Below, in pieces: positions 1 through 64,000 of a DNA stretch of 64,000 nucleotides. A program made the translations under genes and the position numbers. The DNA is taken from positions 652,502 to 716,501 of the forward strand of contig KV454013.1 in assembly GCA_001661245.1 (NCBI GenBank), written 5' to 3'. The stretch is from Pachysolen tannophilus NRRL Y-2460 (Eukaryota). The notes under the pieces were generated by a model. It saw only the letters and a list, made by a program, of their open reading frames with translations. It searched no databases and was not told the origin of the DNA. How positions within the stretch are numbered: the stretch's first letter is position 1; each line of letters opens with the position of its first letter.

Positions 1-111
1 TAAAACAAATAAAAGAAAAGAAAAGTTAGATAAAAGTACATCATTAATTAAAATAAAAGTAGTTTTTGTTCTAATTTTTTTTTTTTTTTTTCCCCTTGTA
101 ATATGTAAATA

Positions 112-831
112 TTAGTTACCCATTGTGGAGACTGATCCATTTTCTTCTCCGATATATGTCTTTTCAACCATGTTGACGAATAAACCAACATCAACAACAC
201 CAGTTAAGAATTTGATTTTGTTATGTAATTTTGAGACTTCTGCTGGTGGGATTGCACCAAAATCAGCATCTATAATGAACATCCCGTTATCGGTGATAAC
301 AGGTCCAGCTTTAGCCGACCCACCACTTCTAACTTCAGCTTTAACAGCTCCAAATTCTTTTAATTCTTTTAAAATTTTTGTATAAGATGCAGGAATAATT
401 TCAATAGGAACACCTTTCCTCCAATTAACTCCTAATTGACCAGTTGGAGATTTTTTCCTAAAATCAGCAACAATAATAAATTTTTTTGAACATGAAGCAA
501 CTAATTTTTCTTGCATTAAACAAGCTCCTCCACCTTTAATAACATTTAAATCAGAATCAATTTCATCTGCTCCATCAAAAGTAATATCAATATTTGGAAA
601 TTCTTCAATAGAACCCAATTTTAAACCATTAGATAAAATTAATTGTTTTGATTGAAAACCAGTTGGAATACAAGTAAATTGGGATTTATTTGATAATTGA
701 CCAATTCTTTCAGCAACATAAACTACTGTAGAACCAGATCCAATTCCTATAATTTTATAACTAGGTTTTAAATTGTCATCAACAGCTTGATAAGCTGCAG
801 ATTTCTTACTTTGTTCAACTAAGCTTGTCAT
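112..831 (-). CDS. RKI1: Ribose-5-phosphate isomerase (RpiA family)
   Basis: Motifs [13 protein letters not shown] and KGGGACL. The conserved start is the ATG at 831 (MTSLVEQSK); an upstream in-frame ATG lies at 966. The ORF-track start is a non-ATG codon. Confidence 0.95.
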
Positions 832-1826
832 ATTGTTTTTAAAAGAAGATAAAAATGATGATGTACTAAATTTCAAATATTTAATTCTCTGTGAATAATT
901 TAAACCCAATTTTTTATTAAATGTTAACCTTAAAAAATTCTTATTCAATGGGGGGAATACAAACATATATTTATATATAAATATATAAATTAATGAATGG
1001 ACTCCACGTAATTGGTTACTTTTGATCAATAACAAATCAATATATATATATATATATATGTACGCTGTTTTTTTTTTGTTTTTTTCTCCCAAAGGTATGA
1101 AGTAATGCTACATAAATCGTCAGAAAAAAAATGAAAAATTTCAATTTAGCAACAACAACAACGTTGTCCAGAATTTTTTTTTTTATTTCTCTATTTAAAA
1201 ATGGATATTCGATTTCTCGGAATTGTAAAATCAGATTATTTAAATTTTAAGAAAAAAAACATTACAAATGATATAATAGATGACATTATAACTACAGGAA
1301 ACAAAAAACTAATCTTAAAAATAATGTCTTACTAAATGTAGATGTAGAACAGTAGAATATACATCAGTAGTACTAATGGTTAAGAGTATTTCTGTATTTG
1401 AGTTATCGATCATTCTTTTTCCTCCGACAAGCTCAAACAAATAAATAAACAAAAAAAATTTACTATTTAACCATCTATAATACCAACAATTTCATATTTG
1501 TGCCTTTAAAAACTAGTTTGCAATCAATCCTTATCCTTATCCATGGTATTATACAGTTAGCAAAAAATATATAATACCATCATATTTACACCCTACACCA
1601 CTTTCCTTTTTTTTTGTACCAAGTGAAAAACATCTTACACCAAATAATCAAACTTGCCCTTAAAGATATGATGTGTGACCTTCCCAGCTCTTCAGCCCTT
1701 TAAACACTTCCAGCCCCTTTATAGATTTTTAAAACCTTAGTCGTGTATTTTACTACAATACTGGTGGTGTGCGGATGCTCAAGGAATTGGCGGAGTTTTT
1801 ATTTTTGGATAGTGTTAAAGGGTGTG

Positions 1827-1912
1827 TAGCCCTAATGTATATCTATTTTTTTTTTTTTCCAAAATCTAAGTCACTGTTTGGGCCATACAGTGACCCAAAT
1901 GGCCCAAAACAG
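1827..1912. promoter_or_regulatory. RPS7 promoter elements: Tbf1-type TAGCCCTAA site plus nested inverted repeats
   Basis: TAGCCCTAA at 1827-1835. Inverted pairs GTCACTG/CAGTGAC (1870-1876 / 1888-1894) and CTGTTTGGGCCAT/ATGGCCCAAAACAG (1874-1886 / 1899-1912). Confidence 0.45.
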
Positions 1913-2083
1913 TAAGAAATTTCTGTAAAAATTTTGAAAAATTTCAAACATCTCCACACCTAATTATATATAGTATTTTTTCACAATTTTTCACAGGGTT
2001 GATAATTTTTCAATTTTTTAAAATAAAAAAATTCATTTAATTTTCTATTCAAATAAACGTGAATTCATAATAAATTGAACAGG

Positions 2084-2653
2084 ATGTCTGCTGCTTCTAA
2101 AGTTTTATCATCGGAACCAACTGAGTTAGAGTTACAAGTTGCTCAAGCTTTCATTGATTTGGAAGTCAACTCAAAGGACTTAAAGGCTGAATTAAGACCA
2201 TTACAATTCAAGACCATTAGAGAAGTTGATGTCTCAAATGGTAAGAAGGCTATTGTTATCTTTGTTCCAGTTCCATTGTTGCCAGCTTTCCACAGAGTCC
2301 AAGTCAGATTGACCAGAGAATTAGAAAAAAAATTCCCAGATAGACATGTTGTTTTCTTGGCTGAAAGAAGAATCTTACCAAAACCAGGTAGAGTTTCAAG
2401 ACAACAACAAAAGAGACCAAGATCAAGAACTTTAACTGCTGTTCACGATAAAATCTTGGAAGATTTGGTTTTCCCAACTGAAATCATTGGTAAACGTGTT
2501 AGATACTTGGTTGGTGGTAACAAAGTTGCTAAAGTCTTATTGGATTCAAAAGATTCTTCAAGCGTTGACCATAAATTAGATTCATTACAAGCTGTTTACA
2601 ACAAGTTGACCGGTAAACAAGTTGTTTTTGAAATTCCAGGTGAAACTCATTAA
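2084..2653 (+). CDS. RPS7: 40S ribosomal protein S7 (eS7), intronless
   Basis: [23 protein letters not shown] and [22 protein letters not shown]; strong codon bias; ATG at 2084. Confidence 0.98.
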
Positions 2654-2805
2654 ATGTAATAAAGCATGAAAGTTACTATGTTTGTGTTTTTTTATATCGA
2701 TAAACTTAATAATAATAATAATAATTAAGAGGCCAATTTGGGAATAAAAGTTTTATTTAAATTTTATGCTGTAGAAATTTAATTTATTTTTTTAAATAAT
2801 CATAT

Positions 2806-3801
2806 TTACCTTCTTTGGCTTTCAGCTAACTTTGCATTTTCCATAAATGATTTGTAATTTTGTTTTCTATTTAACAATGTAGGAGCTATACTAGCATCAT
2901 CACCACTAATATTATCGTCATAAGTATATCGAGAATCATCTTGAGAAATCATATCAGTCAATAAATCATCCACTTCTAAATTTTTATGGCCATGATGATC
3001 TCTAGATGAAAAAGATATTGGCTCAAACCATTTTTGAACAAAAGAACTTTTAGTTCCAGATTGTGGCTCTGAATCCAAATTAGAACTGAAAATTTTACCA
3101 TAATTATTTTTCTTCTTATGTTCCGATTTCTCCTCATTTTCTGTAATTTCTCTTTTATTTTGTGATATATTAGTTATTTTCAGCAGATGTTCATTTTTAT
3201 GATGATGATTCACTATAAAACTTAGGAAGCTAACTACGAACATGCAAACCAAAAAATTCCTAATTATGGTACTAGCATAACTGAGGAAAATTTTGAATAA
3301 AGGTTGCAATAACATCACAAAAATACCACAGAATAATCCAATTAAAAAACTGTTTAAATGTATGCCATTTGAATTATCAAAAACATTAGAAGTCTTGAAT
3401 ATATCGCTTAAACATTTTAAACAATTTTTGAAAAAATCTATTGATATAAATATTGTTTCTAAAAAATCAAATGATGCCACAAAATTTGGAGTTGTAGGCG
3501 TCGAATTCAAACTAATTCCTTGACCTTTGTTGGCTGTCCTTGAAACTGAAGGTTTTGTCCTCGAGGTAACTTGTACAGTGGCACTGATGTTATCACACAA
3601 TTCATTTCCATTCCCATGGGAAAGATTTTTTAAAATTGCAGAGTTTGGATAAGGCCTAGCATTTGGATTATGCAGATCAGAGTTATCAGACGTTATTGTT
3701 TCTTGATCTGACCATCGCTGATTATCCTCAACTTGAAATGCTCCGCTTGAATGATTCTTTTCTAAAAAAAATTTCCTTGGTTTTATCTGGTTTCCTATCA
3801 T
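2806..3801 (-). CDS. Uncharacterised protein with two predicted transmembrane segments
   Basis: Long ORF with first ATG at 3801 (MIGNQIKPRKFF). Hydrophobic stretches FLIGLFCGIFVMLL and FLVCMFVVSFLSFIV. Family not recognised. Confidence 0.7.
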   Translation of the reverse strand: MIGNQIKPRKFFLEKNHSSGAFQVEDNQRWSDQETITSDNSDLHNPNARPYPNSAILKNLSHGNGNELCDNISATVQVTSRTKPSVSRTANKGQGISLNSTPTTPNFVASFDFLETIFISIDFFKNCLKCLSDIFKTSNVFDNSNGIHLNSFLIGLFCGIFVMLLQPLFKIFLSYASTIIRNFLVCMFVVSFLSFIVNHHHKNEHLLKITNISQNKREITENEEKSEHKKKNNYGKIFSSNLDSEPQSGTKSSFVQKWFEPISFSSRDHHGHKNLEVDDLLTDMISQDDSRYTYDDNISGDDASIAPTLLNRKQNYKSFMENAKLAESQRR

Positions 3802-4133
3802 TGGTAAATCTCCAATTTTTCCAAAATATCCTGTTTTTATTTTTTTGTTTTTTTTTCTTCCTTCCTTCCTTTTATTCAAAACAAACTCATTACGTTTGGA
3901 TTAAGAAAGACAATTCCAGTATCTTTCGCAAAAAGATAAAATCAAAGAAAAAAAGCAAAAAAAAGAAACAATAAAATCGGTACTTATCTAATTCAAAGAT
4001 TGATGAAATATATGCACCAATGCTGTTTACAAATTACCAAATTAGGAAATGTAATGAGCCGCATATGTATAATAAAAGTCAATTTAATAGTAAGTTGCTT
4101 TCTAGAAGTCTACACAAGTTTTTAAACGTTTAC

Positions 4134-5876
4134 TCATTCATCAAGTGTCAAGTAACCAGTTTTTGTTCCAATCAATCTTAATAGTAAGTCTTGAACTTCA
4201 TTTTTTCCTCTTGGGTTTTCCCATATCTTATGATCACCTTCACTTATAACCCACTCTAAATTATTCTTGCTAATTTTCGTCAACTCCCTTTGCCATTTAC
4301 CCCAATTCAAAGAATTTTTAATCATCAAATCTGAACTTATTACTGCAACTGGTAAATTGCCTAGGTTCACATTTGAATTAGAAACTTCGTTATAGGATAA
4401 TATTCCAGCAGATATCTGTTCTTGCAACTTAGCTCTTAAAAATTTACCTCTTAATCTCATATCATCACCGTAAATTCTCTCTCTTGAACCATATCTATGG
4501 AAAAGAACATCTTTCCAACTAATCAATTGGTATGGTGATATCATTCCGTGATACCACATTCTGATACCCAGCCTCGTGTTCATTGGCCTTATACCGATTG
4601 TTTCCCATAAGTTTTCCCACCTGTTCTTCTTACCATCCGAAGTAGATCCTCCAAATGGATCTCTTTTCAACAAATTTTGAGACCACGCATCAACCAAGAG
4701 TAAAGAATGGACCTGTGACTGGTAACGAGAAGCAAAAACTCTAGTATATAACCCACCGATATCAAATCCCACCAACAGGAATGGACCATATATATTTTCT
4801 TTTGTCAATGCCTCATTTAATAAGTCAACTGTAATTCCAATTGAAACAGGAGAAGGTGCAGAGTCACTAAATCCCATTCCTGGTCTATCATAAATACAAT
4901 ATCTATCAACTTTATTCAAGTGATACAATTCTTCAACCCAGGATGAAATTTCCTCCGCTGAATCGTATTGACCTGCCTCTACTAGTATAATAGGCTGATC
5001 CGAATTTAACATTGCACCTTGCTCATATACCTCAGTATGACTGATATTATTATATACATCTCCAAAACATGATAAATGTAATCCAAATGAGTTATCTTGA
5101 ACTCTGATTTTTTCTCCCCAAGGATGAACTCTGCTATCAAAGGCATCAAGCCAAATATTTAAACTTATGAGTAAGAAAAAAAACAAGAGAATACATCTCA
5201 AAAAATTTCTGATCGTTACAATAAAATACTCGTAAAATGTCTTTCTAGTTTCTGGTCTTCCAGTCAATCTTATTTCTTCGTGAATTTTCCCCTTTTCAAC
5301 TAGATAATCTGCAAAACATCCAAATATACAAGAAAATAAAGTCCAAATAAAAGTAATGATACCCACCATATACTGATCATATCTTAAACCTGGAACTACC
5401 AAAACCAAAAGTAAATCAAAACCAATTAATCCTGCTGCTGTGTATCCAACTATTCTATCAACTTCAGACGGAATAGTGAAAAATAACTGAGACACCAAGT
5501 TACTACACAAGGATAGTATCATCAAATTAATTTCTAAAAAACTTCTTCCATGGTTGTTAAACCCCGGTATTGATACAAAATCAGAAACTATCAATAATAC
5601 AAACCAAATAAAAGAAATACTCGAAGAAAATGATAAAATCAATTTAGACATCCTCACATTCCTCACATTCAAAGGCGTAACACCAGGATCATCTGGTGAT
5701 AGCAATGGCCTTCTTTCCTCATCAGTATAATTATTCTCTTGATGATTAGTTGCTCTTTTATTCGGCTTATTCCCATGGTCGTTATCTACCGAATTGTAAC
5801 TTAAATTAGGGGAAGAAGAAGAAACATTGGCTGAGTTTCCTTCTCCCTCAAGATCACTTCCATTATTCAAAGACAT
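4134..5876 (-). CDS. Multi-pass membrane protein with a C-terminal alpha/beta-hydrolase domain (YNL115C-like)
   Basis: About five N-terminal TM helices, then YCIYDRPGMGFSDS, LVGFDIGG and LLLVD. Confidence 0.8.
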   Translation of the reverse strand: MSLNNGSDLEGEGNSANVSSSSPNLSYNSVDNDHGNKPNKRATNHQENNYTDEERRPLLSPDDPGVTPLNVRNVRMSKLILSFSSSISFIWFVLLIVSDFVSIPGFNNHGRSFLEINLMILSLCSNLVSQLFFTIPSEVDRIVGYTAAGLIGFDLLLVLVVPGLRYDQYMVGIITFIWTLFSCIFGCFADYLVEKGKIHEEIRLTGRPETRKTFYEYFIVTIRNFLRCILLFFFLLISLNIWLDAFDSRVHPWGEKIRVQDNSFGLHLSCFGDVYNNISHTEVYEQGAMLNSDQPIILVEAGQYDSAEEISSWVEELYHLNKVDRYCIYDRPGMGFSDSAPSPVSIGITVDLLNEALTKENIYGPFLLVGFDIGGLYTRVFASRYQSQVHSLLLVDAWSQNLLKRDPFGGSTSDGKKNRWENLWETIGIRPMNTRLGIRMWYHGMISPYQLISWKDVLFHRYGSRERIYGDDMRLRGKFLRAKLQEQISAGILSYNEVSNSNVNLGNLPVAVISSDLMIKNSLNWGKWQRELTKISKNNLEWVISEGDHKIWENPRGKNEVQDLLLRLIGTKTGYLTLDE

Positions 5877-6191
5877 TTTGATCCCAATTCTTTAGATCAA
5901 AGATAATACCTTGGCTTAATTCAAAATTAATTGAATATAATTATGGTTACAAGATAGCAATCTCAGAACATCTAAAGATGATGAGGTCGTGTGCATTTTC
6001 TATACAACTTGACTAGCCAAAGATGACAGACTTCCTTTACTTAACTGAAGATATATAGAGATGGATTGCTTTCCCATTTCCTACTATTACTACTACTATT
6101 AAAAGCAACTGGTAACTTCATTATATAATCGTTTATCATTTCATAGCTGTATATATACTTGGGGTTTAAATTTTATGTAAATCTTCGTGGA

Positions 6192-9100
6192 TTAAAGTTC
6201 TGTTAATCCACCGAAATTATTGTCATTTAAAGGATATGACCCTGCACTTGCACTGTACATTGAAGAGACTTCAGTATCAGCATTACAGTTTGTCCAAACA
6301 ATACTGTTACCACAACTACCCGAGTGATCTCCCAATTGACCACCCACAACTTGTTCAATTTCTTTAATTAATTTTATCATGTGATTTTCTCCGTAATATA
6401 TGCCAAAGCTGCGCGCAATAGGCAATTTTTTGTTGACAAACCGATCAACAATGACTGCTCTTTGTTTTTCTCCTAATCTTGATAACGGGAAAGTACCCTT
6501 CTGGACAAAGACAACTACATCGACAATTAAACTGTGCCTGTTCAATACCCTGTTAACTATGATTGGGACTAATGCAGAAACATTGGTTGATACTTTAGGT
6601 TCGACTACTAATATAGTAAAATCCGAGCATCTAAATATACATGAACCATTCTTGTAAATATCTGGATGACATGACTCGACACTTCTTTCTATATCAATAA
6701 CAAAATGGTGTAATCCCATTACTTCAATTGTTTCTGCAATTTTTCCCAAGACAAATAATGGCTGAATATCCAGTTTTTGACCGTTATTACTAACATCACT
6801 TTTAGAAACACTGTGTAAGAATCCTAAATCACCTGTACGCAAATAAGTATAATCATTATTACCATTTTTAATTTTAGCCTGGAATTGCGATTCAATAAAC
6901 GCATCTTTTGGGCCGTTTGGACCATTGGTGAAAGATAAGACGTTTGATTCTGAACAAACCCATATTTCACCATATTCGCCAACTTTACACAATTCACGAG
7001 TCTCAGGATTAACAATAGCAATTTGTGTACATACAGGGACCATACCCGAGTCTTGAACATGAATAGCATCAGAATTGGTACTAGGATTCACAATTGATAT
7101 ATAACCTTGACGCAAAGCAACAGGATCTAACCATAAATCAATTGGATCAAAAGACATATACGACCTCGAAGTAATCATTGGATTAAAATCATGGGTATAA
7201 ACATGGCTTATAGATGATGAAGACAAGTTTGCAGGTGCAAAATGTAAGCTTGAGGCCTTGAATAAATCGACAGCAGGTCTACCTTCATATGCAATCATCA
7301 AGTTTTTAAAATCTGACAATTCAAAACCTTTAGGTTTGGATTTTTTAAAAGCATGCTTAATCATTTGAGGGGTGATATAAGCATCTTTAACTTTATATTT
7401 TGATAAAGTCAAATAAAAAGTCATCGGATTATAAGAATAATCGACTGGGGAAATTAAATAAGTAGAAGAACCTAAGAACACACCTAATACAGTACTTTGG
7501 AGAAATCCTAATCCAGAAACATGACGGACACATCCAACCAAAGGATTAACACTTGTCATCAAGCACGTTTCCTTGATAGTCTTGCACATGCTCAATAAAA
7601 TTTTATGTGTTAGATTAACACCAATTCTGTAATGATCTGGAGACCAGTATAGCCACACTAAGGCTATTGTGTTTTCATCTCTAAAATTAACTGCAGCTTG
7701 CCATTTTGCGATCTTAGAATTCAAAGAAGCCATATTTGATGGTGCTTTCGTATATTTGGCTGTGTTTTTAATTTTTGGAAGTGCAGCCAAAGAATTATAA
7801 TTTTTAATAGCATGTGTAACTACTTTAGATTTAAGTAAAGATTCAACCTCCGGATGTGTGAAAATACAATTAATATTAAAATTTTTAATAACACCCATCA
7901 ATGCTATAACGTCTTCTTTAAGCCTGGAACCTGTATCAATTGGAGCAATTGGAATTGGAATCAATCCTAATAAAAAACATGCGTAACAGGCTATAATAAA
8001 TTCTTCGGAAAGCGAATACATCAAGATAACATGCTTGCCAGGAGACAAAATAGATTTATCCATTATATAAGAACATAAAGCATTAACTCTTGAGTCAAAT
8101 TTTTTCCATGTCAATGGCTTCGCCTCTTTGAAAGACCTATCAATTACAGAAAACGCCAATTCATCTGGTTGGTTACTGGATCTCCATTTTAAAATGTCAA
8201 TAATGGTCTTGAAATCAGTTAAAGGAACCCTAGTTCTATCGTCAATTGATACATCTCTAAAATCTAGTCCAGAAAACTGCCTTTCAGCAGTTGGGTTCAA
8301 CGAGTCTGATCTAAGTTTTGAAATGTATGGAGTCCAAATACCACCAATAATATCCTTACCTCTTGGAATATTGCTAACTGAATGACTTATATTGAACTTC
8401 AGATACATCGAAGGTAAAGTGCCCTCTGTAAATCTTCGCTTGCATAACATATTAGCAATTTCTGATCTGCCACTTCTTATAGTTCTTGGCAAGGTATCAG
8501 GTGGCGTCACTAAAATACAATATAGTCTAACATTGTGTAACGATTCTAAAGTTTTAAAAGCTTTTGACGCAATATCATCTAATGTTAACATATCAACCTC
8601 TTTGTAAGGTCCAGTATTAGAAACAGCAGTAGGTGAGGCAGCTGGTGACTCTATAATTGCAACAGGCAAATATTCCTTGTTGATATATATATCAAAGAAG
8701 GAACAATCAGAAACCTGTCTAACATTCCTTGCTAAGGATCTAACCAAATGTGTGGCATAATGGTATTTGTATTCAGTAGGTGGTTCTAATTGAGTGAGAG
8801 AAGGATTGTTCGAAGACTGATCATTTGAATTGGCAGATTCTTTCTTTTTCTCCAATTCCATCTTTTGATCATACCAGGTTACTCTTTGACGTAACCTATC
8901 CTCATATAGTCCCAAAACATAAATTTTACCGTTGTAAGTAAAACCTAATAGCCCAGTTCTCAAAAATTCCAAATCTAGAACCCCTTCATAATCTTTACAT
9001 CTCGCATGGAAAATTGCATCAGTATATTTTGGCAATCCCCAGAATCCACCAGATAATGAAGGACTATCAATCCAAATTTCACCCACTTCCATCACCCCAC

Positions 9101-10904
9101 TCAACATATTAGATTCTGGATTAACAATGGCCAAAGTAGCATCAGGTAAAGGATAACCAAACGCTCCTACTCTTATGTATTTCGAATTTTGACTTGATGA
9201 GTCAACAGCTGAAACAGGATGAGGTCTATCATCTATAACTTTTACTGAATTTGTCATCAACGAATGTTTATCTATAAAGACTTCAGAAAGGTCCGATTGT
9301 TTCCCTGGTTTTCCAAAATCATCAACGAGAGGCTTGTTAAAAGTACATCCTAATTTCTGTTCATTACCAAGCCAATCCCTGATTGATATTACCATACCAC
9401 CATGTTCACTCAAAGTCAACATAGGCGCTATAATATTTCTCGAATCACTGCACCCCAATGGCTGAAACCATCTCTCTGTGAGCAAATCATGGAATTCACT
9501 ATCTATTGTCAAAGCATTAATAAGACACCATCTGACACATGACAAATCTACTTTTATTTTCTTGTTGTATGTTCTTGTTAATTGAGGAAACGATTGATAA
9601 TTATACGTCACTTGCTTCAAACCTAAATAATCTGCTAATAAAATGGATACTTTATACTTGGTTATAATATTTGCATAAAGTCCAGAAACCTCCATTGAGT
9701 TTTGTGCAGTCCATATTAATAAATTTCCTGTATATATAGTGAACAATATTCCTATGATTAATCCTATCGACTGTCTTGAATCCAATGTACTTAAAAGTAC
9801 ATTTTTAAATTTTGTAATAGCAATTTCTGACCTTTTTATTGATTTTCCATTATATCCTGTCATACTTGATAATACTGTCGTTAAACAAGTCATTTGATGC
9901 ATAATTGTTCTATGGGATAATACCACTCCTCGAAGTTCTCCCGTTGGAGATTTACTAAATTCAATATAAGCCAAATCTGGAACTTGTAATGCTGGTGGAT
10001 CTGCTCTCTTATGTGGAGGCTGATAAGTTCCCATATCCGTGGTTTTCCACCATTCAACACCTTTAGGCCATTTTATTTTCCCCTGAGCATTCTGGTTTAT
10101 TTTTTCAAAATGTTTCTGTACATGATCCGACATCAAACATAAATGAGCTTGGGTATCATTCATGATATTAATGAATTCCTTAATAGGTAACCCTATACTT
10201 ATGGGCACCGCTACAACACCAGCTAAAAAACAGCCCATTAGAGCAATTGTGAATTCTATAACTTCAGTGTTTTGGTATATCAAGCACACTCTATCACCTC
10301 TATATAAACCAGATTTATTTTTAATCTGTTGAGCAACTTTCTCTGACTTGAGATAAAGCTTTTCCCAGCTTATCGAGCTCACTTCTTTACCTTTAGAATC
10401 AATGATCATTATTGCTGTTTCTTTTTGGTACGTGGTTGCTCTATGTCTCAATATAGATGGTAAATTATCAAATCTCTCAATCTGTGCATCTGGTAACTCC
10501 CTTGGATCTAAGGGTTTCTGCAATTCCTTCATGGGTCTTTCAAAGATATTTTCTTGCTGATACTGTTGATGTGGAAGATGATGCTGATGCTGATACAGCA
10601 TATGTTGTTGCATGAACATGCCGTCATTAGTCGCAGATGCTAAATGTGCATCATTAGCTGCAATTGGAATATTATTCAAAGAAAATTGATCAGTCATGTA
10701 AGAATTATCACTAAATACAGTATTACTAATTGATGGTTTCGAACGATGACCTACAATCTCATTTTGTGTCATCTTAGCATAAATTTTTTCTCTTTTCTTA
10801 ATGTAACCCTTATCTGTTAAAAGTCCATCATCATAATCATTCTTCAATTGAACCAACTCATTAGCAATATCTGATGGAATACCAGATGGAATTGAAAAAT
10901 CCAT
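6192..10904 (-). CDS. CMR2: DIP2/Cmr2 family protein (DMAP1-binding-like N-terminus, tandem adenylate-forming domains)
   Basis: DYDDGLLTDKGYIKKR; two AMP-binding-like domains (LAYIEFSKSPTG, GEIWI/GEIWV, FLRTGLLGF/YLRTGDLGF). ATG at 10904. Confidence 0.92.
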   Translation of the reverse strand: MDFSIPSGIPSDIANELVQLKNDYDDGLLTDKGYIKKREKIYAKMTQNEIVGHRSKPSISNTVFSDNSYMTDQFSLNNIPIAANDAHLASATNDGMFMQQHMLYQHQHHLPHQQYQQENIFERPMKELQKPLDPRELPDAQIERFDNLPSILRHRATTYQKETAIMIIDSKGKEVSSISWEKLYLKSEKVAQQIKNKSGLYRGDRVCLIYQNTEVIEFTIALMGCFLAGVVAVPISIGLPIKEFINIMNDTQAHLCLMSDHVQKHFEKINQNAQGKIKWPKGVEWWKTTDMGTYQPPHKRADPPALQVPDLAYIEFSKSPTGELRGVVLSHRTIMHQMTCLTTVLSSMTGYNGKSIKRSEIAITKFKNVLLSTLDSRQSIGLIIGILFTIYTGNLLIWTAQNSMEVSGLYANIITKYKVSILLADYLGLKQVTYNYQSFPQLTRTYNKKIKVDLSCVRWCLINALTIDSEFHDLLTERWFQPLGCSDSRNIIAPMLTLSEHGGMVISIRDWLGNEQKLGCTFNKPLVDDFGKPGKQSDLSEVFIDKHSLMTNSVKVIDDRPHPVSAVDSSSQNSKYIRVGAFGYPLPDATLAIVNPESNMLSGVMEVGEIWIDSPSLSGGFWGLPKYTDAIFHARCKDYEGVLDLEFLRTGLLGFTYNGKIYVLGLYEDRLRQRVTWYDQKMELEKKKESANSNDQSSNNPSLTQLEPPTEYKYHYATHLVRSLARNVRQVSDCSFFDIYINKEYLPVAIIESPAASPTAVSNTGPYKEVDMLTLDDIASKAFKTLESLHNVRLYCILVTPPDTLPRTIRSGRSEIANMLCKRRFTEGTLPSMYLKFNISHSVSNIPRGKDIIGGIWTPYISKLRSDSLNPTAERQFSGLDFRDVSIDDRTRVPLTDFKTIIDILKWRSSNQPDELAFSVIDRSFKEAKPLTWKKFDSRVNALCSYIMDKSILSPGKHVILMYSLSEEFIIACYACFLLGLIPIPIAPIDTGSRLKEDVIALMGVIKNFNINCIFTHPEVESLLKSKVVTHAIKNYNSLAALPKIKNTAKYTKAPSNMASLNSKIAKWQAAVNFRDENTIALVWLYWSPDHYRIGVNLTHKILLSMCKTIKETCLMTSVNPLVGCVRHVSGLGFLQSTVLGVFLGSSTYLISPVDYSYNPMTFYLTLSKYKVKDAYITPQMIKHAFKKSKPKGFELSDFKNLMIAYEGRPAVDLFKASSLHFAPANLSSSSISHVYTHDFNPMITSRSYMSFDPIDLWLDPVALRQGYISIVNPSTNSDAIHVQDSGMVPVCTQIAIVNPETRELCKVGEYGEIWVCSESNVLSFTNGPNGPKDAFIESQFQAKIKNGNNDYTYLRTGDLGFLHSVSKSDVSNNGQKLDIQPLFVLGKIAETIEVMGLHHFVIDIERSVESCHPDIYKNGSCIFRCSDFTILVVEPKVSTNVSALVPIIVNRVLNRHSLIVDVVVFVQKGTFPLSRLGEKQRAVIVDRFVNKKLPIARSFGIYYGENHMIKLIKEIEQVVGGQLGDHSGSCGNSIVWTNCNADTEVSSMYSASAGSYPLNDNNFGGLTEL

Positions 10905-11014
10905 CTTCAAACTACAACCTTTGCTATGAAACTAGTCCAGCCACAAACCAATCCCGTAGCCAATATCAATATAACTAGAGGGACTCAGATTATATTATCT
11001 TGAACTAAATTTAC

Positions 11015-11016
<2 letters not shown>

Positions 11017-11069
<53 letters not shown>
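11017..11069. repeat. (ATT)n microsatellite
   Basis: Direct reading; lies upstream of CMR2. Confidence 0.9.
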
Positions 11070-11071
<2 letters not shown>

Positions 11072-11382
11072 AATTATTATTGTTGATGCATTTTTTAGGT
11101 ACCAAACATGGAAATTTTAAAATTGCGTGTAACAAATTTAAAAACTACTGGAAGAGCTCAATAATATCTGAAAGATTGTAAGTAGTATAACTAAAGACAT
11201 AGCATTTGATAAAATGTTAGTTGATATAAAGTGTATACAAAGAGATTTCGTAGAAGTGCCGCCTTCCTTCCCGTTCCTGATAGTTCCTGATGAAGCAAAC
11301 CGATAAAACCAAACCAAAAAAAAAAAAAAAAAAAAGACAAAACGAAATGTGAACTGATGAAAGAATGAAAAGATGGAAAGAA

Positions 11383-11429
11383 GAAAAGACGAAAAGACGA
11401 AAAGACGAAAAGACGAAAAGACGAAAAGA
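11383..11429. repeat. (GAAAAGAC)n tandem repeat, five full copies and one partial
   Basis: Direct reading. Confidence 0.9.
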
Positions 11430-11541
11430 TATGATCTATACATAAACTTGGACTTTTCTCAATGAATGTTTTCGTGATTGTGAAGTAAGATGGAGGAGCA
11501 AAAACTAAAAATAAAAAAATGAAAAAATGCTATTTGTCTTT

Positions 11542-12495
11542 TCAAGTAATAACACAGCATACTGAACCGTTTCTGGAATTTTCAATACTATCAGTTTGAC
11601 TTGTAGCACAATTATTATTTGCTAGTGATACTGCCATTGCTTGTTGGTTGTACGTTCTTGGCGAGTTATCACGGTTTCCACTTTCGCGCCTTGAATTGTT
11701 CAGGCTTACATTAGTGGTAGAAACACTATTTCCTGGAGTTGGGATTGCTAATCTATCTTGTAAAGGTTCTCCTTCATTCGTAGTTGACAGTAAAGAATCT
11801 TTATTTATTTCTTCTCTTTGTTGTTGATATTGTTCTTGCTCTTGCAGAGAAAAAGCTGATTGCTCGGTAGATTGAGGTGATGTTGGTTTAAAACTGCTAC
11901 CTGCGGTTGATGCAGTTGCTATTGGCGTACGCAATTCCCTAGTTTCTTCTGAACGAGTGTTGGGATTTTTAGATTTTTCTAGTGTCTTTTTATGGTCTGG
12001 AGTGTTGCCACCAGCACCAACATTACTACTGTTATTATTGTCCAATGAAGAATATGTGATTTGAGTATTAAGACCATTATTATGATTTCCAATGGTATTG
12101 TTTTGAATTAATTTTTTAATCATAGTTTTCTTTGAAGAATTATTACTTCCAACACTTCCTGAACGATCTTTAACCATATCTTCAGGTTTAATAATCATAT
12201 GGAAAACAGAGGAAACAGTCAAATTCAAAGAACTAATTTTAGTCTTTGGTTGTAATCTTATTCCTAAATGTAAAAGCTGAATTTGTGACATAAAAGTTGG
12301 TTTGGAAGTTTCATCGTTATTACCAGCAAAGAGATCATCCCAACTATTAAACAAAAAATTCACCAAATCATTAATTGTGAAATCTTGAATTAATTTATTG
12401 GTACATATACCAGACACTAACTCTTGATTAATCTTCAATTGTATCTTGGATCCATTGAAAAAGAGCAAAGTAATTGAAAACTCCTCAGCCGGCAT
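11542..12495 (-). CDS. Membrane-anchored ubiquitin-like protein (UBL3/MUB-like) with a C-terminal CaaX
   Basis: N-terminal UBL-like segment (W..., IQLLHLGIRL, VFHMII), low-complexity middle, C-terminus SVCCVIT. Confidence 0.65.
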   Translation of the reverse strand: MPAEEFSITLLFFNGSKIQLKINQELVSGICTNKLIQDFTINDLVNFLFNSWDDLFAGNNDETSKPTFMSQIQLLHLGIRLQPKTKISSLNLTVSSVFHMIIKPEDMVKDRSGSVGSNNSSKKTMIKKLIQNNTIGNHNNGLNTQITYSSLDNNNSSNVGAGGNTPDHKKTLEKSKNPNTRSEETRELRTPIATASTAGSSFKPTSPQSTEQSAFSLQEQEQYQQQREEINKDSLLSTTNEGEPLQDRLAIPTPGNSVSTTNVSLNNSRRESGNRDNSPRTYNQQAMAVSLANNNCATSQTDSIENSRNGSVCCVIT

Positions 12496-12998
12496 ATTTG
12501 AAACCCCCTCTTTATCAGCAACTTTGAAACTAATTCAAAATGATAATCAATTTTTTTTTAATTTTCTTAAAAGAATCGTATCAGTGACATGTATAATTTC
12601 ATCCAAAAACTAATCTTTTACCACCTTACCACCAAAAAAAAACAAGAATATATAGATAACAAATAAACTTGTTTTGATTTCCCTTCTTTATTGAAAGCAA
12701 TTTTATCTATAATATCACTTAAAATCTTATTCAAAAAATCTTTAAAGCTCACAAAAAGATAAACTTAATAATATAACTTCAAAAGGGAAACTTCAAAACA
12801 ATATCAATTATAGATACAAATGAATACCTTTTCTTTAAATGAGATCATTTCAACTTATATTTTGGTCATCAAAGTAATTCTTCCATTAAAACAGGGTCGT
12901 GAGAATTACATTAAAAAGTTTATCTCCTTGCTATAATTTTAAATTAAAACGAATTTATCTAAAGTGTAGTATTACGATGATTAATTCCCATCAATTAA

Positions 12999-14046
12999 AT
13001 GGGATTGGGTTTTGTCTGGGACATTTTTGAAAGCAAACTCACGTTTGTTCTGGAAGAATGTGTTAGTGGGATTGGGCAATTGGTATGTTTTTTTTTTTTT
13101 TTTTTTTTTTGTTTTTTGCTTTTATTTTTGGGTGGGAGGAAGATAAGATTTAATTAGGTTCGTGACTAACAGGAGAAGATATTCATTAGTTAATTTTCAA
13201 TGTACTTGTCAAGAGTTTCCTAAATCATAATGATGATAATGATTATGATGGTGATAGTTGTAGGGTTCTGTACATTTCAACAAGCTCAGGTTTCCCAGCG
13301 CCAGCATTTGAGGAGTATATTTCAGGAGTGAGAATTCTGTCCCAAGTTGATTTTGATTCTTTGAAAAAAAAAATGTTATCAGGAATATCGGTGAATCAAG
13401 TTTTCAGACCACAATCTCTCTTGGAAGAAGTAGTTAAAATTGAAAACTTGATTAAACGTAAGAAATACAATCTGGAAAAATTACTTATTGTAATACAGGA
13501 TCTTAATATACTTTTTGGTATGGTTGCGTATCATAGTTATTCCGAGAGTAAGTTAAAAAAAATTATGAGTTCACAAAAACCCCAATTTACTAACTACAAT
13601 TAGGCCATGCTCTTCTGTCAGAAATATTTATGAAATTGAGAAAATTAGCACAAATTGATCATGTTTCCATTATCGTAAGTCAACAAGCAGCATACTCCAT
13701 TTGAAAAAACCACAAAACATTAGGAAAACTAACATACTTTTTTTTTCTTTTTTTTTTTAAAAAAAAGGTATCTGATACTGTTCAATTAAAAGGTAAATCC
13801 TTCCAGATATTTAGCAAACGGTTTTATGACTACTTACTATTACTAGATCATGAAGGAGAATCGGTTAAAATTTCCATTGATGATGTAAACGATAATTTAA
13901 GATATTTCAACCGTGATGATAATAATAGAATCGACTTGAAAGAAGAAGAACAACTAGTGATAATTGCACAGATTCAAGAATTTTGGGAATTTTTACCATC
14001 AACTATTTCCACTGATGAATCTGCAATCAATATAGCAAAAAATTAG
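12999..14046 (+). CDS. Four-exon RecA/RAD51-paralogue-like protein (RAD51D/Rdl1/Shu-type), 263 aa; exons 12999-13082, 13190-13547, 13604-13674, 13768-14046
   Basis: Three introns with GTATGT/GTAAGT donors, xACTAAC branch points and TAG/TAG/AAG acceptors splice into one uninterrupted 792-nt frame. Motifs SGIGQL, RVxYISTSSGF, LLIVIQD and HALxSEIFMKLRKLA...VSIIV. Confidence 0.75.
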
Positions 14047-14403
14047 CTAGTATTATACACTAGCTTTTGTTTGTTATGTTATCTATCAATCTATATTATT
14101 ACTTATCTTCCTTGCATCACTGATTAGGGCTTCGAGCCCTTTTGGTAGAAGTAGTGTACTTTTTAAAAAAAACAAAAATTGGTTTATTTGCAGTCACACA
14201 ACACTATTTCCCAATACGGTAATTCCTTTTGGTTTTTACTATATTTTTTTAATATTTTTTTTGGTATTTTGCACGACTCAAATAATTTTTCAAAAATTTT
14301 TTTTTTTTTTTATCATCACTTTACCTATTGTGCAATGTAGAGTAAGTTAATCTTTGACTTACTACCAAAAACTTTTCTTGGAAAAAAAAAAAAAAAAAAA
14401 AAA

Positions 14404-15285
14404 NNNNNNNNNNNNNNNNNNNNNNNNNNNNNNNNNNNNNNNNNNNNNNNNNNNNNNNNNNNNNNNNNNNNNNNNNNNNNNNNNNNNNNNNNNNNNNNNN
14501 NNNNNNNNNNNNNNNNNNNNNNNNNNNNNNNNNNNNNNNNNNNNNNNNNNNNNNNNNNNNNNNNNNNNNNNNNNNNNNNNNNNNNNNNNNNNNNNNNNNN
14601 NNNNNNNNNNNNNNNNNNNNNNNNNNNNNNNNNNNNNNNNNNNNNNNNNNNNNNNNNNNNNNNNNNNNNNNNNNNNNNNNNNNNNNNNNNNNNNNNNNNN
14701 NNNNNNNNNNNNNNNNNNNNNNNNNNNNNNNNNNNNNNNNNNNNNNNNNNNNNNNNNNNNNNNNNNNNNNNNNNNNNNNNNNNNNNNNNNNNNNNNNNNN
14801 NNNNNNNNNNNNNNNNNNNNNNNNNNNNNNNNNNNNNNNNNNNNNNNNNNNNNNNNNNNNNNNNNNNNNNNNNNNNNNNNNNNNNNNNNNNNNNNNNNNN
14901 NNNNNNNNNNNNNNNNNNNNNNNNNNNNNNNNNNNNNNNNNNNNNNNNNNNNNNNNNNNNNNNNNNNNNNNNNNNNNNNNNNNNNNNNNNNNNNNNNNNN
15001 NNNNNNNNNNNNNNNNNNNNNNNNNNNNNNNNNNNNNNNNNNNNNNNNNNNNNNNNNNNNNNNNNNNNNNNNNNNNNNNNNNNNNNNNNNNNNNNNNNNN
15101 NNNNNNNNNNNNNNNNNNNNNNNNNNNNNNNNNNNNNNNNNNNNNNNNNNNNNNNNNNNNNNNNNNNNNNNNNNNNNNNNNNNNNNNNNNNNNNNNNNNN
15201 NNNNNNNNNNNNNNNNNNNNNNNNNNNNNNNNNNNNNNNNNNNNNNNNNNNNNNNNNNNNNNNNNNNNNNNNNNNNNNNNNNNNN
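14404..15285. other. Assembly gap (others: 17968-18287, 24480-24929, 28023-28213, 34780-35160)
   Basis: N runs flanked by long A/T homopolymers. Confidence 0.99.
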
Positions 15286-16351
15286 TTTTTTTTTTTTTTG
15301 TTCTGTTATTCTTTTTTTTTTTTCTTCTTCTTCATGTTTTGTCCCTTTATATAATACTTGGAGTTAAAGCTCATAATTTAAAAAAAAAAAATTGTACACT
15401 TGTTTTCAAAGTAAACCTATTGTAAGACTTAACCTAACATTAATATGTAGTTAATATTATAATAATATTAGAAATATATGTAGTGCATTCGAGATCAATT
15501 CTGGATCGGGGAAGTTTTCACTTTTTTCGCTTGCATATTAGTCCAGCAGGATAGGAGAAAACAGGACAAGACAGACAGATTCGGTAAAACAAATCACCGG
15601 TTGGTATAGCAAAAACAAAAAAAAACAAAAAAAACAAAACAAACAAGTAGTAGAACTAGAATATAGAGAATTAGTTCAATTAGTTCAATGAAATCAATGA
15701 GCTCTAGCACCTCTATATGCTTTATCAGCTCAATTGGTAGAACAAGAAAATAAGAGCAAAATTTGAAAGTAATTTACAAACTTGAATAGACAAACTAAAG
15801 TCGTCGTACTGAAAAAAAAACAAACAATTAATTAATATTATTATCGTTATATCACGGCAGGAACATAAAATACATAATAAAAAAACTGTACGAAACAAAA
15901 CAAAATAAAACGAACGAACGAAACAAAGCGTAAAAAAAATAAAAAAATAAAAAAAAATTTTATTATTTAAAGTTTGAGAAAAAAGGAACGATATTTTATT
16001 ACCTGTCAAAAGTAGGGTTACCACCGGATATCCCAGATCACAAACAAACAGAACCAGTATACAATTGAAATCAAATAAATACATTACATTACATTATAAA
16101 AAAGACAAAAATAAAAAGTATAGAATTTCTTATTAACTTGATCCATCTCGTGATTAAAGAATATATCTATCTGCACAAAAAGCGCTCTACATCTACATGT
16201 TAGTAATTTAATTGTCTTGACTCTATTAGATAACTGTAATTTTGTATATATAATAAATATTTTATTTTGGGTTATTTTGATTATTTGGATTATTTGGGTT
16301 AATCGGGTTATTCGAGTTCCGGTTCGCGCGAAGCCCCTCGGGAACGAATGT

Positions 16352-16358
16352 CCAATCA
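16352..16358 (+). promoter_or_regulatory. CCAATCA (Hap2/3/5-type) box upstream of AAC
   Basis: Exact motif next to a GC-richer patch about 500 bp upstream of the ATG; fits a respiratory gene. Confidence 0.4.
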
Positions 16359-16853
16359 TTTTCTTTAATTTTCATTTTTTTTTTCTATGAAGACGTTTAA
16401 AATAAACACAAAAAAAAAAATTACTCCAAAGAAAATACTTGAAAAAAAAAATTTAATTTTTTTTTTTTTGAAAAAAAATCAAAAATTCAAACCAAAAAAA
16501 ATCGAAAAAAACAAAAAAAAAAATTCAAAAAATTTAAAATTTCCATACAAAAACTCTCCGACGAAATAGCGTATATATTTAAAGAATTCCCTCTTTTTTT
16601 TTTTTTTTTAAATAGATTTTTTTTTTATTTTTTAATTTAAATTCATTTTAATTTAATTTAATATTTTAAGTATATTAATTTATATTAATCAATCAAATTT
16701 TCAATTCAAATTTATATTTTTAAATTTTTTTTATTATTAGAATTTTTCATTTTTTTTGAAGAATCTGTAAATATAAATTAATATAAATTACGAATAATTT
16801 AATTTTTTTTTTTTTTATAAAGAATTTTAGATATAATATTCAATTAAGCGAAA

Positions 16854-17771
16854 ATGTCAACAGAAAAGAAGGAAAGTACATTTTTGATCGATTTCTTGAT
16901 GGGTGGTGTTTCCGCTGCCGTTGCCAAGACTGCCGCTGCTCCAATTGAGCGTGTCAAGTTATTGATTCAAAATCAAGATGAAATGATCAAACAAGGTAGA
17001 TTAGCTAAACGTTATGCTGGTATTGGTGAATGTTTCAAGAGAACTGCTGCTGAAGAAGGTATTGCTTCATTCTGGAGAGGTAACACTGCTAATGTTATTA
17101 GATATTTCCCAACTCAAGCTTTAAATTTTGCTTTCAAAGATAAATTTAAGGCCATGTTTGGTTTTAAGAAAGATGAAGGTTATTGGAAATGGTTTGCCGG
17201 TAACTTGGCTTCTGGTGGTGCTGCTGGTGCAACCTCATTACTGTTTGTCTACTCTTTAGATTATGCTAGAACTAGATTGGCTAATGATGCCAAGGCTGCT
17301 AAAGGTGATGGTAAACGTGAATTCAACGGTTTAATTGATGTTTATAAGAAGACTTTAGCTTCTGATGGTATTGCTGGTTTATACAGAGGTTTCTTACCTT
17401 CTGTTGTTGGTATCATTGTTTACAGAGGTTTATACTTTGGTTTATACGATTCTATTAAACCAGTCATCTTGGTTGGTCCATTAGAAGGTTCTTTCTTGGG
17501 TTCTTTTGCTTTAGGTTGGACTGTTACAACTGCTGCTTCTACTGTTTCTTACCCATTGGATACCGTTAGAAGAAGAATGATGATGACTTCTGGTCAAGCT
17601 GTTAAATATAAAGGTGCTTTCGATGCTTTCTCAAAGATTGTTGCTGCTGAAGGTGTTTCCTCATTATTCAAAGGTTGTGGTGCTAACATCTTGAGAAGTG
17701 TTGCTGGTGCAGGTGTTATCTCCATGTACGATCAATTACAAATGATCATGTTTGGTAAGAAATTCAAATAA
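16854..17771 (+). CDS. PET9: Mitochondrial ADP/ATP carrier
   Basis: RRRMMM signature, [19 protein letters not shown]; strong codon bias. Confidence 0.98.
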
Positions 17772-19213
17772 GCTTGAAAATAAAAAGAAGAGAAAGATTT
17801 TGTAATTAAAAGAAAAAAAATAAAAGAAAATAAAAAATAATCATTTTATTTTATTTTCTTTTTAATTTTTTTTTTGTTTTTTTTGTTTTTATTCTTTATT
17901 TTGTATTTGAGTTTTTTTTATCTTACGCCTTTTTTTTTTTTTTTTTTTTTTTTAAAACCTCCTCTTTNNNNNNNNNNNNNNNNNNNNNNNNNNNNNNNNN
18001 NNNNNNNNNNNNNNNNNNNNNNNNNNNNNNNNNNNNNNNNNNNNNNNNNNNNNNNNNNNNNNNNNNNNNNNNNNNNNNNNNNNNNNNNNNNNNNNNNNNN
18101 NNNNNNNNNNNNNNNNNNNNNNNNNNNNNNNNNNNNNNNNNNNNNNNNNNNNNNNNNNNNNNNNNNNNNNNNNNNNNNNNNNNNNNNNNNNNNNNNNNNN
18201 NNNNNNNNNNNNNNNNNNNNNNNNNNNNNNNNNNNNNNNNNNNNNNNNNNNNNNNNNNNNNNNNNNNNNNNNNNNNNNNNNNNNNNNGTTAGTTTTTTTA
18301 TCTTACGTCCTTTTTTTTTTTTTTATTTGAAAACCTACTCTATTTCTCCTCATTAAATTTTTCTATGAAATATATTTCTATATATATGTGATAAATGTAC
18401 TTTTCATATACAAAAAAAGAAAAAAGAATAATATAAAAAATTAAAAAAATGAAAAATTTAGCTTTAATAAGCCGCTATTCGCCGAACTTTGTTTTTTTTT
18501 TTTTTTTTTTTTTTCTTTCTTTCATTTACTTGCATGCGGCTAAATTTGTAAGCCTTAATTCTAATTAAAGTTACTTACCTCACTCAAATAAAATCATTTT
18601 TTTAGGTATCGTTTCATCTATATTTCATCATGATCCCTTATAAGATTTCTTGTTTGCTAAATCATTTTTACTAAAAGGAAAAAAAAAGATAAACCCTGCT
18701 TAATGAGGGGGAATATTAAATATTTTTTTTAATTTTTTTTTTAAGTATAAAAAAAAAAAAAAATCAAAAGCCGCTAATGCGAATTTTTCATTTTTTTAAA
18801 GATAAAAGAAAAAGGTTTTTAAATTTTAAGTAAATAATAGTAAGTAATATTTGAAAAAATGGAAATTCTACAAAAAAAAAGCTTTTTGATTTAGTATTTT
18901 GTATGTGAAAGATCTGCAATAAAATAGTAATTGAGAAAAAAAAAAAAAAAAAAAAAAAAAAAATTAAAGAGAGATGATAATGATGATGATGATGATTATT
19001 ATGATGATGAAAATGATAATGATAATGGATATGATCTGAAAAAAAATTTAGAAAAAAAAAAAAAAAAAAAGTAAAGTAAAAAAGTAAAATGCAGCATGGA
19101 CTCCTCTTATATCCTATATATGTGTATTGTATGGTATTTGTTGTTGTTATATATTTTGTTAAAAAAAAAAAAAAAAAACAATTCTTGCTAAATTTTTTTT
19201 TCTTTCTCTATAT

Positions 19214-20165
19214 TTAATAATCATCATCTTCATCTTCTTCCAAATCTGTTATTGAACGACAATTTGGACAATTGAATTGTGGATAATTTTTAACTAATAA
19301 TGGTCTGATACATCTATAATGCCAGCTATGTGAGCAAGGACTTATGAATATAGAATCTCCAACTTTTAATGGATTTAAACATATACAACATTCTAATTCT
19401 TCTCCAATCATTTTTTTATGAGTGTCCTTGTTAAACTTATTAGTTTTACGTTTCCATGATTTATTCAATTCAACTCTAACTTTAACACATCTAAAAATTT
19501 CCTCTGATCCACCTCTAAAATCCATTCCTAATTGTAAAATATCACCATCACAAATCATACAATTCCCACTTTCTACACCAGCTGGTGATAACCTTACATG
19601 ATTTAAAAAAGTTCCTGATGATGATTTTAAATCTTTTATAAACCAACGACCTTCATCATCAACAAATAATTCTGCATGTGTTCTAGAGACAACTTTCGAT
19701 TTGAATACAACAGCCAGTGAAGATCCCTGAGGTGCATGCAGAGCATCTTTATTTTTTTCTGTATATCTTCCAACAGCAATTTTCATATTAGGTTTAATTT
19801 TCCGTATTAAAGGTGAAAAATATAACAGTGGAGATGATGAAGAATGATCAATAAATGGAGTCAACCGCACAGAAAAAGAACCATCTGGTTCTTTTCTATC
19901 ATCCGCCTCTACAATTACGGGCGGTACAGCAATAGAATTTTGACGTGTGCGTTCTCTTTCATCTAAATCTTCATCATTAGTGAAATCTTCTTCCAAGATA
20001 GGACCTTCCAGCATTTCAGTATCATCTTCTTGAACTGACCCTGGAGAGCTGAGATTGTTTTCAATTTGTTGTTGATGTTGAGACACCAGAAGAGGCTGTT
20101 GAACAGCATTGCTATTTGAAATTGTTGGGCTATTTGACGCTAGAGGTGTAAACGTTGAATTGTTA

Positions 20166-20200
<35 letters not shown>

Positions 20201-20947
20201 TGTTGCAGCACCACCACCGCTGCTCATACCACCGCTGTTAAAAATTCCAGAATTATTTCTAGAAGACAACGGTCTTATTGTAGCCACAGAAGCCTGATGA
20301 CTCAAATAAGGCGGTGAAACCGGAGTAGTGTTCCCTGCTGATGCTAGTGACGAATTTGAACCATTACCATTAACGCTGTTGTTGTTATAGCCGTTATAGC
20401 TGTTATAATTGTTGCCGCTCATACTATGGCTATGACTATGACTGTGGTTATGATTACCATAAGGGCTTGTGGTCATGGTAGTGGTACTTATAGGAGTATA
20501 TGCCGACTGAAGTTGTACCTGATTCGACGACGGTGTTCTCAAAGAATTTGTAATTGATGAAAATAGAGTACCAAACGATGAACCTCTTCTTCTATTAGTG
20601 GTTGTAGCAGCATTACTTGGGAAAGGGATTTGAGGAGTCAATAAATTATTTTGTGAACTGCTACTTCCATTAGTTGAAGAATGGCCTAACATATTATTGT
20701 TACCGCTATTACTACCACTATTATTATTGCTATTATTATTATTATTATTATTATTATTGTTGTTGTTGTTGTTGTTGTTGTTATTGTTGTTATTGTTATT
20801 GTTACCGTTGTTGTTACTGTTACTGTTGCTGTTGTTGCTGTTGTTGTTATTGGTTATACTTGCGCCGCTACTAATACTATTACTAGATGAATGATGTATT
20901 TCCGGACTGGCAGCAGCTGATGTGCCAACATAACTATTTACTGGCAT
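19214..20947 (-). CDS. DMA1: FHA-RING E3 ubiquitin ligase (Dma1/Dma2)
   Basis: FHA motifs VGRY, FKSKVVSRTHA and SSSGTFLN; RING-H2 CCIC...CSHSWHYRC...CPNCR; poly-Asn N-terminus. ATG at 20947. Confidence 0.93.
20691..20850 (-). repeat. Coding AAT/AAC triplet tract (poly-Asn) in DMA1/2
   Basis: Direct reading; a second tract lies at about 20160-20200. Confidence 0.9.
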
Positions 20948-21515
20948 CTTTTTTTCTCCAAAGACAAATTCCCCTTTTTTTTTTTTTTTTTTTGGATAGT
21001 TAATTGATTCCAATTTCTATTTCAATCTATCTATCTATCTAATGATCTTCTATCTATGATACTCGAAATATAAAATTGATTGATTTAAATAAAAAATTAT
21101 ATTTATTAAATATCAACTTTTAACCAAAGTTTTTTTTTAATTTTGTTTTAGTAATTTTGGTTTTGGCTTTATACACTTTAATCAGAAAAAAAAAATTAAT
21201 TTTTGCTATTTTGGTTAAAAATAGGCAAAAATCCCATGATATAACAATATATATACGGTACAAGATATTGTTGGCGGGTTTACTAATTAGATAGTTTCCA
21301 TTCTGTTTAATTATTCATGGCATCTAGATATAGGTTTATATAAAAGTAATAATAGCAGTAGTAATTGTAGTAGTAGATGGCCTGTTGAAAGTAGGTATTT
21401 GCTTGGTTTATGTGTGTATGTAGTCTTTTTATTTTTGTAAAAATGTGATTTAATATTATCGAGAAGAAATGCAAAACATTAGAAAGTAATTAAAATAAGT
21501 CTATAGAGTTTCACA

Positions 21516-21548
<33 letters not shown>

Positions 21549-21581
21549 GCTATATATGCTATATGATTAGAATAAAATTCA

Positions 21582-22238
21582 TCATATTACCACAATTGTG
21601 TAATGTACGCTTCCATCACTTTTTAAATCTGCTTCAACGTTTGCCTTAAAAGCGCTTTGATTCAACACACCTTTTATTACTCCACAACTAAAATTTAAAT
21701 ATAATCCACTTATTCTATGTTTATCTGGACCGTACATTGATGATATTAAACGATGGCTATTATCTATAAGAACAAATGTACCTCTATGATTTGTTCTTAA
21801 ATTATCTATTTGTTTTTGATAAATCATTTTCCATACATCTCTAGCAATTATTTTCATTATATCCAAAATCTCATCCATCTTTGTACTAATACCATCATTT
21901 TTCAAAAAAATCAATTGTTCAATCAAAATTTTTCCTATTTGAAATCCAAAATTATCCAACATTTGATTATTAATTTCATTCGATACTAAAGATTCATTTT
22001 GGAAAAGTTCTACACCACCATAATGGAAATCATCCACTTGTTTATTATCATTTCCATTTCCAGAACCATTACTTTCCCTGGTTGAACTAGACGAATATTT
22101 TTCTAATTTATCTGTTATTCTTAGAGCCAACGGTCCTAACTCCATCAAAAGATATTCAAGACAAGATACATTTATCTGTTTTTCAAAATCATTATCCACA
22201 TCTGTCTCTACCACTGTTTGATGTAATTGGTTTGACAT
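21582..22238 (-). CDS. TRS33: TRAPP complex subunit Trs33
   Basis: IMKIIARDVWK..YQKQIDNLRTNHRGTFVLID and CGVIKGVL. Confidence 0.93.
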   Translation of the reverse strand: MSNQLHQTVVETDVDNDFEKQINVSCLEYLLMELGPLALRITDKLEKYSSSSTRESNGSGNGNDNKQVDDFHYGGVELFQNESLVSNEINNQMLDNFGFQIGKILIEQLIFLKNDGISTKMDEILDIMKIIARDVWKMIYQKQIDNLRTNHRGTFVLIDNSHRLISSMYGPDKHRISGLYLNFSCGVIKGVLNQSAFKANVEADLKSDGSVHYTIVVI

Positions 22239-22651
22239 AACAAAAACTTAAATCAAATATATATATATATAAATAATAAATAGATAATTTCTTATTCAAA
22301 TATTTGAACCACCTTATTCAAATTGTTATAAACTATTTCCATCTAAACCATTATCATTAATATTTATCTTTAGATTCGTTGTTGTAGTTTAAAAGAGCAA
22401 AATTGATACTACACAAACTACTTTGGATTTCAATCACTTTTCTAAGAGATCAAAGATGCTATTTGAGTAAGAATTGAATAATTCACAAACCAACAAGATG
22501 CCATTGTGGAAATGGGCATAAAAGTATAAAATATTGTATATAAGTATATATACATACTAAACCAATTCTCAGGAGTATAATAATAATAAGAATAATAATA
22601 ATAATAATATAAAAAAACAAATAAAAAAATGACTCTTTCTCACCTAAATTT

Positions 22652-24400
22652 TTATTTCATCTGTCCAGCAGTTACACTTCCACCACTAACTAATACTTGA
22701 CTATCATCCAACTTTTGGACGTCTGTTTCTACTCTTTTCCATGATCTTATATCGTTTCTTTGTGTATCTATTTCAAAGACTCTGACTCTTCTTGGTGTTC
22801 CACCATAACCACTGTAACCACCTTCACCAGCAGCACCACCGTAACAAAGCCACATTTTATCAGCCTCATAATCTTTATTGGTATCCATCAAGCAATAATC
22901 GTTACAATGGTCATGTCCTACTGATACAACTGAGACACCTAACTTATGTAAGATGTCTCTTGCACCAGTATTATAATTTGGTGCTGTGACAGCTTCCTTT
23001 AATTCACCAATTAATATTTGATTTTTAACATTTCTATATTCAGGAAGTGGTATATGGAAAAAAGCCATAGAAAGATGGATATGAGTATAATGTTTTCTTA
23101 AAGGTTCTAATTCTTGATATTTACTTTCAATGAAATTTAATTGACTTTCTTTAATCCAATCATAACCTGGATTTGTCTTTGGTGATGGGGAATATTTATG
23201 TGAATCCAAAAACCATAAAGTCAGAGCAGAATTTGCAGAATTATAACCTTGTAACGATAATGCATAATTACCAAAACCATCTACTGTTTCTGGACCTAAT
23301 TCAGATAAAGAATAAGGAAGAGAAGATGCAAGCATCATTATTTCCTTTCTTGATTTTATTGATCCTTCATCATCATGATTACCTAAAGTTATTGCATAAG
23401 GTATATTTCTTTTAATAAAAGGATTTAAAGCTTTAAATAATGATGATTTTGAATCTAATGAAGTTTCACCAAATATTTGATCACCAGTTAAAACAACCAT
23501 ATCAGGTTTTTCAATATCTAATACATGATTAATAAATTTTAAAGTTCTTGGATCTGCTTTACAATTATTTGCTGATTCTATTGGATATGGATCACGACAT
23601 TCACCATAACCTGTAGAAAAATGTAAATCAGCAACTTGTAAAATTTTAAATTTATATTCTTTTGTTATTTTTAAATCTGGTTTCTTTATAGGTCTAGCAC
23701 GACCTCTTCTAAAAGTTAAATGAACTTGAGTAATATCATTATTTATAGTATCACCAATTAATAATGGATTTGATAATAATTTCCAATTTGGTCTTGGATC
23801 AACACAATCTGCACCAAACAAAACATCAATTTCACTAACAGCCTTCATTTGATTATAATCACCATATTTTACCCATAATCCATATTGTTCTTCTTGCCAA
23901 CCATATTTTGATTTTAAAATTTCTCTTGTTGGTATTTCATCTGTCTTTGATGGCATATCCAGTCTATAATCAGTTATTACATAACTTGGAATTAAAAGTT
24001 TTTCATTTCCATTTATTAAACTATCATTCATTGGATTACTAACAGCAAAATCCATAATAACTTTTTTTTGATCAGGATTTACATCTTCTAATTTTATAAC
24101 ATTTGAATAAATAAAAGTTTTTGAAGTCCAAGATTGAGAAAGTTTTAAATCAACAAGATTTTTCACCCAATTACCAGATTTTTTCAATTGACAATCACTA
24201 TTAAAAATTGAACAATCTTGAAATTCAACACCTGTAATAATTTGATCAGGTTGACTATAAGAAGATATTGAAATATGTAATTTATCCGGTAATATATTTT
24301 TATATAATAAATCAACAACTGTAACCAATAAACCAATCAAAAAGATTAAAAGTCCCAAATAAGACAATTGTCTCGTCCACCTTCTTGATAAGGCAAACAT
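22652..24400 (-). CDS. DCR2: Dcr2-like calcineurin-type metallophosphoesterase with an N-terminal TM anchor
   Basis: FKILQVADLHF, VLTGDQ, GNHD, FFHIP and GHDHCNDYC. Confidence 0.9.
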   Translation of the reverse strand: MFALSRRWTRQLSYLGLLIFLIGLLVTVVDLLYKNILPDKLHISISSYSQPDQIITGVEFQDCSIFNSDCQLKKSGNWVKNLVDLKLSQSWTSKTFIYSNVIKLEDVNPDQKKVIMDFAVSNPMNDSLINGNEKLLIPSYVITDYRLDMPSKTDEIPTREILKSKYGWQEEQYGLWVKYGDYNQMKAVSEIDVLFGADCVDPRPNWKLLSNPLLIGDTINNDITQVHLTFRRGRARPIKKPDLKITKEYKFKILQVADLHFSTGYGECRDPYPIESANNCKADPRTLKFINHVLDIEKPDMVVLTGDQIFGETSLDSKSSLFKALNPFIKRNIPYAITLGNHDDEGSIKSRKEIMMLASSLPYSLSELGPETVDGFGNYALSLQGYNSANSALTLWFLDSHKYSPSPKTNPGYDWIKESQLNFIESKYQELEPLRKHYTHIHLSMAFFHIPLPEYRNVKNQILIGELKEAVTAPNYNTGARDILHKLGVSVVSVGHDHCNDYCLMDTNKDYEADKMWLCYGGAAGEGGYSGYGGTPRRVRVFEIDTQRNDIRSWKRVETDVQKLDDSQVLVSGGSVTAGQMK

Positions 24401-24441
24401 ATCTTTTATTCAAAGAATTCAAATGGAAAAGAAAACCAAAG

Positions 24442-24475
<34 letters not shown>

Positions 24476-25295
24476 CCCCNNNNNNNNNNNNNNNNNNNNN
24501 NNNNNNNNNNNNNNNNNNNNNNNNNNNNNNNNNNNNNNNNNNNNNNNNNNNNNNNNNNNNNNNNNNNNNNNNNNNNNNNNNNNNNNNNNNNNNNNNNNNN
24601 NNNNNNNNNNNNNNNNNNNNNNNNNNNNNNNNNNNNNNNNNNNNNNNNNNNNNNNNNNNNNNNNNNNNNNNNNNNNNNNNNNNNNNNNNNNNNNNNNNNN
24701 NNNNNNNNNNNNNNNNNNNNNNNNNNNNNNNNNNNNNNNNNNNNNNNNNNNNNNNNNNNNNNNNNNNNNNNNNNNNNNNNNNNNNNNNNNNNNNNNNNNN
24801 NNNNNNNNNNNNNNNNNNNNNNNNNNNNNNNNNNNNNNNNNNNNNNNNNNNNNNNNNNNNNNNNNNNNNNNNNNNNNNNNNNNNNNNNNNNNNNNNNNNN
24901 NNNNNNNNNNNNNNNNNNNNNNNNNNNNNAAAAAAAATCTTTCCACTGATATAGATACCTCTTTCAAATATTTCTGTTTTCAAACTTTTTATATTATTAT
25001 TATATTATTACTAGAGAAAGGATGAAATTCTGCATAGCATATATATATAATATGTATCTATGTATGTATGTATGTATTCATGTATTATATAATAAATAGT
25101 AATATTAAAATATAAAAAAAAAAATTTTTTTACAGAATTTCCTAATTTGGAATTTGTGGCAACGAAGCACACGACCCTACATTTTCCCATTTTTCCAATT
25201 CATCCTATTTATCTATCTATCTACTCTTCCATTCCAAGTTGGAAACTTAATATGATGACATATATTATGGTATTTTTTTTTTTTTTTTTTTTTAC

Positions 25296-25520
25296 TTAAA
25301 ACTTATCTAAGACTTCTATTGAAACTATCGAGTTCCCTCTTACTATTACCGTCCCCACCTGTACACTTTCATTTTTATTTGTAACTTCTACAGTATCATC
25401 AATTGTCAAATTTAAAAAAATGTCATAACCTCTAAGATTACCTTCAATTTTCCTAGATCCATTTAGTTGTAACAGTAATCTCTTGTCCATATATTTCTTC
25501 AACTCCGGAGCAGAAACCAT
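25296..25520 (-). CDS. SMX2: Sm core protein G
   Basis: PELKKYMDKRL..LNGSRKI.G.LRGYD.F.N and VRGNSIV. Confidence 0.95.
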   Translation of the reverse strand: MVSAPELKKYMDKRLLLQLNGSRKIEGNLRGYDIFLNLTIDDTVEVTNKNESVQVGTVIVRGNSIVSIEVLDKF

Positions 25521-25836
25521 TTTATTTTTATTAATTATTTTTTCTTTGAATATATATATATAATTAATTAATTAATTATCTAATGATAATAGATTTTTAT
25601 CAATAAATAAAAAAAAGATTTTTCATGTACTTTTCCTTACATACAGCAAAAAAAGGTGAAAAATAATTGAACTTGTGAAACTACTTAAACTACTACTTAC
25701 TACTACTTACTACTACTACTGACTGTTGGCTGGCTGGCTGGCTGGCTGGCTGCTCTTTTACTGATGAAAAGTTTTTTTGTTTATAACTACACTACTTTTA
25801 ATATGGTGTGGGGTGTATTGTCTAAGTGGTGTAAAC

Positions 25837-25873
<37 letters not shown>

Positions 25874-25940
25874 TTTTTGGCGTATATATTGTTTACAATT
25901 TTGTATTATATATTGATATTGAAATGAGACTTGTATAAAG

Positions 25941-27071
25941 ATGTCGAATATCCCATCACTTTTTGATTTGATTCAGTCATCTCCTGCCTCATCGAAAGAG
26001 CAGCGTGTGGTGGAGTCACCGGTTGTGCCGAATTCCAGAAGAGCTTCGAAAAGAAAATCAAGTAATATTGGTCAAGATCGTGTTCAAGAACATGGAGAAC
26101 AAATAGAAGAACAAATAGAAGAAGAAGAAGAAGAGACTTTATTATCACTAGCTGAGAAACGAGATCTGTTGGTTAATAACAGAAAGCTTTTACAAGAAAA
26201 AATTGCAAAATTAAAAGAGAATATTGTTGATTTGGAAACAAAGGTGATAATAACAGAAAATTCAAATAATATACTAGAACCCAAACCCAAACCTTTATCA
26301 ATGTATGAGGAACAATTAGTGGTGCGAGATTTTCAATCAAATTCAAAAAATTCAAATTTAGATAAGCTAAGATCAAATTTGAATACTTTACCACTTTCTA
26401 TTAGTAATAATTGGGATTTGAGTTTATCTTTATTAAAATTATTTCAACCAGATTTAAAACTTGAAATAATTTCAAATTTAATGATGAATTTTAATAATCA
26501 AACAACAAAATTAATACAATTTGATGCATGTTATCAAAATATTTTCAGTTTAAGGTGTCTTTTAAAGATAAATGTTGAATTAGCAAAATTAGAAGAATTT
26601 TCTATACTTAATAGTGATAGTAAAAATATTCCAGCTGATTTATTACCAATAATATCAGATACTAAAATTGTTAAAGATCCAACTCTATTGATTTATTCTT
26701 TAAATTCATATGTGAGATTATTAAAATTAAGAACAGAAATATTTATTAAACTTTTTGATAAATATCAAAAAATATACATAATTAATAATAATAAATTATC
26801 ATCAATGAATATTAATAATAATTTTATTATTAAATTTTTAAAATTTAAAGATGATCCATTGATTGTTTTTGAAAAAGATAATATCAAGTTAAATATAATA
26901 TGGAAACTAATAACAAGAGAAGAAAATTATGGGGAATTCGATAGTGATATCAAGACTATCTTAATCAAGAAAGATGGAACTCATATCAACTATGATCAGT
27001 TGATCAATGAATTGATCTTACAATACGGATGTTTTAATGGAATATGCATGGCTTTAGATAGTTTATCATAG
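25941..27071 (+). CDS. Putative kinetochore subunit Ctf19/CENP-P-like (coiled coil plus probable tandem RWD)
   Basis: 376 aa; disordered N-terminus then a coiled coil. LLIYSLNSY..L...R and the C-terminal LILQYGCFNGI resemble Ctf19 as I recall it. Confidence 0.5.
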   Translation: MSNIPSLFDLIQSSPASSKEQRVVESPVVPNSRRASKRKSSNIGQDRVQEHGEQIEEQIEEEEEETLLSLAEKRDLLVNNRKLLQEKIAKLKENIVDLETKVIITENSNNILEPKPKPLSMYEEQLVVRDFQSNSKNSNLDKLRSNLNTLPLSISNNWDLSLSLLKLFQPDLKLEIISNLMMNFNNQTTKLIQFDACYQNIFSLRCLLKINVELAKLEEFSILNSDSKNIPADLLPIISDTKIVKDPTLLIYSLNSYVRLLKLRTEIFIKLFDKYQKIYIINNNKLSSMNINNNFIIKFLKFKDDPLIVFEKDNIKLNIIWKLITREENYGEFDSDIKTILIKKDGTHINYDQLINELILQYGCFNGICMALDSLS

Positions 27072-27188
27072 CAAAAGAAAATAAAATATAATAAAAAAAA
27101 ATTGCATCTCTTTTATTTTCAAAATAACCGTCAAAAGAATTTAAAAATACAAAACATAATAATAAAGAAAAAAGAAAAAACCCTCAAA

Positions 27189-27221
<33 letters not shown>

Positions 27222-27275
27222 TGCAAAAAAGAACTAATATATATATATATTTATATATTTATATAAATTTATATA

Positions 27276-27827
27276 TTAAAAGCGAAACCCCATTTCAATA
27301 CCTTCTTGACTAAACCCACATTTTTCATAAAACCCAGTGTTTTTAGCATCACAATCTAATATAACTTTATAACAATTCTTTAATCGTGCAAGCTCCACTA
27401 AATTTTTAATCAATATTAAACCCAATTTTTTACCTTGTTCTGACAAGTCAACAGCTATATCTTCAATATGACCAACTTTCCCACATTTGTGAATTAATTT
27501 GGATTCAACTATCAACATCCCTGAAGCAACAACTTTACCCTCTCTATTTGTGATAACTAAAGGATTATAAACATGCGAATTTGCAATCCATTCACTATAT
27601 AAATTTGCAAATTCCTCTTTGGTAACATCACCAACTGTAGTTAAAGTCTTTAAAACTGGAATTAAATTATTATTAAAATCATTCTCCTCTAATGACCGAA
27701 GTATATAACCATCTGGTAATGAAGGTATCTTCCGTGTGCTGCTACCATCAGATAAAGACGAACTCGTAGACATAGTGCAAGTATTCTCGTGTCTAAATGA
27801 TTCGAAAGAAACCAAAGCCGGTGCCAT
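27276..27827 (-). CDS. GNA1: Glucosamine-6-phosphate N-acetyltransferase
   Basis: LTTVG, KLIHKCGKVGHIEDIAV, QGKKLG and CYKVILDC..KN.GFYEKCG. Confidence 0.97.
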   Translation of the reverse strand: MAPALVSFESFRHENTCTMSTSSSLSDGSSTRKIPSLPDGYILRSLEENDFNNNLIPVLKTLTTVGDVTKEEFANLYSEWIANSHVYNPLVITNREGKVVASGMLIVESKLIHKCGKVGHIEDIAVDLSEQGKKLGLILIKNLVELARLKNCYKVILDCDAKNTGFYEKCGFSQEGIEMGFRF

Positions 27828-27965
27828 CTTTTATTTTTTTTCTTTTTCTTTTAAAAAAAAATATATTTATATTTTTTTTCTTCTTATAATTTTCTTAATC
27901 TGATCAAAACAGTAGTAATTTATTTTCAGTTAATTGAAATAAAATTTAACTAGAACAAACTAACG

Positions 27966-28003
<38 letters not shown>

Positions 28004-28474
28004 AAAAAAAACCAAAAAAAAANNNNNNNNNNNNNNNNNNNNNNNNNNNNNNNNNNNNNNNNNNNNNNNNNNNNNNNNNNNNNNNNNNNNNNNNNNNNNN
28101 NNNNNNNNNNNNNNNNNNNNNNNNNNNNNNNNNNNNNNNNNNNNNNNNNNNNNNNNNNNNNNNNNNNNNNNNNNNNNNNNNNNNNNNNNNNNNNNNNNNN
28201 NNNNNNNNNNNNNAAAAAAAAAAAAAAGAAAAAAAAAAATATTCAATAATACCAATAACAAATCCTATTACTTATATATAAATCTTGTGTAATAGTGATC
28301 TTAACTTCAGGGTTCTTTTCTATTTTTGATCTTTTTTTTTTTAAATGTAAACACAAAGATACGATAATGTTACTATGAAAAAATGCATAGAAACCTATTT
28401 TTAACACACAGAAAAAGAAGGCTGAACTTTGAGAAAAAGAAGACCAAATGAAGTGGAGTTCGTTTAAGAAAAAC

Positions 28475-28515
<41 letters not shown>

Positions 28516-28947
28516 CAAAACGGGTGATTACCTGATTTGGAAGTCCTATGGATCTGATGATTTTAGGCTATTTTGGGGTGATTTAAACCCCCTTATTTTG
28601 GGGCTATTGAAAGAAATTGATCTGATCTACCGCATTCGGCTACTGCTAGCTGTTTTTGGAAGTTGACCTTCCTCGACTGCCTAATCGAAAAGTTTTTAAA
28701 TTTTTTTGGAAATACGTTATGTGATCTGTGCACTACCCATCCCCATGGCTTGCTTCACCTCTTTAGAAAAGAGTATTATAGGAAAAGAGCTGTGCATGAA
28801 TAATTTTTATGGTAGTTTCCAACTCATGTTAATGATCAAATTATTAAAAAAATAAAAAGAAAAAAAGACTGCAATCTTTTGGATTATGGTCTATTTTATG
28901 GTTTGAATTTTTTTTGTTCTTTTTTTTTTTGGGGTCTAGTGTTTGTG

Positions 28948-31275
28948 ATGCCGGTGCCGAGGATACATAGAAGAAAGAAAGTAATTGCGCTACTAACTAT
29001 TTTAGCGTTAGTCTTGTTAGCGGTTTTTCAAAAAATTACTAGTTATAGCGGTAGTATTATTAGTACTGATGACGCATTTAAGATCAAAAACGGAAAAGAT
29101 GAGATTACAAAATCTAAAGATGATAATTCAGTTATAGAACAAGATCAACAATTGCCGGTAGTTGAAGAGGTTCTGGAAAAAAAAATAGATGGAAATAATA
29201 TTGCTTTGAGTCTCTTGGATTTGCCAGAGTTATCAGAATCACCAATAATATATAATAGAATAGGTAATCACAGAATTCAAACAAATATTAAAGATGAACT
29301 GGAACATGTTGGGAAATTTTTATATGGTAAAGATTATATATTTAGTATTCCTTTGAAAGAGGAGAATCTGGTGAGGGAGTTACCAATGAGAAGTAGCGAT
29401 GATAAAAATAAGGAATTTCCAAAAATGCAAAGGAAAAATACTCATAAACCCAAGAGTTCCAAAAAGATACTGGATGTTAGAGATGTTTTCCGAAGAAATT
29501 GGCAAAGTTATTATGAGCATGCACTTAAATATGATGAATTTAGTCCATTGACTTTAACCGGTTCTGATTCTTACTTTGGTTGGTCATTAACTCTAATAGA
29601 TTCATTGGATACTTTATTATTGATGGGCTTTAGAGAAGAATTTAAAGATTCTGTAGCATATATTAATAAAATAGATTTTACTAAAATTTTGAATAGAGAT
29701 GATTTACCAATTTTTGAAGTAAACGTTAGAGTTCTTGGTGGGTTGTTAAGTGCATATGATTTATCTAATGACCGTCGATTGTTGTCAAAAGCAATACAAG
29801 TTGGGGATTTATTGTTAAGGTCGTTTGATACATATAACAATTTCCCTGTCTTGTATTATAACTTAGTTGAAAACCAACAATCTAGAAAATTTAAATTTGC
29901 ATCTATGAGAAACTACTTGTCAGAATTAGGCTCCTTAAGTTTGGAATTTACAAGATTATCCATAATAACAGATGATTTAAAGTATTTCCAGTACTCTATG
30001 AATTTAATAAATGCAGTTATCGAGTCTAAAGATCGTTATTTTATTGCTGATTTTATTCCAAATGAGTTGGATCTAAGTGGTTGCTCCCATGTTTTAGATG
30101 AAGAAGAAATTTCTAAGATGTATAATGGGAAACTGCCAAAAAATTCAAAGAAAGCTATATTAATAAATGATAATAACAATGATACTAAAATAGTATATTG
30201 TACACAAAATGAAGATAGAAAATTTATCAAACCTTCTTCTTTAGATAATCAATTTTTTTCGTTAGAAGGGAAATCAGATTCTTTTTATGAATATTTACTC
30301 AAATTATATATTCTATTAGATGGAAATTTGGATCAACAATATTTGGAATTTTTCAAAAATTCAAAAGAAAAAATTAAAAAATTTTTAATCTTTAAACCAA
30401 AAGTTCCTAATAATGAAAACTTGTTGTTTTTAAATGAGGTATCTGTTAAAAAATTAAAAGAAAATAATAAATTTCAATTAAATCAAAGCAATTCTGTTTC
30501 TCATGCATCATGTTTTGCTGGTGGGTTTTTTGCGTTAAGTTCCAGAATTCTTAATGATAAAAATGATTTGGAGCTAGCTCATAAATTAACCAAAAGTTGT
30601 GCCGATTTCGACAATAGATTGGGATTATTTCCAGAATCTTTTAACGTTGATAGCTGTGATTCTACTGACGATGAAAAATGTGTATATGATGAGTCTCTGA
30701 GAATGGAATGGATTAAAGAACACTCAAATAATCTTATGAATTCAGACGAAAAACATGATACCAAGAAGAAAGTCGTTGTCGATGGAGAAAATATATATGA
30801 AGTCGAGACTTCAATGAGTAGACTGAATGCTCCAATATCAGAAGATAATAAGAGATTGGATGCTGGAAATGCTGCAAATCAGCCTATTTACTTGAACAAC
30901 TTGGATCCTCGTTACTTGATGAGGCCACAACTAGTTGAATCGCTATTTATCATGTTTAGAATCACAGGAGCTGATGAATATCGTGATATTGGGTGGAAGT
31001 TGTTCCAAAAACTCAATCAATATACTGCGGTTAATATCAAAATTTATAGTTTCCCGGAAACTGTCAACGCTCCGATAAAAGATGTAACCAAGTTCAACCA
31101 TGGTAATGGCTACGATAAATCAAATTATGAGAATTATTTAGAGAGTTTTTGGTTTGCTGAAACCTTGAAATACTTTTACTTGTTGTTTGAGGATTCAAAG
31201 ATTTTAAGTTTAGACGATTGGGTCTTCAATACTGAGGGGCATCCTTTGAAAAAACAAAAGTATATCCCGATTTAA
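28948..31275 (+). CDS. MNL2: GH47 class I alpha-1,2-mannosidase, type II membrane protein (Mnl2-like)
   Basis: LIDSLDTL, FEVNVRVLGGLLSAY, DSFYEYLLK, ESFWFAETLKY and FNTEGHP. ATG at 28948 precedes the signal anchor. Confidence 0.8.
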   Translation: MPVPRIHRRKKVIALLTILALVLLAVFQKITSYSGSIISTDDAFKIKNGKDEITKSKDDNSVIEQDQQLPVVEEVLEKKIDGNNIALSLLDLPELSESPIIYNRIGNHRIQTNIKDELEHVGKFLYGKDYIFSIPLKEENLVRELPMRSSDDKNKEFPKMQRKNTHKPKSSKKILDVRDVFRRNWQSYYEHALKYDEFSPLTLTGSDSYFGWSLTLIDSLDTLLLMGFREEFKDSVAYINKIDFTKILNRDDLPIFEVNVRVLGGLLSAYDLSNDRRLLSKAIQVGDLLLRSFDTYNNFPVLYYNLVENQQSRKFKFASMRNYLSELGSLSLEFTRLSIITDDLKYFQYSMNLINAVIESKDRYFIADFIPNELDLSGCSHVLDEEEISKMYNGKLPKNSKKAILINDNNNDTKIVYCTQNEDRKFIKPSSLDNQFFSLEGKSDSFYEYLLKLYILLDGNLDQQYLEFFKNSKEKIKKFLIFKPKVPNNENLLFLNEVSVKKLKENNKFQLNQSNSVSHASCFAGGFFALSSRILNDKNDLELAHKLTKSCADFDNRLGLFPESFNVDSCDSTDDEKCVYDESLRMEWIKEHSNNLMNSDEKHDTKKKVVVDGENIYEVETSMSRLNAPISEDNKRLDAGNAANQPIYLNNLDPRYLMRPQLVESLFIMFRITGADEYRDIGWKLFQKLNQYTAVNIKIYSFPETVNAPIKDVTKFNHGNGYDKSNYENYLESFWFAETLKYFYLLFEDSKILSLDDWVFNTEGHPLKKQKYIPI

Positions 31276-31778
31276 AGAAACGTTAATTAGATTTTTTGTT
31301 TTTTTTTTCCTATATTTATTTCTTATAAAGTCCTTTCTATGTCAGTTTATGGTTCTAGATGTATGTATAGATATATGTATAGAATTTGATTTAAAAACCT
31401 ATACGTTACAGAAAAGTCTCAGGTTATCAAAAGACATTTTTAAAAAAATGAAAAATGCCAGCTTTTTTTAGACAACCTTGAAATATTCATTAACTCGATC
31501 TTTTATGGTTCTATTTTGTATTAGTTAGCCGTTATTGTTTCATACTGTATGGAAAAAAAATTTTTGAATCTTACTTTAAGGGTGCATGAAAATGTACCCC
31601 GGAAAAGTTCTATGCAGGAAGTTTCAACTTTGTTTCACGAATACCTCATCGATTTCTTTCAGCACATACTTGTGACTGATTTCATTCATGGCTAGTAATG
31701 AAAGTAAAAGTATATATTTATCAACCTATCTTTTATCTATAGGGGAAAAAAATATTGAAAAGTGGATTTTTTGCTCAT

Positions 31779-33758
31779 ATGTTAAATTATACGGAGATGC
31801 ATTCACATACATCGTTTTCAACATCATCGTCTAATTACGATAATCAGAAATATTCTTCAGCAACATCACCTTCTTCGATAGAGACAAACAATTTTTTTTT
31901 TGAAAACCCATATTCAGTTTCCAATTCCCTTTTCCCACTACAAGAAATTCCGCAACTTCAAATTTACGAGGAATCGGCAAGCTTAAATCTCACGAGAAAA
32001 GAGGTTGTATCTGTTCCTCATCATGCATACGCACATTTTGAAAAGATGAAGCTGGTAAAACCGCTTGGTAATCAAAATGAAATATTAAACGAATTACTTG
32101 ACGAAGAACAAGAAGAAGAATTAATCATGCCATCATTGGAAGAAGAAAATAAAGAAAACAGGCCATTCAACTTAACAAATCCATATGCAACATCATTATG
32201 GTATACAACTCGTGGAAATATTGGAGATTCTGAAATAAATCAAATAAATCAAAGAGCCAAAGCCAAAGAAGTTTTAAAAGAAGTTTGTGTTCCAGACAAC
32301 ATGTTTGAAGAAGATCGCACTTCTAGCTTGCTAATAAAGAAAACTGTATTGGATTTAATAGTTTTTGAAAAAAATTACTTGAACAAGATGTTACTAGTTT
32401 CAGATTATAAAGCTGTTTTGTCTAAGAAAACAATTTCAAAATCTCAAGAACTGATTCTTTTTAATTCTTTTATTACTTTAAAAGATATAAGTAAGAATTT
32501 TTTGGAAGATCTTACAAAATTTTTGATTTTATCAAATAAAAACCTCAGTTTTCATAAATATGATGAACTGAAAAATATAAATCAGCTTGATCTTATTGAA
32601 ATAATAGATAATTGTGATACTGGAAAATTAAAACTTGAAAACTTGCTTGAAATGCATTTGATAAATTTATCGATTTCATTAAAATCGTACTACATGAACT
32701 ATGAAAGGCAATTAGCTATTTTCAAAAAAATAAATGAGACAAACTCCAAATTTAAACAATTTGTAAATAATTTTCAGAAACAAAATAACGGTTTGAATTT
32801 ATTGGAAAATCTTAAGTTACCTTTTAAGCTTGTGTCGGAATATAAAAACATTTTAAATGATTTAATAGTAAAAGATCTTGATTTTTCTCAAGTTTCTAAA
32901 AAATTGAATGAATTCAACGAATTTCAAATTTTAGAATCACAAGATATAATACCATCAAATATATCGACAACAACAACAACAACTACAAGACAGAAAAGTT
33001 TACGTTTATTCAAACATAATTCCAAAAAAATAGGATTGGAACCAGATTTATTTGCAGATTTTAAATTAAAATTTAAGCAACTGAAAGATCTTTTTAAATT
33101 AATCAGTGGGAATTCAATTCCAAAAGAATTGTTAACGTATATTCAAAAGAACAATATTAACAATGCAAAAAATTTTAAAAAATTTATGGAATGTATAAAG
33201 GATGAGAATAATAATCATAATGATAATACTTATTTTATAGACAATGCTTATGAACTTTACTTAAACAAATTACAATGTCAACAAAAAGAATTATCTTTAA
33301 GAATTGATTTTAAAAATTGCAGTATCTTGAAAAAATTGGAAGTTTTATTGAAAAATTGTGAAATTGTTAAAACAAGAATTGAAAATTATAAGAAAAGAGT
33401 ATTATCAAATAATACAAATATCAAAGGAATAGAAATTTTAGAAAAACAATTAAATTTGGAATTACCAAAATTTTTAAAAATAACGAATTTAGTGATTGAG
33501 AAAATTTTAATAATGATATTTGGTATGATAATGACTGTTTTAAAAGAATTGTTATCACCTAGTAGTAAAGATACAGATTATGCACGTATTATAAATAATT
33601 ATTTATATCAAAAAGAACAAACAAGATTTTTAATAATTAATGGGTGTCGAAATAAGGAAAAAATATTAAAATATTATTATAATAGTTTTAATGCTGAAAA
33701 GGATATTATACCTTCTAGTCCCAGCAGTAGTTACGTTATAAGAAAATTATTTCTTTAA
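31779..33758 (+). CDS. DH/RhoGEF-like plus BAR-like coiled-coil protein (Fus2-like)
   Basis: DH helix 1-like VLDLIVFEKNY; LKLPFKLVSEYKNILNDL; C-terminal LNLELPKFL. First ATG at 31779. Confidence 0.55.
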   Translation: MLNYTEMHSHTSFSTSSSNYDNQKYSSATSPSSIETNNFFFENPYSVSNSLFPLQEIPQLQIYEESASLNLTRKEVVSVPHHAYAHFEKMKLVKPLGNQNEILNELLDEEQEEELIMPSLEEENKENRPFNLTNPYATSLWYTTRGNIGDSEINQINQRAKAKEVLKEVCVPDNMFEEDRTSSLLIKKTVLDLIVFEKNYLNKMLLVSDYKAVLSKKTISKSQELILFNSFITLKDISKNFLEDLTKFLILSNKNLSFHKYDELKNINQLDLIEIIDNCDTGKLKLENLLEMHLINLSISLKSYYMNYERQLAIFKKINETNSKFKQFVNNFQKQNNGLNLLENLKLPFKLVSEYKNILNDLIVKDLDFSQVSKKLNEFNEFQILESQDIIPSNISTTTTTTTRQKSLRLFKHNSKKIGLEPDLFADFKLKFKQLKDLFKLISGNSIPKELLTYIQKNNINNAKNFKKFMECIKDENNNHNDNTYFIDNAYELYLNKLQCQQKELSLRIDFKNCSILKKLEVLLKNCEIVKTRIENYKKRVLSNNTNIKGIEILEKQLNLELPKFLKITNLVIEKILIMIFGMIMTVLKELLSPSSKDTDYARIINNYLYQKEQTRFLIINGCRNKEKILKYYYNSFNAEKDIIPSSPSSSYVIRKLFL

Positions 33759-33783
33759 AATTTTACAAAAAAAAAAAAAAACT

Positions 33784-34626
33784 TCAGAATTGTAGCTCTT
33801 GAGGAATATTTTTATATAACCACATCATTGGTCTTTTACTACCATCAGGCAGTAATCGATGGACTTCCAATAAGCTGATAACATCATCTTCCAACATTTT
33901 TTTATTATTTATAGCATTTTCAATACATCTCCAAATTGTTTTTCTTCTTTGAACACTTCTCTTTATAGTTTTATTTCTAGCCCAAAGTAATTTACTATTA
34001 TAATTTTTAAAAATTTCTTTTAAAGGCGGTTGATTATTTAAACCATATTGATATTCTATCCAAATAATTTTAACTGAAGAAGCTTTTGATAGACTTAATC
34101 TTGGTGCAGTATTATCTTCCAAATTTCCAATATATGAATTAGATTCTATATCATTTGTAACTGGAACTGAATTAGAAACTCCAGCTGCATCTGCATGAGA
34201 AGAACTGAAAATATTATTACTATCATTGAGCAGTACTAAACTGTTATTACTACCGGTCTCATTACCACCATGACCACGATCATTAACGGTATTAGAACTA
34301 TTAGAACTGTTAACTCCAGTAGTTCCAGTAGTTACACTAGCTCCAGTAGCTCCACTAGTTCTGTTAGCGCTGTTAGCGCTATTAGCGCTAACAGAATTAA
34401 TAGAGCCAACAGAACCAGTTGCTAATAACTCATAAATTTTATTACTTTGAACTAAAAGTAAATGAATGTTGTTATTTAATTCATCAATTTTTTTAACAAT
34501 TAATTCATTACCACCTATAGAAGCTTGTGTTTGATTTTGAGCCAAAGAAGCCGCCAACTCGGTCAATTTATTATACACCAGTTGATTATCAGCAAAGTGA
34601 TTACTATTATGATGATCTTGATTCAT
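33784..34626 (-). CDS. GCR1_C-domain transcription factor (Msn1/Hot1 family)
   Basis: C-terminal SVKIIWIEYQYGLNNQPPLK...W...RRKTIW..IE. Confidence 0.8.
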   Translation of the reverse strand: MNQDHHNSNHFADNQLVYNKLTELAASLAQNQTQASIGGNELIVKKIDELNNNIHLLLVQSNKIYELLATGSVGSINSVSANSANSANRTSGATGASVTTGTTGVNSSNSSNTVNDRGHGGNETGSNNSLVLLNDSNNIFSSSHADAAGVSNSVPVTNDIESNSYIGNLEDNTAPRLSLSKASSVKIIWIEYQYGLNNQPPLKEIFKNYNSKLLWARNKTIKRSVQRRKTIWRCIENAINNKKMLEDDVISLLEVHRLLPDGSKRPMMWLYKNIPQELQF

Positions 34627-34714
34627 TTTCTGTTTATCGTTATCGCTATTATTTACTCATGTCATATATTTTTGACTATTTCTAAAAAGTGTCATGACAT
34701 TAGAAAAATATAAA

Positions 34715-34750
<36 letters not shown>

Positions 34751-35821
34751 TGATGAGATTTCAGCTTTAGAAAGAAAACNNNNNNNNNNNNNNNNNNNNN
34801 NNNNNNNNNNNNNNNNNNNNNNNNNNNNNNNNNNNNNNNNNNNNNNNNNNNNNNNNNNNNNNNNNNNNNNNNNNNNNNNNNNNNNNNNNNNNNNNNNNNN
34901 NNNNNNNNNNNNNNNNNNNNNNNNNNNNNNNNNNNNNNNNNNNNNNNNNNNNNNNNNNNNNNNNNNNNNNNNNNNNNNNNNNNNNNNNNNNNNNNNNNNN
35001 NNNNNNNNNNNNNNNNNNNNNNNNNNNNNNNNNNNNNNNNNNNNNNNNNNNNNNNNNNNNNNNNNNNNNNNNNNNNNNNNNNNNNNNNNNNNNNNNNNNN
35101 NNNNNNNNNNNNNNNNNNNNNNNNNNNNNNNNNNNNNNNNNNNNNNNNNNNNNNNNNNNNAAAAAAAGAAAAAATTGATTGATGAGATTTCAGCTTTAGA
35201 AAGAAAACAAAAAAAAAAAAGAAAACAAAGGGAAAAATCCATATAGCCCCTGTAATTACAAGGGCTTTGTGGTAATTACGTCATTTATTCCTAGAGCCCC
35301 AGTTAGGGTTTCAAGAGAAAAGATCAACAGCCCCTATCAATTACTTTTTAGTAACTTATCACACTACTTGCAACTTTCTCTTTTACTCTTTTTCTTTTTT
35401 ACCCTCTTTTTAAGAAAAGTAAAAAAAATCGGTTTTCAATCTAGCAAACACTTTTTAACTTTGCCATCGAGGAACATCACATCAAGTTACTTTTTGTTAT
35501 AGGAAATTTTTATAATTTTATTAGAATTTTTAAAAAATTATAAAAATTATAAAAAATATAGATATATATATATATTATATTATATTAAATTAAACTTAAT
35601 TCAATTAAAGAATTTGTTTATAAAGAAATATTAAAATATTAAAATATTAAGATATATAATTGATCGATTTTAAATTTAATTTAATTTAAATTTTTCAATA
35701 TTTTTAATTTTTAATTTCTAATTTTTTTTTTAAAAAATATAAAAGGAAAAATAATCAAATAAATAAATAAATCAAATTTTTATTTTTATTTTTTCTTTTT
35801 AATTTCTTCTTTGTTGGAATA

Positions 35822-36724
35822 ATGTCTTCTCCATCAGTTTGTTGTGGCGGTTCATGCGTCTCCAAGAAATCAAATTCTTTACTTACTTGGAAGAATCCTG
35901 TTGAAACAGGTGCTATTTTTGGTTCAATTGTGGTTTCATTATTGGTTTTAAAATATGTCAATGTGATCAATTTATTATTCAGACTGTTATTTGTTATTTT
36001 ATTAGGTTCTTCAATTGCAGAATATTCGGGAAAATTAATTACAGGTACAGGCTTTGTTACTAGATTTAGACCAGCTTATTCAAATTATTTTCAAAAAAAT
36101 GCTGATTTAGTAAGCGCCCATTTTGCTCAATATTTAAATTTATTAGAAACTACTATTCAGGAGTTAATTTATGCTAAAAATATTGAAATTACATTAAAAG
36201 CAGGTGCATTATCTTATATTTTATTTAAACTCACATTATGGTTTTCTATTTTCACATTATTACTTACTTCAACCATAGTTGCTTTTACTGCTCCTTTTAT
36301 TTATGAAAATAATAAAAAACAAATTGATGAATTATTGGTCAAATATACAAAAATTTCAAAACAAAAATTTTTTGAATTACAAGAAGTTGTAAAAGAAAAA
36401 GCAGAACCATTATTGGAAAAAGCTGGTCCTGTAGGAAATTTCATCAAATCAAAATTGGCTTCAAGTAGAACTGCTACATCAACAGTTAATGCTCCAGCTC
36501 CAAAGACAGATGGTACACCTGCATTTGGATCTTCCACAGGAGTTTCAGCTTCTACAGCAGATTCTACCAATACAACCAATGCTAGATTTCCTTCGGTACC
36601 AGATTCAGAAGTTCCTACATCAACTCTTAACCATAAAGTTGAAAATAATTCAAATGAACCAATCGATATTAATGCTGCAGAATTAGCAGATTCTATCATT
36701 AAAAATAAAGCACACGCTTTATAA
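35822..36724 (+). CDS. RTN1: Reticulon
   Basis: LLTWKNPVETGAIFG, two long hydrophobic hairpins and FTAPFIYE.NKKQID. Confidence 0.93.
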   Translation: MSSPSVCCGGSCVSKKSNSLLTWKNPVETGAIFGSIVVSLLVLKYVNVINLLFRLLFVILLGSSIAEYSGKLITGTGFVTRFRPAYSNYFQKNADLVSAHFAQYLNLLETTIQELIYAKNIEITLKAGALSYILFKLTLWFSIFTLLLTSTIVAFTAPFIYENNKKQIDELLVKYTKISKQKFFELQEVVKEKAEPLLEKAGPVGNFIKSKLASSRTATSTVNAPAPKTDGTPAFGSSTGVSASTADSTNTTNARFPSVPDSEVPTSTLNHKVENNSNEPIDINAAELADSIIKNKAHAL

Positions 36725-37225
36725 ACATGAATAAAGAAAAAAATATTTTTTTAAATAAGCAAGAGGCAGTCTTTTTTTTTTTTTTTTACTTTTGTTCAAT
36801 CGAGAGAGCAGGAATAAATTAATCCTATCATTATAGTCATCAAGTTCTTTTATCTTTTTTTTTTTTTTTTTTTAATTTTTTTTATATTATTATTATTAAT
36901 TTAACTCCTTGATTTCTGTGAGTGTTGTGTAGTTTTTTTTTTATTTTTATTTTTTATTTCATTGCCGTGTTATTGACTAGTATATACTATATTTAATTTT
37001 GTCTCTCTGTTTTTGGTTGCTTTTTCAAGTTTTGTTAATTATTTTATTATAACTGAAGGAATTCTTTCAGTGTAGCAAACAAGAGAAAAATTTTTAGTTT
37101 TTTTTTTTTTTTTTTTACTTTTTATACTTCCCTTATCTTATCTACTACAGTCGAACAAATTGACTCCCTGAAAAGGGTTAAACAAAACCAATTAAAGAGT
37201 TATTACTAAAATAAATATATCATTC

Positions 37226-37312
37226 AATAAATAAAATAAATAAATAAAATAAATAAAATAAATAAAATAAATAAAATAAATAAAATAAATAAAATAAATA
37301 AAATAAATAAAA
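37226..37312. repeat. (AATAAATAA)n 9-bp tandem repeat just after the NDUFA5 stop
   Basis: Direct reading. Confidence 0.85.
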
Positions 37313-37321
37313 TTATATAAA

Positions 37322-37723
37322 CTACTTTCTATCAAAATAAACCCATTGATCATCCAATGGTTTTTCTTGTAATTCCTCCCAACATTTCCATTCTGCTAAT
37401 TTATTTGATAATTCATACTCTTCATAAGCTTGAACTAATAATTCCTCAATTAATCCATTTCCAATTTTATTTTCAATATTTTCAATAATTTCATTTTCTT
37501 CTACAATAGATAACCGATTTTTAGTCATTGTCTCAACAGATTTCTTATAAATAGATTCATTTGGAAATTTTTCTTTTAAATTATCCAATGTTTTCTTATA
37601 TAAAAGAATAAGTGGAGGTCTAGGATTAGGATGTTGAAATAATCCAGTTAACCCTGTAGGATTACCTTTATTAGCCTTCACCAAAATTTCTTGAGCTTGT
37701 CTCAAATAAGAAAAATATTTCAT
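37322..37723 (-). CDS. Complex I accessory subunit NDUFA5/B13
   Basis: PTGLTGL..HPNPR..L..LY, Y.KSVE..T..RL, IENKIG.GLIEE and WEEL.EKP..DQW. Confidence 0.92.
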   Translation of the reverse strand: MKYFSYLRQAQEILVKANKGNPTGLTGLFQHPNPRPPLILLYKKTLDNLKEKFPNESIYKKSVETMTKNRLSIVEENEIIENIENKIGNGLIEELLVQAYEEYELSNKLAEWKCWEELQEKPLDDQWVYFDRK

Positions 37724-37999
37724 TTTTTTATTTAATTCAATTGATTAAATCAATTGATCTCTCAATATATAAAAATAATAAATTTAAATTCAATCAATTA
37801 TTAATAATAAAATATATAGTATATTTATCTCTTCTATATCACACCATCAAATAAAACCCCTCCAAAAACAAACAGCCCCAAAAATAATTCAATTTTTTTT
37901 AAGGAAAAAAACATCGTCAAAAAACAAGGGCTGGGTCGGGTTTATATGTGTGTGTGTTTTCTTCGTTGTCTCTTTCATATTACGAAGTTTGACCTACCA

Positions 38000-38030
<31 letters not shown>

Positions 38031-38091
38031 TTATTTATTAAATAAAAATTAATAAATATTAAAAGTTATAAAATTTAATAAGTTGTTTAAG

Positions 38092-38437
38092 ATGGTTTCA
38101 CAAGAATTTACTGATAAAGTATGTAATTGAGTGTTTTTTTACTTTTTTTTTGTGATTTTTAAGTTAATCGCCGTTACTAACAAATTTTCTTTTTTTTCTT
38201 TAGGCAAAAACTGTTTCTGAATTATCCAAGAGACCAAACGATGATGAATTGTTGAAGTTATACGGATTGTATAAGCAAGCTACTGTTGGCGATAACACTA
38301 CCGAGAAACCAGGTATGTTTGATTTTAAAGGCAAGTTTAAATGGGAAGCCTGGAATAATGAAAAAGGTATTTCTCAGGAAGAAGCTGAAAAGCAATATAT
38401 TGAATTTGCAGATCAAATGATTTCTAAATATAATTGA
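38092..38437 (+). CDS. ACB1: Acyl-CoA-binding protein; exons 38092-38118 and 38204-38437
   Basis: Intron GTATGT (38119)...TACTAAC (38175)...TAG (38203). Spliced product MVSQEFTDK|AKTVSELSKRPNDDELLKLYGLYKQATVGD. Confidence 0.96.
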
Positions 38438-38636
38438 TATATAAGTTATGTTTCTTTCAAGAATTCTTTCAACAACAACAACAGCACCAAAAAAAAAGAA
38501 AAAAAAAAAATTTTGAAAGCATAATAATTGAAAAGTCTCTTTAGGCTGGCTCTCTTGCTTTTATCAACTAGTTTATGGGTTAATTGAAAAAAAAAAAAAA
38601 GAAGAAGAAAAAAAACACAAAAAAAGGCAAAGATGT

Positions 38637-39251
38637 TTATTCATTTTTTTTAGATTTTAAAAATTCCATCTGTAGTAAATTTGTAATTCTTTTCGTAAAA
38701 TCAATAAATATGATGGCAGGTATTAAAAAAGTTGGAAAATAAACAAAAATTAAATTTATAACTTCTCCATTTGTTAATCCATTCTCTGGTCCTTTAAAAT
38801 AAACATAAAATAAACATACCAAAGTTGTTAATGAAGCATTGAATCCATAAATCAAATTACAAACATATAGTTTTGGATTTGGAGTAACAGTTACCGAAAA
38901 TTTTTTTTTCAAAAATGTAATACAATAGTAAATGAAAAATGGTAATTGGAATAAAATTTCAATCAATCCAAAAATCTTTAACCATAATTCAACATCACCA
39001 GCTAATAAGAAATCATTATTGCTTGAAATGTGGAAAGATAATATAGTTTTCTGTAATTCCAATTGAAATTCTTTTGGTATAACTAATGTTGAATCAATCA
39101 AAACAGTTATCGGTATATGGATTAAACTAAATAAATAAAAGTTAGCAATTAACGTCTATACATATATAATCATCTATCATCATCATCATCATTATAACAT
39201 GGCTTACTAATATAAGAAGTAGAATCTATCTAGAAATTGTTGTGAACTCAT
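38637..39251 (-). CDS. EMA19: EXPERA/TMEM97-family ER membrane protein; exons 39251-39208 and 39126-38637
   Basis: Intron GTAAGC...TGCTAAC...TAG (39207-39127) restores FYFLYYLIHIPITVLIDS; also DFLL, E..FQLPFF and YGFNASLTT. Confidence 0.85.
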
Positions 39252-39443
39252 TTTTATCCTTGTTGTATAAATTTAATGTATCACATATATTTATGTGTTG
39301 AAATGAAAATAATTTTGCAACCCGTTTTAAATTATACTATACATAATATAATATAAAATATATATAAATATAAATATATATATATATTTATTTATATTTA
39401 TTTATATACAAAATCTATAGTCTACTTCTATGATTTTTCCCGA

Positions 39444-40571
39444 ATGTGTTCTGCTACGGAGAAATCTTTAAATCCATTGGTAAAACTTATTCAAAAAGTA
39501 TTACAAGAAAATGATCCATCATTGAAAGTTGTATTTCTGGTAGGCGCTGGTATTTCTACATCTGCTGGTATACCCGATTTCCGCTCTCCCAAAACTGGTT
39601 TATATCATAATTTATCTAAATTGAATTTGCCATACCCAGAACTGGTTTTCGATATTGATTTTTTTGCTAAAAATCCAAAACCTTTTAATTTATTGTGTAA
39701 TGAATTATATCCGGGGAAATTTTTACCTACAAAATTTCATTATTTAATTAAACTTTTCCATGATAAGAATTTACTTAAAAGATGTTATACTCAAAATATT
39801 GATAATTTAGAAAGACTTGCTGGGTTGCCGGATGATAAGGTTGTTGAAGCTCATGGTTCGTTTGTGAAAAATCATTGCATCAAATGCCATGAAGAATTGA
39901 GTATTAAAGAATTTCGTTCGTTCTTAGTTAAAGATGAGATACCTAAATGTTCCAAGTGTAAAAATTATGTTAAGCCAGATATAGTATTTTTCGGCGAAGC
40001 TTTACCTCATGAGTTTTTTGATAAATGGGATGAAGATTTAAGCGATGGAATTGATGTTTGTATTGTTGCTGGTACTTCATTACAAGTATATCCATTTGCA
40101 ACATTACCAGGAGAGACTCCAGACTCTACATGGAGAATCTTAATTAATAGAGAAAAATGTGGCGATTTTGAAATGAATAGTAGGAAAAAAGATTTAGTAT
40201 TATTGGGGGATGCTGATGAAATTGCTTCCATGCTTATCAAGCAGTTGGGGTGGGAAGATGATTTAAATAAGTTGCTTGAAAATGGCCGTGCGCTATTGAA
40301 AGAGAATAAACTTACATTATTCAAAGATGAAGAATTAATAGTGGAAACAGCTGAGGAAAGATCTAAAGAGTTGGCTAAGGAAATTGCAGAAGTTGAAACC
40401 GCAGAGGAAAAGAAGCCTATCGAAGAAGATAAGAATGTTACTGAACTTCTCGGTGAAATCGAAAAATTGGATATTGGTTCAAAAAATGACAATGCTAACA
40501 AAGATAGTAAAGGAAAAGATAATGAGGAAAAGAATATTAAGGAGAAAGATGCCGAGGATAAAAAAAGATAG
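39444..40571 (+). CDS. HST2: NAD+-dependent deacetylase (Hst2/SIRT2 class)
   Basis: GAGISTSAGIPDFRSP, YTQNID, HGSF, CxxC...CxxC, KPDIVFFGE and GTSL.VYPFA. Confidence 0.95.
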   Translation: MCSATEKSLNPLVKLIQKVLQENDPSLKVVFLVGAGISTSAGIPDFRSPKTGLYHNLSKLNLPYPELVFDIDFFAKNPKPFNLLCNELYPGKFLPTKFHYLIKLFHDKNLLKRCYTQNIDNLERLAGLPDDKVVEAHGSFVKNHCIKCHEELSIKEFRSFLVKDEIPKCSKCKNYVKPDIVFFGEALPHEFFDKWDEDLSDGIDVCIVAGTSLQVYPFATLPGETPDSTWRILINREKCGDFEMNSRKKDLVLLGDADEIASMLIKQLGWEDDLNKLLENGRALLKENKLTLFKDEELIVETAEERSKELAKEIAEVETAEEKKPIEEDKNVTELLGEIEKLDIGSKNDNANKDSKGKDNEEKNIKEKDAEDKKR

Positions 40572-40783
40572 CGATTACAAATTTGATAACTGATAATATA
40601 AATTACGTTGGACTTATTAGTGAGCCAACCAGAAATATTTTTCATTCAAAATTCACAAAATATCTTAACTCAATATTTCAGACAATAATAAATACTTAAA
40701 AATAAAAATAAAAATAAAATAAAAAAAGAATATATACCACTTACTTTTAAAAAACTCATCCAATTTGTAGATATACCTGCCAT

Positions 40784-42148
40784 CTACCATTGCATAAACT
40801 CTGTCTCAGGGTTTGAACCTTGACATTCAACTTCTTTACAAAAATCTTCCAATTCCAGAGCTTCATCTGACTGTTTCTTACCACCAACATAAGCTGGATT
40901 AATTGGCTTTCCAGCTTCTTTTTCCTTTGCCCAATGTTCTTTTACCATTTCTTTAACAATTTTTTGGTAAAATAAGACACCATTTTCCTTTTTAGGGTGC
41001 AAGTATCCTGTAGAGTAAACACCTTCATTTAAATTTTTTTGTGTTAATTCACACAAGTTGAAGTCTTCCAATTCAACAAGCTGTAAGAAATCAACAAATT
41101 CCTTTTTCTTGTCATCAGCTAAACCTTTCTTGGTGAAAATATCATATTGCAAGATTGTATGAGTTGCAGTGATTGGTAAAACTCTAATAGAATACCAAGC
41201 TGGAGAATAGCAATTTACACCATTACTTGGATACAAGTAAACCCATAAACCATTAAATTCCCCACCTGGGTTTTCCTTCTTACCTTCTTTCTTCAGTGGT
41301 TTTGCTTCATTTTTCTTTTTACCGAAACCAAACCAAGAAGAATTATTTTCATCTTCATCATCATTGTCTTCAGGTATTTCAACTTCTTCTTTAACAATTT
41401 CTGCATAATGTCTGCAGTAGTTATTTTTTGGTACAACTTTATAAGTAGACATCTTAAAAGCTGCATTAAGACCTGGATGAGCAGTTGGACAATGATAACA
41501 CTCTTGATAACCGTCCATCAAAGTTTTCCAATTGAACTGACCATCCAACTCATAACTCATGTGATATTCATAATCTGAGAAATCGTACTCGTGCATTTCA
41601 TCTTGTAAACCTTTATACCAATCATCAAAGGGAATTGGACCTTCCTCAGTTGCATCGAAATTGACAAAGATTAAACCTTGATCAGTAACATGAGTTCTAA
41701 TACCAAATAATCCATTCTCTTCTTTCTTAAAACCTTGAACATCGTCAAAATGTGGTGCTTTAGTCAAATTACCATCTGCATTATACGACCAACCATGATA
41801 TTTACAACCAAGGATAACTGAAGAACCTTTCTCCTTTCTTACAACTGGATAAGCTCTGTGACGACAAACGTTATGAAAAGCTTTGATTTCATTACTTTTG
41901 GTCTTAATTAAGAAAAAATTAATACCAGTGACGTTATAACTGAAATAATCACCTGCTTTCTTAAACCTTGAAGCATGAGCTGTATATAACCATGTCTTGT
42001 GGAAAATAGCTCTTTTCTCTAATTCAAAAATTTTTTCAGAAGTCCACCATGAAGCAGGTAATGTATGCTCACCTGGCATTAAAACTTCTTGTACTTGATC
42101 TACTTGCGATGGTACAGGTTGAACTTCTGCAATACTTGCTGCTGACAT
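40784..42148 (-). CDS. Rieske non-heme iron oxygenase, choline monooxygenase-like
   Basis: Rieske CRHR...CKYHGW; mononuclear-iron motif NWK...DGYQECYHCPTAH. Confidence 0.85.
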   Translation of the reverse strand: MSAASIAEVQPVPSQVDQVQEVLMPGEHTLPASWWTSEKIFELEKRAIFHKTWLYTAHASRFKKAGDYFSYNVTGINFFLIKTKSNEIKAFHNVCRHRAYPVVRKEKGSSVILGCKYHGWSYNADGNLTKAPHFDDVQGFKKEENGLFGIRTHVTDQGLIFVNFDATEEGPIPFDDWYKGLQDEMHEYDFSDYEYHMSYELDGQFNWKTLMDGYQECYHCPTAHPGLNAAFKMSTYKVVPKNNYCRHYAEIVKEEVEIPEDNDDEDENNSSWFGFGKKKNEAKPLKKEGKKENPGGEFNGLWVYLYPSNGVNCYSPAWYSIRVLPITATHTILQYDIFTKKGLADDKKKEFVDFLQLVELEDFNLCELTQKNLNEGVYSTGYLHPKKENGVLFYQKIVKEMVKEHWAKEKEAGKPINPAYVGGKKQSDEALELEDFCKEVECQGSNPETEFMQW

Positions 42149-44008
42149 TTTTCACGGCACTAATACTTTGGTACTATAGTTATTAAGAACTACAATATTT
42201 TACAAAAATCTTATAATCATCTGGGGGGGAAATATTACAAGAATATATACTTCTTACTTCCCCAGGAAATCATGTACCAGATTGGGAAAGCACTTTCATA
42301 TTATCATTATCATAAATAATTTTTACTATTGATTCCTTAAACCGTTAGTGCAATTCCTGTCAAGCAGAGATAGCATCTTATTACTGATAGCGGCGACAGC
42401 TGTCAAGACGCAGGATTTATCTCTTATCATTTTTTCCCAATTTGGTAAAAATAAACCGGGCGCACTACTTTTTTTGGGTGGTAATCATCTTTCGTGGGAT
42501 TGGCAGGACGATTGTGAGAACGATGGGAAGGACAATGGGCGGAGACTAGTAGGGCCAGGGCCAGCGACTAGTAAGGAAGGGGGTAAGATGGATAAGCCAA
42601 CAAACAAATGAGCCTGTTCACCAATATTATATTCTTGGCTATATTTACCGAAAGTTCCTGTTTTCAAGATCTGTTAGTTATGTCTTTAAAGTCGTCAGCG
42701 ATAGCCTGATCCAGTATATCTATATCTTGTGTTTATACACCATTCTTCTCCTCGTCTCTTTTCCTATTTCTGTAAATTATTACTAGTCTATGAATGATTG
42801 ATAAAAGCACAGTTTCCAAAAAAAGTATTAGACCTACTGGGGAGGTTACTCTCTTTGGATATTTTGAAAGATACGTGGGCTAGTAGCTCGAAGCTAAGAT
42901 TAGTGTATGAGTTGCCTGGTTCTTCTTATTGGCTGTATACGGATTTTGCGATATGACCAACTGATTATCAGTTCAGTAACCTTATTGTTGGCCCAGTTCA
43001 ATTGAAACAAAGCAAAATGACAACCAATATCTACAATGTTATCTTAATTATTTTCAACAACAGGTAGTTGCTCCTCAAGATATCAATCATCCATCCAGCA
43101 TTATTTGGAAAATCAGTATAAATGAAAAAGAAAAAAATCACTAACTAGATGATGATATTCATTAGCTCAAGAAAACAGCTCATTCTAAAGAATTGTTTGT
43201 TTCTAATTTAAAACTCCCAAGATAAACCACATCTCCACCCTAATATTGCAGATGTATATCACTCAAAAAGAATAAAAGCCGATCAATCAAAATAACTAAA
43301 TTATTTGTAAGTTTAGCAACATGTGCTTCCCCAAATGATGTAATTTCCAAAACTAATATTCAACCGCCAAAACTTGTTGTTCAAATAATAGATCAAAAGC
43401 ATTAATTAAAACCTTGATATGTCTAAGAAATGTAATATAAAAATCAACTTTTTTCTTCTCGTGATAAGTTTGAAAAAAAAAATATTAAATTGCAGTTCTT
43501 ACTTCACTTCAGAAGCATCCTCATCATTTCTCAGACAACTTTAAATCGAGAAGATTAAAATTATATCCAAAAAATATATGATATTATTAATTAAGATCAC
43601 GGCCATAAAGATGCAAGGTATCTCTAATTTTCCTTTTAAGTAGTCGTATCGATAAGGAAAGCCTTCACTTTTCGGAATGGTGCAAGGTGCCGGAATATAA
43701 AATACGATATCAGATAAACGTTAGGTTATTATATTATTTCCTAGAGCGCATCTATAGATGACCTAAAGTTAACCATCTACACATCCCACACCACATCAAA
43801 TATATATTTGATTTCATTTATTTTACTGTTTCCATTTCAATTTTCATTTATTATTTTACTTAAATCGTAAACATTAAATTCTATAGAGCATTCATTACAG
43901 TATGGTTACAATAATATAATAACAACAACAAGCAAAAAAGAGAAAGAGAGAAAGACAAACAAGACAAAAAAAAAAAGTATATAAATATGCAGTTGTGACT
44001 TTTAGTCA

Positions 44009-45109
44009 TTAATCATTAATCAAACCTTTGTTAGCCAATTCATTTAGTATACTACCCATGATGAAATTCCTTGAACTTATGGTGTCCACATCACGTACTT
44101 CTTTTAAACTTAAATCTATCTTGGCCTTTTCTTTTGCATTTATTAATTTACTAATTATCACACAAGTTAAAGCAATAACAAAAATTCCACAATCATATTC
44201 ATTTTTCTGTTGTGGAGCAGACTTTATGGGAATATATTTAAAATCCCAATTAATATGTTTTTTCAGAGGTTTTGATGAATTATAATTTTCATTGAAAAAA
44301 AAATTCAATTTTTTTATTAATATCTTGGATTCTTCCTCATTTGACCCAATTAAACTATCATACAGGAAAACTTTTGCATCCAGAACCAGAACTACAAGTA
44401 AAGACCAATGTGATCCACCATCGTTTAAAGGAAGTATTAAAAAGCTCGATTGGACAATGTTTGAAGGTAAAATCGTTTTTAATTCTAAAGGTAATAAATT
44501 TGAATTGGCTAGTAAATAACACATACTAGGCGTTAGCAATACAATTTTGTCCTTCAAGTTAAATTTTTTCTCAAATGGTTTTATTTGTAACTCGTAAAGC
44601 ATGGAATAACAATAAGTGATTATATTATCGTTCAACCATTCTCCAACTTGTAAAGTATATAAATCTTCTTTATATATGGTGGTTTCTTTCATCAAAAAAG
44701 AAGATTTTTCCACTTTCATACCTTTATCATACCGCAATTTTAAAGTTTGACGTTCATCTTTTGGATTTGAACCATTAATACCAATAATATTCTTATTTTT
44801 GTGAAGACCCAACTTCCGTTGCTCCCTCTTAGCTTTTCTCAACTCTTTTCTTTCTTGTTTGGACAATCTTGTTCTCAATTTACTATTTGTTGGTATTACT
44901 TCTTTTTCTTTTTCTTGGTCATCGCTTTCATCATTAACATCATTACCAGCTATTAAATTGTTAAACCCATTTGGCCATTGTAAAACATCAAACCCATTAG
45001 TTACTATGGGCAGAATATTCTCTTCTTCACTTTCAAGACCTTCATCAATATCTTCATACCCATTCGGTATATAAAATCCTTTGTTCTTGCTAAATACAGT
45101 TTTAATCAT
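44009..45109 (-). CDS. Ulp1/C48-family cysteine protease, SENP8/NEDP1-like
   Basis: EWLNDNII, LPLND.GSHWSLLV, YDS and QQKNEYDCG (His-Asp-Cys triad). The ATG at 45109 is preferred because the ATG at 45229 adds only poly-T-encoded sequence. Confidence 0.8.
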   Translation of the reverse strand: MIKTVFSKNKGFYIPNGYEDIDEGLESEEENILPIVTNGFDVLQWPNGFNNLIAGNDVNDESDDQEKEKEVIPTNSKLRTRLSKQERKELRKAKREQRKLGLHKNKNIIGINGSNPKDERQTLKLRYDKGMKVEKSSFLMKETTIYKEDLYTLQVGEWLNDNIITYCYSMLYELQIKPFEKKFNLKDKIVLLTPSMCYLLANSNLLPLELKTILPSNIVQSSFLILPLNDGGSHWSLLVVLVLDAKVFLYDSLIGSNEEESKILIKKLNFFFNENYNSSKPLKKHINWDFKYIPIKSAPQQKNEYDCGIFVIALTCVIISKLINAKEKAKIDLSLKEVRDVDTISSRNFIMGSILNELANKGLIND

Positions 45110-45269
45110 AGTCGGCCCGATAGAAGAAATATAAGAAAAACACAAAAAAAAAAAAAATAAAAAAATAAAAAATACAAAAAAAAAATTAATACCTAAAAAA
45201 TAGTACGAATTTTCCATAATTGATAACATGGAATGGTATAGTATAAAGTGAGCAAGAAATCTATGAATA

Positions 45270-45870
45270 ATGGTAAAGTAAGTATGATTTTGAAAAATTT
45301 AATCTGATAGAGAGAATTCTGTTAACCTGTATTTATAGTCCACTTATTGCTGAAGATTCATTACCGTTGAATTATAATACTCCACCATTCCCATCATTAT
45401 ATTGGCCTCTAGGTTCAACTCATAGTTCTTATAAGAGTTCATATTTATATTATACAAAAGAAATATGGTGGTTTACAGTGGTGTGGACGATGATTTTTTT
45501 CCTGGGGTTTTATTGTGCTAGTGGGATAATACTGTGTGTTAATAATAGCCGACGTAGCTTTATTCTTGGAGGGTTATACATAATTTTTTACATAGTGATT
45601 GGATGTATTCAAGGATTTATAAGTGGTACAGTTGTTGGAATAATGTGAGTATAAGAGATATTTAAGTTTTTAAGCTATCTATTTTATTTTATTTTATTTT
45701 ATTTTTATTTTTATTTGTTTTGTTTTACTAACAACATGAGTTTAAGAATTGCTGAAATTTACCGATCGGGTCAATTTTCAATGTCTACATGGATACCAAT
45801 GGCATGGGGTGTTATACAAATCTTATTTGCCACGTTAACGTCTTACTCTATGACTTCTGTTGTGATTTAG
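45270..45870 (+). CDS. TMEM170-family membrane protein (YPR153W/May24-like); exons 45270-45277, 45339-45644, 45747-45870
   Basis: Introns GTAAGT...TGTTAAC...TAG and GTGAGT...TACTAAC...AAG. Spliced product contains TPPFPSLYW, IWWFTVVWT and IYRSGQFSMSTWIPMAWG. Confidence 0.85.
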
Positions 45871-46231
45871 TAATTACAAATCTTTAATGACTTATTTATA
45901 ATGAAATATAAATATAATATAAAATAATATAATATAATAAGTAAACCTATTCTAAAATAGGTTAAAAAAGCAATAACATGACTGGGGGAAAAAATGCAAA
46001 AATATAAATAAAAGAATATTAAAATATTCATAAAAATAGCTGTAGCTTAATACATATAATTAGAATAACTGCAACGGATAATTTAAACATCTAAAATCCT
46101 CCTCTCCTTCCTAATTCCATCGCTTCTGAATATCTTTCATAAAAATATAAACACGAATATATAATTCCTCAAGTCCATATGGTCGAATATTGAAGATACC
46201 ACTCATTGTGGTCCCGAACTTCTCCTATCTA

Positions 46232-46438
46232 TTACTGTTCTTTAAATCTCTGCTGCTGTTGTTGCTGTTGCTGTTGTTGTTGTTGTTTTTGCATCTCTAA
46301 TGGAGTTTCATTGTTCATCGAATGATCCACAGGACATGGAAGAAGACTATTCGATAACACTAGTCCAAAAGCAACAACGAATGTGGTTGAAAATAAAGAG
46401 TTTGTAAGCTGGTTTCTGGCTCTAGCTCTCATAAACAT
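46232..46438 (-). CDS. COA2: Cytochrome c oxidase assembly factor Coa2
   Basis: MRARARNQLTNSLFSTTFVVAF...LLPCP matches the Coa2 pattern; poly-Gln tail. ATG at 46438 or 46432. Confidence 0.8.
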   Translation of the reverse strand: MFMRARARNQLTNSLFSTTFVVAFGLVLSNSLLPCPVDHSMNNETPLEMQKQQQQQQQQQQQQRFKEQ

Positions 46439-46865
46439 CCTCAACAAAATTCAACTCTTTCGAATATATATACAAACTTCACCTCAATATTAATGTTATT
46501 CTACTATAGTTGTATATATGGCATGTTTGATTGAAAAAATATTACTGCAGTTTTTTTTTTTTTTACTTCTTCCCTTTCGAGGGCTGTTTTGTTGGGCCAA
46601 TTAAATTCGTTCAATTCTTAAGGCAACACAATTAGGCGCTGGAGACACTACCTGCGCCCGTGCCCCTTACCAGCGCACTGGGGCATTGGCGTACACGCGC
46701 ACCGGCGTACTCTCGCGCACCGGCGGGGGTCCATACAAAAAAAAAAAACTCCCGCGAGACCACAAGCCTGCGGACCTTGGGCACCTACGCAGAGTGAAGC
46801 AGGTGCAAAATTAATGTGTAAAGTTGGTGGATACACTGTAGACTAGACTTGGTTTTCTTCCAAAC

Positions 46866-48971
46866 TTAATCTTCTTGTCTCATGTTAATGTCTTTTGTTC
46901 TTAAGAAGGCAATGATTCCGTCTATATAATCTTGTTTTTTTGTTCCTTGGCATGTTATATTTTTGTTTTTAATGTAATTTTTCAATTCGTTCAGTTTGAA
47001 TGAATTTAAAGAATTGTTCTTGTAATTGACTAAGATTTCCTTATCAGTCAATTGTTTTACGTTATTTGCTTCTGGCTTGTGTTTCTTGATATATTGATCT
47101 TCGTAATTTGTCAATTTGTTTAGCATGGAGTTAAATGTTTTAATGAGCTCTGAGATATTGTTAGCAGTGGTCTCATCAATAACTTGCCTTCCTAGTTGTT
47201 TATTTTCAGGCATACTGCTTAATATATAGTTCCTAACATTTAAAATTTTTTTCTTTGTATTATCACTTTCGTTGAGTATCTCTTGCCTTAATTCTCCTTC
47301 ACTTGTCCATAAATTCAAATCACTTTCAATTTGGCAAATCTCATCTCTTAATCTTTCAAAATGCCAATTAATCATTGGATTGGGGTAATCACGAGATAAG
47401 TATTGGTCCTTAATGTAAAGTTTTTTCAAAATTCTTTCACATAATGAGGTCAACTCTATTGAGCATGGTTGTGGTTTTAAATTGTTCGGTAATTGTCGTA
47501 TGTCATCTTTAAATGGTAATCGTATAAGGAAAAATCCATCGGGGAAAGAGATTTTTTGATTTGAATATAATGAGGATGGAATCATGGAAAACAATGATGC
47601 TGGTGAATTGACTCTATTATAACCCCAAACAATAGCATATTTTTTGGAAATGTTTAAAGACTGAAATAAACATGAAAAAGTTCTTTGAGAATGGGTATAA
47701 TTACCATTATTATCTGGAACTAAAAAAGATGAATTCCTGATATTATAATGTAACATATAATGGTTAGCAAAAGATCGGAAACCAATTATTCTCAACATTG
47801 GCTCAGATGAAACCTCTCCAATTTTTTTAATCCTACTTAATTGTTCAACGGATAATGGAATATAATCATCATTTCCAAATTGGAAAACTTTTTTATTTAA
47901 AACTTTAGATGAAGAATGATCATTTTCTTCCCCTTTAAATGAAATCTCTTCACTTGTCCTTTCATCGAGAATAACCTGTTTTGATTCGACAATATTAAAA
48001 GATTCTCCTTCATTAACAACTTTCACAGCAGGGGAAACTTTTTCATGTGTGTATATGGAATAACCTTTAATTGATATTTTCAACTCAGGAGCTAATTCTA
48101 AAGGACAATTGAACAGAATCCTTTTAACTTCTTTCACTCTTTCAACTTTTGACTTGATATTATTGGGAGAGACTGTAGACACAATTGGCTTATCAAAATT
48201 TTCACATTCCCTTTCTTCATCATTGTTACTTTGTACATCTTGAAATAAAATTTGTTGGTATTCGGAAACATCAAATTCATAATTGTTTATGAAAAATGGT
48301 ACAATACTAATAAAAGCATCATCAAAATCAGACAAGATTTTTCTCAAAGTTAATTTCAATCTATAATTTTGATGGAAAGGTTTATCATTATCTGTAAATA
48401 AAAAAATTTTCCTAATATTATAACTCTTACGTTTTGAATTGTTTGAATTATTATAGAAAAAAACATCTTGAATTTCGTTTAAAATATCAAATAATGAAGT
48501 CCGTTTTTGTCCATCATCTTTGACGGGTGGAAACCTTTCTACCAACGATTTCCTACCTATCCTATCATCTTCCAATACATCATTAACCAATTTAACACTA
48601 TCTGCATTTAAATCGAGCAATGGCAAAAAAATATCAATATTTTTTCTTTCTTCCTCAGTATCAACATTGAAAAAATAACAACCAATTCCTGTATTTGGTA
48701 GAGTCACCACTAAATTAGTCATTGTATCTAATAAGGACTCCAAAATTTCTCTTATTTGTGAGTTCCCATCCAATAATGGATCTGGATCAAACATTTTCCA
48801 AGATAATTCTATACAAAAGATAATACCTTCTTTAATCTCATATGGCTATAATACAATTCACCTTCTTTTTTATCAGTAATCCATTCAAAAAATAACAAAA
48901 AAAAAACAACTTACGTTCCTACCCATTAGCTCATTGCTCTTACCATTTTGACGATCTTGAGGATCAGACAT
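46866..48971 (-). CDS. YKU70: Ku70; exons 48971-48915 and 48845-46866
   Basis: Intron GTAAGT...TAG (48914-48846) adds YEIKEGIIFCIELS (vWA strand 1). Also IFLFTDNDKP, LRIIGF, LPFKDDIR, YPNP and a C-terminal SAP-like segment. Confidence 0.9.
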
Positions 48972-49358
48972 GGCAGTTTCAACATAAGAATATCTATCAT
49001 CAAGCTCTATAAGCGCTATATATTTACTTCTTTTGTTTTAATCCGTATTAAATCGCTATTATGCACGATGCCTTAGTTTACTTACTATCTTTACTACCCA
49101 AAAAAAAAACACACACACACATACAAACAAAAAGGTAGTGAGCGCGCACGCCAAAATGTACAAAACAATTTTCAAACAAAAAACATAAAAAAAGAAAGAA
49201 AAAAACCGCCCTTAAATTGGGTTTTGGAAAAAAGACTACCAAAAAAATATAAAAATTTTCAAGGACATAAATACCAGCAAAAAAAAGAAAAAACGATTGA
49301 TACGGATATAATATATTTATTCAGTGTTTAGTAGACATCAATCATAATAAGAATAAGA

Positions 49359-49616
49359 ATGTCCCAGTTTTTCAAGATAACACAGTTAAAGTCAACAATA
49401 GCTCTTCCACAGAAGTATAAAGATACTATGCTGAGGTTAGGCTTGAAAAAGAGAGGCTCAGTAGTTTTCCATAATATAACTCCTCAACAAGCAGGGATGA
49501 TTGCTACGGTAAAAGAGTTGGTTAAAGTTGAATTGGTAGATGAAAAATTATCTAATGAAAGTTTGAGAGCTTTACGTAGATCTAATCCTGGTTTCACAAT
49601 AGAGAAAAAGAGTTGA
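49359..49616 (+). CDS. MRPL33: Mitochondrial ribosomal protein uL30m
   Basis: FKITQLKSTI.LP, LGLKKRG, AGMI..VKELVKVE and RRSNPGF. Confidence 0.92.
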   Translation: MSQFFKITQLKSTIALPQKYKDTMLRLGLKKRGSVVFHNITPQQAGMIATVKELVKVELVDEKLSNESLRALRRSNPGFTIEKKS

Positions 49617-50052
49617 ATGAGTGAATGGTACTATTGATTTTCAAAAAAAAAAATTTTAAAAAAAAAGAAACAAATAAATCTAATTGATTGTTTCCTTTTC
49701 CTTGGATATATAACAAATATAACTAAAAAATAAATAGAAAACTTGTATGTAAATTATAATTAAATGTATTTAATGATGAAATCTTTTTTATTTTAGTTGT
49801 AGATTAGTTAGTTATCTCTTACAGTTAATATTGGGTATTAAACATTGAAACACGAAATATGTACGTATTGGGAAATAAAAAAATAAACTTTTTCCTATTG
49901 TTTACCTTGCTCTAGACGTGCCTTGTTTGAAATTGTGATTCAGTTTCCCCAACCTTTTCATATAAGTTCATTTTGAATCTCATCCAGATTATAATTTCAT
50001 TGTAATCGATTTTCTGACATAGATCAGGCGAGTGACTTCTGCATAGTTGGTA

Positions 50053-52209
50053 ATGGATCCAGTATCAATAGATAATAATAATAAGTCAACTCTCAACAAC
50101 TGGTTGAGTCGATCTTCATCCGCGGCAAACAATAATACCACATCGAATAACAATAATACCACTTCTAGTAAAAGGTATTCATTGAATTTAGGGAATTTAA
50201 GAAGATCATCTTCTTCTACAAAAGTACCAATATCCACTTCAGCAATTACAATAGATACTTCAACAGCAACTAAAAATTTACAACCAATCAATACAAATGA
50301 ATTATTTAACGGCGGTAATTTTTATTCTTTGCGTAAAAGGAATTCGTATTCACTTTCAACAAATTTAAAAGAATCTCTTGAGCAATCATCTCAAAAATTT
50401 GTCATTCGTGATTTAAAAGTTACAGTTCCAACTTTAGTACATAAATGTTGTCAATTCATTTTAGAAAATGAACTTTTAGAAGGATTATTTAGAATTAATT
50501 CTTCTTTGAAAAAAATAAAATATTTGGAATCCAAAATCCATGAATCTTTAAATGATAATCACGATTTCGAATTTATGGAATTATTGGATAATACCAAGAA
50601 AAATGATCCAAATACCATGGATGAGTTAAATAGTTATGATGTGTCAATGGTGTTGAAGAGGTATTTAAATAATTTGGATCATTATCTTATTAATAAAGAA
50701 CTATATGGTAAATTAGTTAAAAATCATAACGGCGGTAACACTGCTATCGAATCTCCAGATTCTTTACAATCATTTGGTAGTTGTTTGACTTCTCTGACTG
50801 CAGTCGAAACTTATTCACCTTTTTCATCACGTACAAGTTTAGTAAGTGATGATAGTACTAATACTAGTTGCTCTGTAGGTAATGTCGTCAAGACAGAAAC
50901 TCAGTTGTCCAAAGATGTTACAATTACCAGCATGTTATCCGCCGATGCTAAATTATTAGTATCATCATTACCTTTAGAAAGTTTAAACTTATTAATCTAT
51001 TTATTAGATCATTTATCGTCATTAATCAATTTAAAAGATTTCACAGAAATTACTAAAATGAGTTCAATTACTTTATCTAAAATTTTTCAAATTTCAATTT
51101 TTGAATATAGTAATGAGATTAATGATTCTGCTGATAATTTATTGAATTTTTATAAAAAAAATGAAGAAATTTTAAGAAATTGGATTGAAAATTTTGATAT
51201 TTTTTTCAATGAATTGGTTAAATTTATGAATTTGCAAAAAGAAGGTCAATTATCTGCTCCTGTATCGCTGTCATTGTCACCAACAACAACTTCAATTTCT
51301 CCTGAAGATCAAGATATGCCACATCCAACAATCCCATTAAATTCTTTTGAAAATCCACCAGATTTCAATGCTTCATATATGGATGCAAATACATCAGCAG
51401 ATAACCTCAAAAAATCAAGAAGAAAATCGCTTTTTGGGTTTTCTTATAGATCATTTAGTTCTCCTTCAACAAATACAATTCATTCTGGTTTTACGAATAC
51501 CAAAGAAAGTCTTACACTTACATCTAACCAACAAAATTGCGATGACCAAAAAGCAGAAGATAGCACTAACGTTAGCGTCAGCACTATTATTCCTGAACAA
51601 GAAGATACCTTTGATGGCAGTGATCAGGCTAAAGCCAAAAGATTCCCCGTTGAAGGCAATAAGAAATCAGAGGGAGGTCTCGTTAAAGCTTCAAGTGTCT
51701 TGGCCCATTCAATTTCTCAAATTAATGTTCCTAAAACGAGAAAATTGGTTTCTTCGAGAAGTGTCAGTCAAATTAATAGTGATGGCAAAAAAAATATGAA
51801 TACCCCGCCACACTCCAAATTACCTTCTTCAACTTCAAATAAGACCACTGATATCAATCTGGTCTCCAGCGGCTGGACCGATAATAAAGCTGTTAAGGCA
51901 AAAAGGAGAATATCTTCTTACATCTTTAGTACTGGTGGTGGCGGCGATATTGCTGGTAAGGATAGAGATAGGAGCCAACCAAGAAGTTTTTCTGAAACTC
52001 TTTGGAAGGATCCAACCACAGGATTACTGAAAGAGCCATTAGTTAGTAACTCAATTTCGAGAGCTTCTCATCACGAGTTAATTAGAAGAAAAACTTTCAA
52101 CGTGGATACAAAGTTTAGCAAAAAGAAAGAATCATTAAAGGAAACATTTTTAGCACTGGATGATAGCATTAAAAGAAACAGGAGATTAAGTCTCAGATTA
52201 TTTGGATAA
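50053..52209 (+). CDS. RhoGAP-domain protein
   Basis: VPTLVHKCCQFI, EGLFRINSS (arginine finger), DVSMVLKRYL and TKMS..TLSKIF. ATG at 50053. Confidence 0.82.
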   Translation: MDPVSIDNNNKSTLNNWLSRSSSAANNNTTSNNNNTTSSKRYSLNLGNLRRSSSSTKVPISTSAITIDTSTATKNLQPINTNELFNGGNFYSLRKRNSYSLSTNLKESLEQSSQKFVIRDLKVTVPTLVHKCCQFILENELLEGLFRINSSLKKIKYLESKIHESLNDNHDFEFMELLDNTKKNDPNTMDELNSYDVSMVLKRYLNNLDHYLINKELYGKLVKNHNGGNTAIESPDSLQSFGSCLTSLTAVETYSPFSSRTSLVSDDSTNTSCSVGNVVKTETQLSKDVTITSMLSADAKLLVSSLPLESLNLLIYLLDHLSSLINLKDFTEITKMSSITLSKIFQISIFEYSNEINDSADNLLNFYKKNEEILRNWIENFDIFFNELVKFMNLQKEGQLSAPVSLSLSPTTTSISPEDQDMPHPTIPLNSFENPPDFNASYMDANTSADNLKKSRRKSLFGFSYRSFSSPSTNTIHSGFTNTKESLTLTSNQQNCDDQKAEDSTNVSVSTIIPEQEDTFDGSDQAKAKRFPVEGNKKSEGGLVKASSVLAHSISQINVPKTRKLVSSRSVSQINSDGKKNMNTPPHSKLPSSTSNKTTDINLVSSGWTDNKAVKAKRRISSYIFSTGGGGDIAGKDRDRSQPRSFSETLWKDPTTGLLKEPLVSNSISRASHHELIRRKTFNVDTKFSKKKESLKETFLALDDSIKRNRRLSLRLFG

Positions 52210-52592
52210 ATGGATATGCGGAACGTGTGTAAGCTGTGTTATGCTCTTCACACTTTGAGTTTTTTAATTTTAATTTAAGGGTATACAAGCTGTTGCTGTT
52301 ATATATTGCAATTTCTATATGGGCAAATATTAATAAAAATAAATTAATTATCTATTCAAGTTCAATGCGAACAACCTTTTGTTGTATACCGTAAATGGAT
52401 ATTTTGCATTTAGGTGCACTTCCTATATTTTGCTTTTTTTGATTAAGAGCTTTAAATATCAAAATACACACTAGAAATAATAAAAGTAACCGCTGTTAGA
52501 CTATTGTAAATTAACTGTTTTTCAATTAAGATCGAGTGATAGAACTTGGGGGACTGGAGAAGTTGCTTTGTGATTGCATATGTATTTTGAAA

Positions 52593-55500
52593 ATGAGTTA
52601 CGAAACGTTGCTAATTCCCATGAACTCTTCTATAGACCAAGATAGAGTTTTTTTAGTTTATTGGATATTGGCATTATGCAGTTCGATTACTATTATTTTT
52701 TATTTCAATCGATATGTTGGATTTATGATATCGTTCTTAATAAATAAGTTTTTGCAATTATATCTTCGTTATGAGATTCGAATAAAGGTTCAGTCTTTCA
52801 AGATTTCATTTTTGGGAGGAAGGTTTTTTTTCAAAAATTTTTCTATAATAACAAAAGACTATACTTTGTTAGTACTACAAGGTTCCTTAACTTGGAGGTA
52901 TTGGTTAAGATTACCTAGAAAAACAAAATTGGAATTAGATGATGAAAATTTGAAAAATGACAGTTTAGCTTCCAGATTCTTACTACAAATTGATGGATGT
53001 GAAATGTTTTTATATAACAGATCGGTTGCATACGACAACTTGATGGATTTCATCAAGAGATCAGATGCTACCGCGAGTGAAGAGATAAATAACGCATTTG
53101 AAGAGCATGATTTTTTCAGTTCAGATACTAGTGATTCGAAAAATAAAGCACAGCAAAACAATTCATTATCAGATAACGAAAAAGATGCTAACACTATAGT
53201 AAATGTTGATAATGAGATTGCTATTAAGAATAATAATAATAGATTTAAACTATTTTCCAGAATGGACTTATTTCCAATTTCATTGACCGTTAAAAAAGGT
53301 TCGCTAGTGATAGGAAATGAAACTACATCTTCTATACTAGTAATATCCTATCAGTCAATTGACAATGGGTTAATTGATTTGACAAAATGTGGGAATAAAT
53401 TGGATTTACATGGTATAGAATACACTATGAACTTGAACAATTTGAAAGTTTCCTTAACAAAAAATTACAGTTATAAAAATACATCTGTTGACTACAAAAC
53501 TAAAAAGAAACATAAGAATTTACAAAGATTTAAAAAAACTAAACTTTATAAAATTTTAGAAAAAATTTTATTTGGAAACCAAAAGAAGAAACCGGCTTTC
53601 GCTAAGGAGCAGGAGTGGGTAGGTTTACTGAGATATTTGGGGCAGGATCACTCATTTATAAATGTTAAACACCATGAAATAGAGCAAGAAGAATACGCAA
53701 GATATACAACCATATTAGATTCAAAGTTATGTAATTTTAATTACTACTATGACATTCCGGGTTTTGTGCCCAGGGTTCAGGAACCGCTTCTAGAGTCAAC
53801 TGATATTGGTAACAGCGGTTCTCTGCCTAAAACAGGTATAACTTTTGAACTTTCTCATTCAACAGTGCATTACGGACCTTGGGCTCATAGAGAAAGAATA
53901 GATTTACATAAAATGATTTTTCCATCGGCATGCAGAGATGCAATTCCTTTTAGTTATTTGAAGCCAGGAAGTAGGAGAAGATATACCGAATTCAACATCA
54001 AAGTTGATATAAAAGATGATTTAGTAATGCGGGTTCCATTTAGAGAGTTGACAAAGCGTACTGAGGATCATGAAAAAGATTTATCAAAGAATAATGAAAC
54101 TCTTATAGAAGAAGAAGAAAAAGATGTTGAGGAAGGTAAAACTAAAAATTCGAAAAGAGTTATACCATTTTCATGGATTGATATCAAAGTTTCTGGTGGA
54201 ACATACTCATCTATTTCAACGTCCTATATTCCAACGCTGGAAAATGGATTTCAAAATAATCTTAATCTGGTATTAATTAAACCAGAAATACGAACATCAA
54301 TTAACCATGATATTTTTTTCCAAAGTTCAAGACATGAAATAGACTGTAACTTGAATTTCCCTTTGGAATGGAATGGTTTGACTAAATGGTATTTTAACAA
54401 CTCATCTACAAATTCAGAAATTTTTTTACTTCGCGATCATATTTACTTACTAAGTTATCTAGTAGGTGATTTTTCTCTGGGTGCTCCACCACAATATGAA
54501 TTATTTAAGCCTTTTAAATATTTCATTAATTGGAAATTTAACTCGGGTTACAAAATATTTCTAAATATCAACGATAGTAACATTATTAATAATCCTTTGG
54601 ATTTCAATGATAATGTGTTTTTGTCTATCCAGGGTGATAGTTTAGATTTCGGTTTGGAAATTCCCTTAGATAACATTTTAAGAAAATCAACACTGCTTCC
54701 TTATAGTATCAGGACCCTGGCTTTCAAGTTAATATTGGATACACCACCTTGGCATACTTTGAACAATTTTTTGAAAGACAATGTAGTGGGTCATAGTGAA
54801 AATTTTGTCATTACTGGTTCTTACATATCGAACTCTAAAGTCGATATCAATGCAATTGATAGCATTTCTATTGATTGTAACTGTGAAAATACCGTTCTAC
54901 AGACGTATGGGTTTATTATCAAATACCTGATGAAAATTAGAGAAAATTATTTTGGTGACCATAAACATTTCAAAACTTTAGATGAATATATTACTGGATT
55001 GAACAAAATACCATCTGGGGTTAAGGAAGCGTTTCATGATAGTTATGCAGAAGCAAATGCCTCAGAGGTAAAATCTGATAATTTGAATAGTGCTGAAACT
55101 AATGCTGATGCAGGATCGAATCTTCGAAATCATCATTTTCTTAGAATTGAAAATGAACTAGATGTATTATTCTCGTTTTTTGTGAAAAAGGCTGCTATTA
55201 TATTGCCCTCTCATCTCTATAACTGTGATTCTTTCATTAGCTTATTTTTTGATACATTAGATGTTGATCTTAGATATACCAACTACTACATGGACTTTCA
55301 GGCAAATACATCTGAAGTCAGATCTAAAGTAGCTGAAGTCACAAAAAGTGATACCAATTTTTATGATTATGTTTTCGAAATTGATATGTCAGAACCGGAT
55401 TTACTAATCAATGAAGGCGTCTCCATTCATGGTCATAGAATGTTTGGGTTGCCACCAGTTGAACCTACGTATTTTTGTAAATGGGATTTCACCACTGGTG

Positions 55501-58500
55501 TTGTCATATTAAATGACACTAGAACTAATAAATTTCTAAGCTGTATGGAAACTTGCATGAATAATTTACATCTTTCAAGAAAGGATATCGAGAATGCGCT
55601 TCTTGTCGACGTACCCATTATTTATGATATCACTGTCATTACTTTTAGCTGTCCTAGCATTTTACTTATTTTAGACCCCAGCAGCGAAAAACATAGCAAA
55701 AATCCAAGATTAGAGATAACATTGTCCGATATATCCTTCGATTTTAATGATTTTGCAAATGATAGATATTCCAAAAGAATTAATTTTAAAGCTCCTGATA
55801 TTTCTTTGAAGTTGGTAGATAAGGAGACAGGTTGTTTGAAAGGCTGCTTAGAGACCACTCTCATAGTTACAAATTTTATACAGTCGCAAGATTTTGAAAA
55901 CAAAAGAAATTTGCAGCAAACTCATATTAGGATAAACGATGCTCCGTTTCACAGACTTCCTTATTTTGTGGAGCTGGAGAACAGAAATAAAAACTACAAC
56001 AAACTTTATAAAATAATTAAACCATCCATAATATTACCCGATTTACCACCACCTTTGAATAGTCAATCAGTTGACTTTGTATTTGAGGAGTTGCCATTTT
56101 TCGATGATAACTACTGGGATGAAAATTCGTCGGAGGAAAATCCTTCCACTTCTGAAAGTTTTAAGTCAATCAGATTGAAAAATATTTCTTCAAATTTAGG
56201 AAACGCAAACACTCCCGACTTGAAAAATAAACCATCTTTATTGGGAGAGAATTTTCCGAATTTTTGCTTTTACTCAACTTCAGAATTTACGCCTCTGTAT
56301 GCGCCAGATCCAAACTATGAATATGATAATTTTATTATTAATTTGGGATCAGTGAAAGCTTTTCTAGCTCCTTCCTCACTTTCAGTATTTCCGGATTTGA
56401 TAGATAATTTAGACAGTTTTACAGTGGAAAATGTTATGGACTCATTGCAAAGTACTATTATAACGCACTTGCAAAATCACCTGAAACTACCATCATCTGT
56501 TATTAATATCAGATTTGTTTCTCCCACTGTTGATTTCAAGCTAGGTGAATTTGAAAATATTCAAACAATGGATGAGGTGTTCGATTACAATGTCGAAAAT
56601 TTGAAAGGATATGCAAGCCATATTGATGTAAAAATTGTTAATCCTTCTCTAGTGGCATCGGTAAAAAAAACGAAAGGTTCCAATGGACTTTTAGGTGCTA
56701 TGCATAAAGATCTGATAGAGGTGGAAAAACATCTGGCTCTTCACATTAGAGAAGTTAAGATTGGCTTAGTTAAGTATGAACGCGAAAGCGATATTTCTAT
56801 TTTTGCTGGCGACAGTTATATGCTATCATTTTCACTAAATGATTTGGAATTTTGGGCTACAAGTACTATTGGAATCACTCGTTCCTTCAATATTCGAACT
56901 TTAGACGTTTCTTTAGATTCAAATAATTTGATTTGGATAGGAAACTTTTTATCTAAGAATATTAATAATTTTTTGTTTGTTTTTAATGAACTTAAATCAA
57001 GTTCCTCAAATAAGAAAAAAAGTGAAGTTGAACTATTATATTCATTATCAGTTGCGAGCGCGAATTACGGCGTTGAACATGATCCAGCAGTTTTGACCAA
57101 ACCCGCTTATATTACTAGGTCATCAACAAGTCATATAAGATCGAAGGATAGTTGGAAAGTTCTTACGAGGTTACGTCACGTTTTGCAAAATTTACCACCA
57201 GAGTGGCTTGAAAATACTAACAAGTCCTTTCAAACTCGTTCTTGGGAAGCTCCTGCAGAATCATTAAATGCGGTCTTAGATGTTTTTAAAAGATGGAGAA
57301 GCTGGGAATTTTCCGATATAGAACATTGCTATGTTTTTAAGTACGTTTTTGATTTGCCTTTAGTAGCTGTTAATGAAAAGAAGACATACGAAAACAGTAA
57401 TCTTCATTTTGGCATTGAGGGTCTAACGTTAAGACTTATTGCGCTAGATATTGAGGATGATTATGTTTCTATTGACTATCTTGCACTATCAGTGTTTATA
57501 GAACGGGAAATTTTTCTACCGGAATTTCTGCTATTGAATATGGATGATGATACAGATCGTAAAGGGCTAAATATTAACGTTGTATTTAGCTTAGGTTCAT
57601 TGAGAGATAAAATAAGTCCAGTTATTTTCAAACTAAAGGAATTATGGGAAAATATTGATATCACAAGACACAAACCTAATTCTTCATCCAATGCCTCAAT
57701 AAATCATGAAAATGAATCTTTTGAGGACCAATCACCAAAAAAACACGTTCCGATGTGTCTTAATGTTTCTTGTGTTATTGACAAAATTTTCCACAAATTG
57801 AAAGTGGATAAAACTGGATTATCTATCACCTATAATGATTTAGCCTTGACAACTTTGATTATTACAACTTGTGACCTAAAAAATAATCTACCTTTTGATG
57901 TCGTTTTGGCCTGTGATTATATGGAGTCTGAAGTTTTTCTAAACGAAAGTGCTGTTTTGAGTCATGTCATCAAAGAGAGCAACATCATATTTTCTAGTGC
58001 TGGAACGCTTGATGAGGGGTTGAAAAGAATGGAAATATCTTCTAAGGAACTCGGATTCAAATGTGATCAAGGAACAGATGAGTATATCTTGTTAGTTGAT
58101 ACTATACTTGACAACGAATTAAAATTTTTCGATCCTCTTAAGGAGATGAAAGCATCGTATAATAAGCACAGGAAGCCATATCTTTTGCCAGAGATCAGCG
58201 ATGATAGCTCTAATTCATTTGCTCCTAAGCTATTGTCAGACTTTATAAAGTTTTCGTTTTTAGTTTCGTTCAAAGTGGATCAAATAAATTGGGATATCGA
58301 GGTTCTTTCTCCTTTAAAATTCAATGGTATTATAGGAGGGGTTTCCTCGCAAATTCATATCGTGAAAGATGTCCTTGTTTCGGATATCCAATTTGACTCA
58401 ATGACAACTAATTTGATCTCATCTAAAAATGGAATTGAGACATTTCTATATCTGAAAACAGAATTATCTAACTTGAACCTTTTTGCGAAAGCTTTGTTAT

Positions 58501-61500
58501 CTCAAGATTCAAGTTTATTTGAGGTATATATCAAATCCGATAGTTGTATTTTATCGATACCTAAGATTATCGATACCTTGACTGTTGCGTTTAAAGATAA
58601 GGAGCGTGCTATAGATAACGTCAAAAAATTTGAAAACATTAGTGATAAAATTAAGAACCTTGTTAATACTACTAAAACGTATGTTGACGATAACAAGCTC
58701 GATGAAGGAAAATCAAAGCCAATTTTCACAAAATTTTCTAATGAAAATAAGTATTCTTGTCTTGTTACATCATTGGATAATTTCACTTATAGGTTGGATA
58801 CGAGGGACAATAACTTACTTTTTTATAACTATTCAATGAGTCAAATGCTTCATCAAATTGATAAAGTGAGTCCATTTGGCGAAATAAATTTACCTTCAAC
58901 CAGATTTTCTGTCTCGAATTCACAGCATAATATCAAGGAATTAACCGTATTGGATATTAATCTTGGGTTGAAAATCATTAATCCCGAGAAAATTGAACAT
59001 GCTTTGCAAACTATGCAAATTGAAGTTAATTTTTGTAGATTATGCTTGAATCCTTTATTATTAGTGGGTATTGTCAAACTTGTGAAAAACTTGACGATAA
59101 CTGTCAAAAGTTATAGACAAAATGAACTAAAAGTAACAGATAACAAATCAAAAGCCGTTGAAAATTCCGTGGGCTCCATTTTAAGTTTCTTTTCAATTCA
59201 TATATTGGCTTATAACATTTGTTTTGGTTGGATATTTTCAAGTACTCCAATGCATGATGATGATTATCCTGGTGTAATTATTGGATGTGAAAGAATTTTC
59301 GTTGTTACAGAAAAAGATGTTGGTAAACTTACACTTATCGATGCTTACTTGTCGTTAGCTCATGGATCCAATTGCTCTAACTTTTACAGCAACAAAAGTG
59401 AATTCGATTCTGCGAATCGTGCTTTCTTACCGAATGTTCAACTGAGTTATGCTGTATTAGAGGTGGATAGCCTCAAAAATGTTTATTCATCTGTTACAGG
59501 AGAACAATTGGATATTAAGCTAGAGTCTGCTGCTCTTGTTTTTATTGAAAAAACTTTGAAATCTATTGCGTTAGCGAAAGAAAATTTGGAATCTCTTCAA
59601 ATATTCGACACAGAAGCAACTGACTTTTCGAAATCTAACTTTTCTTCTCAATCTGATGATTCCAAGATTCATTCAATTGCTTGTATTATGAGCTTTGAAG
59701 GTGCAAAAATTTTGATTTATTCTGACGATTCAGGAAATATAGAAACCTCACCGTCTTTCTTTTTACACTCTCCAGCAGTTAGAACCGCTGTCGAATATAT
59801 TCGGAAACCAAATTCAATAAAGAAGCATAATATCAAAACGGAGATCTTAGCTTCATCTTCTAAAAATACATTATATTCGACTTGTGTTCCCATTATAGTT
59901 GATATATTCCATTACGTAAAAAAAATGATTCCTTCTTCAGATGCTAAAGACGAACCTCAAAATGTGAAGACCCCTCAAACGACAGAGGATATTGATATTG
60001 GCTCATTGTTATCTGATTTCAACATAAATATAGGCGTCCGAATTGAACCGCAGAAGCTAACTCTTAGTTGCGAGCCAACTGCTAAAGTTAAAGTTGTGGC
60101 TAGTTGTTCAGGTATTGACTTACATTTTGACACATGTGAAGATACTGGTGCAATTACCGGTGTCTTTGAAACAGAAGGTCTAAGGGCATCATTGCAGCAT
60201 ATTTATTCTCGAGAGATTAGTGGCTCTATTAATCTTGAAGAACTTTTAATTAGCGGTATTTATGATGCTGATAAGGAAAAGAAAATATTCACTGCTGGTA
60301 AAATCACCAATGTATTTTCTTATATCAATATTAAACAACTTCAAGATTTAGATCTTTTTAGAGATATTTGGGTGCCAGCAGCATTTTATGAAGAAGATGT
60401 TAAAACAGATGTGATTCAATCTCCAACAAAGCATAGCGGTAATCGGAATATAGCAGCGCGTGCTCGTGAAGTTTCGAAAACTGGTGCATTTCCATGGGTT
60501 ATCACTTTTATGATTTTAAACTTCAATTCAAAAGTTGACTTGGGAAAATCTTTGGGTGTAGTAACTTTGCATATGGATAGGTTTAGTGCAATATCTAAGA
60601 AATCCATTTCTTGGGAGCAAAATATGAAATTAGCGTTCGACACTATAACTTTAGTTTCAGAGGGTAGACTTGGGGGTGAAGTAGTTGTGAAAAATTTTTG
60701 TGTGCATACTGCGATTAGTTGGAAATTGAATAATGGTGTGTTTGATATTCCCTTGGTTTTACTTTCTGCTGGTTTAGATTCGCTTCAAGCAAAAGCGTCA
60801 CTTGATTTTCACGCTTTTTTCATATTTAATGTTGAAAACTTAAACGGAAGTTTGTTCAACCAACGAGACAAGACTAAATTTTTGCATGATGGTCTTTATG
60901 CTACGATTAATTTGGATTCAATTGAGATTTATTTTACAGCATTGACTGCCTCAAATTTCTGGGATATCTATAGCACTATTCTACGTATTCGTAAAGATAG
61001 TGAAATATCCTATAAGGAGGTTTTGCGTGATTCTGCTACAAAGAAATCTGAAGTTATGTTGAATAAAATTGATGATTCTTCGGATTCACTTTCTAAAGCT
61101 ATCGAAGCTTTAAAGACAGAGTTGATTGTTAGAATTGGTCGGATTTTAGTCCAAGTTTATCCAAGTTCGTTATTTGATTCTCAAGTTTTATTGTTCAAAA
61201 TTGGCGAAACAAAAGTAATTTTTTTACAAGATACCACAGGTAAACTAGAAAGCAAGTTAGATTTAAAATTACAAGATTGTCTGCTTTCATTATCAAATTT
61301 CAAAAAACCATTCATGGATGAAAATGATATAAAATCGGTATCTATCGACAATTTTGTTAGAAATTCTCGTGAAGCAAAAGGCGGTACAATATTTGTTTTC
61401 CCATCTGTTCTAGTAGATATGGATATTTGGAAATCCCTGGACTCTAACATAATTGAATATATTTATCATAGTTCCTTTGGTGGTAAAGTCGATATTCGTT

Positions 61501-61895
61501 GGAATTTAGGATCAGTAAATTTCATTCGTGAAATGTGGGCCACACATGCAAGAGCATTATCTACTCGTCTTGAAACCTATAGAAGAAATAATACTTTTGA
61601 GAAAATTGAAGAAGAATCAAACTCTACCCACAGGAAAGGTAGCATTTTTGCTGCCGTTAATATCGAAGATAAGTTGAAGGATGTCGAATTAGATTCAAAG
61701 TACGTTTATGTCCCTGTATCAACTCCGATTATTGAAGCTCCTCAATTAAAAGAATTAGGTGATGCGACACCTCCGTTAGAATGGTTTGGCTTGCATAGAC
61801 AAAAATTCCCGGACATGACACACCAGTATATAATTATCAGTTTACAAAAAATGGTTAATGAAGTTGAAACACAATACGAAAGAGTTTTGACGTAA
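52593..61895 (+). CDS. CSF1: Csf1/BLTP1 bridge-like lipid transfer protein
   Basis: About 3100 aa; N-terminal TM plus FYFNR, ISFLGGR.FFKN, YGPWAHRER, FGLPPVEPTYFCKWD and PQLKELGDATPPLEWFG. ATG at 52593. Confidence 0.95.
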   Translation: MSYETLLIPMNSSIDQDRVFLVYWILALCSSITIIFYFNRYVGFMISFLINKFLQLYLRYEIRIKVQSFKISFLGGRFFFKNFSIITKDYTLLVLQGSLTWRYWLRLPRKTKLELDDENLKNDSLASRFLLQIDGCEMFLYNRSVAYDNLMDFIKRSDATASEEINNAFEEHDFFSSDTSDSKNKAQQNNSLSDNEKDANTIVNVDNEIAIKNNNNRFKLFSRMDLFPISLTVKKGSLVIGNETTSSILVISYQSIDNGLIDLTKCGNKLDLHGIEYTMNLNNLKVSLTKNYSYKNTSVDYKTKKKHKNLQRFKKTKLYKILEKILFGNQKKKPAFAKEQEWVGLLRYLGQDHSFINVKHHEIEQEEYARYTTILDSKLCNFNYYYDIPGFVPRVQEPLLESTDIGNSGSLPKTGITFELSHSTVHYGPWAHRERIDLHKMIFPSACRDAIPFSYLKPGSRRRYTEFNIKVDIKDDLVMRVPFRELTKRTEDHEKDLSKNNETLIEEEEKDVEEGKTKNSKRVIPFSWIDIKVSGGTYSSISTSYIPTLENGFQNNLNLVLIKPEIRTSINHDIFFQSSRHEIDCNLNFPLEWNGLTKWYFNNSSTNSEIFLLRDHIYLLSYLVGDFSLGAPPQYELFKPFKYFINWKFNSGYKIFLNINDSNIINNPLDFNDNVFLSIQGDSLDFGLEIPLDNILRKSTLLPYSIRTLAFKLILDTPPWHTLNNFLKDNVVGHSENFVITGSYISNSKVDINAIDSISIDCNCENTVLQTYGFIIKYLMKIRENYFGDHKHFKTLDEYITGLNKIPSGVKEAFHDSYAEANASEVKSDNLNSAETNADAGSNLRNHHFLRIENELDVLFSFFVKKAAIILPSHLYNCDSFISLFFDTLDVDLRYTNYYMDFQANTSEVRSKVAEVTKSDTNFYDYVFEIDMSEPDLLINEGVSIHGHRMFGLPPVEPTYFCKWDFTTGVVILNDTRTNKFLSCMETCMNNLHLSRKDIENALLVDVPIIYDITVITFSCPSILLILDPSSEKHSKNPRLEITLSDISFDFNDFANDRYSKRINFKAPDISLKLVDKETGCLKGCLETTLIVTNFIQSQDFENKRNLQQTHIRINDAPFHRLPYFVELENRNKNYNKLYKIIKPSIILPDLPPPLNSQSVDFVFEELPFFDDNYWDENSSEENPSTSESFKSIRLKNISSNLGNANTPDLKNKPSLLGENFPNFCFYSTSEFTPLYAPDPNYEYDNFIINLGSVKAFLAPSSLSVFPDLIDNLDSFTVENVMDSLQSTIITHLQNHLKLPSSVINIRFVSPTVDFKLGEFENIQTMDEVFDYNVENLKGYASHIDVKIVNPSLVASVKKTKGSNGLLGAMHKDLIEVEKHLALHIREVKIGLVKYERESDISIFAGDSYMLSFSLNDLEFWATSTIGITRSFNIRTLDVSLDSNNLIWIGNFLSKNINNFLFVFNELKSSSSNKKKSEVELLYSLSVASANYGVEHDPAVLTKPAYITRSSTSHIRSKDSWKVLTRLRHVLQNLPPEWLENTNKSFQTRSWEAPAESLNAVLDVFKRWRSWEFSDIEHCYVFKYVFDLPLVAVNEKKTYENSNLHFGIEGLTLRLIALDIEDDYVSIDYLALSVFIEREIFLPEFLLLNMDDDTDRKGLNINVVFSLGSLRDKISPVIFKLKELWENIDITRHKPNSSSNASINHENESFEDQSPKKHVPMCLNVSCVIDKIFHKLKVDKTGLSITYNDLALTTLIITTCDLKNNLPFDVVLACDYMESEVFLNESAVLSHVIKESNIIFSSAGTLDEGLKRMEISSKELGFKCDQGTDEYILLVDTILDNELKFFDPLKEMKASYNKHRKPYLLPEISDDSSNSFAPKLLSDFIKFSFLVSFKVDQINWDIEVLSPLKFNGIIGGVSSQIHIVKDVLVSDIQFDSMTTNLISSKNGIETFLYLKTELSNLNLFAKALLSQDSSLFEVYIKSDSCILSIPKIIDTLTVAFKDKERAIDNVKKFENISDKIKNLVNTTKTYVDDNKLDEGKSKPIFTKFSNENKYSCLVTSLDNFTYRLDTRDNNLLFYNYSMSQMLHQIDKVSPFGEINLPSTRFSVSNSQHNIKELTVLDINLGLKIINPEKIEHALQTMQIEVNFCRLCLNPLLLVGIVKLVKNLTITVKSYRQNELKVTDNKSKAVENSVGSILSFFSIHILAYNICFGWIFSSTPMHDDDYPGVIIGCERIFVVTEKDVGKLTLIDAYLSLAHGSNCSNFYSNKSEFDSANRAFLPNVQLSYAVLEVDSLKNVYSSVTGEQLDIKLESAALVFIEKTLKSIALAKENLESLQIFDTEATDFSKSNFSSQSDDSKIHSIACIMSFEGAKILIYSDDSGNIETSPSFFLHSPAVRTAVEYIRKPNSIKKHNIKTEILASSSKNTLYSTCVPIIVDIFHYVKKMIPSSDAKDEPQNVKTPQTTEDIDIGSLLSDFNINIGVRIEPQKLTLSCEPTAKVKVVASCSGIDLHFDTCEDTGAITGVFETEGLRASLQHIYSREISGSINLEELLISGIYDADKEKKIFTAGKITNVFSYINIKQLQDLDLFRDIWVPAAFYEEDVKTDVIQSPTKHSGNRNIAARAREVSKTGAFPWVITFMILNFNSKVDLGKSLGVVTLHMDRFSAISKKSISWEQNMKLAFDTITLVSEGRLGGEVVVKNFCVHTAISWKLNNGVFDIPLVLLSAGLDSLQAKASLDFHAFFIFNVENLNGSLFNQRDKTKFLHDGLYATINLDSIEIYFTALTASNFWDIYSTILRIRKDSEISYKEVLRDSATKKSEVMLNKIDDSSDSLSKAIEALKTELIVRIGRILVQVYPSSLFDSQVLLFKIGETKVIFLQDTTGKLESKLDLKLQDCLLSLSNFKKPFMDENDIKSVSIDNFVRNSREAKGGTIFVFPSVLVDMDIWKSLDSNIIEYIYHSSFGGKVDIRWNLGSVNFIREMWATHARALSTRLETYRRNNTFEKIEEESNSTHRKGSIFAAVNIEDKLKDVELDSKYVYVPVSTPIIEAPQLKELGDATPPLEWFGLHRQKFPDMTHQYIIISLQKMVNEVETQYERVLT

Positions 61896-62168
61896 TTTTA
61901 CAAAAACATTTTTATAGAGCAATTATAATGATTTTAATGATTAGAAAATGCTGTAGATGAACTAAAATAAAGTAAATTTATTTCTTTCCGATTTTTGCTA
62001 TTTATCTTTTACTAATGATTATAGAGTTACATCGCGTATACGTTTCTGGAAGAAGAAAAAAATAAAAAAAAAAAAAAAAATAAAAATAAAAATTTAAACT
62101 CGTTGAGTCTTTGATGAAGATAACTTTAAAATACATTGAGATATCAACCAAGAGTAGCATCTCATATC

Positions 62169-64000
62169 ATGGCATTAATTGAGAAGATAAGAAGGGCTTT
62201 TGAAAGATATGATTTGGTACCAAAGCTAAAGAAATCATTGTCTTCTATATCGATATTACTAACAATAGTAGGAATAGTGTGGATACTTGTACTTCCGATA
62301 AAGGGACAATTTAGAAATACTTATATCTCAGAAAATGCTTTGATGCCATCACAAGCCTACAGTTTTTTTAGAGAAAGTGAATGGAATATATTGAGAGGTT
62401 ACAGATCTGAAGTTGTCAAGCTTGAATCTTTACCAATAACAGCTCGAAATGATGTATTAGAGATTTGGTTAAAAAGCTTGGGTTATAAGACATCGAAACA
62501 CCAATATCATGAATTACATAGCAACAAATCAAGTGGTGATACCGGTGAAAACTTTTACGCTATTATGCATGCTCCTAGAGGGGATGATACAGAGGCAATG
62601 GTATTAGCTGCTCCTTGGGTTACATCAGACGGTGAATTTAATACTGGAGGAATATCTTTAGCAGTATCTATGGCCAATTATTTTTCAAGATTATCTATAT
62701 GGTCTAAAAATATAATCATTTTAATTCCTGAAGATAACAAGTATGCCTTGCGATCATGGGTTGAGGCCTATCATAACTCGTTGGATAAAACTGCTGGTTC
62801 TATTGAGTCTGCCATTGTCATGGAGTACCCTTCAGATGGTGATCATTTAGAATACATTGAGGTAGAATATGAAGGATTGAACGGTCAATTACCAAATTTA
62901 GATTTTGTGAATTGTGCCGTTTTCATTGGAGAACATGAGGGATTTAAGATTTCATTGCAAAATACTCCGGTTTCAAAACTAACGAGTAACACCTATTTTG
63001 ATAGATTAGCAATATTGTTGAAAGGTATCAAAAATTTAGCTATCTCAGGTGTAAGGAAATCAAATGGTTGTGAATCTTTCAGTGGTTGGAATATTCAATC
63101 GATAACTATAAGAGCAAAAGGAGTAAATGGTTCTCATGATATCACGAAATATGGTAGAGTTGTTGAAGCTTTATTCAGAAGTGTTAATAATCTATTGGAA
63201 AAATTTCACCAATCTTTTTTTTTCTATTTAATGTTACAGCCAAGAAATTTTGTTTCAATTGGTACTTATTTACCAAGTGTTGGTATAATAGCTGTTGGTT
63301 TTGCATTTATGTCGTTGAATAGTTTTTTCAATAATAGTTTCACCTATTCACAAATGATTGGTGGATTAGAGAAAATGTGCATTACTTTCTTAGTTGTAAT
63401 TATAAGCAGCATAATTTTTGGAATATCGTTATTAGTTTCAACAAATCACATTAACTATAACTTGTTGACACAATTTTTGATATCAAGTTGTGTCTTAATG
63501 TCATTAATGCCAATAATAAATTTACAAACAATCAAAATTACACTGAAACCAACATTTTTATACCTTTTTCAAAGTGCTTCATATTTGTATATTACAATGT
63601 TACTGGCCTCGCTATCAGTCGTCCATTTTGCATTAGCGTTTAGCATTGCTGTCCTATGCTTGCCATTATTATTTGTCAAAGTTCAACAAACAACAATGAT
63701 CAAATTACAACCTTTTATAAACTCTATAGCATTATTGTTATCGTGTCCATGGTTCAGTATTGTCTTACTTTACTACTCCCTCAAAGATTTCGATAGCATG
63801 TCTTCTATAACACGAAACCTATTAACTTCGTGGTCAGAATTACAGTCCTGGACTTGGTTCGTCATTATATTCGGTTGGTTACCTGCATGGTTATGTTTTG
63901 TCATTACAGGTAGTATTCTTCCTTTGCCTCAAGTCGAACATCTGGAAAGAAAAAAACTCCCGGTTATCACCAGCAGCAGCAGTATTAAAAAAAAGGAGAA
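62169..64000 (+). CDS. GAA1: GPI transamidase subunit Gaa1 (3' end runs out of the window; absent from the ORF track)
   Basis: Manual translation: MALIEK...RNTYISENALMPSQAYSFFRESEW, HAPRGDDTEA, WSKNII, GLNGQLPNLD and NNLLEKFHQSFFFY. Confidence 0.95.
   Translation, partial: MALIEKIRRAFERYDLVPKLKKSLSSISILLTIVGIVWILVLPIKGQFRNTYISENALMPSQAYSFFRESEWNILRGYRSEVVKLESLPITARNDVLEIWLKSLGYKTSKHQYHELHSNKSSGDTGENFYAIMHAPRGDDTEAMVLAAPWVTSDGEFNTGGISLAVSMANYFSRLSIWSKNIIILIPEDNKYALRSWVEAYHNSLDKTAGSIESAIVMEYPSDGDHLEYIEVEYEGLNGQLPNLDFVNCAVFIGEHEGFKISLQNTPVSKLTSNTYFDRLAILLKGIKNLAISGVRKSNGCESFSGWNIQSITIRAKGVNGSHDITKYGRVVEALFRSVNNLLEKFHQSFFFYLMLQPRNFVSIGTYLPSVGIIAVGFAFMSLNSFFNNSFTYSQMIGGLEKMCITFLVVIISSIIFGISLLVSTNHINYNLLTQFLISSCVLMSLMPIINLQTIKITLKPTFLYLFQSASYLYITMLLASLSVVHFALAFSIAVLCLPLLFVKVQQTTMIKLQPFINSIALLLSCPWFSIVLLYYSLKDFDSMSSITRNLLTSWSELQSWTWFVIIFGWLPAWLCFVITGSILPLPQVEHLERKKLPVITSSSSIKKKE

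Follow-up and report, generated by a model that had tools for sequence, protein, structure and literature searches.

The question raised by this locus is which amino acid its CUG codons specify, since a preliminary description, made from the sequence alone, had placed CTG codons at conserved alanine positions in four genes and had read the genome as one in which CUG means alanine. The window, that is, the whole stretch of 64,000 nt under analysis, was surveyed over 26 ORFs comprising 14,448 codons, among which CTG is rare but widespread, with 72 occurrences and at least one in 19 of the 26 ORFs. Taken together, the public translations of the locus, a tally of orthologue residues, an empirical classifier and a tree of CSF1 support that reading. 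We thus conclude, with a probability of about 0.93, that the window belongs to the nuclear genome of a CUG-Ala budding yeast, of the order Alaninales (Pachysolen, Nakazawaea, Peterozyma), where CUG is alanine according to NCBI translation table 26.

The four CTG codons on which the alanine reading had been founded, in HST2, DMA1, the ADP/ATP carrier (AAC) and a TMEM170-like gene, have correct coordinates and are all in frame (Table 1). Their conservation as alanine was upheld in part, as follows. First, codon 411 of DMA1 does fall on an alanine column. Second, codon 67 of HST2 corresponds to alanine to the extent that a single protein can tell, as the comparison consisted of five alignments, every one of them to a construct of S. 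cerevisiae Hst2. Third, codon 130 of AAC is not an alanine position, with leucine in S. cerevisiae AAC2, in AAC3 and in the carrier of entry 6gci, and cysteine in the bovine carrier, these being four solved structures. The family name given to the TMEM170-like gene was borne out by Pfam PF10190, which matches both of its exon-like parts, the second with 37.9 bits (cut-off 29.5) and the first with 22.5 bits, which is under the cut-off.

Table 1. Position of the CTG codons and CTG-bearing genes discussed in the text (window coordinates).
Feature	Position	Strand	Remarks
AAC codon 130, ATSL[CTG]FVYSLDY	17241..17243	+	site of preliminary description
DMA1 codon 411, QGSS[CTG]AVVFKSK	19715..19717	-	site of preliminary description; A in 98/120 homologues (82%)
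DMA1 codon 403, KNKDA[CTG]HAPQGSS	19739..19741	-	A in 113/120 homologues (94%)
DMA1 codon 374	19826..19828	-	G 95/120, A 7/120 homologues
GH47 mannosidase gene	28948..31275	+	7 CTG; public protein P0105
HST2 codon 32, VVF[CTG]VGAGIS	39537..39539	+	M in S. cerevisiae Hst2, so not an Ala column
HST2 codon 67, LPYPE[CTG]VFD	39642..39644	+	site of preliminary description; A in S. cerevisiae Hst2
Rieske oxygenase-like gene	40784..42148	-	2 CTG; table 26 translation in public collection, standard-code one absent
Ulp-like C48 peptidase gene	44009..45109	-	5 CTG; public model of 366 aa, protein P0345
TMEM170-like gene, second CTG	45502-45504	+	in frame
TMEM170-like gene, SGII[CTG]CVNN	45532..45534	+	site of preliminary description
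CSF1 gene	52593..61895	+	18 CTG; aligned with 100 homologues for tally and tree
CSF1 codon 629	54477..54479	+	Ser-dominated: S 75, A 8 of 100 homologues
CSF1 codon 779	54927..54929	+	Leu-dominated: L 58, F 19, V 10 of 100 homologues
CSF1 codon 1954	58452..58454	+	Leu-dominated: L 54, I 13, V 11, F 11 of 100 homologues

A few hand-picked alanine columns are poor evidence when taken alone. A tally was made over the CTG codons of four aligned genes, namely, CSF1 (100 homologues), GH47 (119), DMA1 (120) and the Ulp-like gene (149), with the CTG codons of the query masked as X. These genes hold 35 of the 72 CTG codons, 29 of which pass an occupancy of at least 0.7; the CTG-bearing ORFs RhoGAP, GCR1_C, metallophosphatase, DUF2417, reticulon, 31779-33758, 11542-12495, 2806-3801 and 25941-27071 lie outside the tally. 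Over the 29 columns the commonest residue in the homologues is L in six, E in four, and A, P and S in three each. Therefore, the notion that CTG sits at conserved alanine positions proved too strong as a general pattern, as alanine leads in just three columns, which is below what is seen for the GCN codons of alanine (45/143; binomial p 0.008, Fisher 0.023). Because most CUG codons occupy variable columns, the CTG signal within one 64-kb window is weak.

Weak as it is, this signal is unlike that of leucine or serine codons. Leucine is the commonest residue in 218 of the 412 columns of the other leucine codons, against the six of 29 found for CTG (binomial p 0.0004, Fisher 0.0009), and columns with at least 50% leucine number 136 of 412 and two of 29, respectively (p 0.003). 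Likewise, serine leads in 173 of the 382 columns of serine codons, against three of 29 for CTG (binomial p 0.00006, Fisher 0.00014), and reaches at least 50% in 94 of 382, against one of 29 (p 0.006). At this same 0.5 threshold CTG and GCN columns do not differ significantly (p 0.07, 0.27 and 1), and columns with at least 80% alanine are found for two of the 29 CTG codons but only for three of the 412 codons of the other five leucine triplets (Fisher p 0.037). Residues whose codons are one mutation away from CTG (L, M, V, P, Q, R) are not significantly enriched in CTG columns, where they account for 11 of 29, compared with GCN columns (35 of 143, p 0.17). The tally at CTG columns that the preliminary description had proposed thus rejects both leucine and serine behaviour and leaves alanine as the best of the 20 residues, within the limited power that 29 columns afford.

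For the scoring of residues, a Codetta-like log-odds with background pseudocounts over 30 columns gave negative values for every residue at CTG (S -13.0, A -21.2, L -27.7), and was also negative for alanine at the alanine control codons GCT and GCG, for which reason it was replaced by an empirical classifier with controls. This classifier was trained on the same four alignments and scores 30 CTG columns according to weighted occupancy. Of 53 control codons, 49 were assigned their standard residue, and the leucine codons CTA, CTT, TTA and TTG came out as leucine in 0.93-1.0 of subsamples. For CTG, alanine ranked first of the 20 residues on the complete data set, kept that rank whichever of the four genes was left out, and won 0.73 to 0.91 of the bootstraps. 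In terms of the commonest residue, the lnL was -80.1 for A, -87.6 for M, -90.1 for S and -97.3 for L; in the soft version it was -87.0 for A, -89.4 for S and -99.2 for L, with alanine ahead of serine by just 2.4 units. Leucine, 17 lnL units behind alanine, ranked between 8th and 18th. Accordingly, CTG codons behave unlike leucine or serine codons in orthologue alignments, and alanine is the best fit.

Individual columns show how mixed this evidence is. The strongest alanine column found is that of DMA1 codon 403, which was absent from the list of the preliminary description, and this column and that of codon 411 are the only two CTG columns passing the over-80% rule used as a criterion in PMC5951914, both of them for alanine. 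Codon 374 of the same gene falls on a small-residue column, where the closest relative, P0225, has alanine. The CTG columns of GH47 and the Ulp-like gene are mostly unconserved; at Ulp-like codon 281 the homologues have mostly serine. As for CSF1, codons 779 and 1954 lie on columns with 54-59% leucine, and the former speaks against a simple picture of CTG at alanine positions, whereas codon 629 lies on a column with 75-78% serine. Among genes compared with S. cerevisiae, Ku70 codon 227 corresponds to methionine and Gaa1 codon 479 to serine; Gaa1 codon 459 is opposite a gap and codon 592 is beyond the match. In CMR2, aligned to solved structures, CTG codon 1378 is within an insertion and the remaining two CTG codons are beyond the matches.

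The public translations of the locus are more uniform. Protein P0105 differs from the standard-code translation of the GH47 gene solely at its seven CTG codons, and P0345 from that of the Ulp-like gene solely at its five, with alanine in all cases. Exact table 26 proteins of AAC (one CTG), HST2 (two) and the Rieske oxygenase-like gene (two) are present in NCBI, UniRef and nr, where an exact look-up did not return their standard-code versions; the same look-up returned the DMA1 and CSF1 proteins under neither code. In total, 17 of 17 CTG codons from five genes are given as alanine, including AAC 130, HST2 67 and, despite the methionine of S. cerevisiae, HST2 32. The public annotation of this locus therefore already uses CUG as alanine, which mirrors the choice of code made by the depositors and is not an independent measurement. 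The stretch is also contained in five sequencing runs, of DNA or of untyped material, with no RNA run among those listed; reads over it would in any case be uninformative about decoding.

The phylogenetic position of the window was estimated from CSF1 with FastTree (24 rows, 2838 columns), which amounts to one gene and a quick method, on rows that include no named member of Alaninales and whose order labels are in part our assumption. The window joins P0005 with a support of 100, and the sister group of the two is formed by Candida boidinii and Ogataea, with a support of 97; the window and P0005 lie apart from Serinales, and the window is not beside Ascoidea rubescens. The window is thus sister to Pichiales and outside Serinales, as expected of the CUG-Ala clade. 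Leucine at conserved-alanine CSF1 columns of P0005, which as the nearest relative might show the sign of a shared CUG-Ala code, was found in none of the 9-24 columns available for this comparison. The GC content of the window ranges from 22 to 34% in 4-kb intervals, and that of Pachysolen is about 30%. No tRNA genes were predicted in the 64 kb by ARAGORN.

Three other readings of CUG were weighed against alanine. The one that survives best, although with a very small chance of being right, is that CUG is mostly alanine but ambiguous at some sites, where leucine or another residue is also inserted. Ambiguous decoding would account for the CTG codons kept on leucine-dominated or methionine columns, and it has a precedent in Pachysolen tannophilus, for which PMC4937558 reports, among 907 fully supported CUG sites, eight whose peptides show alanine together with a second residue and another 18 with non-alanine peptides; PMC5951914 does not exclude low levels of other residues. 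The same mass spectrometry data, however, give alanine only at 97.2% of those sites (PMC4937558), and in the window GCN alanine codons fall on columns with at least 50% leucine at a similar rate (4/143, against 2/29 for CTG, p 0.27), so that no special decoding is needed for the CTG cases; nor does the sequence of the window bear directly on decoding. At CSF1 779 and 1954, AAC 130, HST2 32 and Ku70 227, taken by themselves, a site-dependent dual decoding by which part of the protein carries a residue other than alanine is improbable, if marginally less so than ambiguity as a general reading, and the simpler reading would be that alanine is tolerated at these leucine or methionine columns.

Serine, as encoded by table 12 in the Candida/Debaryomyces clade, or as found in Ascoidea/Saccharomycopsis, is less probable again. 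It is the residue that comes first, albeit with a negative value, in the Codetta-like score, and it matches CSF1 629, Ulp-like 281 and Gaa1 479. Against this, serine codons behave quite differently in the tally, the classifier puts serine 10 (commonest residue) or 2.4 (soft) lnL units behind alanine, the CSF1 tree sets the window outside Serinales and away from Ascoidea, and the public record has alanine. Leucine under the standard code, in which the CTG codons on alanine columns would be chance substitutions and the public alanines an annotation choice, can claim six of the 29 columns (two at 54-59%), three of the four solved carriers at AAC 130 and the hydrophobic methionines at HST2 32 and Ku70 227, but it is scarcely credible, to the same degree as serine, in view of the tally, the rank of leucine in a classifier that does recover it for the control leucine codons, the two codons on 82% and 94% alanine columns, and the 17 alanines of the public record.

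With CUG read as alanine, the mechanism described in the literature would apply. The ancestral tRNA-Leu(CAG) would have been lost, and a duplicated tRNA-Ala would have gained the anticodon CAG; as alanyl-tRNA synthetase is reported to identify its substrate by the G3:U70 pair and by A73, and would be indifferent to the anticodon, the CAG tRNA would still be charged with alanine and would decode CUG. The tRNA(CAG) of Pachysolen tannophilus carries both G3:U70 and A73, according to PMC4937558; these two elements, along with the lack of a long variable arm, mark alanine identity. Many of the CTG codons of the window probably entered tolerant positions once CUG had been reassigned, which would account for the predominance of variable columns, and for some with leucine, methionine or proline, over conserved alanine columns.

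In practical terms, a standard-code translation puts leucine where the cell puts alanine at 72 sites in the 26 ORFs, and table 26 is required for downstream work on the window. The reassignment itself, a textbook case of a reassigned sense codon that defines the order Alaninales, is already known and was published in 2016, so that our finding adds no new knowledge in this respect; the alanine clade and its order are defined in PMC5951914 and PMC11182611.

When compared with known systems, the window agrees with the nuclear code of Pachysolen tannophilus (table 26) in the alanine that public translations of the locus give for each of the 17 CTG codons compared, in its low GC and in the spread of CTG over 19 of 26 ORFs, which may be set beside the 16,824 CUG codons and the 80% of genes affected that are given in PMC4937558. 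Its position as sister to Pichiales is also that of Pachysolen (PMC4986446) and of the alanine clade (PMC5951914), and no departure from the published description of Pachysolen was found in the window. The species suggested in the preliminary description, Pachysolen tannophilus, is plausible. With the CUG-Ser1 system of Candida/Debaryomyces (table 12, Serinales) it shares the codon, its capture by a tRNA charged by a synthetase that is insensitive to the anticodon, and the rarity of CTG, mostly away from conserved leucine columns; it differs from this system in that the residue is alanine rather than serine and in its placement outside Serinales in the CSF1 tree. The CUG-Ser2 system of Ascoidea/Saccharomycopsis is comparable in its mixed CTG columns, which lack a dominant residue; dual decoding as serine and leucine is reported for Ascoidea asiatica (PMC6041473), and a BLAST analysis of the Ser2 clade gave conflicting results (PMC5951914). 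In contrast with that system, the window does not group with Ascoidea rubescens, its public translation has alanine, and alanine is the residue that best fits its columns.

Homologues of four genes in the window were aligned, namely CSF1 (100 homologues), the GH47 mannosidase (119), the DMA1-like ligase (120) and the Ulp-like C48 peptidase (149), with the CTG codons of the query masked as X. These genes contain 35 CTG codons, 29 of which fall on columns whose occupancy is 0.7 or more. Taken column by column, the residue most frequent among the homologues was leucine in six, glutamate in four, proline, serine and alanine in three each, and aspartate in two, with eight other residues accounting for one column each. 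Since alanine is the commonest residue in 3/29 columns, the preliminary description, which places CTG codons at conserved alanine positions, holds only for a minority of columns. Two CTG columns satisfy the >80% rule of PMC5951914, and both are alanine columns.

The same description had proposed tallying orthologue residues at CTG columns, and over these 29 columns both leucine-like and serine-like behaviour are rejected. Using the leucine, serine and standard alanine (GCN) codons of the same four alignments as controls, leucine was commonest at 6/29 CTG columns versus 218/412 for the other leucine codons (p = 0.0004), and serine at 3/29 versus 173/382 for serine codons (p = 0.00006). Alanine was also commonest less often for CTG than for GCN codons (3/29 versus 45/143, p = 0.008). 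At a conservation threshold of 50%, CTG remained unlike leucine codons at leucine columns (p = 0.003) and unlike serine codons at serine columns (p = 0.006), whereas comparison with GCN codons gave no significant difference (p = 0.07, 0.27 and 1).

CTG codons do occur on columns dominated by other residues. Two in CSF1 lie on columns with 54-59% leucine, and a third CSF1 codon falls where serine reaches 78%; HST2 codon 32 and Ku70 codon 227 correspond to methionine, and Gaa1 codon 479 to serine, in Saccharomyces cerevisiae. GCN codons fall on leucine columns at a similar rate (4/143), and therefore alanine at such sites is not unusual. CUG-Ala codons may have arisen by single mutations of leucine, methionine, valine, proline, glutamine or arginine codons at tolerant sites; one of these six residues was commonest at 11/29 CTG versus 35/143 GCN columns (p = 0.17), a result that fits in direction but is not significant.

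A classifier was trained on these four alignments to learn which homologue residues go with each query residue. For CTG it ranked alanine first of 20 with all data, and did so again each time one of the four genes was left out. Based on the commonest residue, its log-likelihoods were -80.1 for alanine, -87.6 for methionine, -90.1 for serine and -97.3 for leucine; in its soft version they were -87.0 for alanine, -89.4 for serine and -99.2 for leucine. As a control, the standard residue was recovered for 49 of 53 codons, the missed ones being AGC, ATA, ATG and GTA. A Codetta-like score was negative for every residue at CTG, least so for serine, and was likewise negative for alanine at GCT and GCG.

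Four individual codons had been put forward as alanine positions, in HST2 (codon 67, 39642-39644), DMA1 (codon 411, 19717-19715), the ADP/ATP carrier (codon 130, 17241-17243) and a TMEM170-like gene (45532-45534), and the coordinates and reading frame proved correct for all of them. First, DMA1 codon 411 is an alanine column, with alanine in 98/120 homologues. Second, HST2 codon 67 corresponds to alanine in S. cerevisiae Hst2, conservation being seen in that one distinct orthologue. Third, codon 130 of the carrier does not fall on an alanine column in the four solved carriers compared: both S. cerevisiae proteins and one further carrier have leucine there, and the bovine one has cysteine. Fourth, the family of the TMEM170-like gene is borne out by a match to PF10190. 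DMA1 codon 403, absent from that selection, has alanine in 113/120 homologues and surpasses every site in it. The evidence originally cited is correct in part only.

The TMEM170-like gene is apparently divided between two frames: PF10190 profile positions 2-64 match the frame ending at 45648, and positions 39-101 match a second frame, 45655-45870. There is no ATG before 45490 in the first frame, and the split likely reflects an intron or a different start. The N-terminal half of DMA1 carries asparagine runs, one of more than 30 consecutive residues and a second of about 15, with Ser/Asn-rich low complexity before the FHA domain. Among its homologues, P0327 and P0325, annotated as 'MAG: FHA domain-containing protein [Asgard group archaeon]' versus a Candida tropicalis Dma1-like protein, are identical at 419/421 positions, and the sole two differences are leucine in the MAG versus serine in the yeast. 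Judged from these sequences, the MAG protein seems to stem from yeast DNA misassigned to an archaeal MAG, its CUG codons having been translated as leucine.

The GC content per 4-kb windows was 22-34% throughout, a low value that makes Pachysolen plausible as the source. The 26 ORFs of at least 150 amino acids hold 72 in-frame CTG codons among 14,448, with at least one in 19 of the 26. A Pfam scan of the window ORFs gave a gene set typical of budding yeast (see table), in which the four genes noted as lacking CTG are too few to judge CTG avoidance under high expression. No tRNA genes were found by ARAGORN in the 64-kb window. There are five N blocks (2,224 bases in total), and two ORFs without a Pfam match, 24423-25025 (+, 200 aa) and 34700-35242 (-, 180 aa), are open mainly through the blocks 24480-24929 and 34780-35160, respectively, and cannot be counted as genes. 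The 212-aa ORF at 40007-40645 (-), antisense inside the HST2 gene and free of CTG, is probably spurious.

Genes of the window with their positions and strands
Gene	Position	Strand	Remarks
RKI1	112-966	-	Pfam; no CTG codon
RPS7	2084-2653	+	Pfam; no CTG codon
DMA1-like FHA-RING ligase	19214-20947	-	Pfam
TRAPP subunit	21582-22238	-	Pfam; no CTG codon
GNAT acetyltransferase	27276-27827	-	Pfam; no CTG codon
C48 peptidase (Ulp-like)	44009-45229	-	Pfam; longest ORF
TMEM170-like	45277-45870	+	PF10190
CSF1	52593-61895	+	Pfam
DIP2/CMR2-like protein, ADP/ATP carrier, GH47 mannosidase, reticulon			Pfam
HST2 sirtuin, Rieske oxygenase-like protein, Ku70, RhoGAP protein, GAA1			Pfam

Public proteins of this locus already carry alanine at CTG. 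The window's own GH47 database protein, P0105, retrieved by searching with the GH47 protein, departs from the standard translation solely at its seven CTG codons, where it has alanine; the Ulp-like protein P0345 likewise departs from it only at its five, again with alanine. The longest ORF for the latter encodes 406 aa, of which the public model, starting at codon 41, keeps 366. By exact look-up in NCBI, UniRef and nr, the table 26 versions of the carrier, HST2 and the Rieske protein were present and the standard-code versions were not found. In total, 17/17 CTG codons in five genes are read as alanine, which shows that depositors already apply CUG=Ala to this DNA, without measuring decoding independently. 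For DMA1 and CSF1 the protein collection contains the ORF translated under neither code, and the CSF1 protein of the window itself was also absent among the 100 matches listed in the homologue search. Public models of these two genes probably depart from the simple ORFs.

In a FastTree phylogeny of CSF1 (24 rows, 2838 columns), a quick single-gene tree from a set without a named Alaninales sequence, the window pairs with the homologue P0005 (48% identity over kept columns). Together they are sister to Candida boidinii plus Ogataea (support 97), apart from Serinales, Ascoidea and Saccharomycetales. The same position is given for Pachysolen and the CUG-Ala clade in PMC4986446 and PMC5951914.

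For Pachysolen tannophilus, PMC4937558 describes a tRNA(CAG) that bears the identity elements for alanine. In that study 97.2% of the 907 CUG sites with support showed alanine, and the 16,824 CUG codons were spread over 80% of genes. The alanine clade was widened to Nakazawaea and Peterozyma (PMC5951914), and CUG-Ala is described as diagnostic of the order Alaninales (PMC11182611). The interpretation first drawn from the sequence, that this yeast reads CUG as alanine, is right; CUG-Ala decoding has been described before, the public proteins of this locus already make use of it, and the window shows no departure from the Pachysolen and Ala-clade code as published.
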